The position numbers and the translations under genes were made by a program. Under the pieces are notes generated by a model that saw only the letters and a list, made by a program, of their open reading frames with translations, was not told the origin of the DNA and did not search any database. Source: a virus. From it: 64,000 nucleotides of DNA. The stretch lies in IMG/VR virus record IMGVR_UViG_3300024257_000005, positions 32,001 through 96,000 of that record, one strand, 5' to 3'. Shown piece by piece: positions 1 through 64,000 of this stretch; the first letter of the stretch is position 1, and the number at the start of each line of letters is the position of its first letter.

Positions 1-2
1 AG

Positions 3-1397
3 CTTCTTCATAAAGGTGATACATATGGAGTATTTCAATTTTCAAGTCCTCTGGCCACAAAATATCTAGAATCAATGAAGCCAGACGATCTTAATGATCT
101 ATGTGCTGCTTCAGCCTTATTAAGACCAGGGCCATTAGATCAGAAAATGCACGAAGAATATAGCCTCATCAAAAGTGGTGAAAAAGACTATTCAATCAAC
201 GAGGCATTAAAAGATATTCTAGGTCCTACATTCGGTATCATTGTTTATCAAGAACAGATATTGAGAATATGTCAAGAGCTTGGTGGCTTTACAAAAACTG
301 AAGCTAATGTATTTCGTAAGGCTTTGGTGAAATATGAAAAATCTCCAGAACATGAAAAGAAAAGACGTGAAAGAGTTAAATCATTTTCAGTAAAATTGAT
401 TGAAGGGCTTGAAAAATATATGTCCTCAAATGAAGCTACCAAGCTTTGGGAAATCATTGAATCATTTGCTAGATATGGTTTCAACTATGCTCATTCACTT
501 TCATATTCAATTTTATCACATAGGCAATTATATCAGAAGTTCTTCTATCCTATGGAATACTATTGCTCATTTTTAAACAATGAAGAATTATCAGCGTATG
601 CAAGAATCATTAGAAAAATGACCAAATTTGAATTGCGTAAATTCGACTATGACGATATGTCAATAACAGAAACATTCAATGCTAACATTGCCAAGCCTAA
701 TTTTTCACTAATGAATTCTGATTTTATAATCGATGGAGATGAAATTGTTCATGGCATCACTAAAATAAAGTTTATTACTCAAAAGGCTTTTGATATTTTA
801 AAGGATAACTACGACATAATAGATCTTGAAAATATTGATCTACTATTGGGAAAGAAATATTTGAATCACCTTGGCAAGAATGCCTATTTAATTAATAAGA
901 GAATATTTGCAGCATTAGTATTTTCAGGAGCATTGGACTATCTTGATATGAGTAGAAATGATATAATCGATAGATATAATGACATTAGAAAAATGAAAGA
1001 TAAGGCTGCCGTTCCTCACATTGAAAATAAATCAGATAGGACCGCCAAGGAAAAAGACTATCTAGGATATTCGATGGATGGAAATAGAGAATTTAGAGCT
1101 TTTCGAGATGAATATTATGCTGCTCTTCCTGGGACTGCAAATCTTGATGAAATTTTTGATGAAGAGCATATGTCTCAAGCTAGTGACATATTCAGAATAT
1201 CCAAGGTTACTATGAAGAAAACAAAGAACGATAAGGACTACCGACTGGTCGAACTTGATACTATCGATAGAGCATTCTATCCAGTATTTGTCTGGAAGAA
1301 GGAAATTGATCTTAAAAAGGGATCGCTATACATTGGCGACCTAGCTAAAAGCAACGGATTTATAACACTAGAAAATGTGGAGTTAATTAATGAATAA
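3..1397 (+). CDS. dnaE: DNA polymerase III alpha subunit, C-terminal part (5' end outside window)
   Basis: Frame is open from position 3 (GDTYGVFQFSS). Motifs LRPGP, TFGIIVYQEQI and FARYGFNYAHS are typical of DnaE. Confidence 0.93.
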   Translation, partial: LLHKGDTYGVFQFSSPLATKYLESMKPDDLNDLCAASALLRPGPLDQKMHEEYSLIKSGEKDYSINEALKDILGPTFGIIVYQEQILRICQELGGFTKTEANVFRKALVKYEKSPEHEKKRRERVKSFSVKLIEGLEKYMSSNEATKLWEIIESFARYGFNYAHSLSYSILSHRQLYQKFFYPMEYYCSFLNNEELSAYARIIRKMTKFELRKFDYDDMSITETFNANIAKPNFSLMNSDFIIDGDEIVHGITKIKFITQKAFDILKDNYDIIDLENIDLLLGKKYLNHLGKNAYLINKRIFAALVFSGALDYLDMSRNDIIDRYNDIRKMKDKAAVPHIENKSDRTAKEKDYLGYSMDGNREFRAFRDEYYAALPGTANLDEIFDEEHMSQASDIFRISKVTMKKTKNDKDYRLVELDTIDRAFYPVFVWKKEIDLKKGSLYIGDLAKSNGFITLENVELINE

Positions 1398-2412
1398 CAA
1401 CAGTAATTTTTCAATCAAGGGCAAGACTATATACATAGAGGGATCTGATTATGCAGGTAAGACTACATTTATCAAAAACATATTAGACCATCCTGTTAGC
1501 ACGAATAATTTTATCTCTGATAGAAGTATTATTACATCTCTGATGTATGCAAAGATATTTAATAGAGATAAGGTTGACACATTTCAGCTTGAGGAGAGTT
1601 TTGTCCGATCATTGGAATCAAATGAAAATATGTACTTCCTATTGGATCCATCTGAAGAAGAGATTACTCGAAGAAGCAAACTAAGATCAGAAGATCTTGT
1701 AAGCATGGATCAGATTTTTGAACTAAAGAAAATGTATCGTGAGTTCTTTGAAAAATATAAACACTATGAATGTGTACATATACTTTCAAGTATAGATCCA
1801 GAAGGCGGCTTTTTGGTTCAAATGGCTTTCTTAAATAGAGCCTTCCCTACTAGATTCTCGGCTGACTACTACACTCTACTCTCAACACTTTATAGAAAAG
1901 AAGACCATGAGATTAATAATTATAGAATGCAATATTCTTTCAAAGACTTTCTCAATTTTGTAAACGAAACTCAAGTCACTTTGTTTGATATCGGAGAAAG
2001 CTGGATATATTTTCAAGGACTAGATAGAAGAATTGATAGAGATGCAATATCGGATAGAGAATATTATGAAAGAAAAATGGTTCTATCAAATCTAAAATTT
2101 AATACTCACATCATGATTGATAAGTATAAAGAGAAACTGAACTCAAGAAGGTTTCTATCTATTAATGATTCTTGCTTCTCATATACTCAAGTCAATATTA
2201 GAGAGGATAGAATAGTATTTACATTCAACTTTAGAAGCACTGAGGTTTGGAAAATGCTACCAGCTGATATGGATTTCATAGCCGAGCTTGTGGAAGATTA
2301 CATAACTTGGTTGGAGAAGGAATATGAATATGGAGATTTCAACTTTGATCCAAATGATAAAAAAATTATAATTGACTTAAACATGGCATCAGCCCATTTA
2401 AACATAGACTAA
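1390..2412 (+). CDS. Fusion of dNMP-kinase-like P-loop domain and thymidylate-synthase-fold domain
   Basis: N-terminal IEGSDYAGKTT and SDRS (TMK-like). C-terminal SRR..SC..Q..FRSTE..LPAD..SAHL (ThyA/dCMP hydroxymethylase-like). Confidence 0.7.
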   Translation: MNNNSNFSIKGKTIYIEGSDYAGKTTFIKNILDHPVSTNNFISDRSIITSLMYAKIFNRDKVDTFQLEESFVRSLESNENMYFLLDPSEEEITRRSKLRSEDLVSMDQIFELKKMYREFFEKYKHYECVHILSSIDPEGGFLVQMAFLNRAFPTRFSADYYTLLSTLYRKEDHEINNYRMQYSFKDFLNFVNETQVTLFDIGESWIYFQGLDRRIDRDAISDREYYERKMVLSNLKFNTHIMIDKYKEKLNSRRFLSINDSCFSYTQVNIREDRIVFTFNFRSTEVWKMLPADMDFIAELVEDYITWLEKEYEYGDFNFDPNDKKIIIDLNMASAHLNID

Positions 2413-2421
2413 GGAGAAAGC

Positions 2422-3432
2422 ATGAAAAAACAAGATGTAATTAACATGAGAGAAGCAATGGGAACATTACCATCTCAATCACCTGAAAAATCATACGATT
2501 ATTCAGACGACATATCTTCTATTTATGTGAAGATGACAGACTGGCCAAGAAATCCATACGAAGTATTAGTTAGAGCTGTTACTGCCACTTGGGGAGACGA
2601 TGCAACTGGATCAACTCAGAAGTGGGAAAAGCTTACACCTGAAAACCGGTATAGAGTTGCTTTATCTACATTGACAGGAAATACACTGCCTCAGGCACAA
2701 GAAGGATTACAATTCCAATTTGAAGTGAATGGATTGTCAAGAGCAGATTTTGATCAGCATGCTAGAGCTCGTATTGGTGCACATTTCATGAGCATTGGTA
2801 CTAGAGATAATAACAAATTGGATGCTAGGTTCTTGTTATATGATGACATTACTGAGCAAATGAAAGTTGATCCCGCCTACAAAGAGAAGGTTGAAAGCTG
2901 GATTAAATTGTCAAAAGATCTCTATGAAGAAACCATAAATCAATCGGAATCGTCATGGCAAACAGGTCGCTCATTCTTACCTCAATCAATTAATCATTCA
3001 TATGTGTTCGGAATGAATTATATTGCACTGAAAGGACAGATGGGAAGACGACTTATGGCTTGCGAACAAGAGGGAATTGTTGCACTCCATTGGAAAATCC
3101 GAAAAGAACTGGAAGATCACTTTCCACTATTAGCATCATTCTTAAGACCGGTATGTGATAAAGCACGTAAGTGTGTTTACATGGAAGGCCCAGAAGGAAT
3201 GACAAAATACTTTTCAAACCTATTTGACGGTTGTGGAAGATGGGAAATCAAGAACAAAGAAAATGCCGAATATAAAGAGTTCAACAGAAGTTGCTCTGAT
3301 TATAATCGTCTCCGAGAATTAGATATCCCAGTTTTAGATCCCCATGAATTTGTAAACTATGGACCAGATGATTTTGACAAATTAGATGAGAAGGATAAGC
3401 AGTGGTTTTATGACGAAGAAGATAGAGGGTAG
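2422..3432 (+). CDS. thyX: Flavin-dependent thymidylate synthase
   Basis: FEVNGLSRADFDQHARARIG..SIGTR is a variant of the RHRx7S motif; also RSFLPQ and RRL..EQ. Confidence 0.8.
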   Translation: MKKQDVINMREAMGTLPSQSPEKSYDYSDDISSIYVKMTDWPRNPYEVLVRAVTATWGDDATGSTQKWEKLTPENRYRVALSTLTGNTLPQAQEGLQFQFEVNGLSRADFDQHARARIGAHFMSIGTRDNNKLDARFLLYDDITEQMKVDPAYKEKVESWIKLSKDLYEETINQSESSWQTGRSFLPQSINHSYVFGMNYIALKGQMGRRLMACEQEGIVALHWKIRKELEDHFPLLASFLRPVCDKARKCVYMEGPEGMTKYFSNLFDGCGRWEIKNKENAEYKEFNRSCSDYNRLRELDIPVLDPHEFVNYGPDDFDKLDEKDKQWFYDEEDRG

Positions 3433-3901
3433 AATATCATTAGCTGAGATGTATATCGATATAGCTCAGACAATATCCAAAAGAAGCACCTGTAAGCGAA
3501 AGCAAGTAGGTGCTGTGGTGGTTAAAGATTCATCAATTAGTGCATACGGATATAATGGAACACCTCATGGCTGGGATAATTGCTGTGAGGATTCTGAAAA
3601 TGAAACAAAGTCAGAAGTTATTCATGCTGAAATAAATGCAATAACAAAGATGGCTAAATCAAATGCGAGTATAGATGGATCGACTGTTTATATAACGTTG
3701 TCACCATGTTTTGATTGTGCTAAGGCAATAATACAATCAGGAATTACTACAGTTATCTATTTAGAAGAATATAGAGATGTAGACCCTCTACAGTTTCTAG
3801 CTGAAGCTGGAGTTGAAGTTCGACAAGTGGACGCAAAAGGCCGGATTATCAAAGTCTGGACAAAAGGCAAAGAACCTATCAAAATTAGTCAAGGAAAATA
3901 A
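3386..3901 (+). CDS. dCMP deaminase (start possibly 3410)
   Basis: RSTCKRKQVGAV, GYNGTP, HAEINA and SPCFDC zinc-deaminase motifs. Confidence 0.93.
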   Translation: MRRISSGFMTKKIEGRISLAEMYIDIAQTISKRSTCKRKQVGAVVVKDSSISAYGYNGTPHGWDNCCEDSENETKSEVIHAEINAITKMAKSNASIDGSTVYITLSPCFDCAKAIIQSGITTVIYLEEYRDVDPLQFLAEAGVEVRQVDAKGRIIKVWTKGKEPIKISQGK

Positions 3902-5556
3902 TGAAATATAAGAATCAAATTCTCGATGCATTTAAAAAATTCGGCTTTGAGCCTAGAGGAAATCAGCTAGAACTAGTTAATGAAATTTTAACATCATTCA
4001 TTGATAACGAAAAAGAAAATGTAGTTCTATCTGCTCCAACAGGAACTGGTAAGTCAATTATTGCTGCGATTGCAGCCGAGGTTTTGTCTGAGCTTGATAA
4101 GTCATATGACGAAACTAAAAAGTCATTTATTCTAATGCATACTAACACGCTTACAAAACAGTATCTCAACACATTCAAGAAATATGATAATGATTTTATT
4201 TCAGTAATGGGTGCAGGAAACTATCCATGTTCACTATTGGATGAGACTGCTGCAAGCTGTATGTTCAAAGAGGCTGATGATGAAAAGCGAAAGCAACATT
4301 GTTTTGATTGTGAATACTTGGACAACCGGGGAAAGATGAATAAAATTCCCCACCTGATTACCAACTATTCTTACTTCTTTATCTCAGCACTATATTCTCA
4401 TTCACTAGATGATAGATTAATTACTGTGTTTGATGAAGCTCACATCATAAATGATATTTTCAGCAGTCATATGCAAATTCATGTGACAACACATATGGTT
4501 GAATCCATGATTAGAGATATTGAAAAATATCCTATTGACAATGCTCAAACTATTCTAGATTCGTTACGACAGGTGATAGATATGATCGAGGAAGGTATAA
4601 TCAACAAAGGCAACTACAAGAGCTTCCTCAAGGTCCTACAAAGCATTTATGGCAAAATTTTAGAGGAGTTTGAATACCAATCAGCCGATTGTTTTCAACG
4701 CGATGATTGGGCTAGATTCAAAGTTATGAAGGCAATTGCACGCAAATATCAGAACTTACACCAAAAAATCGATGATTTCTTCGGTTATAATTACGAACAT
4801 ATTTTGGATGTTCAAAATGTAAGCATAAGTGTTTCGCCAATATTCTTCTCTGACATGTTCAAACAAGTACAGAAATCAAAATACAATTTATTTATGTCAG
4901 CTACAGTCAATAAGGAATTCATTGTTAAGACTCTGAATTTGGCTCCTAAGGATACGACCTATATTAAATCACCACCCGTGTTTGATCCTGAGACAAAATC
5001 TGTAATTATGATCAATCATACAAACTACAACTATAGCTCATTACAGAATAAATCAATCCTGGCAGAAATGTCAGAGCTGGTATTTGATATTATCAAGGAT
5101 CATCCTGAAAAGGGTATCATACTGACTCCCTCATTTAAGATTACAAAAGCGATTGCAGACTACTTGAAATCAACAAATCAAAGCACCAGAATTATTGAGC
5201 ATGTTCAGGGAATTCATCTAAATAGATTCCTAGACAGGCACAAGTCCTCAAAGGCAAATAGCATTTTGATATCTCCTTCACTATTTGAGGGAATCGATCT
5301 ACCTAAGAAGGAATCTGAGTTCCAGATCTTTGTCAAAGCACCATTCCCATCTCTAGGAGACAAGAGGATCAAATACATCTTCGATCATCACTCATCAATA
5401 TATGAGCTCATGACAATATTCAAGATAGTCCAGGGATTTGGCAGGTCGACCAGAAGTGCTGATGATTTTTCTCTGACATATTCGTTGGATGCCAACATCG
5501 GTAGACTATTTAATCACAAGAAGAATATCTGGAAAGAAGAATTTAATATCATTTAA
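3901..5556 (+). CDS. DinG/YoaA-like SF2 helicase
   Basis: APTGTGKS, DEAH, MSAT, EGIDLP and QGFGRSTR motifs plus an Fe-S-type Cys cluster. Confidence 0.88.
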   Translation: MKYKNQILDAFKKFGFEPRGNQLELVNEILTSFIDNEKENVVLSAPTGTGKSIIAAIAAEVLSELDKSYDETKKSFILMHTNTLTKQYLNTFKKYDNDFISVMGAGNYPCSLLDETAASCMFKEADDEKRKQHCFDCEYLDNRGKMNKIPHLITNYSYFFISALYSHSLDDRLITVFDEAHIINDIFSSHMQIHVTTHMVESMIRDIEKYPIDNAQTILDSLRQVIDMIEEGIINKGNYKSFLKVLQSIYGKILEEFEYQSADCFQRDDWARFKVMKAIARKYQNLHQKIDDFFGYNYEHILDVQNVSISVSPIFFSDMFKQVQKSKYNLFMSATVNKEFIVKTLNLAPKDTTYIKSPPVFDPETKSVIMINHTNYNYSSLQNKSILAEMSELVFDIIKDHPEKGIILTPSFKITKAIADYLKSTNQSTRIIEHVQGIHLNRFLDRHKSSKANSILISPSLFEGIDLPKKESEFQIFVKAPFPSLGDKRIKYIFDHHSSIYELMTIFKIVQGFGRSTRSADDFSLTYSLDANIGRLFNHKKNIWKEEFNII

Positions 5557-5558
5557 CT

Positions 5559-5588
5559 GTTTCATCCAATACAATTTCATAGTATATT
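5559..5588 (+). promoter_or_regulatory. Sigma70-like phage early promoter GTTTCA-N17/18-TATATT (one of about 13 copies)
   Basis: Motif recurs at 6811, 23006, 32938, 33333, 38112, 39314, 42211, 48665, 51362, 52146, 52815 and 54749. It is mostly followed by a CAACAA-rich leader and an AAGGAG RBS. Confidence 0.8.
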
Positions 5589-5607
5589 GTAGCAACAAAG
5601 GAGACTT

Positions 5608-6018
5608 ATGACATATTCAAAATTTTATAGAACAGTTGCCATAGAAGTGCAAGGTGTTCTTGTAGACCTCAGAGGAAATGTAAATCCTTATACAGAGGAA
5701 GCATTAAATCTGCTGGTAGAGAATGACTTTCATGTCATTTTATGGACCGATAAGGGCGGCATTGATATTCGAGAGCATTTGAATATCAACAAACATAAAA
5801 ATATCAACATAGCCCATAAACCAGATACACCGGCAAAAGACGTATATCATGTCATCGATTATAGGTACGATTATGGATCTCAATATAAGCTGTGGTCCGT
5901 CATTCAGTTTCTATCAATTGAAAAATCAGATGGTTATAAAATTGTTGAATGTATAAAGGATTATATTACCATTGTAAAGGGAATAGAGGTTCGTCTTGGA
6001 AAAGCTAAAAAAAGCTAA
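5608..6018 (+). CDS. Hypothetical protein, degenerate HAD-like
   Basis: Strong RBS after early promoter; VAIEVQGVLVD..ILWT resembles HAD motifs. Confidence 0.5.
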   Translation: MTYSKFYRTVAIEVQGVLVDLRGNVNPYTEEALNLLVENDFHVILWTDKGGIDIREHLNINKHKNINIAHKPDTPAKDVYHVIDYRYDYGSQYKLWSVIQFLSIEKSDGYKIVECIKDYITIVKGIEVRLGKAKKS

Positions 6019-6427
6019 AGTAGGAATTGTTGGTTCTCGTGAGTGGCAATCATATCGCGACATCAAGGATTTTGTATTCTTCCTCAAAAAAGAATATGGA
6101 GATGGTCTAACAATTGTTTCAGGTGGACAGCCGCTTGGAGCAGATGGCATGGCAAAGAAAGCTGCACTGGAATTAGAAGTTAACTATGTGGAATTTCCAC
6201 CTCAGCATTTTGAGTATAATCAATATTGCCAGAACAACGGTGTCCCAAAATATATGTACAACAAACCTTATCATGTGAGATATTTCTTCATGAGGAATAG
6301 TCAAATTGCAGAATATTCTGATTTTGTGGTTGGTTTTATTCCCAAAGGTTTCCCATCAAAGGGCACTCGTGATACACTGAGAAAAGCTGAAAAGCTTGGC
6401 AAGAAAATAATCATTCAGGAGAAATAA
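5996..6427 (+). CDS. SLOG superfamily (DprA/YspA-like) protein
   Basis: IVGSR, IVSGG..GADGMA, RNSQIA and SKGTRDT motifs. Confidence 0.8.
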   Translation: MEKLKKAKVGIVGSREWQSYRDIKDFVFFLKKEYGDGLTIVSGGQPLGADGMAKKAALELEVNYVEFPPQHFEYNQYCQNNGVPKYMYNKPYHVRYFFMRNSQIAEYSDFVVGFIPKGFPSKGTRDTLRKAEKLGKKIIIQEK

Positions 6428-6807
6428 TGGCAAATATTGTAAATGAGTTTGAAAGAGAAATAGCTCGTTCTGAAGAAAATAAAACAGATATAGCTAAACG
6501 AATGCAAAGAATAGCAAATATTTCTAACCGAATTCAGATGGAACAGTTTAGACAGCAAGAGCTTGAGCTACAAGCAGAGCAACTAGCAACAAAATTCACT
6601 GGTAAGACTCCAGATCGACATAAAGAAGCCGTCAAAATTCCCACACGCATTATAGATCGATTTGCATGGTACCCAGTTACGATTGGAAATAAGATGAAAT
6701 TCCTAGTCAAATGTAAAATACTTCAGGAATTTGGTCGATGGGAATCAGATGGTGTTCTTGATCCACCACCACATTGGCGTAATAAAGAATTCATTGAAAC
6801 GAGTTAA
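6427..6807 (+). CDS. Hypothetical protein
   Basis: TAATG coupling to the upstream gene; AGGAG RBS. Confidence 0.6.
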   Translation: MANIVNEFEREIARSEENKTDIAKRMQRIANISNRIQMEQFRQQELELQAEQLATKFTGKTPDRHKEAVKIPTRIIDRFAWYPVTIGNKMKFLVKCKILQEFGRWESDGVLDPPPHWRNKEFIETS

Positions 6808-6864
6808 ACGGTTTCATCTAACGCCATTTTGGGTTATATTGCAGTAACAACCAAAGGAGTACAC

Positions 6865-8799
6865 ATGAATTCAGTTTTCGAAAAATTAATCAAGGCATCA
6901 GAAGCTTATTACAATGGTCATCCTATCATGGATGATTCTGAGTTTGATGCTCTTGTAGACATGGTAACAGCCAGTCATCCAAACCATCCCATTCTAAAAA
7001 CAATTGGTGCACCAACCAGGGACGATTCACCTTGGACAAAAAGGTCGCATCAAATTGCCATGGGATCGCTTTCAAAGATCGTTGATGACAACGATTTGGC
7101 AAAATTCATGGACAAACATTATACTGAAAATTTCCGGAAGGAATATGTCTTATCAGAAAAACTTGATGGAATCTCAATTAACTGTGAATATTCAAACGGA
7201 GTTCTTATCCGGGCGATCACTAGAGGTAGTGGAGTTGAGGGTGAAGATATTAAGAGAAACGTTTTGAACATGAATGGTTGCAACCGGGGAATAAGCATCG
7301 ATCGAGATACTTCAGTAAGAGGTGAGATTATTATGCTTGAGGGTGACTTTAAAATTCTCAATCAGATTCTTGTAGCTCTAGGTGAAGAGCCATACAAAAA
7401 TATGAGAAACTGTGTATCTGGAATTGCTAGAAGATTTGATGGAAAATACTCTGAATATCTCACAATCAGATATTACGATACCACAATTGGAGATTTAGAT
7501 AAGGCTGAGAAATTCTGGTGGTTAAAGAATCACGGATTTGATACAGCTGAATTCTATATTGTCAAAACAATGAACGAAATCCAAGCAATTTACCAATCAT
7601 ATGTTGAATCAAAAAGAGAAGGAATTGATTATGAAATTGATGGATTGGTTCTGGAAATATCAGACCGCGATATTAGAAATCGTATGGGATATAAGGATCA
7701 AAAACCTAAGTTTGCCGTGGCTTACAAATTCCCCAGCTTGGCAGCAACAACTACTCTTTTAGATATTGAGTGGAATGTCGGAACTGGTGGTCATATCACT
7801 CCAGTGGCAATTCTCGAACCTGTTCAAATTGGTGGTATTACAATTCGCAGGTCAACATTGCATAATCAGGCAAATGTCAAGGCATTAAATCTTGGATTAA
7901 ATGACACAGTATTGGTTAGCCGAAGGAATGATGTTATTCCTTATGTTGAGAAAGTAATCTACTCGGATAACAATCTTCATTTTAACATTCCTGAATGCTG
8001 CCCTGAATGTAGCGAACCTGCTATTATTGATGGTGCATATCTTGTTTGTGAAAATCCATTATGCAAGGGAAACTTATTAGGATCCTTGATGAAATGGATC
8101 AAAAAGTCTGGAATGGATTCTCTAGGTATGGGTGAGAAGGTTATTGAAAGGGCTTTTGATGCAGAACTAATCACATTCCCAGCCGAACTATACACAATGA
8201 GCACCAATAAGTTCTTACAACTTGAAGGAGTTCAGAACAAATCGGCAACTAAGATGATGAGCATTATTCAATCTCATAGATCATTATCTCTGGCTGATTT
8301 TATTGGTGGATTGAACCTTGGATCATTTGGATCCTCACTGGCTCAAAGATTAGTAGATGCTGGATATGATACTCTTGAAAAAATTCAAGCTCTTACAATT
8401 CCCCAAATGGTTCATGTTGAAGGAATGGGATATAAGAGATCAGGAAATTTCATTGAGAGATTATTTGCAAAAACAAACCAGATCAATAGGCTTCTTGAGC
8501 ATGTCACCATTGAAGAAGAAAAACCTGCTTTAGAAGCAACCGGTGATATATTTAATAACAATAGCTTTTGCTTCACAGGTGCAATCCAAAAGGAAACACC
8601 TGAAGGAAAGAGATTTAATAGGAAGATGATGGAAGCATTGGTTTTTGAAAATGGTGGAAGCACATCATCAGTAAAGAAGGGCCTCACCTATTTGGTACAG
8701 GCTGATCCAGATTCACAATCATCAAAAACAAAGAAGGCAATCTCCTTAGGTGTAGAAATATTAGCCGAATCAGATTTCTTCAAAATGCTGGGAGAATAA
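6865..8799 (+). CDS. ligA: NAD-dependent DNA ligase
   Basis: EKLDG adenylation motif, TRGSG, EIDGLV, zinc finger, HhH repeats and BRCT. Start moved to ATG 6865 after AAGGAG. Confidence 0.96.
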   Translation: MNSVFEKLIKASEAYYNGHPIMDDSEFDALVDMVTASHPNHPILKTIGAPTRDDSPWTKRSHQIAMGSLSKIVDDNDLAKFMDKHYTENFRKEYVLSEKLDGISINCEYSNGVLIRAITRGSGVEGEDIKRNVLNMNGCNRGISIDRDTSVRGEIIMLEGDFKILNQILVALGEEPYKNMRNCVSGIARRFDGKYSEYLTIRYYDTTIGDLDKAEKFWWLKNHGFDTAEFYIVKTMNEIQAIYQSYVESKREGIDYEIDGLVLEISDRDIRNRMGYKDQKPKFAVAYKFPSLAATTTLLDIEWNVGTGGHITPVAILEPVQIGGITIRRSTLHNQANVKALNLGLNDTVLVSRRNDVIPYVEKVIYSDNNLHFNIPECCPECSEPAIIDGAYLVCENPLCKGNLLGSLMKWIKKSGMDSLGMGEKVIERAFDAELITFPAELYTMSTNKFLQLEGVQNKSATKMMSIIQSHRSLSLADFIGGLNLGSFGSSLAQRLVDAGYDTLEKIQALTIPQMVHVEGMGYKRSGNFIERLFAKTNQINRLLEHVTIEEEKPALEATGDIFNNNSFCFTGAIQKETPEGKRFNRKMMEALVFENGGSTSSVKKGLTYLVQADPDSQSSKTKKAISLGVEILAESDFFKMLGE

Positions 8800-8802
8800 A
8801 TA

Positions 8803-9021
8803 ATGAATGTATTTTATGGCATTTGTAGCATAATAATTATATTGTTACTTGCCGCAATGACTGGATTAGCAGCCATGGGAGCAATTGCAGGAACTGTATT
8901 ATTTTATGGTAGCATATTGGCTTTGGCACTAGGATTTTATATTTGGACATCCATTGTAGAATCATCTCGTTTATTATGGTCAATGCTAAGTGATAAGTTT
9001 CTTACAATCTGGCCAAGATAA
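8803..9021 (+). CDS. Small membrane protein
   Basis: Two hydrophobic segments. Confidence 0.6.
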   Translation: MNVFYGICSIIIILLLAAMTGLAAMGAIAGTVLFYGSILALALGFYIWTSIVESSRLLWSMLSDKFLTIWPR

Positions 9022-9201
9022 TGTTTTTAAAATGGATTAGACAGTGGTGGTGCAAAGACCATAAGTGGGTGATTGTAGAAATTAACCAAGTTGACCATGC
9101 ACTGAATGTATCAAAGAAAAACAAATGTAGCAAATGTGGCAAAATCAGATTTAAGACATTGAACAAATTTTTTAAATGGCAATATAGAGTAAGGGATTAG
9201 A

Positions 9202-9498
9202 ATGGCTAGTATAAAACGACATGAAGTTTTGGCAGCAGTAAAAGCCAAATATCCAGATGAAGATCTTATGATCAAGGTTGTATCAAAGCATCTCAGGATA
9301 GATATTATCAATAAAGCCACTAATGAGATTTATTTTTCATGGTCGATGGCTTTAGAGGAACACGTAGAAGAGCAAAAATGGATTCATAAAAGATCTCCAA
9401 CTCAAGTCGTGATTGACTCATTTGAAAAGCAATATGATAAAACAATCTTGGATGACATAAATCTCTTATTGAGCGTACCAACAGTCACCGACATTTAA
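9202..9498 (+). CDS. Hypothetical protein
   Basis: ORF track; operon context. Confidence 0.55.
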   Translation: MASIKRHEVLAAVKAKYPDEDLMIKVVSKHLRIDIINKATNEIYFSWSMALEEHVEEQKWIHKRSPTQVVIDSFEKQYDKTILDDINLLLSVPTVTDI

Positions 9499-9532
9499 TT
9501 TCAAATAAATACCGTATTTCTTCTTGCCCATA

Positions 9533-9542
9533 TATATTTATA
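9533..9542 (+). promoter_or_regulatory. Putative late promoter motif TATATTTAT(A) (one of about 9-10 copies)
   Basis: Recurs in intergenic gaps at 12106, 20014, 32696, 37190, 42685, 57433, 58632 and 62356, with a variant at 22626. Confidence 0.6.
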
Positions 9543-9551
9543 CATATATAT

Positions 9552-9752
9552 ATGGGCGTGTTTGATATGGAGAGAAAAATGAATAAAGAAAAGAATGAAA
9601 CGCTGACCACGGTGTCAATAGATCAACAATTATATCGATCAGCCAAAATCAGATTTATAGAAACAGGAATGAGCTTTAAACAGTTTGTATTTCTACACTT
9701 GCATGAGTTCGTATCATCGAGTGCAGATTCAAATATTAGTGGAAGCATCTAA
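9552..9752 (+). CDS. Small ribbon-helix-helix-like DNA-binding protein
   Basis: LTTVSIDQQLYRSAKIRFIETGMSFKQFV fits the RHH pattern. Confidence 0.5.
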   Translation: MGVFDMERKMNKEKNETLTTVSIDQQLYRSAKIRFIETGMSFKQFVFLHLHEFVSSSADSNISGSI

Positions 9753-9761
9753 GGAGACACA

Positions 9762-11108
9762 ATGACTGACGTAGCAAAAAAGACTGAAACAAAAAAGAAA
9801 AAATTACTAGTTCTATCAGACGACATTCGTGTCCCATCAGGTGTGGGCACAATGACAAGACGAATCGTCTTAGACTTAAAGAAAGACTTTGATATAATCC
9901 AGCTTGGTGGAGCAATAGATCATCCGAATCCTCAACCTGTATTAGTAGATGGAATAAAAGTAATCCCAGTAAAAGGGTATGGCGATTCTCATATCGTTAG
10001 AAATTTAATCACAGTGGAACAACCAGACTATATGTTGATCTTTACAGATCCAAGGTACTGAATTTGGTTATGGCAGATCGAAGATGAAATCAGATCTATG
10101 GTTCCCTTAATGTATTATCATCTATGGGATGACTATCCTGCACCACAATATAATAGAGATTTTTATCTATCGAATGACTGGATGGGTTGTATCAGTAAAA
10201 TTTCAAAAGCAATGGTAGAGGAAGTGGCACCAGAATTTAAAGAGAATCCATGGCGCATAGACTATATTCCTCATGGCACTCCTCACGATGAATTTAAACA
10301 GGTTGACAAATCGTCTGTTGAATATCAGAAGTTCATACGTGAATACTACAAGGGTGAATATGAAAAGTATGATTTTATAATTTTTTATAACAATCGTAAT
10401 GTAAGAAGAAAAATGATGGGTGATGTTATGAATGCCTATGATGAATTCCTCAGTACACTACCACAGGAAAAGCAAGACAAATGTTTGCTATTAATGCACA
10501 CTCATGTTTCCGACGACAATGGAACAAATCTTGCAGCACTGAAAAACGACTTATATCCAAACCACAATATTCTATTTAGTGAAGCTAAAGTTCATACAAA
10601 CATTTTGAATTTCATCTATAACTCAGTAGATGTCACGATCAATCTTGCCTCAAATGAAGGTTATGGAATGGCAACGGCTGAATCACTTATGGCCGGCACT
10701 CCAATCATTGCCACAATTACAGGTGGAATGCAAGATCAATTAGGCATTCCCTTTGAGAATGATTTTATGTCAGTTGATGAATGGAAAGTATTGCAAGAGA
10801 ATGGTGAGTCATTTTTGACCTCACATCATGCTGTTGGTATTATTCCAAAAACTAGAAGCCTCCAGGGATCACCTCCAACTCCATATATCTATGATGATAG
10901 AATTAGTTGGATTGATGCTGCGCATGCTATTGAATATTGGTACAACAAGACACCAGAAGAGCGTGTTAAAGCAGGCGAATCAGGACGTCAATATTTAATC
11001 GAAAATGGTCACACAGTAACAGAAATGAACAAGCGTTTTAGGGCAGCAATTAAAGACATTGATGAAAATTGGGAACCCATTAAACGTGTAAATGTAATCG
11101 AGTGCTAA
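9762..11108 (+). CDS. GT-B (GT4-like) glycosyltransferase, one gene across in-frame TGA 10059-10061
   Basis: ORFs 9762..10061 and 10098..11108 are in one frame. The join reads FTDPRY[TGA]IWLWQIEDEIRSMVPLMYYHLWDD. EGYGMATAES motif present. Confidence 0.88.
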
Positions 11109-11109
11109 T

Positions 11110-11625
11110 ATGGTTAAGGCAAAAACAATAAGAAGCAGAACGGATAAGGGTAGAAAAGCAAGAGCCAAGAAGATCAAGACGCTATTGGTCACGGTTCAGA
11201 AGTTTAAAGCGTTCAATGGATATCGCATGGTGTTTATGTACAATGCTAACTCGCAAGAGGGAACTGGAAAATATAGGGTTGAATTTAGATCTTCTCCTGC
11301 CGAACCTATCAATGTTGACAATTGGCTAAAATTTGCATCAGGCGATATACCTGTATTTGCAAATTGTTCATGTCCAGATTTCAAATATAGATGAGAAACG
11401 GTTCTTCATAAGAAGGGCATGGCAAGAATAAAAACCAGTAATGGCGATATGCCGGATGTAACTAATCCGACATATAGAGCATCATATTGTAAACATATAA
11501 TTGCATGTTTTGATCAAATGCAAGCATACATCAGAAGAAGAAACTTTGATGACATTGGTGAGAGATCCAGACTCAACAAGCATCCAGATCTTGAAAAGAA
11601 AGTATTCGATAATGACGGAAAATAA
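11110..11625 (+). CDS. SWIM-type zinc-finger protein across in-frame TGA 11392-11394
   Basis: The CSCPDFKYR[TGA]ETVL...YCKH motif is split between two same-frame ORFs. Confidence 0.82.
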
Positions 11626-12094
11626 AGAAAAAGAACGCGAAGGTTTTCTTCCTCAAGAAGGCGAGATGGATCCAGATGTTGTACGGTTCTTAAATGAATT
11701 TGCTATGACCTTGGACAATTCATTTAAAGAAAAAGATGAGCAGAATTTCGCCTACGCTGACTCAACTGATAAGAAGAACTATCCTTTTGTGTATACGAAA
11801 AACTATGTGCTAACATACACAAATAAGCTCAAAGCATTCTCTGTATTTATTGTAATCACAGCTGATTCAAGAAGTGTGGCTGCCGATATTAAGAGATTGG
11901 AAAAATTCGCCCAAGCAAATGGAAGTTTTGAATTCAATATTGCTAAAGAATATGCTCTTGTTGATGTAAAAAATCAGCGTGTTCTATGGGGAGAAGCAGC
12001 TGAAAATAAGTACGGAGAGATAAGACTTCAAAGCATCATCAATGAATATAAATTAATAGATAGCATGAAAACCGGACAATATGGCGATGCTTAA
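11612..12094 (+). CDS. Hypothetical protein
   Basis: ORF track; probable start MTENK. Confidence 0.55.
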   Translation: MTENKEKEREGFLPQEGEMDPDVVRFLNEFAMTLDNSFKEKDEQNFAYADSTDKKNYPFVYTKNYVLTYTNKLKAFSVFIVITADSRSVAADIKRLEKFAQANGSFEFNIAKEYALVDVKNQRVLWGEAAENKYGEIRLQSIINEYKLIDSMKTGQYGDA

Positions 12095-12150
12095 TTATTT
12101 TATTATATATTTATATAAATAAGTAGATAAATAAATATCAGGAGAATAAA

Positions 12151-12372
12151 ATGGTAACAACAATAACACCAGCAAGACAATTAGTAGATAATTTTAGAGC
12201 AGGACATGCAGATCACAAGCTGAGTATGAACGAGTTTGTCTCACGTGCATTGGTATTATATATGCTAGACAAGGATTTCAAAGTAATGATAGATGATAAG
12301 ATCTTTGATTATGGTAGAACCCTGAATATGTATAAACAACAGGCTTCTAACGAAAACAATCTGAACCAGTAG
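12151..12372 (+). CDS. Small putative DNA-binding protein
   Basis: Follows the late-type motif and an AGGAG RBS; like 9552, it precedes a glycosyltransferase. Confidence 0.55.
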   Translation: MVTTITPARQLVDNFRAGHADHKLSMNEFVSRALVLYMLDKDFKVMIDDKIFDYGRTLNMYKQQASNENNLNQ

Positions 12373-12380
12373 GAGTAAAC

Positions 12381-13727
12381 ATGCAAAAACAAACAATGGT
12401 CGTCATGGCACCTTACACCACAGTGAGTGGGTACGGAGCACATAGTCGAGACATCATACAGGCATTAATTGAAGCTGACAAGTACAATCTATATTTGGTT
12501 CCAATGAACTGGGGAAATACACCTCAGAATGCTTTGAAAGAAAGTAATCCTGTACATAAGAAAATGCTTGATCTGACATTGGATAAGCAATTCGAAGGCA
12601 AGCCAGACTTCTTTGTACACATCTCAATCCCACTAGAGTTTAGACCCTTTGGCAAAAGAAATATTGGCATCACAGCCGGTATGGAAACCGATCGTGTTGC
12701 TCAAGAGTGGATTGAAAAAGCAAATGCAATGGACGTAATGATAGTTCCATCAGAGCACTCAAAGATTGCTCATTCGGAAACCGTTATTCCAATCCAACCA
12801 CGACCAGACATGCCACCAATCGGAGAATTCAGAAGTCAGAAGCCTATTGAAGTATTGTTTGAAGGTGTAGATCTAAGCATCTATAAAGATCTTGGATATA
12901 AATCTGATTTGCCCCATAGACAGGGATCGCCAGAGCTACAACCAATATTTGACATGCCTGAAGAATTTGCATTTCTATATACAGGTCATTGGATGCAAGG
13001 CGGATTTAGAGAAGGTAGAAAAGATGCTGATGGATTGATCTACAATTTCATCAATACATTTAACTACAAAAAGGGAGAGGTTGCTCTCGTACTGAAAACA
13101 ACCATGGGTAATTTTTCAAGGCTAGATAGAAGTGCACTTGAAAAAGAAATTTCTCGAATCAGAGACATGTTCCCCGATAGAGATTCTCAGCCAAATATTT
13201 ATCTTGTTCACGGTAGTCTAACAGATGCTGAAATGAATGAGCTATATAATATTCCAAAGATCAAAGCTATGGTTTCATTAACACATGGTGAAGGCTATGG
13301 AAGACCTCTGGCAGAGTTTGCCGCTGCAACTGGAAAACCAGTTTTAGCTCCATTCTGGTCAGGTCAAGTTGACTTCTTGTTTGAAGGAACCAATGAACTA
13401 TTGTTTGATTACGATTTAGCAAAAGTTCCACCTTCAGCCGTATGGGATAAAGTGATCGTTGAGGGCTCACAATGGGCAAATGTAAAAGATACCGATGTAG
13501 TTCAGAAGCTGACAAAATGTTTTTATAAATATGATGACATGCTTGTATATTCTAAGAAAGTACAGGATCATATTGTCAAATATAAAAATCTTGATCTCAT
13601 GAAGACGCAGCTAATTTCTATCATCGATAGATATGCACCACCACTTGAGTCAAATGTTGTTCTACCAGAATTAACAAAGGGTGGCTCATTGGACTTAAGC
13701 AAACTAAAAGGATTTAAAAAGCAGTAG
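12381..13727 (+). CDS. GT-B (GT4-like) glycosyltransferase
   Basis: SGYGAHSRD, RKDADGL and HGEGYGRPLAE motifs. Confidence 0.88.
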   Translation: MQKQTMVVMAPYTTVSGYGAHSRDIIQALIEADKYNLYLVPMNWGNTPQNALKESNPVHKKMLDLTLDKQFEGKPDFFVHISIPLEFRPFGKRNIGITAGMETDRVAQEWIEKANAMDVMIVPSEHSKIAHSETVIPIQPRPDMPPIGEFRSQKPIEVLFEGVDLSIYKDLGYKSDLPHRQGSPELQPIFDMPEEFAFLYTGHWMQGGFREGRKDADGLIYNFINTFNYKKGEVALVLKTTMGNFSRLDRSALEKEISRIRDMFPDRDSQPNIYLVHGSLTDAEMNELYNIPKIKAMVSLTHGEGYGRPLAEFAAATGKPVLAPFWSGQVDFLFEGTNELLFDYDLAKVPPSAVWDKVIVEGSQWANVKDTDVVQKLTKCFYKYDDMLVYSKKVQDHIVKYKNLDLMKTQLISIIDRYAPPLESNVVLPELTKGGSLDLSKLKGFKKQ

Positions 13728-13735
13728 GAGGCACT

Positions 13736-14239
13736 ATGCTACATACAATATCAATCAAAAAAGATAAATTAATCGAGACCCTGACGGTAAATCGTGAAGT
13801 TCATATAGAAGAATACAAACAAGCTGTTCTGGATTATCACGTCATTGCAAAATATGCTATGGATCAGATGGCAAAAGCTGCTCAAAAAACGGCACTCGCA
13901 TATAAGAAACGAGCAAAAACAATCGAGTCATCTGACGATATGGATGATTGGAATGTTGGTCAAATATACATCAATACTCAAGCACTGACAAATCTTCAAC
14001 TACCACAATCTCATGAGAGTGATTATGACGAAGCAATTGAGATGCTAGAGTTTCACACAATTACCGATGAAGACGACAAAGATACAATCGCTCTTTCACA
14101 AGAGGATTTCAGAACATTCGTTAGAGATGACTGGGCATGGAAAGCACAGTTTTCTAACATGAGTACAATGTACTTTTCTGGTTCTTCAAACATAGGACTC
14201 GGAAATTCTAATCCATTAGAAAAGCTCCACGTAGGTTAA
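13736..14239 (+). CDS. Conserved phage hypothetical protein
   Basis: GGAGG RBS; PQSHESDYDEAIEMLE..LSQEDFRTFVRDDWAW. Confidence 0.65.
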   Translation: MLHTISIKKDKLIETLTVNREVHIEEYKQAVLDYHVIAKYAMDQMAKAAQKTALAYKKRAKTIESSDDMDDWNVGQIYINTQALTNLQLPQSHESDYDEAIEMLEFHTITDEDDKDTIALSQEDFRTFVRDDWAWKAQFSNMSTMYFSGSSNIGLGNSNPLEKLHVG

Positions 14240-14243
14240 TATC

Positions 14244-14516
14244 ATGGAGATGACAATTGCACCAGAGTTTGAAAATAAGATAACTTGCTATGATGAGACT
14301 GAAATAATGTTCTCACTCAATGCAGATGGAGAATTGTTTATTGCTGAGAAATATAGAGCAGATCCATCTCCAGCTTCAAAACGATTTTGAGAATGTATGA
14401 AGGTAAACGGCAAAGAGTGGGCAGACTGTTTTGATGAAAATGAGGCTCTTACAGAAGAAGTGAGTAGCCTTAAGGGCATCATTGAAGGAATGGAAGAAAA
14501 ATATCTAGGAAAATAA
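14244..14516 (+). CDS. Hypothetical protein (90 aa) across in-frame TGA 14388-14390; absent from ORF track
   Basis: Fills the gap between flanking genes exactly; reads ASKRF[TGA]ECMKV. Confidence 0.7.
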
Positions 14517-14517
14517 T

Positions 14518-15036
14518 ATGCAAGGACAAAACTATGAGACCGGCTGCCTTATGCTGGATTTCAAAATAACAAATTGGACATCTATTATCAATAGAGTAAT
14601 TAAGCCTGAGGATGTATATCATCACGAAGATTATGGAATTGAAATGCATCCTCATGCAACAATCATCTACGGATTACCAGATATCCCATGGACAAAGTTG
14701 GCACTATATTGCTATCCCATGAAAATTGTGACGGTGATTATTAATCGTGTTGACATATTTGAGCCTGAAGGTGAGAATTATGATGTAGTTATATTTCCAG
14801 TTGCAAGCAAGGCACTCAAAATGATCAACTACAAGATAGCTGAAAATTTTGGTATCGATCAAACCCATGAAAAATATAGCCCTCACATTACACTTGCATA
14901 TGTGAAAAAAGGTCGAGGTAAGAGCTATGTGAAAAAGCTTGCCAATGAAATTAAATTAAGTCCAAAGGAATACAGATTAACAGGACCAGACGGTCTATTG
15001 AAGACTTGGACAATGCAAGATAAGAAGGAAAAGTAA
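14518..15036 (+). CDS. 2H phosphoesterase (Acb1/T4 57B-like)
   Basis: Two HxT motifs: PHATIIYG and SPHITLAY. Confidence 0.8.
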   Translation: MQGQNYETGCLMLDFKITNWTSIINRVIKPEDVYHHEDYGIEMHPHATIIYGLPDIPWTKLALYCYPMKIVTVIINRVDIFEPEGENYDVVIFPVASKALKMINYKIAENFGIDQTHEKYSPHITLAYVKKGRGKSYVKKLANEIKLSPKEYRLTGPDGLLKTWTMQDKKEK

Positions 15037-15689
15037 TGGAAAACATAATGCAAGATATATTTCTATCATTCAATATGATGGTACAGGACAACGAAGATAT
15101 CATAACGCCAACACTTGAAAGCATCAAGCGATTTATGGATCATCACCCAGGCAAATGCGAATTAGTAATTGTTGACGGTGGTTCAACCGACAAGACGGTA
15201 GAAATATGCAACCGTTTTACAGATCGAGTGCATGAAAAGAAATTTGAAAAGGATTTTTCAGAGCAGAAGAATTTTCTCAATTCAAAATCAATGGGTAGAT
15301 GGATATTCAATATAGACTCAGATGAGATATTGACTGAAGAATTAATCCATACACTATATGCAATGCTCATGCTCCCACAAAATCAAGAAACTGATTTGAT
15401 TTATATTCCTAGAGTAAATAGAGTAGTGGGTCTTACTGAAGGTCATATTGCTAAATGGGGATGGAGAGTTGACAAAGACGGTGACATCAATTACCCAGAT
15501 TATCAAGCAAGAATTTATAAGAACAAACCAGGGCTACATTGGGAAGGCAAGGTTCATGAGACCATAGTAGGTTTTGAATCATATGGCAGCATTCCAATGG
15601 AAAAACACCATCGTCTATATTTGGTACACAATAAAAGTATTGAAAGACAAGTGAAACAAAATGAGTTATATGACACGATTGTGAGGTAA
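15036..15689 (+). CDS. GT-A (GT2) glycosyltransferase
   Basis: VDGGSTDKT, IDSDE and WEGKVHE motifs. Confidence 0.9.
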   Translation: MENIMQDIFLSFNMMVQDNEDIITPTLESIKRFMDHHPGKCELVIVDGGSTDKTVEICNRFTDRVHEKKFEKDFSEQKNFLNSKSMGRWIFNIDSDEILTEELIHTLYAMLMLPQNQETDLIYIPRVNRVVGLTEGHIAKWGWRVDKDGDINYPDYQARIYKNKPGLHWEGKVHETIVGFESYGSIPMEKHHRLYLVHNKSIERQVKQNELYDTIVR

Positions 15690-15691
15690 CA

Positions 15692-16666
15692 GTGAAAATT
15701 GCATTCCTTTCGGAAACGAAGTTAAATGGAAAATATCCGGAAAACTTTTCAAATTCAAGAACAGACGTTGCTTGGCAAACCGCTTTAGGAGCAACACATT
15801 ATTGCATAACCGATCAAAAATTTCTTGGAAAAGAGATTGATATCGCAATAGTAATTCTACCAAAAAACTCAAATACTCTACAAAAAATCGACTCAACAAT
15901 GTTCGACTATTTCCAACAGAGTGGAACCAAAGTCGGAGTAATGCAAGAGGGTCCAAACTGGTATTTTCAAGACTATTCAGCAGAAGATAATCTGCTATAC
16001 TATAAATATTTATTACAGGCGGATTTTATTTTATGTCATAATGAGGTTGATCATGTATATTTTAAAGGGCTGGTCGGGCATAACAATGTTCATATTATGC
16101 CATCAACAATGAGAGATCCCGGTATCAAATCAATTATGCAGATCGAAAGAAAAGAAGAAGTTATGATTGGCGGAGGATTTACAAGTTGGTACGGAGGATT
16201 TGATTCTTTCGTTGTAGCACAGAGAGCCGAGATAACTCCTGTAATGCCTTCAATGGGTAGGCGTCAGGAAAATGAAGAGCTTTGGGGGATAAATCATCTC
16301 CCTTATATGGACTGGACACAATGGATCATGGAGCTCAATCATTACAAATATGCAATACACCTGATGAGAACTTTTGCAGCTGGTACATTTGCTATGAATT
16401 GTGCAGCACTTGGAGTTCCATGTATTGGATATAAAGATCTTGATACTCAAAGAAATCTACATCCAGCACTGTCTATTGACATTGGAGATCTTGGTAAGGC
16501 TGCAAAGCTATTAAAACAGTTAAAAACTGACAAAGGTTTCTATGATGAATGTAGTAGATTAGCAAAGGTAAATTTTATCAATTCAAACTATAATGAACCA
16601 AATTATAGAAATTATATGACTAGATTATTTTATGAGATATTGGAGGAAGAAGATGGAACAATATAG
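15692..16666 (+). CDS. Putative GT-B glycosyltransferase
   Basis: AAGTFAMNCAALGVPCIG C-terminal motif; located in the glycosylation cluster. Confidence 0.65.
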   Translation: MKIAFLSETKLNGKYPENFSNSRTDVAWQTALGATHYCITDQKFLGKEIDIAIVILPKNSNTLQKIDSTMFDYFQQSGTKVGVMQEGPNWYFQDYSAEDNLLYYKYLLQADFILCHNEVDHVYFKGLVGHNNVHIMPSTMRDPGIKSIMQIERKEEVMIGGGFTSWYGGFDSFVVAQRAEITPVMPSMGRRQENEELWGINHLPYMDWTQWIMELNHYKYAIHLMRTFAAGTFAMNCAALGVPCIGYKDLDTQRNLHPALSIDIGDLGKAAKLLKQLKTDKGFYDECSRLAKVNFINSNYNEPNYRNYMTRLFYEILEEEDGTI

Positions 16667-16886
16667 AGAAACAACATTTAATTCATGAATCGAATATAAA
16701 TTATTTATGGAATCAATATCTGTAGGAACTATTGAAAGCGAACAATTATACCATGGACCATTCCCAGATAAAAAAGGTGTCTATATTGTTCCAGCAACAT
16801 GTAGTGCATATTTTGCTGAATTTGATGGTGAAAAATGGATTGACTCTAGTACAAATAGACCTATAGGATTTTATTATAAAGGATAA
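16653..16886 (+). CDS. Hypothetical protein (77 aa) across in-frame TGA 16686-16688; absent from ORF track
   Basis: GGAGG RBS; MEQYRETTFNS[TGA]IEYKLF; fills the intergenic gap. Confidence 0.62.
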
Positions 16887-16890
16887 CACA

Positions 16891-17346
16891 ATGGTAACAG
16901 GATCATTCTCAATTCCAAAAGAAGAAGACATTTGTTGGATCTGTAAACAAGTCGAATGTAAGCATTTGAAAACTACGCCTTCTTATATTAATGAATATTT
17001 CACGGCTTATGATCTCATTGATAAGTGGGAAAGCAAATATGCAGAAGATGTCCCATATGAACTTAAGGTTAGTATAGCAATGCATTTTGAGAATGAAGAT
17101 CAAAAGAGACGTCTATATATTAAGCGTCTACTTGGCGCTATGGAATTCAAATTTTATCAGCAACCTTCGTTTGTTTATGCACCCTATATTCCAATAACGC
17201 CGATGAAAAAATATAAGCCAGAGGATAGATTTGTTATTTGGGATCCATCATGGCAAGACTTCCCTAGATTCTTTGATGTAGGAAGTGAAAAATTGAATAA
17301 AATGATTGTTAGAAGCATAACTAGAAAAAAAAGATGGAGTAAATAA
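16891..17346 (+). CDS. Hypothetical protein with gp23-capsid-like motifs
   Basis: LIDKWE..SIAMHFENE and FVYAPYIP. Confidence 0.5.
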   Translation: MVTGSFSIPKEEDICWICKQVECKHLKTTPSYINEYFTAYDLIDKWESKYAEDVPYELKVSIAMHFENEDQKRRLYIKRLLGAMEFKFYQQPSFVYAPYIPITPMKKYKPEDRFVIWDPSWQDFPRFFDVGSEKLNKMIVRSITRKKRWSK

Positions 17347-17585
17347 TGGAATTAAAAGTAGTTCACTTCGATCCCAAATCAGATACTGTGCTAGGAATCT
17401 ATATTGACGATCAGTTGATCGAAGGTGGAGATGAATATCATAATAATATTACAGTCTGGCTCAAGGCATTTTTGAGAGGAATCTCTGTAACAGGGAAGAG
17501 CTATACAGTAAATAATTTATATACAAAGAAATTTCAAATGCCTGTAGACTATTTCTCAAGCATTGATTTCGAAAGCGAAGGATAG
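17346..17585 (+). CDS. Hypothetical protein
   Basis: TAATG coupling. Confidence 0.55.
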   Translation: MELKVVHFDPKSDTVLGIYIDDQLIEGGDEYHNNITVWLKAFLRGISVTGKSYTVNNLYTKKFQMPVDYFSSIDFESEG

Positions 17586-17589
17586 TAAT

Positions 17590-17916
17590 ATGGAAAACTA
17601 TACACGAGTAATGAAAGCGATTATTAAAGCGCAGATTGAAGACATGGAATTTGAAGAACGAGTGGACTGGTATGAGATCATCATAAAGACATTTGAAATA
17701 GAAGGATGGTCTGAAGCGACCCATGTTCTTGGATGTGATGGAGCATATGACGAAGCAATGGTTCAAGTACACCCAGAAATATTTGAAGATACTATTGATT
17801 TGTCAGTATGTCCCTGTGGTTGCAATGGTGATCTACTTGAAATTGACATCACTTTAGCAGTTTATCGTCCAGCCGAATGTATTACACTAAACTATACTAT
17901 TGAATCACTTGTCTAA
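17590..17916 (+). CDS. Hypothetical protein
   Basis: ORF track; probable start MENY. Confidence 0.5.
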   Translation: MENYTRVMKAIIKAQIEDMEFEERVDWYEIIIKTFEIEGWSEATHVLGCDGAYDEAMVQVHPEIFEDTIDLSVCPCGCNGDLLEIDITLAVYRPAECITLNYTIESLV

Positions 17917-18757
17917 ACAAATTTTAGTCACCGGTGGTGCTGGCTTTATTGGCTCGCATCTTATCCATGCTCTTGTCAGGCCTTGGAATAGTGTTTGGTC
18001 GATCGACAACTATACAACAGGCAATATGAGAAATGAAGTCGAAGGCTGTGAATATTTAGAGAAAGATTTGATCTATGAGTCTACACTCCATGATCATAAA
18101 TTTGATATTATCTATCATCTAGCTGCCAGACCGAGAATACAACCTTCACTATTAGACCCTGAATATACAATGACAAACAATATCATGTCGACACTCAACG
18201 TATTAAAATATGCCAGAAAAACAGGATGTAAAGTTATATTTGCATCATCATCTTCGGTCGGTGGTAATAGATTTGCAAATCCATATACTCTATCAAAGTC
18301 AATGTGTGAAGATTTATGCAGAGAATACCATACGATATACGAGCTTGACATATCTATAGCAAGATTTTATAATGTATATGGGCCAAGAATGATTGGAGAT
18401 TCTGAGTTTGGTACGGTTCTTGGAGTTTGGTTAGAGAGATACAAGAAGAGCAAGCCACTAAAGATAACAGGAGACGGAACTCAACGAAGAGATTTTACTC
18501 ATGTTGACGACATTGTTGCAGGACTAATTGAGATGTCTGGAGACGTTCCATATTATAGACCTGTTGAGCTTGGCCGGGGTGAGAACTATTCATTAAATGA
18601 ATTAGTAGATCTATTCCCTAATGCTAAAAAGGAATATGTAGATCGTCCTTCTGGAGAGATGGCACACACGCTATGTAAAGATAGAAATCCATTCTTAGAT
18701 TGGAAACCTCAACGAAATGTAAAAGATTTCATATTAGAATCAATAAAGGAAAGCTAA
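17900..18757 (+). CDS. NAD-dependent nucleotide-sugar epimerase/dehydratase (extended SDR)
   Basis: TGGAGFIG, ASSSS, YTLSK and GDGTQRRDFTHVDD motifs. Confidence 0.93.
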   Translation: MNHLSKQILVTGGAGFIGSHLIHALVRPWNSVWSIDNYTTGNMRNEVEGCEYLEKDLIYESTLHDHKFDIIYHLAARPRIQPSLLDPEYTMTNNIMSTLNVLKYARKTGCKVIFASSSSVGGNRFANPYTLSKSMCEDLCREYHTIYELDISIARFYNVYGPRMIGDSEFGTVLGVWLERYKKSKPLKITGDGTQRRDFTHVDDIVAGLIEMSGDVPYYRPVELGRGENYSLNELVDLFPNAKKEYVDRPSGEMAHTLCKDRNPFLDWKPQRNVKDFILESIKES

Positions 18758-19998
18758 TGAAAAATGTAACGTTTATAATTCCATCAAGGAATACACTAGA
18801 ACATCTCAAATGGGCATACAGTTCTATTAGAGAAAATGCTAATGCTAATCATGAAATAATTCTTCTTGATGATGCATCTGATGATGGCACAGATAAATGG
18901 ATCAAAGAGGTAGCTGCGACTGATGAGAATGTAACTACACATTTCAACCCAGGTCCTGAGCGAATTGGAATCACAAAACTATATGATCTTGCAGCAAAAA
19001 TGGCAAAAAATGAAATCATATTTGTGGGTCATAGCGATATGATTTATGGACCTGCATTTCTAGAAAAAATGATGGATCACTTGGAAGTAGGAAAAGTGGT
19101 TTGCGCAACAAGAATTGAACCACCATTACATCCACCAGGGCCAGAAAAAATGATTGTCAATTTTGGATTTGATGCTGATCAGTTTGAATATCAGAAATTT
19201 AATAAATTTGTAGAAACTCAGCAAGCAAAACCTGAAAATCAAACTGTGTCAGGTGGAATGTTTGCCCCTTGGATGCTCTACAAGGCAGATTATTGGAAAA
19301 TCGGTGGACATGATCATCTATTCTGTCCACAGTCAAGAGAAGATAGTGATCTATTTAATAGATTTGTACTACAGGGCTATGAGCTTATCCAAGCTAGAGA
19401 TGCATTTGTATATCACATGACATGCAGAGGATCCAGATATAAAGATGGGATTGGTAAAGACTCTGAAGAGTGGAAATTTACCAACTACAAAGCCGAGAGG
19501 AACTTCAATAGAAAATGGGGAACATCAATCCTTCATGATCAATATCTTGCTCCTGTAATTGGCAACAAATATGACAAGCATGTTGTTTTAGATTTTACGA
19601 ATGACGAACTGGAATCTCAAGAGCTATATGAAGCATTATCAATAATCGAACCATGGGCAAGTAAAATCACAATCATTACAGAAAACAAAGAATTGATTAA
19701 TGAAACAAATGCATATATCGCCAACGAACAAAAGCTAACTACATACAACATGGAAGAACGCGTTTCTATCCAGCCTGAAATTACAAAAGACTGGGTTGCA
19801 CAAGATGAACATGACATCATATTCATTACTACAATGAAAAATTTCAGAACAGATAACGGAGTTGTAATTGTAGCATTAAACAATGTATTAGAACAAGTAA
19901 CAGAGCCCTCTTCATATTCAATTAGCAATTCATTACTGGTCGTTAAAAAATTAAAGAGAGACCACTTCAAAGAAAATATTGTAGCTGTAAACGATTAA
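18757..19998 (+). CDS. GT-A (GT2) glycosyltransferase
   Basis: LLDDASDDGT, HSDM and REDSDL motifs; start at ATG 18757 (TAATG coupling). Confidence 0.88.
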   Translation: MKNVTFIIPSRNTLEHLKWAYSSIRENANANHEIILLDDASDDGTDKWIKEVAATDENVTTHFNPGPERIGITKLYDLAAKMAKNEIIFVGHSDMIYGPAFLEKMMDHLEVGKVVCATRIEPPLHPPGPEKMIVNFGFDADQFEYQKFNKFVETQQAKPENQTVSGGMFAPWMLYKADYWKIGGHDHLFCPQSREDSDLFNRFVLQGYELIQARDAFVYHMTCRGSRYKDGIGKDSEEWKFTNYKAERNFNRKWGTSILHDQYLAPVIGNKYDKHVVLDFTNDELESQELYEALSIIEPWASKITIITENKELINETNAYIANEQKLTTYNMEERVSIQPEITKDWVAQDEHDIIFITTMKNFRTDNGVVIVALNNVLEQVTEPSSYSISNSLLVVKKLKRDHFKENIVAVND

Positions 19999-20148
19999 CT
20001 TTCTCTGCCAGCTTATATTTATTAATAAGCGGCAGAGGACACACACATACGTGCGGCTTGATTTGAAATAACAAAAAGATTTTCCCAAAAATATTATGTA
20101 TATAGTCCTCGATTACTTTGGGGACTTTTTTATTTTAGGAGAAGTATC

Positions 20149-20643
20149 GTGGCATCAAGACATACAATCGACCAACAATTCATATCACAAGAGGTAGGCG
20201 GCCGCACAATAACACCAAGAATTATGGGCGGAGCAATTACTCCAGCAAATTCTGAATCGGTGATGATCCCAATTAAAGTTAATAGTCAGGGCGAACAGGT
20301 CATGGGCTTTGCCGATGATCCTTTATTAGTTACAGCTCCAGCATATAGTACTGCATTGACAAGTGGAAGTGTAGTAAAATCGAGCCCAGGATTTCTAAGT
20401 TCACTTACTGGATATAATTCAGGTGCCGCTCAATTTGTTCAAATTCACAATCTCTCAACCGCTCCACTGAATGGTGCAATTCCAATTAGTGTGATAGCAG
20501 TGGCAGCAACATCAAACTTCTCAATAACATTTGGCTCAACTGGACTACCACTTACCGATGGTATTGGTGTATTCAATTCAAGTACTGCAGCAACATTAAC
20601 AAGTGGTTCAAACGATATACTATTTACAGCAATATATAACTAG
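20149..20643 (+). CDS. Putative virion decoration/fibre protein A
   Basis: Ser/Thr/Gly-rich with beta-strand character; N-terminal 50 aa paralogous to the next gene. Confidence 0.5.
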   Translation: MASRHTIDQQFISQEVGGRTITPRIMGGAITPANSESVMIPIKVNSQGEQVMGFADDPLLVTAPAYSTALTSGSVVKSSPGFLSSLTGYNSGAAQFVQIHNLSTAPLNGAIPISVIAVAATSNFSITFGSTGLPLTDGIGVFNSSTAATLTSGSNDILFTAIYN

Positions 20644-20651
20644 GATAAATC

Positions 20652-21263
20652 ATGGGCAGCCATACAATAGATAAAGTATTCATATCACAAGAGGGAGGTG
20701 GAACAACCCAACAACCCAGAATGATGGGTGGGCTGATAACTCCTCTTGCATCGGAATCTATAATGCTTCCTACAAAATTGACACCACATGGCGCACAAGT
20801 TGTTGCTTCAACATCTGAAGCTAATATTGAAGATGGAACAAGGTTTATTACAACAACAGTATTAAAAGCACTACCATCAGAATCAATCAATATGTTATAC
20901 GCAGTTCCATCGCCAGATAATTCAACACATATCACAGCAGAAATCTATGTGTCGGTAGGAACAGAGCTTTGGATCTATGAAAGCCCAACTGTTTCAGCAA
21001 CTGGCTCGCTATTAGAAAATGTAAATCTAAATAGAACGTCGGCAATAACAAGCTCAATGAAAATGTCTGCTGGACCAACAGTTTCAAATAGTGGAAGTAT
21101 ATTATCAAATATGTACATTGGTGCAGGTACAAAAAATTCACCAATCCCAGGTAATGAAGTGTTTTCATTTATTTTTGATTCTACAAAAACGTATTTAATG
21201 AAAGTGGTACCTGGAGCAGATAATGCAATTCTATCTCTTGGTAGTGCTTGGTGCGAGGAATAA
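20652..21263 (+). CDS. Putative virion decoration/fibre protein B
   Basis: Shares the HTID..FISQE.GG..PR.MGG.ITP..SES N-terminus with 20149. Confidence 0.5.
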   Translation: MGSHTIDKVFISQEGGGTTQQPRMMGGLITPLASESIMLPTKLTPHGAQVVASTSEANIEDGTRFITTTVLKALPSESINMLYAVPSPDNSTHITAEIYVSVGTELWIYESPTVSATGSLLENVNLNRTSAITSSMKMSAGPTVSNSGSILSNMYIGAGTKNSPIPGNEVFSFIFDSTKTYLMKVVPGADNAILSLGSAWCEE

Positions 21264-21266
21264 TCT

Positions 21267-21815
21267 ATGTGCGATATAATGATAGTTGATGACGATAAGA
21301 GCATCCACACACTACTAGAATTACAATTGAAAAAGACTAATCTATGTGGTGGAAATTGTGAACTAGCACATGCATATTCTGCAGAAGAAGCAATTGAATT
21401 AGTAGGGAAACTAGATCACAGACCTTTCATATTCTTTGTTGATATAAATTTACCACAGAAATCTGGACCAGAATTTGTGAAATGGTTACATGAAAAAGAA
21501 GTATTTGCATTAATATTTATAGTCACAGGATCAGATGTGACTCCAATTGAATTTGAAAAACTGATCACAGCTGGAGTTGATGGATATTTTAGAAAGCCGA
21601 TTAATCAGAACTTATTAAAAACGATTGTTGGTATGACTTTAACGAAAGCCACTAAATTGGGTAGAAAACATGCTCGAATGTTTCACGAAACCGTAGGGAT
21701 GAAATTTGACAATTCTGTCCTTGACAACATTATTGAAAAATCAAAACATTTGAACATCTTATATGAAGAATTTCATTCAAGTAGACAAGGAGTTAGAGAA
21801 GATGCCACTATCTAA
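21267..21815 (+). CDS. Response-regulator receiver domain protein
   Basis: IMIVDDD, FVDINLPQKSG, VTG and FRKP: all canonical REC residues present. Confidence 0.88.
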   Translation: MCDIMIVDDDKSIHTLLELQLKKTNLCGGNCELAHAYSAEEAIELVGKLDHRPFIFFVDINLPQKSGPEFVKWLHEKEVFALIFIVTGSDVTPIEFEKLITAGVDGYFRKPINQNLLKTIVGMTLTKATKLGRKHARMFHETVGMKFDNSVLDNIIEKSKHLNILYEEFHSSRQGVREDATI

Positions 21816-22314
21816 AGAAGCTAGAAAAGAAGTGCAGGACATGATGGCATATGCCCTGTCTGATGCCGGTGAACAAAATAGCAAATTTATAGAAGTTATT
21901 ACAAACTATGCCACAACAAATCAGAATATACTGCATGCCATTGAAGAGAGCAATCGACAAATGGGTGAAATTAGTGGCAATGTAGCAGAAACAGCTAAAG
22001 CATTGAACAATGGATTATCAACTAAGATCGGTAATATTGACGCAAATGTTGCCATACTACATGACGATCACCATGCAGAAACTGGAGCAATTCCCGTATT
22101 AAAAGAAGAAATAAGAGATATGAAAAAGACAATGAAATCAATGTGAATTCCTTTGATTAGTGTTCTAATGACAACTCTTCTATTAGCTGGGTCAATAATT
22201 AGAACAGAAACGCCAGATACAATAGATCACCCAATAACAATTGAGCAGGTTGAAGATGCATATGAAAAAGGTGTGATAGATGGTCACAATTTGGAGATAT
22301 TAAATGATGAGTAA
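21802..22314 (+). CDS. Coiled-coil membrane protein across in-frame TGA 22144-22146
   Basis: Readthrough adds [W]IPLISVLMTTLLLAGSII (TM segment) and ends at TAA overlapping the next start. Confidence 0.72.
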
Positions 22315-22597
22315 AATATTTATAATGTTCGGTGGAAGAAAATTCCTATCTGTTATCCTTGCATCATTCTTGACATTCATGTCGGTCATATGGACATTTG
22401 GTCTAACCGAGACTGTTCCTACATATGCTCCATCTGCTAAAGATGCTAGCATTGAATATGTCATTACAGGCTACGAATTACAAGAGCCAATTCAGGCATA
22501 CTCATTCATTGGTATAATCGTACCTTCATACTTCTTGCTGATCACAGCTTATGCTGGTATCAATGCATATTCAAAAAAGAAAGACATACCTGACTAA
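22304..22597 (+). CDS. Holin-like two-TM membrane protein
   Basis: GGRKF followed by two hydrophobic helices and a basic C-terminus. Confidence 0.5.
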   Translation: MMSKIFIMFGGRKFLSVILASFLTFMSVIWTFGLTETVPTYAPSAKDASIEYVITGYELQEPIQAYSFIGIIVPSYFLLITAYAGINAYSKKKDIPD

Positions 22598-22663
22598 ATA
22601 AAAATTAATTCACCAGTCATCCCTTTATATTTAACAATGAACTTAAACATAAAGGGATAACCG

Positions 22664-23002
22664 ATGGACATGCTAGACAAAACAATTGTTTTAGAAACAT
22701 CCAATTCAAAAAACTCAACAAAAACACATGAGCAACTATTCAAACTAGAACGAAGGTTCATACGTATGATATGTGAAGAGCTTGGGATCAATAAGAAACA
22801 ATTCCGAAAAATGTATAAATCTAAGAAACCACAAGACCAGGGTTTTGCTAATGAGATTAATAAGCAATTCAAGAATCTCAAAGAATCATACATGGCAGAA
22901 GCTCCAAAAGAAATTTCAGCACCAACTCCAGAACCTGAACGTATGACAATTGGCGAAGTAACTACTCAAGGTGGCGACGCTGATGGTATTGGCATAAATT
23001 AG
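22664..23002 (+). CDS. Hypothetical protein
   Basis: ORF track. Confidence 0.55.
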   Translation: MDMLDKTIVLETSNSKNSTKTHEQLFKLERRFIRMICEELGINKKQFRKMYKSKKPQDQGFANEINKQFKNLKESYMAEAPKEISAPTPEPERMTIGEVTTQGGDADGIGIN

Positions 23003-23060
23003 GCCTTTACTTTATACGCTCCAAGGGTTATATTGAAAGGTCAACAAATAAGGAGTAGAC

Positions 23061-23564
23061 ATGCCCAAACGAAAAATCAAAAAACCAGCAAAAATTCACC
23101 AACGCAAGGTCTATAAGGCCAGCGGTCCAACACACTTTGGAGCCTTTAGTGATCAAGGCGTCTCTCAGGAGGTGCTATGCTCTAAGTGTAATCGAGAATA
23201 TCTGAAAATAGATGTTGGAGCAACTGGAGGAATTTGCTGGAAGTGTACACAGGTTTTATGTGGACCACCGGCTGGAATGAAAACTGGAGATTCAAAACCT
23301 ACGGTACAGAGGGTTCAGGGATGGCGTTGGATGAAAGAGTGGGTTGATCCGGATGGTACGGTTTGGCACAAAGGTGTTGAACAACCCAAGCTCAAGGGAA
23401 AAAGAGAACCAACAGATCCAGAACCAATTCGACAGGCAAGGATTGAAAAGAAAAAGATTGCAGCACAAAAGAAAGAAATAAAACTTCTCAAACATGCACA
23501 AAAGCAAAAAGAGGCACGAATTGCTGAGGCAAAGAAAAGAGAAGAATTAAAAAATAAAGGATAA
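23061..23564 (+). CDS. Basic zinc-finger protein
   Basis: CSKC..CWKC and GWRWMKEWVDPDG; early promoter and RBS upstream. Confidence 0.65.
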   Translation: MPKRKIKKPAKIHQRKVYKASGPTHFGAFSDQGVSQEVLCSKCNREYLKIDVGATGGICWKCTQVLCGPPAGMKTGDSKPTVQRVQGWRWMKEWVDPDGTVWHKGVEQPKLKGKREPTDPEPIRQARIEKKKIAAQKKEIKLLKHAQKQKEARIAEAKKREELKNKG

Positions 23565-23569
23565 AGATT

Positions 23570-23941
23570 ATGGGAACCGAAAAATCAGATAAAAAGCAGT
23601 GAAGCGATCTTGAAATTGTAGAAATGCTCGAAGAAAAATTCCCAGGAATGACTGGCGAATTTAAAGATATTCTTAAAGAGCAGTATCTTACATTTTGTCT
23701 AAAGCAATGGGATTACGGTCCCTCAAATATTGCTGTCGGAACCAACCTTGAAACACCTGAAGAGGTGAAGATGTCATGGATGGGATTGTGGTTCAGGATT
23801 AATGATAAGGTTCAGCGGCTCAAGAATATTCTATTCAACGATAAGACGGCAGCAAATGAACCAATGATTGATGCATTTATGGATATGTCAGTCTATGGAA
23901 TAATAGCACAAATTGTCGATAGGGGCAAGTGGGGTAAATAG
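23570..23941 (+). CDS. DUF1599 / nucleotide-modification-associated domain 1 protein; probable start 23570 across TGA 23600-23602
   Basis: DYGPSNI, RINDKVQRL and DAFMDMSVYGII. The upstream in-frame ATG has an AAGG RBS. Confidence 0.7.
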
Positions 23942-25036
23942 ATGAGATATGTTCTTAAGAAAACCTACACATTTGATGACGTATCAATTCAGCCAGAATT
24001 TTCTACTATTTCATCTAGATCAAATTGCAATGTAGAGACAAAGCTATCTCGTAATTTTAAAATGAGAATTCCAATCATTGCAACCCCGATGGACACTATC
24101 ACTGAAACTGAAATGGGTGTTCAGATGGACTATCTTGGAGGGTTGGGAATAATTCATCGGTTTATGTCTATTGAAGAGCAATGCAAGATGGTGACATGGA
24201 TTAATCACGATGGGCACGTTGGAATAGGAAATACTTTTCAGAAACCATATCTTCCTGAGAATGTATTGCCAAAAGTTATTGGAGCTGCAATTGGTGTAAA
24301 CAATATCGAAAGAGCCAGAGCATTACTCAAAGCAGGAGCTAATCTTTTAATGATTGATGTAGCCCATGCAGATCATCAGCTTGTTCTTGATATGATTGAA
24401 CTATTGGTTAAGCTAAAAGATGAATATGATTTTGACATCTTGGCAGGAACAATTGCTACATCCGGAGCAGCTAAAAGACTTATTAAAGCAGGTGTAGATG
24501 GATTGGTTGTTGGAGTAGGTGGTGGCTCATTATGTGAAACACGAATTAGAGCAGGTGTAGGAATACCAATGATCACATCAATTTCAGATGTGGCAGACGC
24601 TATCGAATTTATGGATCCAGAAGTTTCACTAATTGCAACAGGAGGCATGAGAACTCCAGGTGACGTTGCAAAAGCTATAGCAGCTGGAGCAGACTGTGTT
24701 ATGTTAGGATCAATGCTAGCAGGCACAAGAGAGACTCCGGGAGCTATTCATAAAAGTGGTACCTATGGGAAGGACGTTCTTTTCAAATCCTATAGAGGAT
24801 CGGCTTCACCTGATTCAAAAAGAGATCGTGGTGAGACAAAGAATGTAGAAGGAAATTCTACTACTATTCCATATAGAGGAAGCGTGGTTAGAATAGTAAA
24901 CGAAATTATAGAAGGACTACAATCGTCTATGAGCTATGTTGGTACTGACAGCATGGGAGACTTTAAAGCACAGGCAATATTAGTTGAAATATCACAATCA
25001 GGAGTGATGGAGGCAAAACCACACTTACTGCATTAA
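23942..25036 (+). CDS. IMP dehydrogenase / GMP reductase family (no CBS domains)
   Basis: TFDDV, PMDTIT, GVGGGSLCETR, GSMLAG and YRGSAS motifs. Confidence 0.9.
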   Translation: MRYVLKKTYTFDDVSIQPEFSTISSRSNCNVETKLSRNFKMRIPIIATPMDTITETEMGVQMDYLGGLGIIHRFMSIEEQCKMVTWINHDGHVGIGNTFQKPYLPENVLPKVIGAAIGVNNIERARALLKAGANLLMIDVAHADHQLVLDMIELLVKLKDEYDFDILAGTIATSGAAKRLIKAGVDGLVVGVGGGSLCETRIRAGVGIPMITSISDVADAIEFMDPEVSLIATGGMRTPGDVAKAIAAGADCVMLGSMLAGTRETPGAIHKSGTYGKDVLFKSYRGSASPDSKRDRGETKNVEGNSTTIPYRGSVVRIVNEIIEGLQSSMSYVGTDSMGDFKAQAILVEISQSGVMEAKPHLLH

Positions 25037-25045
25037 GAGGTTATC

Positions 25046-25579
25046 ATGTTAGATAAAAAATTCTGGTTAGATCTAGAATGGAGATTTGACTACAAGACAC
25101 CAATACCAGATCTAATGGCACAAATTCAAAAAGACGTCGATGAATCAATCGAAAATGGCTACGACGATATCCAATTTTGGCTAGGTTCTGATTCTCAAGT
25201 GTACCCAAAGAAGGGTAAAATCAAGTACGTAGTTGCTATTGTAATGTATAGAGTTTCTCAAGGTGCTAGAATTTACTTTGCAAATAAAGAAACTGACATT
25301 CCAAGGGGTTTGAAAAAACAACCACTTGCTCGTGTTAGACTTTGGAATGAAGTTTACTGGAGCGTGATGGTTTCAGATGTATTCGAACCTAAGTTAATGG
25401 AATTGGGATATCTTGTTGATGAAGTACATGCTGATGTCAATGAAGATAAAAGATTCTTATCGAATGAAGTAATGGCAGCTGTTTTAGGGTACATTACATC
25501 TAAGGGCTATGTAGGAAAAGCAAAGCCAGATGCATATAGTGCTTCAAAAGCTGCTGATAGAAGACTGAAGAAGAGATAA
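25046..25579 (+). CDS. RNase H-like YkuK/DUF458 family protein
   Basis: GSDSQ, RLWNEV, EVHADVN and AYSASKAAD motifs. Confidence 0.82.
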   Translation: MLDKKFWLDLEWRFDYKTPIPDLMAQIQKDVDESIENGYDDIQFWLGSDSQVYPKKGKIKYVVAIVMYRVSQGARIYFANKETDIPRGLKKQPLARVRLWNEVYWSVMVSDVFEPKLMELGYLVDEVHADVNEDKRFLSNEVMAAVLGYITSKGYVGKAKPDAYSASKAADRRLKKR

Positions 25580-25634
25580 TAAAAATAAATTTCTAAGATT
25601 TTAATGAATATTTAAATTAAACAAGGAGAATAAG

Positions 25635-25859
25635 ATGCAAGAAGTTATGGTAGTGTTTTTAGTAGAAAACGAAGACAATCAGGGCAATATCAAGATCAAG
25701 AAAACACGTGAAAATGTTCTGGTTCCAAAAGCTCTTTCACCTGAGTATGCAATCAAACGAGTTGCAGAATGGCTAAAAGATTCACCAACAAAATGGGAAA
25801 TCAAGCAGGTCAAAGAGTCAAATCTAAAAGTTGTATTAACTGAGGATGGCGAGCTGTAA
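25635..25859 (+). CDS. Hypothetical protein
   Basis: AAGGAG RBS. Confidence 0.6.
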   Translation: MQEVMVVFLVENEDNQGNIKIKKTRENVLVPKALSPEYAIKRVAEWLKDSPTKWEIKQVKESNLKVVLTEDGEL

Positions 25860-26303
25860 AATGTCATTAATAGTAAAATATGACGACGATACATATTGCG
25901 AACATTGTGGCGAGAACCATGAATATTTTGGCATCTCAGTTTTACACGAGGGAACGTTCTGGTGTGTTACTTGTGCAGAAGGTGTTGTTCCCCTTTCCAA
26001 AGTTCAGGTAAAAGAATTTGAATTAAAAGAATTGAAAGAGAGAAAGAAATGGTTGGAGAAGGAACTGAAAAAGTTAGGATAGATCTCGTCTCTACTCAAG
26101 CAGGCGATTGGGTCGTAGTTTATCTTGACGGGAAAAAGGAAGGATATGAAGGGCATTCAGTACCAACAGATGAATTTATTCGATTGCACGAAGAATATCC
26201 TCATTCAATAATTAATACACATGAATGCAGCGATGCTGCAGAAAAGGAAGCTTATAGCTCTGGCACATTACCAGAGACTCTATCGGAGGCATTGAAATAG
26301 AAA

Positions 26304-26969
26304 ATGGATAAAAATTTAAAATACGCTTTTCTCATACCAATTGGGAATAGCATTTCGGGCAAGCTGATACCCCAACTTCTACAACTACACAATCTTGCTA
26401 AAAGAGTGGGTGCTAGGATATATACCATTCCAAACAGGATCCATGTAGATGCCCGAAATGCTCTAGCAACTAAAGGCGGAGGATTTGTTAATCCCACCAA
26501 GCTGATCAAAGATACTGAATGGCTAGTTTGGTTTGATGCCGATCAAGCATATACGATGAGTAATGTGAAACGACTTCTTGAGTATGATGAAGAAGAAAAA
26601 TTTATTAGTGGCTGGTACATCAAAGACGTTGCAGGTCAGAGAAATCCACAAGCGATGGTAGCAAGGTGGGACGAAGAGCATTTTAAGAAACATGGATCGA
26701 TGGAATTTCTAAATGAGAAGGAAATCATGGAATCAAAAGAGCCAATCAGGGTAGACTATGTTGGCTTTGGTTTCTGCAGGATCCATTCATCGGTATTTGA
26801 GAAAATGGAATATCCATATTTTAGACATCATGTTACAAAAATCGGAGACTATCGGGATAATTCAAGTGAAGATGTGTCATTCTGTTTAGATGCATCTGAG
26901 TTAGCCGGTGTAAAACCATTGGTCATTCCTGAATTACGAATTGGACATCTTAAGGAGATTATTATATAA
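26304..26969 (+). CDS. GT-A fold glycosyltransferase-like protein
   Basis: ARN, WFDAD, GFGFC, SEDVSFC and IGHLK motifs. Confidence 0.78.
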   Translation: MDKNLKYAFLIPIGNSISGKLIPQLLQLHNLAKRVGARIYTIPNRIHVDARNALATKGGGFVNPTKLIKDTEWLVWFDADQAYTMSNVKRLLEYDEEEKFISGWYIKDVAGQRNPQAMVARWDEEHFKKHGSMEFLNEKEIMESKEPIRVDYVGFGFCRIHSSVFEKMEYPYFRHHVTKIGDYRDNSSEDVSFCLDASELAGVKPLVIPELRIGHLKEIII

Positions 26970-27311
26970 TGACAAACGAAATATCAGTTAGAGATAGTGA
27001 AAAATTATTAAAGCGCTTTGAAGTTCCTCATGAAATATACCTTTACATTAAACAGCTTGAAGGGTATATTAAGCGACCAACACAATCGAAGCTGCTTGAA
27101 AATTATCCAGAAAGATTTAAGATTGTCAACAGAGAGGGAGATGAAATGAAAATTAAAAATTGGGCACCAGACGGAAGTGGATATTCTATCTCAACAGAGA
27201 ACGTTTTGACATGTTCACGAAAACTGCTTGACGAATTATATCATTCAGATCAAATCACCGAACAGCGATATCAAGAAATTTTAATAGAAAGAAAAGCTAA
27301 GGAGGCCTAAC

Positions 27312-28127
27312 ATGGCTGGAGAATCAACACAATTTGCATGGGGAACGAATTCTCATGATACATCATTTACTTCCTTTGGAACTGGAGGTGTTTTTATTGA
27401 TAGTACAACAGCAGCAGGATGGGCTGATGGAGTTACAATAAATGGATCTATCTCAGCTGGCAATACAACAATGGATGTTGTGAAGAAAAAAGGAACACCT
27501 ATTCGATTTGCTTTTGGACTGGTCAAAAAGAATCTAACATTTCTTGAACATCGAAGAATTAAAGCAAGGCTCAAGAGAGCTGAAGCAATGGTAAATAAGG
27601 CTGCAGAGACAGGTCAGGTAGCATTATCAGAACAAGCATTCACAGCATGGGAAGTACTATTAAAGGAAACTCAAATCTATGGTGCTAACTTCAAATATTT
27701 CATTGACGAACCATTACTGGACAAATTCATTGCATCTACTGATCCTAATAAGAATCGAAGGAATGCTGAAATTCATGTGACACCGGTCGCAGAGTTCACA
27801 CGTCTTATTCCTGCAGGACCACAGAAGAAATTGGATAAAGCTCGTAAACTAGAATTATTCGACGAAATAGTTGTAGTTCATCATGACCCAGAATTAAACA
27901 GTGTATCTGAAAAGGAAAAGAAAAAGATCAAACGTGAAAAAGATCCAATTCTTTTTGGCAAGATTAATAACTGCAATAGACTATATTTCATAGATGATTG
28001 GGAAGATGAATATTGTGATCTAACATTTGATGACATTGTTGATCGTCTTGATTTAGAAGAAGAAGGTATCGTATTAACTAAAGACCCAAAATTCAATCTA
28101 CCTGGGATTCTTAAGGAGGATGATTAA
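27312..28127 (+). CDS. Conserved jumbo-phage hypothetical protein
   Basis: KDPILFG..RLYFIDDWEDEYCDLT; GGAGG RBS. Confidence 0.65.
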   Translation: MAGESTQFAWGTNSHDTSFTSFGTGGVFIDSTTAAGWADGVTINGSISAGNTTMDVVKKKGTPIRFAFGLVKKNLTFLEHRRIKARLKRAEAMVNKAAETGQVALSEQAFTAWEVLLKETQIYGANFKYFIDEPLLDKFIASTDPNKNRRNAEIHVTPVAEFTRLIPAGPQKKLDKARKLELFDEIVVVHHDPELNSVSEKEKKKIKREKDPILFGKINNCNRLYFIDDWEDEYCDLTFDDIVDRLDLEEEGIVLTKDPKFNLPGILKEDD

Positions 28128-28854
28128 TGTTTACGCTATTGAATTTGTCTGTCGTATTTGGAGTTCTATTTCTTGGAGCAGTATTTCTTTTGCTCCATGG
28201 ATTATTCGAGCGAACTGCAGGTTTGGAACGTCGTGTTGAAGTATATGAATACAATGTGAGTGCAGAAAAGACGCTTCTCGGGTGGGTTCCATTTGGGTAT
28301 CAAACATATAATTATGGTAGTGCCGTGCCAAATAATATACGCTATAATTGGCAAGAGTTTAGAAGAGCTGATATTCAAGATGAAACACCTGAGCGGATAA
28401 AAATCAAACACCATTGGTACTCAAAATCAGAAGTGGTCTATGTTGATAGAAGCGATCCATATGAGCATAAGAAAGTAGAAATTGAAAACTATCTTCATTT
28501 CAAAAATAATCAAGGCACTATTGTATTGGAGCTTGAAAGGAAATAATATGAGCGAACAACATGCAATATCAGGTAGCATAACATTTAGCGATGATCAAGT
28601 CAAGCGAATGAAAGAAGCTAAAGAGCAGGTTCGCCAAAACCAACAGGGTTCAGCAAGATTTTCATTCGATGGTTCTAAACGCTTTGTAAATGATATGCTG
28701 TACCATGTGCACCTCTGGGATCATATTGAAATTAAGATAGAAAGTAGATCAGATTCTTGGAGACGTTCAAGTATAATTGGAACTGTCACAGGAAGACAGA
28801 GTGTTGTTGATGAGTTCGTTGAGCGATTTGATAATGCAGTAGGGAATTTAAATA

Positions 28855-29331
28855 ATGGACTATAGAATATATCTAGCAGGGCAAATGGCTCCAGACAGAA
28901 GGACTGTCGAGTGGAGAAAACTATTTACAAAAGGTGTTTCAGATTGTTCAAACGTTGTTATATTGGATCCTAGTTTGAATGAAGCATTTAAGCAGACTCT
29001 TACAGGAGAAGAGGCGTTGATGTCTGTGTACAAATCAGATGTTGGTAAGCTTATTGTTAGTAAGGATCGAGCCATGGTTAAAGAGGCAAATGTTCTCATT
29101 GCAGATCTCAACAAGTATGATGATGAGAAGATTGTCCTTGGAACACTATTTGAATTAGCATGGGCCTATGATGATCCAGCAACAACGGTTATTGTCATAG
29201 GAGATGAATTGGCAGGCACAATGTTATTTCACCCATTTGTAATATCAACAGCTGATATTATTGTAAAAACAACAGAAGAAGCAATCGCACTTGTCAGATG
29301 GATGGCAGGTTCAGAAGTAAAGGAATATTAG
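28855..29331 (+). CDS. Nucleoside 2-deoxyribosyltransferase-like protein
   Basis: IYLAG, D..MV and GTLFELAWA motifs. Confidence 0.8.
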   Translation: MDYRIYLAGQMAPDRRTVEWRKLFTKGVSDCSNVVILDPSLNEAFKQTLTGEEALMSVYKSDVGKLIVSKDRAMVKEANVLIADLNKYDDEKIVLGTLFELAWAYDDPATTVIVIGDELAGTMLFHPFVISTADIIVKTTEEAIALVRWMAGSEVKEY

Positions 29332-29739
29332 AATGACAATAGAAGTAACAGAACCAACAATGTTAAAATTCTGGAACCCGGAAGATGTAACGAATACTTT
29401 CGTATTCAGATCTGGATGGAACCAGTCGTATAATGTAGTAATTGAATACGGTGACAGAGATGAATTCAAACATCACTTGGTAACTCTTGAAGAGCTTAAA
29501 GATCTCATCGGCTATCAAAATCAACAAAAGGTTCGAGATACACTAGGAGGATAATATGGAAACAACAAGAAATTTTGGTAGAAAACTATTGACTGGAATA
29601 TTTGGATTAGGGTGCGTATCTATGTCTCCTTTATTTATAACTGCATATCCTTTCATAGCTTCGCTAGCATGGATAACTGGTGTCAGCATAATAACATATA
29701 TAGTAGTATTCTGGGCTTCAAGCATAAGAGGGGAGCATT

Positions 29740-30768
29740 ATGAGTTTTAAAAAATATTCAAGCATCGATAATGCATACAGAGAAAAGACTGTAAACTACT
29801 ACATTATGCAAGGTCATACTCAAGGAATATGGAGAGGCCGTGAGAAAATTCATGGTGCTAATTTCCAGTTTGCATATAATGGCGGTGAAGTGAAAATTGG
29901 AAAGCGATCAGCATACTTAAAGCCAATTGAACACATTGGATTCTTTAGATCAGATGTCATTTACGACCGCTATATTAATTCAATTCACATCCTTGCAGCA
30001 TCTCTAGAAATGTCAGTTCCGGATGGAACACCTCTAGAGTTTACTATTTATGGAGAGCTCTATGGTGGTGTTTATCCTCATCCCGATGTTGAAAAAGATC
30101 CAGAAGGTAAACAGGTTCAGAAGGGAATCTACTATGCACCTGGGAATCATTTTGCTGCATTTGATATGAAGCTAAATGGTGAATTTGTTCCTGACGGCAG
30201 CTTTGAGGCTTTAATGGCTCTCATTGGAATGCCCGTTGCACCTATTCTTGTTGAAGGAACATTTGAAGAAGTGATGGCTTATACTAATGAAGGTCAATCA
30301 ATTGTTGGTGTGAGATTACATGGTCTTCCTCCTATTGAGAATAATGTAATGGAAGGACTAGTAATAAAGCCCATAATCCCACAGTATCTGAATGATGGCT
30401 CAAGGGTGATTCTTAAAAACAAGAATGAAAAATGGTCTGAAAAATCTAATAAGACTCGTGTTCCCAAGGCTGAAATAAAAATGACTTCAGAACAAAAAGA
30501 TGTTTATTTATTACTATCAAACAGAGTTACCGAGAATAGACTTCGTAATGTCATTTCACATTTTGGCAATGTGACAAACAAGGACTTCGGAAAACTTCTT
30601 GCATTAATGACTCAGGATATTATTACTGAGCACACTAAAGAAGATGAAGTTCTGCTTGCCTCAATGGAAGACAAGAAGGAACGTAAGCTATTAACTAAAA
30701 TGCTTAATGGAGATATTGCAACTATGGTTCGCAAGAATTTCTTAAACATAATTGACGGAGAATTTTAA
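29740..30768 (+). CDS. RNA ligase, Rnl2 family
   Basis: FKKYSSI, EKIHGANF, YGELYGG, FDM, EGLVIKP and LKNKN motifs. Confidence 0.92.
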   Translation: MSFKKYSSIDNAYREKTVNYYIMQGHTQGIWRGREKIHGANFQFAYNGGEVKIGKRSAYLKPIEHIGFFRSDVIYDRYINSIHILAASLEMSVPDGTPLEFTIYGELYGGVYPHPDVEKDPEGKQVQKGIYYAPGNHFAAFDMKLNGEFVPDGSFEALMALIGMPVAPILVEGTFEEVMAYTNEGQSIVGVRLHGLPPIENNVMEGLVIKPIIPQYLNDGSRVILKNKNEKWSEKSNKTRVPKAEIKMTSEQKDVYLLLSNRVTENRLRNVISHFGNVTNKDFGKLLALMTQDIITEHTKEDEVLLASMEDKKERKLLTKMLNGDIATMVRKNFLNIIDGEF

Positions 30769-30932
30769 TGGCTCCAGAATTTATTGCATGGCTACTATTA
30801 AATGTAGGAATATTATTAGCATGGTTTGTATTTCTATTACTGCTTAAATGGTTGGCTGAGTACTGGATCACAAAACAGTATCCACATCTCAAAAAGAAGA
30901 AAAGTGTTGTGGATGAATATAAAAATAAATAG

Positions 30933-32582
<1,650 letters not shown>

Positions 32583-32886
32583 ATGGAATGATATTTAATA
32601 ATAATTCCTCTAGTTTGACTACTTAGTGGTCCAGCTAGAGGAAGAATAAATAATTGACAAAGGAAAAAATAAACTAGGCTTTTTGAAAACTACGTTATAT
32701 TTATATATATGAAAAGAATTACAAACATATTATCCCGTTATTTTAGTAGACAACTCTGGTTGGGTTGTGGGGCGTGTTCGTTATGTGATAGTGTCTCAAC
32801 ACCAAAACATAATGCCATTGCTCGCAATGACGAACAACCTAGGGAGCCTTTTGTGTAACGATTAATACAATCATATAGATTTACAT

Positions 32887-32919
32887 AAAAGGCAAGAACT
32901 AAACCTCTTGCCTTTTTTA
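32887..32919 (+). terminator. Intrinsic terminator (probably bidirectional)
   Basis: AAAAGGCAAGA-N8-TCTTGCCTTTT followed by T run. Confidence 0.8.
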
Positions 32920-33099
32920 TTGCTCTTTAAAACAGTTGTTTCATTTTGAAAGATTGTGTGTATATTGACAAGTAAATAGATTTTTGAAATAAAACTAAGA
33001 ACGAGTGCTCCCAAAAAGATCCTGCATAGTACAGGTTGTGGTGCAGTGAGGTCAGGCGTTAATGACTCCACAAAAGAGAACGCAGTTTTTAGTTTGTTT

Positions 33100-33173
33100 G
33101 CTGGATTAGCTCAAGTGGGTAGAGCCGGGGTTTTGTAAACCTCAGGTTGCAGGTTCGAGGCCTGTGTCCAGCG
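33100..33173 (+). tRNA. tRNA-Thr(UGU)
   Basis: Cloverleaf, acceptor GCTGGAT/GTCCAGC, anticodon TGT. Confidence 0.9.
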
Positions 33174-33226
33174 CAGATGTTTTTTGACAAATTTTTTATT
33201 AATGGGTTCTACTCCCATCCAAGAAT

Positions 33227-33310
33227 GCCTCGGTGGCGGAATTGGTAGACGCGCTGGTCTTAGGCACCAGTCCCCGAAAGGGGGTGCAAGTTCGAGTCTT
33301 GTTCGGGGTA
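33227..33310 (+). tRNA. tRNA-Leu(UAG)
   Basis: Class II cloverleaf, loop CTTAGGC. Confidence 0.92.
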
Positions 33311-33558
33311 CATAATTTAATTTCATTTAGTTGTTTCATTTGACTACACTGGGGTTAGATTAATAAGGTAAAAAGTTATTTGACAATAAGGGCAATGAAG
33401 AAAAAGATAAAGTAAATGGGATGACACGGATTAACACATACACCCTCAAACAGGACACCCAAGTGGTACACCCTAAAGTAGGACATGCTTCCCCGTGCTC
33501 AAATACTTTTGATATAAAGAAGTGCTCCCTAGATCATTGGAATTTAGGGAGTTTATAT

Positions 33559-33633
33559 TCCGCCATAGCTCAGTCAGGTTAGAGCGCCGGATTGTTAATC
33601 CGGATGTCCTTGGTTCGAATCCAAGTGGCGGAG
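33559..33633 (+). tRNA. tRNA-Asn(GUU)
   Basis: TCCGCCA/TGGCGGA, loop TTGTTAA. Confidence 0.93.
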
Positions 33634-33768
33634 CATTGCAACAAAAACGTGGGCAACGGGTCGTAGTGTGTAGGTTGAGGATACTCATCATATGGAACTA
33701 GCTTATTGTGTCCGTGGGGTGCCATCTTGTTCTGCAGGACAATGTTGGAATCAACCTCAAAACTTTAA

Positions 33769-33843
33769 GCCTCGCTAGCTCAATTGGCTCAGAGCAGTGG
33801 CCCTTTAAGCCATTGGTTCCAGGTTCGAGTCCTGGGCGGGGTA
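33769..33843 (+). tRNA. tRNA-Lys(UUU)
   Basis: Cloverleaf, loop CCTTTAA (C33). Confidence 0.88.
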
Positions 33844-33864
33844 CAAAACGAAACTTAAAAATGA

Positions 33865-33945
33865 GTTGAGTAGACACCCTATGGGCCATATTGGATAAGA
33901 GGTCATTAGACAGCGCTACCAAAGGTTCGAATCCTTCGCTCAATG
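33865..33945 (+). ncRNA. Degenerate tRNA-like element
   Basis: Acceptor GTTGAGT/GCTCAAT and T-arm AAGG-TTCGAAT-CCTT are present; D and anticodon arms cannot be resolved. Confidence 0.4.
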
Positions 33946-34021
33946 TTGAAGATTTAAGTGGAAACTATTTGAACCAATATATCAATTGGCCAAACGATAT
34001 ATTCAAATAGGGTAGAATTAT

Positions 34022-34096
34022 CGAGGTGTGGCGCAGTCCGGTTAGCGCACTTGCTTTGGGAGCAAGGGGTCGTAGGTTCGAATCCTACTACCTCGA
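34022..34096 (+). tRNA. tRNA-Pro(UGG)
   Basis: CGAGGTG/TACCTCG, loop TTTGGGA. Confidence 0.93.
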
Positions 34097-34182
34097 CGAG
34101 TTGAGCTGCCAGTCCAGATTACGGAGGCTATTCCAATGACGGTTCGTCCGATGAAAGAAATAGCAACATGGCATTTTTAAAA

Positions 34183-34254
34183 CCTGAGGAAGTCTAATGG
34201 TAGAGGCTGGGCCCAGGAAGTCTGGTATAGCAAGTTCGATTCTTGTCTTTGGGA
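34183..34254 (+). tRNA. Atypical tRNA-like gene (loop CCAGGAA, nominal anticodon AGG)
   Basis: Acceptor CCTGAGG/CTTTGGG, D-loop AATGGTA, T-arm GCAAG-TTCGATT-CTTGT; many G-U pairs. Confidence 0.5.
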
Positions 34255-34259
34255 CAAAC

Positions 34260-34333
34260 GTGGCATTAGTGTAATGGTAACATTCCAGATTTCCAATCTG
34301 GGGTTGCGGGTTCGAGTCCTGTATGCCACACCA
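34260..34333 (+). tRNA. tRNA-Gly(UCC)
   Basis: Cloverleaf with encoded CCA. Confidence 0.92.
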
Positions 34334-34353
34334 ATAAAAAGAAAGGTTATATT

Positions 34354-34755
34354 ATGATCAAGGAACTTTATGAAGTAAGAGTAAATTTCACAATGGAGCG
34401 TGATGAATTTGAAAACGCTATTGATAAGATTCGAAATTGTATGAGAATCGAATTCAAAAGAGGAATTGCTTATGTTCCTGTTCCTCAGAATGCTCAACTC
34501 ATAATTACTAACATTGAAGATTATTCAACAGCAGTACATATAGAGCAAAAAATATTAAATAATGGGCCAGTGGTGAAACTGGTAAACGCAACAGGCTTAA
34601 GCCCTGTCGACCGTAATGGTCTTGTGGGTTCGAATCCCTCCTGGTCTACTTGGTCCATTAAACTAAATGAAAGGTTATATTATGCAAGCATGGGGACACA
34701 AAACTCTCGAACAGTTAGACAAAATGACTGATCAAAGATTGTTAGCTTATTATAA
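34354..34755 (+). CDS. Hypothetical protein whose frame runs through tRNA-Leu(UAA)
   Basis: GAAAGGTTATATTATG leader identical to that of 34682. No stop before the tRNA; TGA at 34729, TAA at 34753. Confidence 0.5.
34564..34648 (+). tRNA. tRNA-Leu(UAA)
   Basis: Class II cloverleaf, loop CTTAAGC. Confidence 0.92.
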
Positions 34756-34942
34756 GGCTATTAGAGTTCCACAATGGAATTATAATAGCTGGTATGAAAA
34801 CGACACTGAAGAATTCATTGAAGCTCAAGAAGCTTACATAGCAAAAGTTAAGATGGTTCTTGAAGATAGAGGACATGTAAAAACTCGTGGAAGAAAAGAT
34901 CCCCATGTAAATGACAATACAAAGGATCCAAAATTAAAATAG
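34682..34942 (+). CDS. Hypothetical protein
   Basis: RBS GAAAGG; stop overlaps the 5' end of tRNA-Asp. Confidence 0.6.
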   Translation: MQAWGHKTLEQLDKMTDQRLLAYYKAIRVPQWNYNSWYENDTEEFIEAQEAYIAKVKMVLEDRGHVKTRGRKDPHVNDNTKDPKLK

Positions 34943-35014
34943 GGCCGTAGCTCAATTGGTTAGAGCACCGGACTGTCAATCCGGAGGTTGGGGGTTCAAG
35001 TCCCCTCGGTCCTG
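34941..35014 (+). tRNA. tRNA-Asp(GUC)
   Basis: AGGGCCG/CGGTCCT, loop CTGTCAA. Confidence 0.92.
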
Positions 35015-35016
35015 CT

Positions 35017-35103
35017 GTGCATGTGGCAGATAGGTAATGCGCCTGGCCGTGGCCCAGGTTGGATAATATCCTCATGCGGGTTCAAATCCCGTCGTGCACC
35101 CCA
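35017..35103 (+). tRNA. tRNA-His(GUG) with long variable arm
   Basis: GTGCATG/CGTGCAC, C73, encoded CCA; loop CCGTGGC; 17-nt variable region. Confidence 0.82.
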
Positions 35104-35186
35104 CCCAGTAATGTCATCCAGGCATTGACACCGGATTGTAATCCCGGTTCCTAATGGAGTTGTAGGTTCGAGTCCTTCTACTGGGA
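35104..35186 (+). tRNA. tRNA-Tyr(GUA), C1:G72, long variable arm
   Basis: CCCAGTA/TACTGGG, loop TTGTAAT; atypical D-arm. Confidence 0.75.
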
Positions 35187-35207
35187 CAAATTTAAAATGG
35201 AGAATAT

Positions 35208-35837
35208 ATGACTGAAAATTTAGCATTTAAAGATGGCAAGTGGACTGAAAAATGGTTTGATCAGAATATTGAAGCATGGACTGAAGCAATCGATGGCTAT
35301 AAAAAATATGAAGGTGATATTAAATCGGTTCTTGAAATTGGATGCTTTGAAGGTCGAGCAACTGTCTGGCTATGCAATACTGTACCAACAATTGAAAAAT
35401 ATACAGTTATTGATACATTCAAAGGAAGCTTAGAAGAAAAAGGTATGGAACGAGCAAAAGATAATTTGACAAAAAATGAAAGTCATATCAGATCAAATTT
35501 TGAACATAATATTTCTAAATTCAGAGACAAAATTGATTTCACAATAGTTGAAGGTGAATCACAGAGTATGCTGCATGATATTAAAGGAAAATATGATTTC
35601 ATATATATTGATGGAAGTCATAGATCTGATGATGTTTTTATAGATGCATACTGGGCAGATAAATTATTAAATGTGAATGGCATAATGATTTTTGATGATT
35701 TTGGATGGACAAATCCCGATAGTGAATTATTAATTGATAGCCCAGGATTTGGAATTGGAGAATTTCTTACAATTCACACACATGATTACAATATATTTTT
35801 AAGAGGTTATCAACTCGGAATACAAAAAACAAAATAA
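35208..35837 (+). CDS. Class I SAM-dependent methyltransferase
   Basis: VLEIGCFEGR, YIDGSH and IFDDFGW motifs. Confidence 0.9.
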   Translation: MTENLAFKDGKWTEKWFDQNIEAWTEAIDGYKKYEGDIKSVLEIGCFEGRATVWLCNTVPTIEKYTVIDTFKGSLEEKGMERAKDNLTKNESHIRSNFEHNISKFRDKIDFTIVEGESQSMLHDIKGKYDFIYIDGSHRSDDVFIDAYWADKLLNVNGIMIFDDFGWTNPDSELLIDSPGFGIGEFLTIHTHDYNIFLRGYQLGIQKTK

Positions 35838-35905
35838 GGAGAATGCTATGAGCAATGGAGGAATCGGTCGATTTAGTTAGTTAAACTAAATCAAGGAGAC
35901 CGAAA

Positions 35906-36238
35906 ATGAGTAAGACCCAAAGAAGAAAAAAAGGACCAATCCCACAACATGTCACTCACGACTATGTAAAAGTAGGTGTTCGAATCAAAGAACATTATTA
36001 CATTTATTACTGGGAATGGTTGCCTATAAGTGAGGAAGATCAAAAAATAGCCATTGCAAAATACTATTCTGATACTGGAATTGGTAGAAAATGGCCCGTA
36101 CCAAGTTGGTATGCAAAAATGCTAAACAATGATTACAGAACAAAAGCCAGACACGAAATGCAAAAAATCAACTCATGGAAAGATTGGGAAGAATATGAAT
36201 TCGATCCAAAGCTTAATTGCAAAGGCTGGTACTGGTAA
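35906..36238 (+). CDS. Hypothetical protein
   Basis: AAGGAG RBS. Confidence 0.6.
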   Translation: MSKTQRRKKGPIPQHVTHDYVKVGVRIKEHYYIYYWEWLPISEEDQKIAIAKYYSDTGIGRKWPVPSWYAKMLNNDYRTKARHEMQKINSWKDWEEYEFDPKLNCKGWYW

Positions 36239-36287
36239 GATTTAAATAGTTTAGAGCTGTGGTTCTATTCAAAAACCATAGCCACAT

Positions 36288-36361
36288 CCCCTGGTAGCTC
36301 CAATTGGTAGAGCGGTACAGTGAAATCGTATGCGATGCTGGTTCAAGTCCGGCCCGGGGGA
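36288..36361 (+). tRNA. tRNA-Phe(GAA), atypical
   Basis: CCCCTGG/CCGGGGG, loop GTGAAAT, A31-C39 mismatch. Confidence 0.8.
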
Positions 36362-36363
36362 CT

Positions 36364-36496
36364 AAGAGAATGACCTACTAGGGCGACAAGCCTGCTCTAT
36401 CTTTGCCTCACTGAACCACATTCAGAAGAGGGTGATATCAGCGGTCCTAATTTCTTTGGAAAGCCTAAACTTGTGGAAGGCGGTACCTCTTCTCTT
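36364..36496 (+). ncRNA. Unidentified structured RNA candidate
   Basis: Closing AAGAGAA/TTCTCTT, then ACAAG/CTTGT and CCTC-CTGAA/TTCAG-GAGG helices; GC-rich and non-coding. Confidence 0.45.
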
Positions 36497-36500
36497 TTAA

Positions 36501-36577
36501 CGCGCATTGGTCTAGTCTGGTTCTAGGACGTCGGGTTTTCATCCCGAAGGTCACCGGTTCGAATCCGGTATGCGTGA
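36501..36577 (+). tRNA. tRNA-Glu(UUC)
   Basis: CGCGCAT/ATGCGTG, loop TTTTCAT. Confidence 0.9.
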
Positions 36578-36582
36578 CTAAT

Positions 36583-36653
36583 GGTCGGTTAGTGTAATGG
36601 TAACACCGCAGGTTTTGATCCTGCTATTATAGGTTCAAGTCCTGTATCGACTG
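36583..36653 (+). tRNA. tRNA-Gln(UUG)
   Basis: GGTCGGT/ATCGACT, loop TTTTGAT. Confidence 0.88.
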
Positions 36654-36658
36654 CATAT

Positions 36659-36731
36659 CGCACTGTAGCTAAATGGTAAAGCCCCCGGCTCATATCCGGA
36701 AGATTTGGTGGTTCAAGCCCACTCAGTGCGA
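36659..36731 (+). tRNA. tRNA-Met(CAU)
   Basis: CGCACTG/CAGTGCG, loop CTCATAT. Confidence 0.85.
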
Positions 36732-36742
36732 CAACAATAGAA

Positions 36743-36815
36743 GGGGCATTAGCTCAGCTGGGAGAGCGCCGCACTTGCACTGCGGAGGTCGCAGGTTCGA
36801 TCCCTGTATGCTCCA
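36743..36815 (+). tRNA. tRNA-Ala(UGC)
   Basis: G3:U70 identity pair, loop CTTGCAC. Confidence 0.95.
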
Positions 36816-36883
36816 CTTTGAGATAAGCAGAGAAAGAGCCTGCAATTTTATCTCAATAGTCCGGATAGCTCTGCCGGACACTC

Positions 36884-36954
36884 GGGTTATTAGTTCAATG
36901 GTAGAATACTCGCCTGTAAAGCGACAGATAGCAGTTCAAGTCTGTTATAACCCA
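36884..36954 (+). tRNA. tRNA-Tyr(GUA), G1:C72, short variable loop
   Basis: GGGTTAT/ATAACCC, loop CTGTAAA, 4-nt variable loop. Confidence 0.8.
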
Positions 36955-36961
36955 CAATAAT

Positions 36962-37033
36962 GCACCATGAGCTCGACGGTAGAGCAGCTGCCTGATATGC
37001 AGAAGGTACTAGGTTCAATTCCTAGGTGGTGTA
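36962..37033 (+). tRNA. tRNA-Ile(GAU)
   Basis: GCACCAT/GTGGTGT, loop CTGATAT. Confidence 0.82.
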
Positions 37034-37088
37034 CGAAACGAATCTCATTATAGGATAGCGTCCGACAATTAATTGGGATTCGTATTTT

Positions 37089-37162
37089 GGCTTCTTAGCT
37101 CAGTAGGTTAGAGCAGCGGATTCTTAATCCGAAGGTCACAGGTTCAATTCCTGTAGAGGCTA
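37089..37162 (+). tRNA. tRNA-Lys(CUU)
   Basis: GGCTTCT/AGAGGCT, loop TTCTTAA. Confidence 0.88.
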
Positions 37163-37216
37163 CAATCAAAACCATTTTTATAGTTCGAGTATATTTATAT
37201 TAAACAGGAGAATAAT

Positions 37217-37894
37217 ATGAATATATGTGAAAATTGCAAACAAGAGCATGATGGACAATATGGATCTGGTAGATTCTGTTCAGATAAATGTGCAAGAGGA
37301 TTTAGCACTAAGGCAAAAAGAAAAAACATTAATGAAAAAGTATCTAGAAAATTAAAAATTAATAAACCAATCAGATTCTGTAAGATCTGCAATGTAGAAA
37401 TTGGATCTAGAACGCAGCTTGGATATTGTCAAAAACACCTATATGAAAGTGAAGAATATAGATCTCTATTAAGAAAGCCCCATAAATCAGGGTCTGGTGG
37501 TTTGAGAACAGGTGGAGGAAGATCAAAGGTGTTTGAATATGATAGTAAATATGCTGGGTTAGTTAAGCTAAATAAACATGAAATTGAAGTTGCAAAAATA
37601 TTTGACTCATTAGAGATATTATGAAATCGTAACTGAAAAGGTTTTAGATATGTCGATCTAGAAGGTAGAGATAGAAAATATTATCCCGATTTCTATATTC
37701 CAGAATTTGATTATTATGTCGAATATAAAGGATGAGTTAATGTAGTTTTAAATCATAAGATGAACAATGCTGTTGAGCTTAATGATTTTAAATTATTAAT
37801 TATATATAGCGACGACAAGCGATACAGCCAGCTTGGACTATCGTTGTCAGAGCTTAAAAAATGTCCTCAAAAACTAATTAGAGGTATCGGTTAA
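37217..37894 (+). CDS. Zinc-finger plus PD-(D/E)xK (homing-type) endonuclease, 225 aa, with three in-frame TGA (37622, 37634, 37733)
   Basis: EIL[TGA]NRN[TGA]KGFRY..RKYYPDFYIPEFDYYVEYKG[TGA]. The catalytic PDF..EYK motif lies beyond the ORF-track stop. Confidence 0.85.
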
Positions 37895-37951
37895 TTGGCA
37901 AACCAACGCTCTCCAAAAGCGTGACTGGGAGTTCGAGTCTCTCTACCTCTG
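37880..37951 (+). tRNA. tRNA-Trp(CCA) with C9
   Basis: AGAGGTA TC GGTT AATTGGCA AACC A ACGCT CTCCAAA AGCGT GACT GGGAG TTCGAGT CTCTC TACCTCT G. Confidence 0.93.
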
Positions 37952-38014
37952 CAATATGTAAGTCCTATTATGGATGGCACCAATCAATAGTCCGTTCATT
38001 CTAGGCAATAATTT

Positions 38015-38102
38015 GCTCCGTTAGCTCAGTCCGGTATAGAGCGCCTGCCTTACAAGCAGGAGGCCTCCTAGGTTTACCTTGGTTCAAATCCAAGACGGAG
38101 TA
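38015..38102 (+). tRNA. tRNA-Val(UAC) with long variable arm
   Basis: GCTCCGT/ACGGAGT, loop CTTACAA; variable region AGGCCT-CCT-AGGTTT-AC. Confidence 0.85.
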
Positions 38103-38164
38103 CAAATAACTGTTTTATTCTCGCTGTTCTGGTGTATATTCTACCAACAACAAAAGGAGTTGAC

Positions 38165-38623
38165 ATGAGAACAATTAACATTTACACATTTGAGGAGCTT
38201 CCAACAGAAGTTCAGCAGCACATAATTAGCAGAAACAGACTAATATCTGTTCCTGAAGATTATGATGCACCAGCTCAAGAAGCTGCAAGGAGATTTGAAG
38301 TTGAGCTTGATGGCTGGAATGTCCACACATTAGAAGCTGGAGTTATCATCGGTGGACCTACCAAACTAAAGAAGCTTGCCGATAAATTTCTAATAGCTTC
38401 TGCATCTGATTCTGATATCTATAAAGAAGCTGAAACTTACTGGTTTGAAGGAACAAACGATATAAGATTTATTGCAACCGTTGAAAAGTTTTTTGCAGAG
38501 ATGCTCAGCAAATTATATTTCTCATACCAATCAGATTCAGCAGTTTATGATGGCCTTGTTGAACAAGGATGGGAATATCTTATTGAGGGAAAAGTATTTA
38601 GCAAAAAAACAAAAGGAAGCTAA
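38165..38623 (+). CDS. Hypothetical early protein
   Basis: Early promoter, AAGGAG and ATG 38165; IYTFEEL..WEYLIEG pattern common in phage proteins. Confidence 0.65.
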   Translation: MRTINIYTFEELPTEVQQHIISRNRLISVPEDYDAPAQEAARRFEVELDGWNVHTLEAGVIIGGPTKLKKLADKFLIASASDSDIYKEAETYWFEGTNDIRFIATVEKFFAEMLSKLYFSYQSDSAVYDGLVEQGWEYLIEGKVFSKKTKGS

Positions 38624-38992
38624 CATGACTTTTACAGCGTACAACCACAATGATACAGGTCTTTGTGAACCTACCACAAGGCAAGCCGCAATTAAAGAAT
38701 CAAAAGAATACACCTTTGCAACTGGTAATGAAAGCTATGTCGCCAATAGCAAAGGTGAAATTGTACATGAGAATGTAAGAGGATATTAAATGAGAGATAA
38801 GATATATGAAAACTGGGCTAAGTGTGATCCAGTTCTTAGAAAAAGTCTTCTAGAAGCACTAACAATTCCTGAGTTAAAATTGATGGGTAGCTATTTTGAT
38901 TATCCACTAAGAGGGAAAAAGAGTGAAATAGTTCATCAACTGATTGGATATTTTAAATCAAATGACAACTGGAAGGCTATCGCAAAATAAAT

Positions 38993-39072
38993 GCTCCCGT
39001 ATGCCAGCCGGTTACGAGCCGGTATAAAGCTAATTGGATAGGAAGATGTCAGTTCGAGCCTGACCGGGAGTT
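38993..39072 (+). ncRNA. tRNA-Arg(ACG)-like RNA with rearranged arms
   Basis: Acceptor GCTCCCG/CGGGAGT, arm GCCGG-TTACGAG-CCGGT, then D-loop-like CTA-ATTGGA-TAG, then T-arm GTCAG-TTCGAGC-CTGAC. Confidence 0.65.
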
Positions 39073-39134
39073 CATGTACACTATCCTAACGCGTTCACTC
39101 AGAGTGTACATGCGCAAATAGTGTACACATAGAT

Positions 39135-39209
39135 ATCGTAGTGGCTCGAAATGGCTTAGGCACCGGACTGCAAATCCGGATTATGGGGGTTCAAGTCCCC
39201 TCTACGATT
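39135..39209 (+). tRNA. tRNA-Cys(GCA)
   Basis: ATCGTAG/CTACGAT, U73, loop CTGCAAA. Confidence 0.9.
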
Positions 39210-39218
39210 CAAACCAAG

Positions 39219-39303
39219 GGAGGTTGTCCGGCTGGACGAGGAAGCTGTCTTGAAAACAGTCGGCGGGTAACACCGCTTGGGGGTTCAAGTCCCTCAGCCT
39301 CCG
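39219..39303 (+). tRNA. tRNA-Ser(UGA)
   Basis: Class II, loop CTTGAAA, G73. Confidence 0.9.
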
Positions 39304-50393: not shown

Positions 50394-50900
50394 ATGAAAG
50401 TAATATTTTTAGATATCGATGGTGTATTGACTACAGCAACCTGGGCATCAAACTATAGAGAATTTAATCCAGTTTGCACTAATGGATTATTGAAGATATT
50501 GGATGCTGATCCAGAAATTCAGCTTGTGATCTCGTCAACTTGGCGAGGTGGAAAGAAAGATAGCGTCATTGATCCTGAATCAAGATTGTATCGCGAACTT
50601 GAAAAATATGATCTCATTAAAAAGCTCCACAAGGACTGGCAAACTATACATCTCTATGATTTAAGTCGTGGACACGAAATTCAAGATTGGTTAGATCGAC
50701 ATCCTGAAGTAGAGAACTATGTAATTCTTGATGATGATGGTGACATGCTTGATGGTCAAAGAGAACATTTTGTTCATACAGCAACTTGGGATGGGATGCT
50801 TTTAGCACATCTTGATCATGCTATTAAAATATTTGGTATTGAGATGGATGCTGTAAAATGGAACAAAGATTTCATTGAATGTAAACTTATCAAGAAATAA
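50394..50900 (+). CDS. HAD phosphatase (Swiss-army-knife RNA-repair type)
   Basis: FLDIDGVL, ISSTWR, RGHEIQDWL and YVILDDD motifs. Confidence 0.85.
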   Translation: MKVIFLDIDGVLTTATWASNYREFNPVCTNGLLKILDADPEIQLVISSTWRGGKKDSVIDPESRLYRELEKYDLIKKLHKDWQTIHLYDLSRGHEIQDWLDRHPEVENYVILDDDGDMLDGQREHFVHTATWDGMLLAHLDHAIKIFGIEMDAVKWNKDFIECKLIKK

Positions 50901-51415
50901 AAACCGATAATCGAAGGACCTATTGCATATTTCACTATATACAATAACCCATAATCAGAGGAGAAGAAGAATGCAAGACGCACAGTTCAAAATAACCGAA
51001 GTGAAAGCTTCAAAGCATGGAAATACACACCAAGCTTACCGAGTTGTGGCACCAACAAGTAAAAGTTACTACGATCGGAAAAGCATGTCAATCAGTCGTG
51101 AAGAATATCACGAATTACAGAAGCTGGACAAAGATTCTACAAATGTAGTTGTTCAGTTTATTAATCCTGACACGGAGAAGATTGATGATAAACCGTTTTT
51201 CCATGGCAAGCTACGAACATTCCTCCAGAAGGAAGTTAATATCACTGGAGAGTATGTAATCTTTTGGCTATATAAACCTGCCGAGAGTTAAAGTTGTTCT
51301 ATAGAGATCTTATAGATCTGTTAAAGTGGTTCTATTTTTATTTGACTTGGACGAAATAACTGTTTCATCCAAGTCATCTCTATAGTATATTGTGGCAACA
51401 AACAAAGGAGTTGTT

Positions 51416-51943
51416 ATGCAAAAAATCACACATAAAGAGTTAGTTGAAAAGCTAAATCAATATCGTGGAGTTACATTCATTTCATGTTCAATCGAATCAC
51501 CGGTCAAAATGGCCAAAGGTGGACGAGCTGGACGAGCAATAAATCCCTACCATGAACAGATTACAAAAGCTTCTTATCTCAATGGAGCTATTGGATTTGA
51601 CTATGAAAAGTCAGTAAATAACCAACGTGGAAAAGAAGGCGTTGAAGAAGTTTTTGAATCCAAACCAAGGGCTTGGGGAACGGTCATGGAAGGTGGAAAA
51701 TTTGTTGAGCATAAAGGTAATTTCTATCTTCAGCTCAAGGTTGAGAATGTTGGTGTTGATTCGGTTCAATATTTCAATGAAGGTCAAGCAATTGATCCAG
51801 AGCTTCTTACTGAATGGCTTCCCAAGAAACGTGAAGGTTCAGGACGGCAAGATGTTGAAAACGAGATCATCCTTCGTGACATCAAATTGGCCAGTATTAA
51901 ATCAATCAAATTTGGAAAAGAAGAATATGAGGTAACAGAATAA
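51416..51943 (+). CDS. Conserved phage hypothetical early protein
   Basis: Early promoter and RBS; YEKSVNNQR..WG..HKG.FYL. Confidence 0.65.
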   Translation: MQKITHKELVEKLNQYRGVTFISCSIESPVKMAKGGRAGRAINPYHEQITKASYLNGAIGFDYEKSVNNQRGKEGVEEVFESKPRAWGTVMEGGKFVEHKGNFYLQLKVENVGVDSVQYFNEGQAIDPELLTEWLPKKREGSGRQDVENEIILRDIKLASIKSIKFGKEEYEVTE

Positions 51944-52867
51944 TGAAAGATACAGACATAAAATTCACAATTGGCGGGACAGAGATTAACACAGCTGACC
52001 TTACATATAGGCAAAAACAGGTCGCTCGAAACAGTTCAAAGTGGATTGGTTTTGCAATCATATGGATGGGAGCAGGATTCTGGGTTGCATTTGGTGTATT
52101 GCTTGTGGCAATCTTTGTAAATCTCGAACTTATCCCAGATTAGACCTTTCATCTAATCGTTTTGAAGTGTATATTCAGGTAACAACAAAAGGAGTTCGCA
52201 ATGAATAAAGCAACAATGATGAGAAAAGACCTCTCGAAAAATCCCAAATCTTTCACCAGTTTTGTCAAAGAAAATTATCAGAAGCTTATGACATTATCGT
52301 CAAATCCTGAAGATCTTATTTCTTTTATTAATGAAGAAACCAAAGGCTTTAGCGTATCTGAAAAATATCGGAATGCTTTAACTGAAAAGCTTATGTCCGG
52401 CTCAGTAACTCAGAATCAGTACTACCTTACAAATGCATATTTGACCGGAAAAGGTCTGAGCGTAGCAGGTATCTAATGGACTATAATCTAGATAAACTTA
52501 AAGATGGAGTAGTAGCACTGGCAATGGATAGGATCAAAGTAATGCTAGACGCAATGGGTGAAAAAGTGGGACCTGGCAATTTGAACTTGATTAAAACTGA
52601 ACTTGACAGGGCATATTTAGATGGCAGTATTGATGTCATCAACGCAATAAAGGAGATTAAGAGATAATGTGTATTTGTGGTGGAGTTGTAGAGGTCTCAA
52701 TCGGTGCATTTCTATTTGGACTGATTGCAGGACTATTAAAGAAGTTTAAGAATAAAAAGAAGACATGTCATTGTCCAGAAATTGATCATCATTTCAATTT
52801 AGATGACTAAAACTGTTTCATTTGGCGCTGCAGGGTGTATATTATGGTAACAACAAAAGGAGTTAAC

Positions 52868-53191
52868 ATGATTACAAAGAATGAAAGAATCGCAACAAAA
52901 GCTTATGAAAGACTCGTCAAGCCTATGATGGAGAGGTACAATGAGTCAGTTGAAATGAGTCATGCAATCGATTTTGGTGAGTTCAGCACGGTTGATTTCC
53001 CAGATGAAGAACATGAAGCCTTGCTTCAAAAGGTTGCATCACGTTTTGGTATGACAAGTGATAGATTGTTCACGACCTCATACATGGCATCAGAAGAATA
53101 TGAAGAGCATGCTCGTGAACATAGAGTTTGGATAGATCCAGCCGGCGGAACACATGTTGGCTTTGAAGATCCAGCAGCAATGTATGCTTAA
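52868..53191 (+). CDS. Hypothetical early protein
   Basis: Early promoter, AAGGAG and ATG 52868. Confidence 0.6.
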   Translation: MITKNERIATKAYERLVKPMMERYNESVEMSHAIDFGEFSTVDFPDEEHEALLQKVASRFGMTSDRLFTTSYMASEEYEEHAREHRVWIDPAGGTHVGFEDPAAMYA

Positions 53192-53203
53192 AGGAGATCA
53201 AAA

Positions 53204-53557
53204 ATGGGATTAACACTGTGGCTGGCACGTAAATGTGGCTATGAACAAGAGATCAATTCGAAGCCATTCAGGAAAGAGCTGTATCAATTCTTTCATTGGA
53301 ATAGAGAAGTGAATTTTGGTTCCAATAGCTTAGGTGATCACGACTATCTCCATGATATTCATGACGTCACTGCAAAGATCAATGCCGACAATGAATATAT
53401 TGTCACAATTAAGACTACTCGACCTGGGTATATCATTGGTGCCAAGGGATGGCTTATCACTCAGATTCAGCTTTATATGCAGGCACAGTTCCCTGATAAA
53501 GTATTGAAAATACATATTGAAGAAACACGACTATGGGCAGAGCTCTGGAGAGATTAA
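53204..53557 (+). CDS. Type II KH-domain protein (uS3-like)
   Basis: VTIKTTRPGYIIGAKGWLITQI..KIHIEE. Confidence 0.75.
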   Translation: MGLTLWLARKCGYEQEINSKPFRKELYQFFHWNREVNFGSNSLGDHDYLHDIHDVTAKINADNEYIVTIKTTRPGYIIGAKGWLITQIQLYMQAQFPDKVLKIHIEETRLWAELWRD

Positions 53558-53754
53558 TGTGAGCATTGAAACATTAGTTGCATTAATAGAGTTCACAGGC
53601 GGTGACGCCACGGACATCATTGAGTGGCATAAGGCTGAAATCGTTCTTGACAAAATAACTAAAATTATAACAGAGAGCAAGCACGGATTTGAAAGCCCAG
53701 TTGCAAATGTCAATATCATAGAAGCATTATTGGAATATAAAAAGGACTAATAAA

Positions 53755-54741
53755 TTGACAAAACAAAAATCTGTAAAATTAGTACTCATGAGAGGAATAC
53801 CAGGGTCTGGTAAATCTACAAAATCAAAAGCAATGGTTGCTAAAGATCCAAATAGCTGGGTTAGAATAAATCGAGATGATTTTCGATTTATGATTAACGA
53901 CTATTTCTATGGCAATATGAGAGTAGAAAATTTGATTTCAAAAGCAACACACCGAATGGCTGAAGATGCTTTACGTGCAGGATTCAATGTTATATCTGAC
54001 GATATGAACTTGAGACAAAAGTATGTTACTGAATGGCACAATATTGCTGAAAAAATTGGTAATATTACTGTTGTTGAAAAATACATGGACATCACTCTGA
54101 AAGAAGCGCTTAAAAGAGATTTGACTCGTGAAAAGAAAGTCGGAGCTGATGTAGTTAAGAACCAGTTTAATAAATATGTTAAGAATATGAAAATTCGTGA
54201 AGAGACATATTACCCACCAGTTGATAGAGCTGGACAGTACATTGTTCAAGATGAATCATTACCTAGAGCAGTTATCTGTGATATTGATGGAACAGCAGCT
54301 CTTATGAATGGAAAGCGTGGACCTTTTGAATGGCACAATGTATTCAGAGATGATGTGAATAAACCTGTAGAAGAGTTGATTAAAATAATTCAAAACAGTA
54401 ATGATTTCGTTGGCTATGGTTATGAGTTAGCTGGTGAGACACAAGAGTATGATGATGTAAAAATGATCTACTTATCAGGTCGTGATGGAGCAGCAAAGGA
54501 TGAGACAATCCGCTGGTTCAAAGAAAAGATGAAGATCGAAGTTGTCTATGGTGACAATCTATTCATGAGAGCACCAAATGATCAACGCAAAGATTCTATC
54601 ATCAAGCAAGAGCTATATGATGCTCACATCAGAGGGCAATATAATGTTCTATTTGTATTGGATGATAGAAATCAAGTAGTAGACAACTGGAGACAAGAAA
54701 TTGGACTACCAACATTTCAAGTAGAATATGGAGATTTCTAA
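53755..54741 (+). CDS. pseT: Polynucleotide 5'-kinase/3'-phosphatase
   Basis: GIPGSGKST, NRDDFR, CDIDGT, SGR and LDDRNQVV motifs. Confidence 0.93.
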   Translation: MTKQKSVKLVLMRGIPGSGKSTKSKAMVAKDPNSWVRINRDDFRFMINDYFYGNMRVENLISKATHRMAEDALRAGFNVISDDMNLRQKYVTEWHNIAEKIGNITVVEKYMDITLKEALKRDLTREKKVGADVVKNQFNKYVKNMKIREETYYPPVDRAGQYIVQDESLPRAVICDIDGTAALMNGKRGPFEWHNVFRDDVNKPVEELIKIIQNSNDFVGYGYELAGETQEYDDVKMIYLSGRDGAAKDETIRWFKEKMKIEVVYGDNLFMRAPNDQRKDSIIKQELYDAHIRGQYNVLFVLDDRNQVVDNWRQEIGLPTFQVEYGDF

Positions 54742-55033
54742 AATAACGGTTTCATTTGTTAATGCAGTATAGTATATTGCAGTAACAACCAAAGGAGTAC
54801 ACAATGAAATGGTTACAAAAATTCAAAAAAGGTCATCTTATTGAGCCATTCATTTATGTAGATTTTGACGATAGAATTGTCAGGGCACACAGAGGTAATA
54901 GAATCAAATGGCTTGAAAAGCATTACATCTATTCATTTACATTCCAAGGTGCTGTTCATGCGACAAAGAAATTAACCGAAAAGAAATACCCACAATATGC
55001 TGGGTCAATTTATTATTTTTAGAAGGAAGCAAT

Positions 55034-55813
55034 ATGTCTGACATTGTAAAATATATCAAAGATTTTGAGAAAGAGAAATTGCTCTACCTTGTTCTTGCAG
55101 GGTCACGAGGATATTCAACTCACACAGATGAGTCTGACTATGATTATCGTGGGGTGTTTGTGAATACTAAGGAAGAAGTAATTGGTAGCCTAACGCGAGA
55201 TAAACAAAAATACTGGCCTGACACTGAAGATGCAATGCTCCATGGTTTGCAAAAATTTGTTAAGCTGGCCTCAAATGCAAGTCCTAATGTCATTGAACTT
55301 TTATTCATGAATGGTACGGCAGAATATATTCATCCCTTGTTTGCAAAATGGTTCCTTGACAATCGTGATGACTTTTTATCTCTAAAATGCTATAATAGTT
55401 ACTCAGGATATGCTTGGGGACAGGTTCAACAAAGCAAGCATAAGTCTTCTCATGGATCCTTACGTGAAAAATATAAATGTGGAGATCCTCAAGATCCATA
55501 TGATTCAAAATATGCAATGCACACAATTCGCATGATGTATAATGGATTAGAAATTATTCAGACTGGGATGTTAACTCCAAATTTCAAGGATAGCGGCCTT
55601 CTTACCGTTTTACAAGAGATTCGGAAAGGTGATTTCTATAAAAATGCTACTGAATTTTATCAGCATGTAGAAAGCCTTGATGCTGACATTAAAAAATCAC
55701 ATGAGCATGCTTCAATTGGAAAGTGGCTTCGTGAAGAACCAAGTCGGGATCGGATGAATGAATTACTAATTGGATTCTATGAAGAACTTTGGTATTCAAA
55801 ATGAAATATATAA
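55034..55813 (+). CDS. Pol-beta superfamily nucleotidyltransferase (RlaP-like); ends 55804 if TGA terminates
   Basis: GSRGY..SDYDYRGVF, PNVIELL and KYAMHTIR motifs. Confidence 0.85.
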
Positions 55814-56144
55814 TATTATTGGCATTCATTGGTTTGGTTATTGAAGCTCGATATCAAATTGAGAAAATGAAAAACAAGCCATTCAGCGATGAAAATTCTG
55901 AATATGACCAATCGATGAAGATTAATCAATATGTTGTTTTTCTAAAAGACTATCAATCGGAAGAGCAGAAGAATATGCGACAGGAGAAATATAACAAGGG
56001 TGAAGTTGTGACTGTTCGGCATATATCAACTGGAGTTGTGGGCCCAATCCAGATTGAATACTTAAATGCTATTGATTATTCTATGATTGTTGATAATGCA
56101 GGATATACAATTATGAGAATCATACCAATTGAAAGGTAGATATA

Positions 56145-57245
56145 ATGAAGATTAAAATACCACAAGAACTAATTGACGAGCGATATATCAGGTTTCAGAA
56201 GCATCCGACTCTTGATTTATACATCTACAATTATACTCACAAATGTCAGTTCGAACAGAATTGGAATGAGTGGACTATGATGTGCCGTGGTTTGATCCTT
56301 GATGGTGAAGGAAATATTGTTTCACGCCCATTAAAGAAATTCTTCAATCTTGGCGAAGGTGAACATACTCTTGAGAATCTTCCAAAAGGTAATTATACAT
56401 TGACGAAGAAAATGGATGGATCATTCCTAGAAATTGTTAAATGGGATGGATATGTTGTTGTAGCTACTCGTGGCTCATTCGAATCTGATCAGGCTGAACA
56501 TGCTATGAAAGTTCTTAACGAAAAACACCCTGACATATTTGAATTGGATAAATTTCAAGAAGGATTGACATACATCTTTGAAGTGATCTACCCAGAAAAT
56601 AGAATTGTTGTTGACTATAATGGATATGATGATCTTGTCCTATTGACTATTGTTGAGAATGAAACTGGGTATGAATATCCAAATTACAAAAACAATGCTC
56701 TTGGATTTGATGTTGTTGAAACTCTAGAAGGTAAGTGGGATTTTGATGAGATCAAAGAGCTTAATACTGAAAATGAAGAAGGATGGGTTGCACACTGGCC
56801 AGGGTCAGACAACTATCGTGTGAAGATCAAGTTTGCCGACTATGTTGAATTGCATAGAATCGTAACTGGATTATCAGAGCTAAGCATCTGGAGACTGTTG
56901 GGTCAAGGAAATAATATCAATGACATTATTGACAAGGTTCCTGACGAACTATTTAAATGGGCTCAAACAATTGTGACTGCTCTCTGGAAAGAATATCACG
57001 CAATTAAAAAACAAGTTGAAGATGATTATAGCAAAGCTGTTGCAAGTGTGTTTGATCTTGCATTGCATAAAGAAGGCGAACCAGTTCGAAAAGACTATGC
57101 AGTTGAATTTACTGGATATAAATATCCCGGAATGATGTTTGCAATTCTTGATGGAAAAGAATTTGAAAGCAGAATCTGGCCCTTAATCAGACCGAAAGCA
57201 AATGAAATCAAAGAAGTCTCAGAACTTCCCAAATGGAGTAACTAA
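56145..57245 (+). CDS. RNA ligase, T4 Rnl1 family
   Basis: CRGLILD, KKFFN, KMDGS, TRGSF, FEVI, EGWV and KIK motifs. Confidence 0.92.
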   Translation: MKIKIPQELIDERYIRFQKHPTLDLYIYNYTHKCQFEQNWNEWTMMCRGLILDGEGNIVSRPLKKFFNLGEGEHTLENLPKGNYTLTKKMDGSFLEIVKWDGYVVVATRGSFESDQAEHAMKVLNEKHPDIFELDKFQEGLTYIFEVIYPENRIVVDYNGYDDLVLLTIVENETGYEYPNYKNNALGFDVVETLEGKWDFDEIKELNTENEEGWVAHWPGSDNYRVKIKFADYVELHRIVTGLSELSIWRLLGQGNNINDIIDKVPDELFKWAQTIVTALWKEYHAIKKQVEDDYSKAVASVFDLALHKEGEPVRKDYAVEFTGYKYPGMMFAILDGKEFESRIWPLIRPKANEIKEVSELPKWSN

Positions 57246-57541
57246 TGTATCAAGAATTTTATCATGATGAATATGAAGATCACTTGGCAGAACGAGCTAT
57301 GTGGGACTGGCTAGATAAATGGTGGTGGACACTGATCCCAATTGTTCCACTAATTCCATTTTTAGTTATAGGGATTGGTGTTTATGCACTAATTTTTGGG
57401 AGTTAATAAAACCGACTTTTTGCTCTTTGATATATATTTATACATAACTCGAATCCGTTTAACGTGAGGCATGAAGACCTTTAGAGTTGTTACATGATAG
57501 CAACAAAATGTTAAGTGGAGATATTAATAAGGAGACACATC

Positions 57542-58354
57542 ATGAACACTACTCAAAGAGTGGGCACTCAGCCCGAAGCACACATTTCAATTGACAAAAA
57601 CAGATTACAAAGATTCCGTGGAAAAGTATATCTTTCTGACAAAGCCAAGTTTGAGATTGAACTATTCAATCCAACTCAGCGCCGTTATGGAGTCAAATTT
57701 CTATTCAATGGGGAATACATGTCTAATCGACATTTGATCATAGACCCAGGCCAACGTATTTTTCTGGACAGGTTTATTGAAACAAAGAAACGATTTGAAT
57801 TTAACACATATGAAGTGGATGATTCACCAGCTGCAAAAGCAGCAATCAGTAAGAATGGATTAATAGAGGTAGAATTTCATCAAGAAAACGATCCTATTCC
57901 TCTATTGAATAACACAACCAACTGGCCAGCACAGTTTACATATACTGGAGATTGGTTTGGATTTCACGGCAATACATTTGATCAGTACAATACGACAATA
58001 AGCAACAGTGGTGGAATATCAGAAAATACTACTGTAAATTATTGCAGCACCAATCTCAATCAGAGTCCAAAGAAGAACGCTAGACATAAGCTGATGAGAT
58101 CAATGGCAGCACCAGAGCCAATTGAGACAGGAAGGATTAATAAGTCGAATGAAAATTCTAATCAAGAATTTCAAAGTGTTGAGGCTGATTTTAACTGGAT
58201 TGTAGATACAAAGGTTGTTTTGCAATTACTTCCAATTAGTCTTCAACCAGCCAATCAAAGAGACTTGGTGCAGTATTGTCCTGTTGATGGCACTAAATTC
58301 AAAAAGGGATATAATTTCTGTCCCAAATGTGGAAAGGCTAAAGATTGAAAATAA
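57542..58354 (+). CDS. Conserved hypothetical protein with C-terminal zinc ribbon (ends 58348 if TGA terminates)
   Basis: AAGGAG RBS; EIELFNP and FCPKCG. Confidence 0.7.
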
Positions 58355-58673
58355 TCGAATTCAAAGGCACTAAGTATAGAGTGCTACATAAGATACCTGC
58401 CGATCGTGTCACTGATTCTATCGTTAAAGGGATCCAACATGATCAGCGGATATTTTCGAAACAAACAAATGAAGAATGGTTTCTGGAAGAAATTGAAGAG
58501 GCAGAGTTTAGTCCCATTAAAGCTAAATCTACAAAGAAGAAACGGACGCCCTCGATTATACTTCCAGCACACCCAGGTCAGACGATCGACATAAAGGCCT
58601 AAAAAGAAATCAAACTATTGCAAATTTTATATATATTTATATAAATAATGACAACTAACCAAGGAGAAAATAT

Positions 58674-59111
58674 ATGGAACAACTAACTGTAAATAAATTC
58701 TTCTGTGACGTATGTGGCGGTGAAATAGAAAACAAATGTAAGATCGTAAGTGAGACATTTGTGACTAATTCTTCAGCTGGTAATGAATTACGATTTGCAG
58801 ATGATGTACGGCTGGCTCACCTTGAGTGTGTTAACGACAATGAAACTGTTGTAATTGCACCCAAGCTTAATGAGTTCAAAGCATTGGAAAAGGAAGTCAA
58901 AAGACTGACTAAAGTTAATGATCTTCTCAATGATGAAAATGCTGAATTAGCTGAAGAAAATGCAGGATTGAAAGATACTCCTCCTCCAATAACTCAAGCT
59001 GATGTAGATCAGGTTCGAGAAGAAGAGGCAACTCCTCTTAAATTTGATGAGAAAGCACCGGCATTTGAAGTAAAAGATTCAAAAGGTAATAAAAAGTTGA
59101 CTGTAAAATAA
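58674..59111 (+). CDS. Hypothetical zinc-binding/coiled-coil protein
   Basis: CDVC..HLEC; late motif and RBS. Confidence 0.6.
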   Translation: MEQLTVNKFFCDVCGGEIENKCKIVSETFVTNSSAGNELRFADDVRLAHLECVNDNETVVIAPKLNEFKALEKEVKRLTKVNDLLNDENAELAEENAGLKDTPPPITQADVDQVREEEATPLKFDEKAPAFEVKDSKGNKKLTVK

Positions 59112-59117
59112 GAAACT

Positions 59118-59475
59118 GGGGCCGACCTGGATTCGACGGGATGATTTTTGACAATAAGTGCAAGTAGACAGAGTGAGTCTTAAAAACTAAACAACCAGAG
59201 ATAACTGGCACAAACTACGCAATCGCAGCCTAAGGAATTAGGCAGCCGTTAGCTCCACGACTTCGATAATGGAGGTCTAACGTCGTTTTCGAATAGGTAT
59301 TTATGCAACAAGTTTCACCGAATTGAAACTGGATCACTGCGGCCATGAGTATACATGCCGATAAGATTTGTTGGAGTTCTAAATTCGTATTAATTGAAAG
59401 AAACCAACTAAACTTGTGAACGACTTGTTGAAGGAAGCTTTGCGGACGGGAGTTCGATTCTCCCCGGCTCCACCA
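59118..59475 (+). ncRNA. ssrA: tmRNA; tag (A)GTNYAIAA* at 59207-59233
   Basis: GGGGCCGA..GGATTCGAC 5' end, G3:U70, T-arm GGGAG-TTCGATT-CTCCC, ACCA end; ATAACT precedes the resume codon. Confidence 0.95.
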
Positions 59476-60532
59476 ATTTTTAAATAAAGGATGCATCATG
59501 ACAAAAGAGCGCACAAAAGTAGTAACAGTAACTGACCTGAATAGGCCAGATCTTGATCAGCATGTTCAGTCGGTAATTGGTTACTGGGCTTCAGAAGGAT
59601 ATGACTATGTCAATTCGCATAACGTAGATAAGAAATTCGTATTGTTTTTCTCATTGCGTGAGTTTGCAGACATTGAGGATCTTGGACCTAAAAAAGAATT
59701 GCTTCACGGATAGTATTATGAGAACCAATCTATCACACACATGGCCTGGGAAAGCAATACTTGTTAAGAGTGCCAAAGGTACATATACGATTATTCATCT
59801 AAGAGAATTGCCATACAACAAGTTTGAGACTGAAACATATTTGGCCGATAAGAATGGCGTCGCAATTAGTATGGAGCCTACAGCAGTATTTGTGGGAGAT
59901 CTATTTGATGCTACAGTTAATAGATGCGATATTTATTACAAGCCTCGGAAACCAAAATCGGTTGCATCGGCCGTTCGGAAACCAAAATCGGTTTCCAAAA
60001 AACATGAGTTTATAGTAGATGAAGTCAAGATTGAAGACGAGCCACTTGTAATTGTTCACCCACCACTGACAGGAAATGAGACTGGATCTGAAGGAGCTAT
60101 TCATATTGATGCTAGTTCTGAAGACGCTCCCTTTAAAGAGCATGTGGGTGAGGTTGGTCCAATAACAATAACGGAAAAGGTGCTCAGCTCTGATGACATC
60201 AAATCAAGCATCAAATAATCTACCTTCATTAGTAGATGTGCTCAAACGAATAGTAGCAGTATCTGAAACTTGTAATGAACTCACAGGAAATCTCAATACA
60301 GTTCTAACTGACATTCAGTATCTAGCGATATCATTATCGTTCCTTGCTGAGAATTATGGTGATAGTCCTGCCTTGGTTTCTAAACTGAGAGAAGATGTTA
60401 AATTTGCTTCATCATTACAGCAAAATGAATTACAAGAATTAACAACAAAAATACTAGGTTATCTGGACGACTTTATTGAGTTTGCCTCAGATAATGAAGA
60501 GTTAAAAGCAATCCTTAAAAAAAGAGGCTAAT

Positions 60533-61195
60533 ATGAAAATTGTTAGAAACGTTTACAAAATCCCAGAGAAAGATCAAATCAAAAATTATGAAGAGCTTGA
60601 AAAAATTATACAGAAGCATCTCAAATATGCTGACCGTTGGGAACAGATTGGACCCATGCTCGAGACTATTGAAGCCGATTTTGCAAGCTCGCCTGCCTCT
60701 CCCGGGGGACATGGAGCATACATTGGAGGACTGGTTGAACACATATTAGATGTAATCCCATATGTGCTGTTAATTAGAAGCGTGTATGAGCAAGAAGGAT
60801 TGGACGTCCCCACCGTGGAACAGTGCGTTTTTGTTTCTGTGTTCCATGACATAGGCAAGGTCACTGATGGTAAAGATCCCAATTATGTTCCTCAGGATTC
60901 CGACTGGCATAGGAAAAATCTTGGATTTAACTTTAAACTGAATGACGAAACTGATGCTGGGTTGGAACACTGTGACAAAAGCTTATTTCTTTTACAGAAA
61001 TTTGGCATCACAATGGACATTGAAGAATATCAAGCCATACGAATCCATGATGGATGCAACTATGGTGGAAATCAACTGAAACGTTATGGATATTCAAACG
61101 AAATCTGTCTCTTAACAGAAATACTACGAACTTCTGACATGATGGCAGCACAAAAGCGCGAGCATTTAGATATGCAAGCTGAAAAAGGAAAGTAA
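60533..61195 (+). CDS. HD-domain phosphohydrolase (YhaM-like)
   Basis: PAS..HGAYIGGLVEH, FHDIGK, H, HDG and SD motifs. Confidence 0.88.
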   Translation: MKIVRNVYKIPEKDQIKNYEELEKIIQKHLKYADRWEQIGPMLETIEADFASSPASPGGHGAYIGGLVEHILDVIPYVLLIRSVYEQEGLDVPTVEQCVFVSVFHDIGKVTDGKDPNYVPQDSDWHRKNLGFNFKLNDETDAGLEHCDKSLFLLQKFGITMDIEEYQAIRIHDGCNYGGNQLKRYGYSNEICLLTEILRTSDMMAAQKREHLDMQAEKGK

Positions 61196-61196
61196 G

Positions 61197-61556
61197 ATGG
61201 AATTAATAACTGTTTTTTCAATAGGTTTTTTGGTTATATTGGTAGCAACAATAGGGAGGCTTTGGTTCTTAAATTCTCTCTATCTAAATATGATTAAAGA
61301 TCACGAAGCGGAAATCGACACACTGATTACTGAGATCAATGGAAAAAATGACGTATTGGAAGACATATGGAATACACTGCAGGAGGTAAAAAAGAGTCTA
61401 ACATCAAATCCTGAAATGAATTTTTATTATGAGAAAAATGCCAAGGTGGCAGAGTTTTTCAATATGATTGACTCAAGTTTAGCAGAGGTCGAAAAGGTTT
61501 ACAATAAATTACGAATGGGAGTATCAACAGATGCCAAAGAAGAGCACATCAAATAA
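61197..61556 (+). CDS. Membrane-anchored coiled-coil protein
   Basis: N-terminal TM helix. Confidence 0.6.
   Translation: MELITVFSIGFLVILVATIGRLWFLNSLYLNMIKDHEAEIDTLITEINGKNDVLEDIWNTLQEVKKSLTSNPEMNFYYEKNAKVAEFFNMIDSSLAEVEKVYNKLRMGVSTDAKEEHIK

Positions 61557-64000: not shown

Follow-up and report, generated by a model that had tools for sequence, protein, structure and literature searches.

TGA is read as tryptophan in blocks of genes in a seawater phage, a distant relative of Flavobacterium phage immuto

Late-gene-biased recoding of TGA to Trp is known in phages, with suppressor tRNAs detected in 35% of code-4 phages (bioRxiv 10.1101/2021.08.26.457843) or in only 15% of them (PMC11210395); both works are published precedent, and an earlier note on the DNA described here had mentioned that such phages exist. 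The phage under study belongs to this already-described type of recoding (Borges et al., Mgcod). As in the Agate, Jade and Sapphire clades of Borges et al., TGA faces Trp in homologs and lies in virion rather than replication genes; a presumed standard-code host, a large genome rich in tRNAs and a suppressor that often escapes detection are further common features. Those clades, however, come from the human and animal gut, whereas the present phage is from seawater and related to immuto; its contig (~50% complete) yielded no Sup-TCA, RF1 or TrpRS, and carries a tmRNA and an array of 27 tRNA genes. With the multi-code phages of Mgcod (bioRxiv 10.1101/2022.06.29.495998) it shares the combination of a code 11 part and an opal-reassigned part, but its boundaries are unclean, a few TGAs lying here and there in the glycosyltransferase and tRNA region. 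The single tRNA-Trp of the contig recalls two further systems. The E. coli tRNA-Trp mutants A9C and Hirsh G24A (PMC13092985) have in common with it the CCA anticodon, the 5-bp anticodon stem and a C9 over U12:A23, but they are laboratory mutants, whereas here the tRNA is encoded by a natural phage gene, in which C24 is predicted to pair with G11. The phage phAss-1 (OQ749652, PMC10607447), which also uses an alternative code, carries the nearest known relative of this tRNA-Trp(CCA), 86% identical and with the same C9 and D-arm; it differs in reading TAG as Gln by means of three Sup-CTA tRNAs, in its gut origin and predicted Clostridia host, and in apparently having TGA stops.

The window, that is the whole 64-kb stretch of DNA analysed, is part of a 105.7-kb IMG/VR contig (IMGVR_UViG_3300024257_000005), which is linear, ~50% complete and of seawater origin. 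The nearest isolated phage is Flavobacterium phage immuto, a distant relative, and synteny with immuto indicates that the terminase-portal-capsid-tail-fibre region is absent from the contig. Public assemblies contain longer contigs of this phage (128 kb and 133 kb), and it occurs abundantly in numerous seawater libraries, of DNA as well as RNA; exact-pattern scans of viral contigs and metagenome contigs, sets from which near-identical records may be missing, did not match it. A search of IMG/VR with the tail sheath retrieved distant relatives only (≤52% identical), the majority of which look standard-code, and the phage GroEL was 62–67% identical to GroELs of Bacteroidota, Ignavibacteriota and Chlorobiota. 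The suggestion of a Bacteroidota-related host, made earlier from the window, appears plausible in view of the immuto relationship and of the GroEL affinity, and such a bacterium stays a candidate host.

The reading of TGA as Trp was strongly supported by the homolog columns. Among the alignable in-frame TGAs of the whole contig, Trp was found in 9/19 (47%), compared with 44/109 (40%) at TGG codons and with a background of 1.1% (P=1.6e-13), so that TGA columns face Trp at a TGG-like rate; the residue in these columns is Trp, and not Gly, Cys or Sec. As many as 41 credible in-frame TGA sites were counted on the contig, and PHROG matches run across TGAs. Under code 4, as compared with code 11, ORF coverage increased at both contig ends (from 0.73 to 0.91 in L005 and from 0.68 to 0.96 in L007) and the gene count went from 165 to 137, while most relatives changed little, with L018, L014 and L009 as exceptions. 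The code-4 gene set stops at TAA in 106 cases and at TAG in 31, with a TGA end possible in at most two genes. At the end of the gene at 55034–55804 (+ strand) a TGA is followed by TAA three codons on (55802–55813), giving a gene end under either code, and at the end of the gene at 57515–58348 (+ strand) a TGA overlaps the following gene within an ATGA, with TAA two codons on (58346–58354). The depletion of TGA stops relative to immuto (at most 2/137 vs 12/219) was not significant (p=0.09) and was left out of the evidence. TGG stays the main Trp codon. Between 9700 and 23700 no variant was observed at the TGAs in contigs from four independent runs, two of DNA and two from 2025 RNA libraries, and assembly error is thus excluded by their invariance. 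We consider the earlier observation confirmed. The base following the in-frame TGAs was T in 7% of cases, against 21% after TGG (p=0.006), with G favoured; T is the commonest base behind real stops in this phage.

All nine TGAs listed earlier for the window (10059, 11392, 14388, 16686, 22144, 23600, 37622, 37634 and 37733) were indeed in frame, and the ORFs obtained by reading through them, all on the + strand, were complete and ended at TAA or TAG. Relatives have Trp opposite seven of the nine, while 14388 is supported by coding potential and 16686 by a ribosome-binding site. In a GT1-type glycosyltransferase of 448 aa (9762–11108), matching PF00534 and phrog_2170 over residues 17–328, TGA 10059 encodes W100, and both immuto and Mel-JY01 have W in this column, within the motif FTDPRYW. 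The adjacent gene (11110–11625) codes for a SWIM zinc-finger protein of 171 aa, with a match to phrog_18980 over residues 82–133; as had been noticed, TGA 11392 splits the SWIM motif, and its reading as Trp (W95) restores CxC...CKH, W95 being invariant in 4/4 jumbo-phage homologs. A membrane-anchored protein of 183 aa (21763–22314) has TGA 22144 as W128, directly before a hydrophobic helix; in its sole full-length homolog, P0129 (171 aa, ~52% identical), W occupies this position and the frame runs on past it, and public gene calls contain only the two fragments, P0008 and P0130. In a DUF1599-family protein of 123 aa (23570–23941), TGA 23600 corresponds to W11, a column occupied by W in the three closest homologs (70–78% identical; KKW, REW and KTW), and an SD-like site precedes the start at 23570 but not 23624. 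The remaining three sites fall in an endonuclease of 225 aa (37217–37894), combining a zinc finger with a PD-(D/E)xK, Holliday-junction-resolvase-like domain, where phrog_22215 and phrog_9019 span the TGAs. All three Trp codons of this gene are TGA, and homologs have Trp at 37622 in 3/3 cases, at 37634 in 1/3 and at 37733 in 2/3; its final 15 nt overlap the tRNA-Trp gene.

For two small proteins homolog searches retrieved none. The first (90 aa, 14244–14516) has TGA 14388 as W49, and its in-frame coding potential is 0.52 bit/codon ahead of the TGA and 0.47 bit/codon over the 41 codons past it, compared with a gene mean of 0.38, other frames being negative. The second (16653–16886), whose start is predicted, has TGA 16686 as its 12th codon: ATG 16653 is preceded by a GGAGGA ribosome-binding site, of a kind found at 71% of genes vs 16% of background ATGs, and ATG 16707 has none. 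Of the nine sites, TGA 16686 has the least support, and an extra TGA at 16617, upstream of the start at 16653, is probably not coding.

The distribution of TGA along the contig is markedly uneven. TGA accounts for 34/100 Trp codons in the structural ends vs 6/347 (~2%) in the middle (OR 29, Fisher p=7e-19), reaching 57% in the 3' baseplate block, and once TGA is counted as Trp the frequency of this residue evens to 11–16 per 1000 codons. TGA-rich genes code for the tail sheath, baseplate hub, wedge, head-tail adaptor and large tail proteins, and one protein of 439 aa needs six readthroughs. Two long replication blocks, with 72 genes and 218 TGG codons, contain zero credible TGA and encode DNA polymerase, helicase, NAD ligase, PNK, RNA ligase and nucleotide-metabolism genes. 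In the glycosyltransferase and tRNA region TGA is occasional, and the split between virion and replication genes is not absolute, a few TGAs being present in the glycosyltransferase, the SWIM protein and the endonuclease of the middle region. Since TGA-free blocks lie beside virion genes with 34–57% TGA, it is hard to sustain that TGA is freely readable. The recoding had been described as low-frequency and possibly conditional. The former holds within the window but not contig-wide, where tail and baseplate genes have TGA for 34% of their Trp codons; the latter fits the sharp separation of virion from replication genes, and conditionality is suggested here by codon distribution alone, with "late" as a label given from gene function only.

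In agreement with the earlier note, no tRNA with a UCA anticodon was detected on the contig by ARAGORN, by Rfam or by a custom search for anticodon arms with UCA, which gave nothing credible. ARAGORN and Rfam placed the 27 tRNA genes in a single array (33100–42856, + strand), with zero UCA anticodons, and permissive ARAGORN runs including introns returned only noise. RF1/PCRF, TrpRS and tRNA(UCA) were sought across the contig, which represents ~50% of the genome, and none was found. A tRNA-like remnant at 33866–33946 and two other candidates were rejected, their fold being no better than that of shuffles, and two sub-threshold matches to the tRNA-Sec model corresponded to tRNA-Ser genes. The only tRNA-Trp of the contig (CCA; 37880–37951, + strand; ARAGORN and Rfam, 55.6 bits) shows U8-C9 and a D-stem GGUU/AACC with U12:A23 and G11:C24. 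With C at position 24 it does not carry the Hirsh G24A change. The anticodon stem is a normal one of 5 bp (A27-U43, C28-G42, G29-C41, C30-G40, U31-A39) instead of the 4-bp stem of the Blastocrithidia-like type (PMC13092985), which was accordingly discarded. At position 9, 23/27 phage tRNAs have A or G, and so do 26/26 sampled Bacteroidia tRNA-Trp genes, two of them after correction of a register slip, with C in none. Searched by BLAST in five genomes of Flavobacteriales type, the tRNA-Trp gave no match.

Several explanations can be weighed against these data. That the TGAs are not sense codons at all, but assembly errors, pseudogenes, selenocysteine codons or isolated programmed readthrough, has nothing in its favour beyond the presence of stops, and with TGAs identical in the four assemblies, 41 credible sites showing a Trp conservation equal to that of TGG, columns occupied by Trp rather than Cys/Sec and an in-frame coding potential that continues, this reading is scarcely credible and effectively refuted. 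A host that itself uses code 4, simply followed by the phage with no switch, would account for the suppressor machinery not being found on the contig, and isolated code-4 phages mostly infect Mycoplasma or Spiroplasma (PMC11210395). It is nevertheless improbable: 72 genes with 218 TGG codons lack a credible TGA next to virion genes at 34–57%, the relatives and GroEL point to Bacteroidota/FCB, and the closest IMG/VR relatives (L009–L011) rise at most slightly under code 4. We know of no free-living marine member of the Bacteroidota/FCB with code 4.

As for the decoder, a phage suppressor tRNA-Trp(UCA), perhaps accompanied by RF1 or TrpRS, may lie in that half of the genome which the assembly lacks, a tentative reading to which we give somewhat less than an even chance. 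The linear, half-complete contig, lacking the terminase-portal-capsid-tail-fibre region, leaves room for it, as do the 128-kb and 133-kb contigs, and Sup-TCA, RF1 and TrpRS occur in some TGA-recoded phages (bioRxiv 10.1101/2021.08.26.457843); on the other hand, all 27 tRNA genes stand in one array wholly inside the contig, the immuto counterpart of the missing region has zero tRNA genes, and Sup-TCA is undetectable in most published code-4 phages (bioRxiv 10.1101/2021.08.26.457843, PMC11210395). Alternatively, the C9 tRNA-Trp(CCA) might read UGA near-cognately in competition with host RF2, with no need for a UCA tRNA. The C9 and U12:A23 are there, C9 is foreign to the 26 Bacteroidia tRNA-Trp and differs from the A or G of most phage tRNAs, the avoidance of T after TGA fits competition with a release factor, and UGA readthrough is documented for the mutations A9C and G24A (PMC13092985). 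This possibility nonetheless seems unlikely to us. Among bacterial tRNA-Trp(CCA) genes of the 4-bp-stem type, many with A9C and/or G24A are listed (NAR 2026 survey, PMC13092985). The stem of the phage tRNA is the normal 5-bp one. Moreover, phAss-1, a TAG-to-Gln phage, combines the same U8-C9 and GGUU/AACC D-arm with TGA stops: in its first 50 kb, 14/45 long ORFs (~31%) end at TGA under code 15. The C9 type of tRNA-Trp thus does not track the use of UGA as sense, and C9 is weakened as a decoder because phAss-1 has nearly the same tRNA and yet seems to stop at TGA. Decoding by near-cognate pairing is usually of low efficiency, and the 439-aa protein would have to pass six TGAs.

Taken jointly, the data make it very probable that this is a contractile-tailed marine phage related to immuto which uses TGA as Trp in blocks, most likely by way of a late decoder that would act over a standard-code host. 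According to the logic proposed for gut phages, TGA would be a stop in the host, and early genes, written for the host code, would be readable there, whereas TGA-bearing genes would yield full-length protein only once a phage-directed UGA decoder is active. We infer this early/late arrangement from the codon distribution; the decoder would most likely be a tRNA(UCA) encoded in the part not assembled, with the phage's own C9 tRNA-Trp(CCA) as a weaker second candidate.

For annotation, the consequence is that code 11 fragments at least 28 genes, tail-sheath and baseplate genes and the gene of a 1087-aa tail protein among them, and public protein databases already contain such fragments (P0008, P0009, P0130). 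Late-gene-biased opal recoding is extended by this phage from gut phages to a marine one with a probable Bacteroidota host, offering a clean test case for UGA decoding in code-4 phages without detectable Sup-TCA. To our knowledge, UGA decoding by a change in the tRNA body has so far been demonstrated in no phage; decoding by a C9 tRNA-Trp, if true, could explain why a suppressor is undetectable in most code-4 phages.

All nine in-frame TGAs listed in the earlier note were confirmed in the frames proposed there, and reading through them gave complete ORFs ending in TAA or TAG, coding for a GT1 glycosyltransferase (TGA at nt 10059; 448 aa), a SWIM protein (11392; 171 aa) whose CxC...CKH motif is made whole by the read-through, two small proteins (14388, 90 aa; 16686, about 77 aa), a membrane protein (22144; 183 aa), a DUF1599 protein (23600; 123 aa; nt 23570–23941) and a zinc-finger/PD-(D/E)xK endonuclease (37622, 37634 and 37733; 225 aa). 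Pfam and PHROG matches bridged the TGAs. Trp was found opposite 10059 in Flavobacterium phage immuto, a distant relative, and in Microcystis phage Mel-JY01, was invariant opposite 11392 in four jumbo-phage homologs, and was present opposite 22144 in the sole full-length homolog among 1.8 billion representatives, opposite 23600 in the three closest homologs (70–78% identical) and opposite 37622, 37634 and 37733 in 3/3, 1/3 and 2/3 homologs, respectively. No homologs were found for the proteins containing 14388 and 16686. At 14388, in-frame coding potential carries on past the TGA with gene-typical strength; for 16686, a GGAGGA, a site found in 71% of genes here, accompanies the ATG at 16653 and nothing the alternative ATG at 16707, while an extra TGA, at 16617, probably precedes the true start.

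Relatives of the DUF1599 protein (P0011 and P0012, 70–78% identical) lie on 70–107 kb contigs in ENA and Logan assemblies, thus closer kin of this phage exist than any in IMG/VR; they seem to use TGG at the 23600 column, since the proteins were called through that position. The Mel-JY01 glycosyltransferase homolog (L001:1486–2977, in that phage's record) is annotated as two adjacent CDSs with poor alignment at the end of the first, suggesting a frameshift or sequencing error there.

The window derives from a single IMG/VR virus record (105,677 bp, linear, ~50% complete by CheckV), lacking, by synteny with immuto, the region of the tail-fibre, primase, terminase, portal, protease and capsid. 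Seawater sequencing runs containing the phage comprised 14 of DNA from 2018 and 6 of RNA libraries from 2025. The possibility, raised in the earlier note, that TGAs are assembly errors for TGG was excluded over nt 9700–23700, where assemblies from two DNA and two RNA-library runs differed at two single bases only (21480 and 21755), none at a TGA; the RNA-library contigs also carried TGA, not TGG, although such libraries may include DNA.

The homolog comparison was extended to the whole contig by masking all TGAs as X in a gene set predicted under code 4 (TGA read as Trp) and searching it by tblastn against the immuto genome in full and the remaining relatives retrieved. Trp faced 9 of 19 alignable TGA sites (47%), a rate like that of TGG sites (44/109, 40%) and far from the 1.1% background (P = 1.6e-13), thus upholding the core interpretation of TGA as Trp. 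No other residue stood out, which excludes Gly (code 25), Cys and Sec. Coding density, the other comparison suggested, agreed: under code 4, ORF coverage rose sharply at the two contig ends (0.73 to 0.91 and 0.68 to 0.96), and hardly altered in immuto and most IMG/VR relatives, the exceptions being L018, L014 and L009. L018 (IMGVR_UViG_3300044858_003138, 5.8 kb, GC 46%), a distant tail-sheath relative whose coverage goes from 0.76 to 0.99, may be another TGA-recoded phage.

Recoding appeared sparse, as originally described, within the window; contig-wide this description did not hold. The contig ends (genome coordinates 1–16,300 and 96,800–105,677), encoding the tail sheath, baseplate hub and wedge, head-tail adaptor and large tail proteins, contain 34 credible TGAs and 66 TGGs, versus 6 and 341 in the intervening 80 kb (odds ratio 29, p = 7e-19, Fisher's test). 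TGA is absent from genome positions 16,300–41,700 and 70,000–96,800, whose window part encodes DNA polymerase, helicase, NAD-dependent ligase, thymidylate kinase, polynucleotide kinase and RNA ligase. With TGA as Trp, the baseplate block has 11.4 Trp per 1000 codons instead of 4.9, matching the remaining regions. The sparse recoding seen in the window is thus the thin margin of a dense recoding that affects virion genes in blocks.

Only two genes could end in TGA (at 55802–55813 and 58346–58354), each with TAA two or three codons on, an arrangement serving under either code (N = 2, not significant). All three Trp codons of the endonuclease (region 37217–37951) are TGA, against ~5% in the surroundings; the final 15 nt of its gene overlap a tRNA-Trp, and its N-terminal zinc finger shares 71% identity across 35 aa with part of Prevotella phage Lak-A2. 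The enzyme is possibly a mobile homing nuclease.

A 9-mer, TATATTTAT, occurs in 15 copies on the contig, all intergenic and on the + strand, including window positions 9533, 12106, 20014, 32696, 37190, 42685, 57433, 58632 and 62356 and, in the contig end L005, 4366, 6670, 7293 and 16248. It lies 13–135 nt upstream of most genes after it, which include the tail sheath, the next gene (possibly tail tube), baseplate hub genes, the glycosyltransferase operon and the TGA-only endonuclease, and is a putative promoter of late type. In two cases a copy stands ahead of a TGA-free block as well, so its association with TGA use is loose. Another intergenic motif, AACTGTTTCAT (5558, 32937, 33332, 39313, 42210, 51361 and 52814), found upstream of genes and within the tRNA array, may represent a further promoter class.

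As to decoding, the contig carries 27 tRNA genes and a tmRNA. In agreement with the earlier note, no UCA-anticodon tRNA was found on this ~50%-complete contig by ARAGORN (normal and relaxed), Rfam (run on the tRNA array with E values of up to 1) or a custom UCA anticodon-arm scan, and RF-1, PCRF and class-Ib synthetase domains were likewise absent from it. With half of the genome missing, this proves little; suppressor tRNAs were detected in only 35% (bioRxiv 10.1101/2021.08.26.457843) or 15% (PMC11210395) of code-4 phages. A tRNA-like remnant at 33866–33946 has a good T-arm (GGTTCGAATCC) and matching acceptor stem, without a recognisable anticodon arm; it was rejected as a tRNA, being uncalled by ARAGORN and Rfam and folding no better than shuffles.

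The sole tRNA-Trp (37880–37951, + strand) carries the anticodon CCA together with U8-C9, U12:A23 and G11:C24, and its anticodon stem is complete at 5 bp. It therefore matches neither the 4-bp-stem type nor Hirsh G24A, but resembles the E. coli mutant A9C, for which UGA readthrough is documented (PMC13092985). Of the 27 phage tRNAs, 23 have a purine at position 9; a sample of 26 tRNA-Trp genes from Bacteroidia, the class to which a Flavobacteriales-labelled genome encoding a similar GroEL belongs, had A or G there and in no case C. The closest tRNA among 50,697 phage records, the phAss-1 tRNA-Trp (86% identical), shares C9 and the D-arm; yet phAss-1 recodes TAG to Gln (PMC10607447) and, in its first 50 kb under code 15, TGA ends 14/45 long ORFs. 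C9 is thus unusual, phage-borne and coexistent with TGA as stop, which argues against it as a sufficient decoder. At position +4, T stands after 7% of in-frame TGAs but after 21% of TGGs (p = 0.006, uncorrected for the four positions compared), which hints mildly at competition from a release factor.

That the host itself uses code 4 is unlikely, since 72 early genes shun TGA completely. The nearest isolated relative infects a Baltic Flavobacterium, and the phage GroEL (30948–32582) is 62–67% identical to those of Bacteroidota, Ignavibacteriota and Chlorobiota (FCB group); immuto likewise encodes GroEL. The tmRNA tag GTNYAIAA resembles Bacteroidota tags with an NYALAA ending.

The phage agrees in each testable feature with TGA-to-Trp phages showing late-gene bias (Borges et al.; Mgcod), differing from that class in habitat and lineage. 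The high novelty implied earlier therefore fails, the class being already described; it would stand if the complete genome were without a UCA tRNA.

Follow-up and report, generated by a model that had tools for sequence, protein, structure and literature searches.

A probable homing-type nuclease from a phage tRNA-array family, written with TGA as an ordinary tryptophan codon

Among the closest described systems is the free-standing nuclease SegB of phage T4, which recognises a conserved tRNA T-arm motif and achieves near-100% inheritance of its own gene together with the surrounding tRNA genes (PMC2330249). Block-wise TGA-to-Trp recoding is known from gut phages, and in the TGA-recoded Agate phages a group I intron endonuclease prefers TGA over TGG (p = 1.3e-3), a preference that Borges et al. 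proposed to hold the nuclease back until late infection (bioRxiv 10.1101/2021.08.26.457843). As for UGA decoding by tRNA-Trp(CCA), either of two body changes, A9C or G24A (Hirsh), lets the E. coli tRNA read UGA, and Ca. [quoted passage not shown]

Here we compare with these systems a nuclease gene that lies in the tRNA array of a myovirus distant from T4. The window analysed is a stretch of 64,000 nucleotides, bases 32001-96000 of a 105,677-bp IMG/VR virus record; positions are those of the window unless marked as genome. Like SegB, the nuclease is encoded by a free-standing gene inside a phage tRNA array, and its family is equally array-resident and patchy. Unlike SegB, which is a GIY-YIG enzyme, it combines N-terminal zinc ribbons with a PD-(D/E)xK domain; its ORF ends within the downstream tRNA gene, and its family is known from sequence, whereas SegB homing has been measured. 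By analogy, the nuclease may work like SegB without belonging to the SegB/GIY-YIG class. With the Agate endonuclease it shares the homing-endonuclease type, a code-4 phage as carrier and the use of TGA for Trp amid standard-code genes, but it is free-standing in a tRNA array rather than intron-encoded, and no suppressor tRNA(UCA) was found on the contig studied here, which is ~50% complete. The homing endonucleases I-Bth0305I and I-Ssp6803I have the PD-(D/E)xK catalytic fold in common with it. They differ in being intron-encoded (I-Ssp6803I is located in a tRNA-fMet intron) and in having other DNA-binding modules, and no membership of a common family is detectable at the sequence level. Lastly, the tRNA-Trp gene adjoining the nuclease gene resembles the Hirsh and A9C tRNAs of E. 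coli and the Zinderia and Blastocrithidia tRNAs in its CCA anticodon; it has C9, and its genome decodes UGA as Trp. Unlike them, it has a C9 that is natural for its D-arm type, a G:C pair at 11:24 and a 5-bp anticodon stem. Each element of the locus has a published precedent; what is new is the strict tRNA-array residence of the family and its borrowed stop codons.

The ORF at 37217-37894 is uninterrupted only when TGA is read as sense, and it contains no TGG codon. The gene is present in a single copy in the contig, and a megablast search with this region found no match in the GenBank phage collection. An earlier note, made from the letters of this DNA alone, had described a promoter motif, a zinc-finger/PD-(D/E)xK nuclease in which all three Trp positions are TGA, two of them ahead of the catalytic motif, and a 15-nt overlap with tRNA-Trp. 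All of these descriptions were borne out, the overlap by ARAGORN and Rfam and the others by the evidence given below (Table 1).

Table 1. Features of the nuclease locus and codon usage of the contig (window coordinates unless marked as genome)
Feature	Position	Strand	Basis or remark
Promoter-like motif TATATTTATA	37190..37199	+	27 nt 5' of start codon
Shine-Dalgarno-like AGGAG	37206..37210	+	read from sequence
Homing-endonuclease-like gene, 225 aa, TGA = Trp	37217..37894	+	translation; ATG at 37217
Putative zinc ribbon 1, FCS-like (C4, C7, C21, C25)	37226..37291	+	four Cys invariant
Putative zinc ribbon 2 (C55, C58, C71, H74)	37379..37438	+	C55, C58, C71 invariant
Predicted PD-(D/E)xK nuclease domain, residues 101-225	37517..37891	+	AlphaFold2 model, structural and profile matches
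TGA codon 136	37622..37624	+	invariant Trp column
TGA codon 140	37634..37636	+	column is Trp in about half of the homologues
Predicted catalytic motif P-D158...E169-x-K171	37688..37729	+	alignment conservation
TGA codon 173	37733..37735	+	nearly invariant Trp column
Nuclease/tRNA overlap, 15 nt	37880..37894	+	last four sense codons and TAA = tRNA nt 1-15
Nuclease stop codon TAA	37892..37894	+	tRNA-Trp nt 13-15
tRNA-Trp, anticodon CCA	37880..37952	+	ARAGORN; Rfam tRNA model 55.6 bits
Late tail/baseplate block	genome 96.8-105.5 kb plus 0.25-12.3 kb		TGA : TGG 35 : 51; TGA = 41% of Trp codons
Rest of contig, nuclease excluded			TGA : TGG 25 : 349

The motif upstream of the nuclease gene, TATATTTATA at 37190, is a real strand-specific intergenic signal that recurs in the genome. 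Intergenic DNA makes up only ~10% of the contig, and yet 16 of the 18 plus-strand copies of TATATTTA in the genome are intergenic, mostly lying 19-82 nt upstream of a start codon. Copies lie upstream of the tail sheath gene and of the nuclease gene, ahead of the start of the tRNA array, and upstream of the gene immediately before the tmRNA. Since TATATTTATA is found upstream of TGA-free genes as well, it is not a marker of a late class. In the form TATATTTAT[A/T/C], the motif occurs in 16 intergenic plus-strand copies genome-wide (window positions 32696, 37190, 42685, 57433 and 58632 among them), often with TTTG ~15-20 nt upstream. A sigma-70 consensus scan gave no plus-strand site at 37190-37199, and the number of sites that it returned was not above that in shuffled sequence.

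Databases yielded 279 homologues of the encoded protein, and many of these match over the full length with 50-62% identity. Across an alignment of the nuclease with 21 homologues (22 sequences), Trp never varies at position 136, is nearly invariant at 173 and is found in about half of the sequences at 140; the three TGA codons of the nuclease therefore occupy Trp columns. Two of them, W136 and W140, lie upstream of the catalytic D158...E169-x-K171. P157, D158, F159 and E122 are invariant, and E169 and K171 are conserved to at least 90%. AlphaFold2 modelled the protein with pLDDT averaging 84 and exceeding 90 over most of the nuclease domain. Foldseek against the PDB gave weak E-values only, and the fold of the nuclease domain was settled by VIA-align of residues 101-225, which matched Bax1 (Z 9.6), the catalytic domain of the I-Bth0305I homing endonuclease (Z 8.5, rmsd 2.5 over 86 residues), Vsr (Z 8.4), TnsA (Z 7.8) and T7 endonuclease I (Z 5.9). 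The family profile also matches T7 endonuclease I (E 0.0015), and the PHROG annotations for the nuclease are 'Holliday junction resolvase' and 'endonuclease'. For the zinc-binding part, the family gave weak PDB profile matches to FCS zinc fingers. Pfam holds no family for the nuclease, and neither Pfam nor PHROGs gave a GIY-YIG match. The predicted core fold and the D...(D/E)-x-K residues are both present, which would place the protein in the PD-(D/E)xK superfamily.

The phage reads TGA as Trp, heavily in the tail/baseplate block and rarely elsewhere, which is the block-wise recoding known from gut phages (bioRxiv 10.1101/2021.08.26.457843). A gene-by-gene count over the 105.7-kb contig gave 63 in-frame TGA against 400 TGG codons. 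About 25 genes bear TGA, the nuclease gene being one of them, and at least 60 of the in-frame TGAs lie outside it. Products of the TGA-rich block include tail sheath, baseplate wedge and head-tail adaptor proteins, and outside the window long, well-scoring ORFs are broken by TGA. In the tail sheath, TGA563 aligns with a Trp that is invariant in the sheaths of Microcystis phage Mel-JY01 and Flavobacterium phage immuto. TGA is required as a stop by no gene of the contig. In a code-4 phage, essential genes are expected to have TGA where Trp is conserved, and such codons were found at W563 of the sheath, as they were at W136 and W173 of the nuclease. PHROG scans of further TGA-bearing genes beyond the late block returned nothing informative. 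Relatives of the tail sheath in IMG/VR reached at most 52% identity (best segment), with no in-frame TGA where the match was single-frame, and an IMG/VR scan with a 714-aa neighbouring protein found no close relatives. In two genes a TAA comes one or two codons after a TGA (window positions 55802-55804 and 58346-58348), an arrangement that fits back-up stops where TGA is read through.

A search of the contig for a dedicated UGA reader, using ARAGORN (default, intron-aware and relaxed) and Rfam, found no tRNA(UCA), and neither a release factor nor TrpRS was found on this ~50% complete contig. The record is linear and its CheckV completeness is ~50%, so the absence of tRNA(UCA) is weak evidence. 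No capsid or terminase match was obtained on the contig, and a portal match stayed below threshold. One ORF continues in frame from the end of the contig into its start (G000:C1:105543-105677 joined to 1-246). Despite this junction-spanning ORF, we rejected a circular complete genome: the record has no terminal repeat and no capsid or terminase match, and CheckV puts it at 50%.

Taken together, we think it probable that the gene is a homing-type nuclease of a tRNA-array family residing in a TGA = Trp phage, with its TGAs serving as sense codons and its adjacency to tRNA-Trp inherited. On this account the nuclease would be the product of a free-standing gene of the homing-endonuclease type, with two N-terminal, DNA-binding zinc ribbons ahead of a PD-(D/E)xK domain at the C terminus. 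Members of its family would insert flush at the 5' end of a tRNA gene and often end at a stop codon that lies within nt 1-16 of that gene. The three TGAs would be ordinary sense codons of the phage's own code, and the position beside tRNA-Trp would be an insertion-site choice inherited from the family, with no link to suppression. With TGA at three of three Trp codons, full-length nuclease would be made only during active UGA decoding. Such codons could delay or limit production of a potentially toxic nuclease, as proposed for the Agate phage intron endonuclease, and the TGA density could reflect the strong A/T bias of the gene at third codon positions. Two readings of the three-of-three usage fit: either the nuclease is kept untranslated until UGA decoding, or the usage reflects A/T drift in a gene that is dispensable early; the timing of nuclease expression is something that we only infer. 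If the preferred account holds, this would be a second, independent homing-type nuclease preferentially written in TGA within a code-4 phage, and would lend support to the view that selfish or toxic genes can be gated by recoding.

How unusual the three TGA codons are depends on the yardstick. Against the middle region (25 TGA : 349 TGG) the probability of three TGA among three Trp codons is ~3e-4, and against the late block (35 : 51) it is ~0.07, so that the usage is only marginally unusual relative to the late block. The TGA density might thus have no regulatory meaning, having arisen by neutral third-position A/T drift in a weakly expressed selfish gene after TGA and TGG had become synonyms, or through recent arrival from a more heavily TGA-recoded phage. 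We regard this as rather unlikely, even though, besides the non-significant comparison with the late block, the mobility of the nuclease family and the base composition of the gene speak for it (GC3 of 0.20 against a genome mean of 0.284, sd 0.045, ~1.9 sd low). No TGA-bearing homologue that could have been the donor is present among the 57 IMG/VR loci described below. Moreover, the array genes around the nuclease gene are nearly TGA-free, which argues for selection against TGA in that part of the genome, a selection that the nuclease gene has escaped.

The wider family was collected by scanning IMG/VR with the family alignment, which gave 294 confirmed stretches, 78 loci being kept. At 57 loci the match extends into the nuclease domain, and every one of them has tRNA genes within 1-1.5 kb; tRNA arrays are also found at 20 of the 21 loci with a match to the zinc module only. 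The closest homologues (41-56% identity) mostly adjoin tRNA-Trp directly. At 14 loci the homologue ORF ends inside the downstream tRNA gene or at most 3 nt from it, the downstream partners being tRNA-Trp, Asp, Thr, Glu and Gly and, in L007, a Trp-like tRNA(UCA). The stop codon commonly occupies nt 1-3, 8-10 or 12-16 of the tRNA, and overlaps measure 14 nt (L007), 15 nt (L008, L024) or 16 nt (L025, L027). In-frame TGA is found in none of the 57 homologues, which use TGG. Since both the overlap and the adjacency to tRNA-Trp occur in TGG-only homologues, they predate recoding and stand apart from it. The overlap, which the earlier note had taken as the sign of a self-contained module, loses that meaning, because TGG-only homologues overlap tRNA genes too, non-Trp ones included. 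It is conceivable, though improbable, that RNase P cleavage at the 5' end of the tRNA would strip the stop codon from the nuclease message and leave a non-stop mRNA to be handled by the phage tmRNA.

Within syntenic or related arrays the slot taken by the nuclease gene varies: it lies between tRNA-Trp and tRNA-Ala in L013-15, between Lys and Asp in L025 and between Ile and Val in L037. This variable slot is the patchy pattern that would be expected of a mobile gene; for the window's own array, no empty-site allele was found. Some proteins with HNH (PF01844, PF13392) or DUF559-type (PF04480) domains carry the N-terminal zinc module in front of these, at 70-85% identity, and module shuffling of this kind is typical of homing endonucleases. 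Both a variable slot and a shuffled predicted DNA-binding module, the features that would mark a free-standing homing endonuclease, are present. From its sequences, the family looks to be an uncharacterised one of zinc ribbons joined to a PD-(D/E)xK nuclease, resident exclusively in phage tRNA arrays, and it is a candidate tool and marker for the shuffling of tRNA arrays between phages.

Strict confinement to tRNA arrays could also be read as the sign of a protein that acts on tRNA or other RNA, for example in processing, repair or counter-defence of the array products, and that is not a homing endonuclease. The fold matches do include RAP/FAST domains, which are RNA-binding relatives of PD-(D/E)xK nucleases, and the tRNA-splicing endonuclease, but the best of them are DNA nucleases. 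The variable slot and patchy presence within syntenic arrays also count against an RNA role, as does the DNA-binding zinc module, which moves between HNH and other classes of nuclease as in known homing endonucleases. We therefore hold a function on RNA to be distinctly unlikely.

Next to be weighed is the proposal of the earlier note, a self-contained cassette in which the linked C9 tRNA-Trp is a UGA suppressor that gates the nuclease, and in which homing spreads the suppressor allele and so drives the code change. The linked tRNA has U8-C9, a D-stem of GGUU/AACC, a 5-bp anticodon stem, G73 and a G:C pair at 11:24, and is the only tRNA-Trp on the contig, where tRNA(UCA) was not found. In the nuclease ORF, C9 falls at the third position of an Ile codon, where A9 would be synonymous, so that the ORF does not impose C9. 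That the nuclease requires UGA to be read as Trp speaks for the proposal, as do the UGA reading by E. coli tRNA-Trp(CCA) with A9C or G24A (PMC13092985) and the capacity of SegB to spread flanking tRNA genes (PMC2330249). Ca. Zinderia insecticola, which has undergone UGA-to-Trp reassignment, offers a further parallel: its only tRNA-Trp is of the CCA type, without tRNA(UCA), and UGA is presumably decoded by that CCA tRNA.

Comparison of position 9 across bacteria tells against the proposal. Scanning bacterial species genomes for an identical D-arm gave 38 matches, of which 37 were scorable, and 35 of these 37 tRNA-Trp(CCA) genes have U8-C9. They come from at least eight phyla, with Saccharibacteria, other Patescibacteria, Elusimicrobia, Omnitrophota, Chloroflexaceae, Planctomycetaceae and other groups as sources. 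In the bacterial genome contigs L088-L125, tRNA-Trp(CCA) with the D-arm GGUUAAUUGGCAAACC and U8-C9 is nearly unchanged across many distant phyla. TGA is the stop codon of 66 of the 239 long ORFs in the DNA flanking the same-D-arm genes, and one such tRNA stands at the canonical tRNA-Trp-secE-nusG-rplK-rplA locus, adjoining a hisG that ends in TGA. C9 is thus what standard-code bacteria normally have with a D-arm of this type, and it does not single out a suppressor. The linked tRNA, judged by its sequence, appears to have no A9C- or Hirsh-type body change that ordinary tRNA-Trp lacks. C9 in a tRNA-Trp is by itself no evidence for UGA suppression, and a tempting but weak inference is thereby removed.

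The phage relatives lead to the same result. C9 occurs in none of the 24 tRNA-Trp genes that adjoin homologous nucleases. Conversely, three metagenome contigs (L085-L087) carry in nuclease-free phage arrays a C9 tRNA-Trp that is 91% identical to the linked one, with compensatory stem changes, 3 nt downstream of tRNA-Arg and with no nuclease nearby. These contigs share no proteins with the phage contig, and exact-pattern scans of IMG/VR for the linked tRNA gave no match. In L085-L087 a tmRNA gene is located within the tRNA array. The association that a code change driven by homing should leave among relatives with and without the nuclease, in tRNA-Trp position 9 and in TGA usage, was absent in both directions.

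L007 (IMGVR_UViG_3300035698_008758, 10001-10757) comes closest to the proposed pairing, since its homologue, 46% identical, adjoins the Trp-like UCA tRNA and overlaps it. That homologue is TGG-only, and the visible genes of L007 give no clear sign of recoding. A comparison of ORF lengths at related loci under codes 11 and 4, crude and noisy as it was, likewise gave no recoding call. L007 also has a tRNA(CUA) at 7828-7901.

Given the ~60 other TGAs of the genome the decoding system is not local, and the self-contained module of the earlier note does not hold; we see very little chance that the linked tRNA gates the nuclease as a cassette, even allowing that tRNA(UCA) may lie off this half-complete contig. 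Of its individual claims, dependence of the nuclease on a linked suppressor survives in part: W136 is invariant and upstream of the catalytic residues, so UGA must be read as Trp, but the C9 invoked for the tRNA is ordinary in bacteria that stop at TGA. Spread of a neighbouring tRNA by homing is possible in principle, as for T4 SegB (PMC2330249), but not the drive of a suppressor allele that was built upon it. A more specific version, equally improbable in our view, would have the nuclease home to the 5' boundary of tRNA-Trp and co-convert the tRNA, whose abundant C9 form would act as a near-cognate UGA reader in an A9-type host and make the pair a mobile, recoding-seeding cassette. If true, such a nuclease-tRNA cassette could seed TGA-to-Trp recoding in other phages.

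Finally, we give almost no credence to a dead homing endonuclease gene inactivated by three nonsense mutations, since, although table 11 puts a stop at codon 136 and such genes frequently decay, all three stops are TGA and fall exactly on Trp columns, there is no frameshift and no TAA or TAG, the catalytic and zinc-binding residues are intact, homologues align end to end, and reading TGA as Trp is required for many essential genes besides, that of the tail sheath included.

Other RNA genes of the window include a tmRNA at 59118-59475 with the tag peptide GTNYAIAA (ARAGORN). Two tRNA genes are long, namely tRNA-Val(tac) at 38015-38103 (89 nt; Rfam tRNA model 62 bits) and tRNA-His(gtg) at 35017-35103 (87 nt; 49 bits), and their surplus bases may form a long variable arm or an insert.

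Follow-up and report, generated by a model that had tools for sequence, protein, structure and literature searches.

An A9C mutant of E. coli tRNA-Trp was reportedly described by Smith and Yarus in 1989, and a tRNA-Trp(CCA) whose anticodon stem has 4 bp, the Blastocrithidia type, is said to have been reported by Kachale et al. in 2023. In E. coli tRNA-Trp, the substitutions A9C and G24A (the latter known as the Hirsh suppressor) promote reading of UGA, acting through the D-arm hinge, from which A9C removes two hydrogen bonds (PMC13092985); the initial annotation of the locus studied here had taken this effect of A9C and G24A as its starting point, and it is as stated in that work. The same study surveyed bacteria for tRNA-Trp(CCA) with a 4-bp anticodon stem, and some bacteria in which UGA encodes Trp were found to have only a tRNA-Trp(CCA) with a 5-bp stem (PMC13092985). 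When RF2 is weakened in E. coli, ~80 % of UGA sites receive Trp from the wild-type tRNA-Trp(CCA), an effect that depends on A37 (PMC11903333). The established means of TGA recoding in phages is a tRNA(UCA), although one is detectable in only 35 % of near-complete TGA-recoded (code-4) phages (Borges et al., bioRxiv 10.1101/2021.08.26.457843).

The window analysed here is a stretch of 64,000 nt, bases 32001–96000 of a 105,677-bp IMG/VR phage contig whose completeness was estimated by CheckV at ~50 %. Positions are those of the window unless stated otherwise. It contains a tRNA-Trp(CCA) gene that had been proposed to act as a natural UGA suppressor of the A9C type, with the following features.

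37880–37951, + strand: tRNA-Trp(CCA) gene, 72 nt to the discriminator G73 (ARAGORN; Rfam RF00005)
37887–37888, + strand: U8 (37887) and C9 (37888), from the sequence in register with the Rfam alignment
37889–37904, + strand: D arm, stem GGUU (37889–37892)/AACC (37901–37904) and loop AAUUGGCA (Rfam alignment)
37913–37915, + strand: anticodon CCA in the loop CUCCAAA, with A36-A37-A38 present (ARAGORN; Rfam alignment)
37923–37926, + strand: variable loop GACU, 4 nt, 1 nt shorter than that of E. coli trpT (Rfam alignment)

The gene scored 55.6 bits with RF00005, compared with a gathering score of 29, and in the Rfam alignment, which set the register, all four stems were fully paired in a cloverleaf with the conserved T and D loops. 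The acceptor stem is AGAGGUA/UACCUCU; the D stem is made up of G10-C25, G11-C24, U12-A23 and U13-A22, with an 8-nt D loop, and is followed by A26; the anticodon stem ACGCU/AGCGU has 5 bp, with A27-U43 paired; and the T arm is GGGAG-UUCGAGU-CUCUC, with G73 as the discriminator. ARAGORN and the Rfam alignment thus bore out the anatomy given in the initial annotation (U8-C9, GGUU/AACC, U12-A23, a 5-bp anticodon stem and CCA). The identity set of E. coli TrpRS has been given as G73, CCA and an A1-U72 type acceptor end (PMC2965240), and in the Rfam alignment the phage tRNA possesses G73, CCA, A1-U72 and G2-C71. To judge from its sequence, it is a bacterial-type tRNA-Trp that is predicted to be charged.

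In this phage TGA codes for Trp, above all in genes of the tail and baseplate. When ORFs were delimited by TAA and TAG, in-frame TGAs were found in long genes at the two ends of the contig (genome 1–12.3 kb and 96.8–105.7 kb), whereas the replication and nucleotide-metabolism genes between these ends had none. The recoded end regions (genome 1–12326 and 96833–105677; loci L001 and L002) lie outside the window and include an ORF of 1094 aa with six in-frame TGAs. TGA made up 31–53 % of Trp codons in tail genes and was nearly absent from replication genes, and TGG and TGA together occurred 13.9 and 11.4 times per 1000 codons in the two end regions, which matched the frequency of TGG alone in the centre (13.5). 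Frames remained open for a median of 70–76 codons past TGA-ending ORFs, compared with 8–9.5 codons after TAA or TAG. Every TGA-ending ORF can run on to TAA or TAG, and therefore no gene in the contig needs TGA as a stop; in the ORFs of 256 aa (55034–55804) and 277 aa (57515–58348), a TAA or TAG stands 1–2 codons past the TGA.

In the tail sheath and a T4-type baseplate protein, Pfam domains extended across TGA codons. TGA-570 of the sheath lies within the motif YYP-W-VQ, where Trp is aligned in most homologues (seven in a stricter tally); with the exception of one ambiguous contig (L014), the homologous sheath genes were without in-frame TGA, and the sheath relatives in IMG/VR (≤ 52 % identity) use the standard code. 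Similarly, none of the 23 homologues of the baseplate wedge found in IMG/VR at 35–40 % identity had an in-frame TGA. Over all sites with an alignable homologue, the residue aligned with TGA was W in 20 of 45 cases. The codon contexts of sense TGA and TGG did not differ significantly (+4 position, p = 0.15).

TGA is also used by a few genes in the centre, among them a glycosyltransferase gene, a gene for a SWIM protein and one nuclease-like ORF; the in-frame TGAs inside the window are at 10059, 11392, 37622, 37634 and 37733.

9762–11108, + strand: glycosyltransferase gene; PHROG and Pfam matches span its in-frame TGA at ~10059
37184–37894, + strand: nuclease-like ORF, 236 aa in TGA=W translation, with in-frame TGAs at 37622, 37634 and 37733

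The glycosyltransferase TGA was aligned with W in nine of 11 homologues. In the nuclease-like ORF, matches to phrog_22215 and phrog_9019 cover residues 119–211, across the TGAs, and the tRNA-Trp gene begins within this ORF, the overlap being the last 15 nt of the ORF. Its product resembles PD-(D/E)xK nucleases and Holliday-junction resolvases, and all three of its Trp positions are TGA. The sparseness of TGA in replication genes and its abundance in tail genes fit the model of timed recoding in a standard-code host (bioRxiv 10.1101/2021.08.26.457843).

The tRNA-Trp(CCA) gene belongs to a long array and was the only Trp tRNA seen in the contig.

33100–42856, + strand: array of 27 tRNA genes for all 20 amino acids, with GroEL upstream and a 714-aa gene downstream (ARAGORN, Rfam)

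All 27 tRNA genes and the phage tmRNA are on the + strand, and the array looks complete. No relatives of the 714-aa protein were found in IMG/VR. The search for a tRNA(UCA) and a release factor advised in the initial annotation was run over the 105 kb and returned neither: none of the tRNAs called by ARAGORN or Rfam in the contig, those of the array included, had the anticodon UCA, and no release-factor domain was encoded. A class Ib synthetase domain (TrpRS) was likewise not encoded in the 105-kb contig. Scanning the contig for hairpins of the UCA anticodon type gave nothing tRNA-like, and a scan for perfect acceptor and T arms gave, besides the called tRNAs, only two elements (34183–34254 and 38993–39072) and no UCA decoder. 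The first of these is degenerate and below threshold (23 bits), with perfect acceptor and T arms and no ARAGORN call; it was considered as a hidden UGA decoder and rejected because it has no UCA loop. The second, also with perfect acceptor and T arms and without an ARAGORN call, is an odd tRNA-Arg(ACG)-like element in which the ACG anticodon arm stands before a D-loop-like hairpin. No capsid, portal or terminase gene was recognized among the ORFs scanned (about half of all ORFs, including those at the contig ends), so that the head module is apparently missing from the contig; since the contig is also only about half complete, the UGA decoder could sit in the missing part.

The tRNA-His (87 nt, 35017–35103) and tRNA-Val (89 nt, 38015–38103) both have a long insertion in the variable region. 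A dense set of RNA-repair genes (49618–57245), encoding cREC_REC, HAD_SAK_2, a PNKP kinase-phosphatase, an RlaP nucleotidyltransferase and an Rnl1-type ligase, adjoins the phage tmRNA (59118–59475, tag GTNYAIAA), and an Rnl2-type ligase is encoded further upstream (29740–30768).

C9 by itself is not unusual in phage tRNAs, occurring in ~10 % of 784. Of 76 distinct phage genes for tRNA-Trp(CCA) that were sampled, 42 had A at position 9, 25 had G, six had C and three had T. The survey of tRNA arrays (loci L066–L145) revealed strong covariation between position 9 and the 12-23 pair, A9 going with U12-A23, G9 with G12-C23, and C9 with C-G, A-U or U.G. Among 229 class-I phage tRNAs with U12-A23, 219 had A9 and none had C9, which makes the combination present in this tRNA-Trp(CCA) a rare and otherwise avoided one. 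The C9 plus U12-A23 tRNA-Trp pattern was also found in none of 401 Bacteroidota genomes, a control pattern with purine 9 having matched in 18 of 26. The caution that the tRNA-Ser(GCU) of this phage (at 40763) has C9 as well was correct as to the base, but its pair, read from the sequence, is C12-G23, so that its C9 is of the common kind and the two cases are not equivalent. C9 in phage tRNAs goes mostly with a 4-nt variable loop (56 of 67); the idea that C9 is a mere correlate of this loop was rejected, as Trp tRNAs with A9 and G9 mostly have 4-nt loops too.

Pattern scans of IMG/VR yielded 13 distinct C9 and three distinct U9 tRNA-Trp(CCA) sequences of one type. The 16 sequences of this family have in common U8-Y9, GGUU/AACC, A26, GACU (CACU once) and G73, and the D arm is invariant, whereas the acceptor, anticodon and T stems vary freely in sequence, with many compensatory changes. 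Pairing in these stems is complete but for three positions (5/7 in one acceptor stem and 4/5 in one anticodon stem). A fixed core combined with freely varying but paired stems indicates that the core is under selection and is not a recent mutation, and C9 would be an inherited trait of the family and not a change made in this phage. The family is apparently phage-borne. A limited literature search found no published description of it, and its novelty is not firm.

The contigs of 11 other carriers of C9 with U12-A23 (G001–G005, G010 and G415–G419) were fetched whole. They are 41–215 kb in length, several being 83–100 % complete, and have few proteins in common with the phage studied here. None of the 11 was TGA-recoded: TGA ended 4–77 genes in each, and the extension past TGA-ending ORFs was 2.5–12 codons, similar to that past TAA and TAG. 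In G415, whose tRNA-Trp is nearly identical at nucleotides 8–47, 53 of 151 genes (35 %) had TGA stops. G418 and G419 were TAG-recoded and possessed a tRNA(CUA), yet TGA was still a stop in both. These two genomes of ~120 kb each (loci L593–L598 and L599–L605) had a coding density of 0.52–0.65 under code 11, and their TAG-ending ORFs extended by a median of 33–35 codons. Three further phages with a C9 tRNA-Trp and other 12-23 pairs (G007–G009) used the standard code.

Avoidance of TGA stops was also looked for. The share of TGA among stops was fitted on GC content in 54 purine-9 loci, and the residuals were compared with those of 12 phages with C9 (the whole genomes G007–G009, three loci with other 12-23 pairs, and six of the 11 contigs above); relative to the GC-matched purine-9 loci the mean residual was 0.001 (Mann–Whitney p = 0.93). 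In six family genomes, a backup TAA or TAG within 5 codons of the stop was more frequent after TGA (43 %) than otherwise (31 %, p = 0.006), but this was rejected as a signal of the family because GC-matched unrelated phage loci showed the same or more (46 versus 27 %). Suppressor-type tRNAs were seen in standard-code phages without visible recoding, with a CUA (amber) anticodon in G001 and G008 and a UUA (ochre) anticodon in G007, so that presence in a standard-code phage is not by itself proof that a tRNA is inert towards stop codons. The survey of position 9 in recoded and standard phages that the initial annotation had suggested found that C9 does not track recoding, and the link between the two mostly fails.

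A single true relative was found, which is TGA-recoded as well and does not have C9. It is represented by three IMG/VR fragments (G420–G422) with a GroEL of 70 % identity, ~12 syntenic genes in common with this phage and a similar tmRNA tag (GTNYAYPVAA in G420 and G422, compared with GTNYAIAA). In G420, TGA-ending ORFs extended by a median of 52 codons compared with 6.5–8, and in-frame stops in its baseplate homologues were aligned with W. The tRNA-Trp(CCA) of the relative (L607:3390–3464) has A9, G12-C23, U11-A24 and a 5-nt variable loop, and there was no tRNA(UCA) among its 31 tRNAs, the array being cut by the contig end. An 86-nt tRNA-like element in G422 (L607:3109–3194; 27.6 bits) has U8-C9; its D region is enlarged by 18 inserted nt, its central arm is AU-rich, and it shows no clear anticodon. 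Together these phages represent a small TGA-recoded clade in which the tRNA arrays are full and show no UGA decoder.

On balance we favour, with some reserve, the reading that the tRNA-Trp(CCA) at 37880–37951 reads UGG in the ordinary way and belongs to a phage family that is unusual yet conserved. It would be a working gene with UGG decoding as its main job; C9 would be a family inheritance not tied to UGA recoding, and any reading of UGA by this tRNA would be of the ordinary near-cognate kind that is open to any tRNA-Trp(CCA) with A37. C9 is probably not what rewrites the code.

This leaves two leading options for the UGA decoder: a tRNA(UCA) encoded in the half of the genome that is missing, or any tRNA-Trp(CCA) reading UGA as a near-cognate with RF2 curbed. 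It is possible, although we hold it only tentatively, that a conventional tRNA(UCA), perhaps of odd shape, is encoded in the unsequenced part and decodes UGA without any part being played by the tRNA-Trp(CCA). Such a tRNA is the established route in phages, and the incompleteness of the contig, with the head module apparently missing, gives it room; yet the 27-tRNA array looks complete without one, none was present among the 31 tRNAs of the recoded relative, and only 35 % of near-complete TGA-recoded phages have one (bioRxiv 10.1101/2021.08.26.457843). A similarly tentative case can be made for near-cognate reading of UGA by the tRNA-Trp(CCA) of phage or host, combined with a phage function that curbs RF2, in which C9 would be incidental or of modest help. 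The ~80 % Trp at UGA in E. coli with weak RF2 depends on A37 (PMC11903333), and the phage tRNA has A36-A37-A38; bacteria with UGA=Trp and only a CCA tRNA-Trp exist (PMC13092985); two related recoded phages have different tRNA-Trp(CCA) types and no UCA; and no gene in the contig relies on TGA as its only stop. However, an RF2 antagonist is neither known nor identified in this phage, the contig encodes no release factor, and TGA and TGG showed no significant difference in context.

The proposal that the phage recodes UGA through the body of this tRNA survived in part. The reading of TGA as Trp, the absence of a UCA anticodon from the contig and the unusual nature of C9 with U12-A23 all stood, but C9 as the decoder was not supported. 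We consider it unlikely that C9, by removing the 9:12:23 triple and loosening the D-arm hinge, makes an efficient UGA-decoding tRNA-Trp(CCA) that is the recoding route of this phage. The configuration matches A9C with U12-A23, which promotes UGA reading in E. coli (PMC13092985), it is otherwise avoided in phage tRNAs (0 of 229), the tRNA is the only one for Trp seen in a contig without a UCA tRNA, and suppressor tRNAs do occur in standard-code phages (G001, G007 and G008). Against this, the same type of tRNA was present in 11 phages with TGA as a normal stop and without TGA-stop avoidance, among them G415 with its almost identical core and 35 % TGA stops, the TGA-recoded relative has A9, and the hinge is not that of E. 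coli at 11-24, 13-22 and the variable loop. Equally improbable, in our judgement, is that the family with pyrimidine 9 and U12-A23 represents a natural design, loose at the hinge and with raised wobble at the first position, whose UGA reading would be restrained by RF2 in most phages and which would act as the UGA decoder here together with a block of RF2. Loose-hinge reading, if true, would account for part of the ~65 % of TGA-recoded phages that have yielded no suppressor tRNA. A CCA tRNA that read UGA through a change in its body would keep full recognition by TrpRS and be invisible to annotation.

It is very unlikely that the host itself is code 4 (UGA=Trp) or lacks RF2, which would spare the phage a decoder, for although TGA is never the sole stop of a gene in the contig, it is nearly absent from replication genes while making up 31–53 % of Trp codons in tail genes, and the phage GroEL is closest to those of Bacteroidota, Ignavibacteria and Chlorobi, groups that use the standard code. 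Similarity of tRNA-Trp and tmRNA gave no host match among five Bacteroidota-group genomes.

What is of value here is the existence of a conserved phage tRNA-Trp family that carries the otherwise avoided C9/U12-A23 combination. Like canonical bacterial tRNA-Trp(CCA), for which E. coli and Bacteroidota were used in the comparison, the phage tRNA has the cloverleaf, CUCCAAA, G73, A1-U72, the D loop AAUUGG and the T loop UUCGAGU; it is unlike them in the pyrimidine at position 9 with U12-A23, the D stem GGUU/AACC and the 4-nt GACU loop. Like the phages with tRNA(UCA) of Borges et al., this phage reads TGA as Trp, with recoding concentrated in late genes, but in contrast to their opal suppressors the anticodon is CCA and not UCA, and the contig yielded no UCA tRNA. 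With the Blastocrithidia-type tRNA it would share the concept of a CCA tRNA-Trp that reads UGA via a change outside the anticodon; unlike that type, it has five standard anticodon-stem pairs, with A27-U43 intact, and not a stem of 4 bp.

The closest comparison is that with the A9C mutant of E. coli. E. coli trpT (RefSeq genome) has A9, U11.G24, U12-A23, C13-G22, C27-G43 and a 5-nt variable loop. The phage tRNA-Trp resembles the mutant in its CCA anticodon, C9 facing U12-A23, 5-bp anticodon stem and G73, and its T arm is identical to that of trpT. C9 opposite U12-A23 is thus shared, but the rest of the E. coli hinge is not: the phage tRNA has G11-C24 in place of U11.G24, U13-A22 in place of C13-G22, A27-U43 in place of C27-G43 and a variable loop of 4 instead of 5 nt. 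As the hinge differs at these four further places, the effect of A9C in E. coli cannot simply be carried over. Moreover, A9C in E. coli is a point mutant, whereas the phage tRNA-Trp occurs naturally and belongs to a conserved family, whose occurrence tracks neither TGA recoding nor avoidance of TGA stops. The other carriers of this type of tRNA use TGA stops normally.
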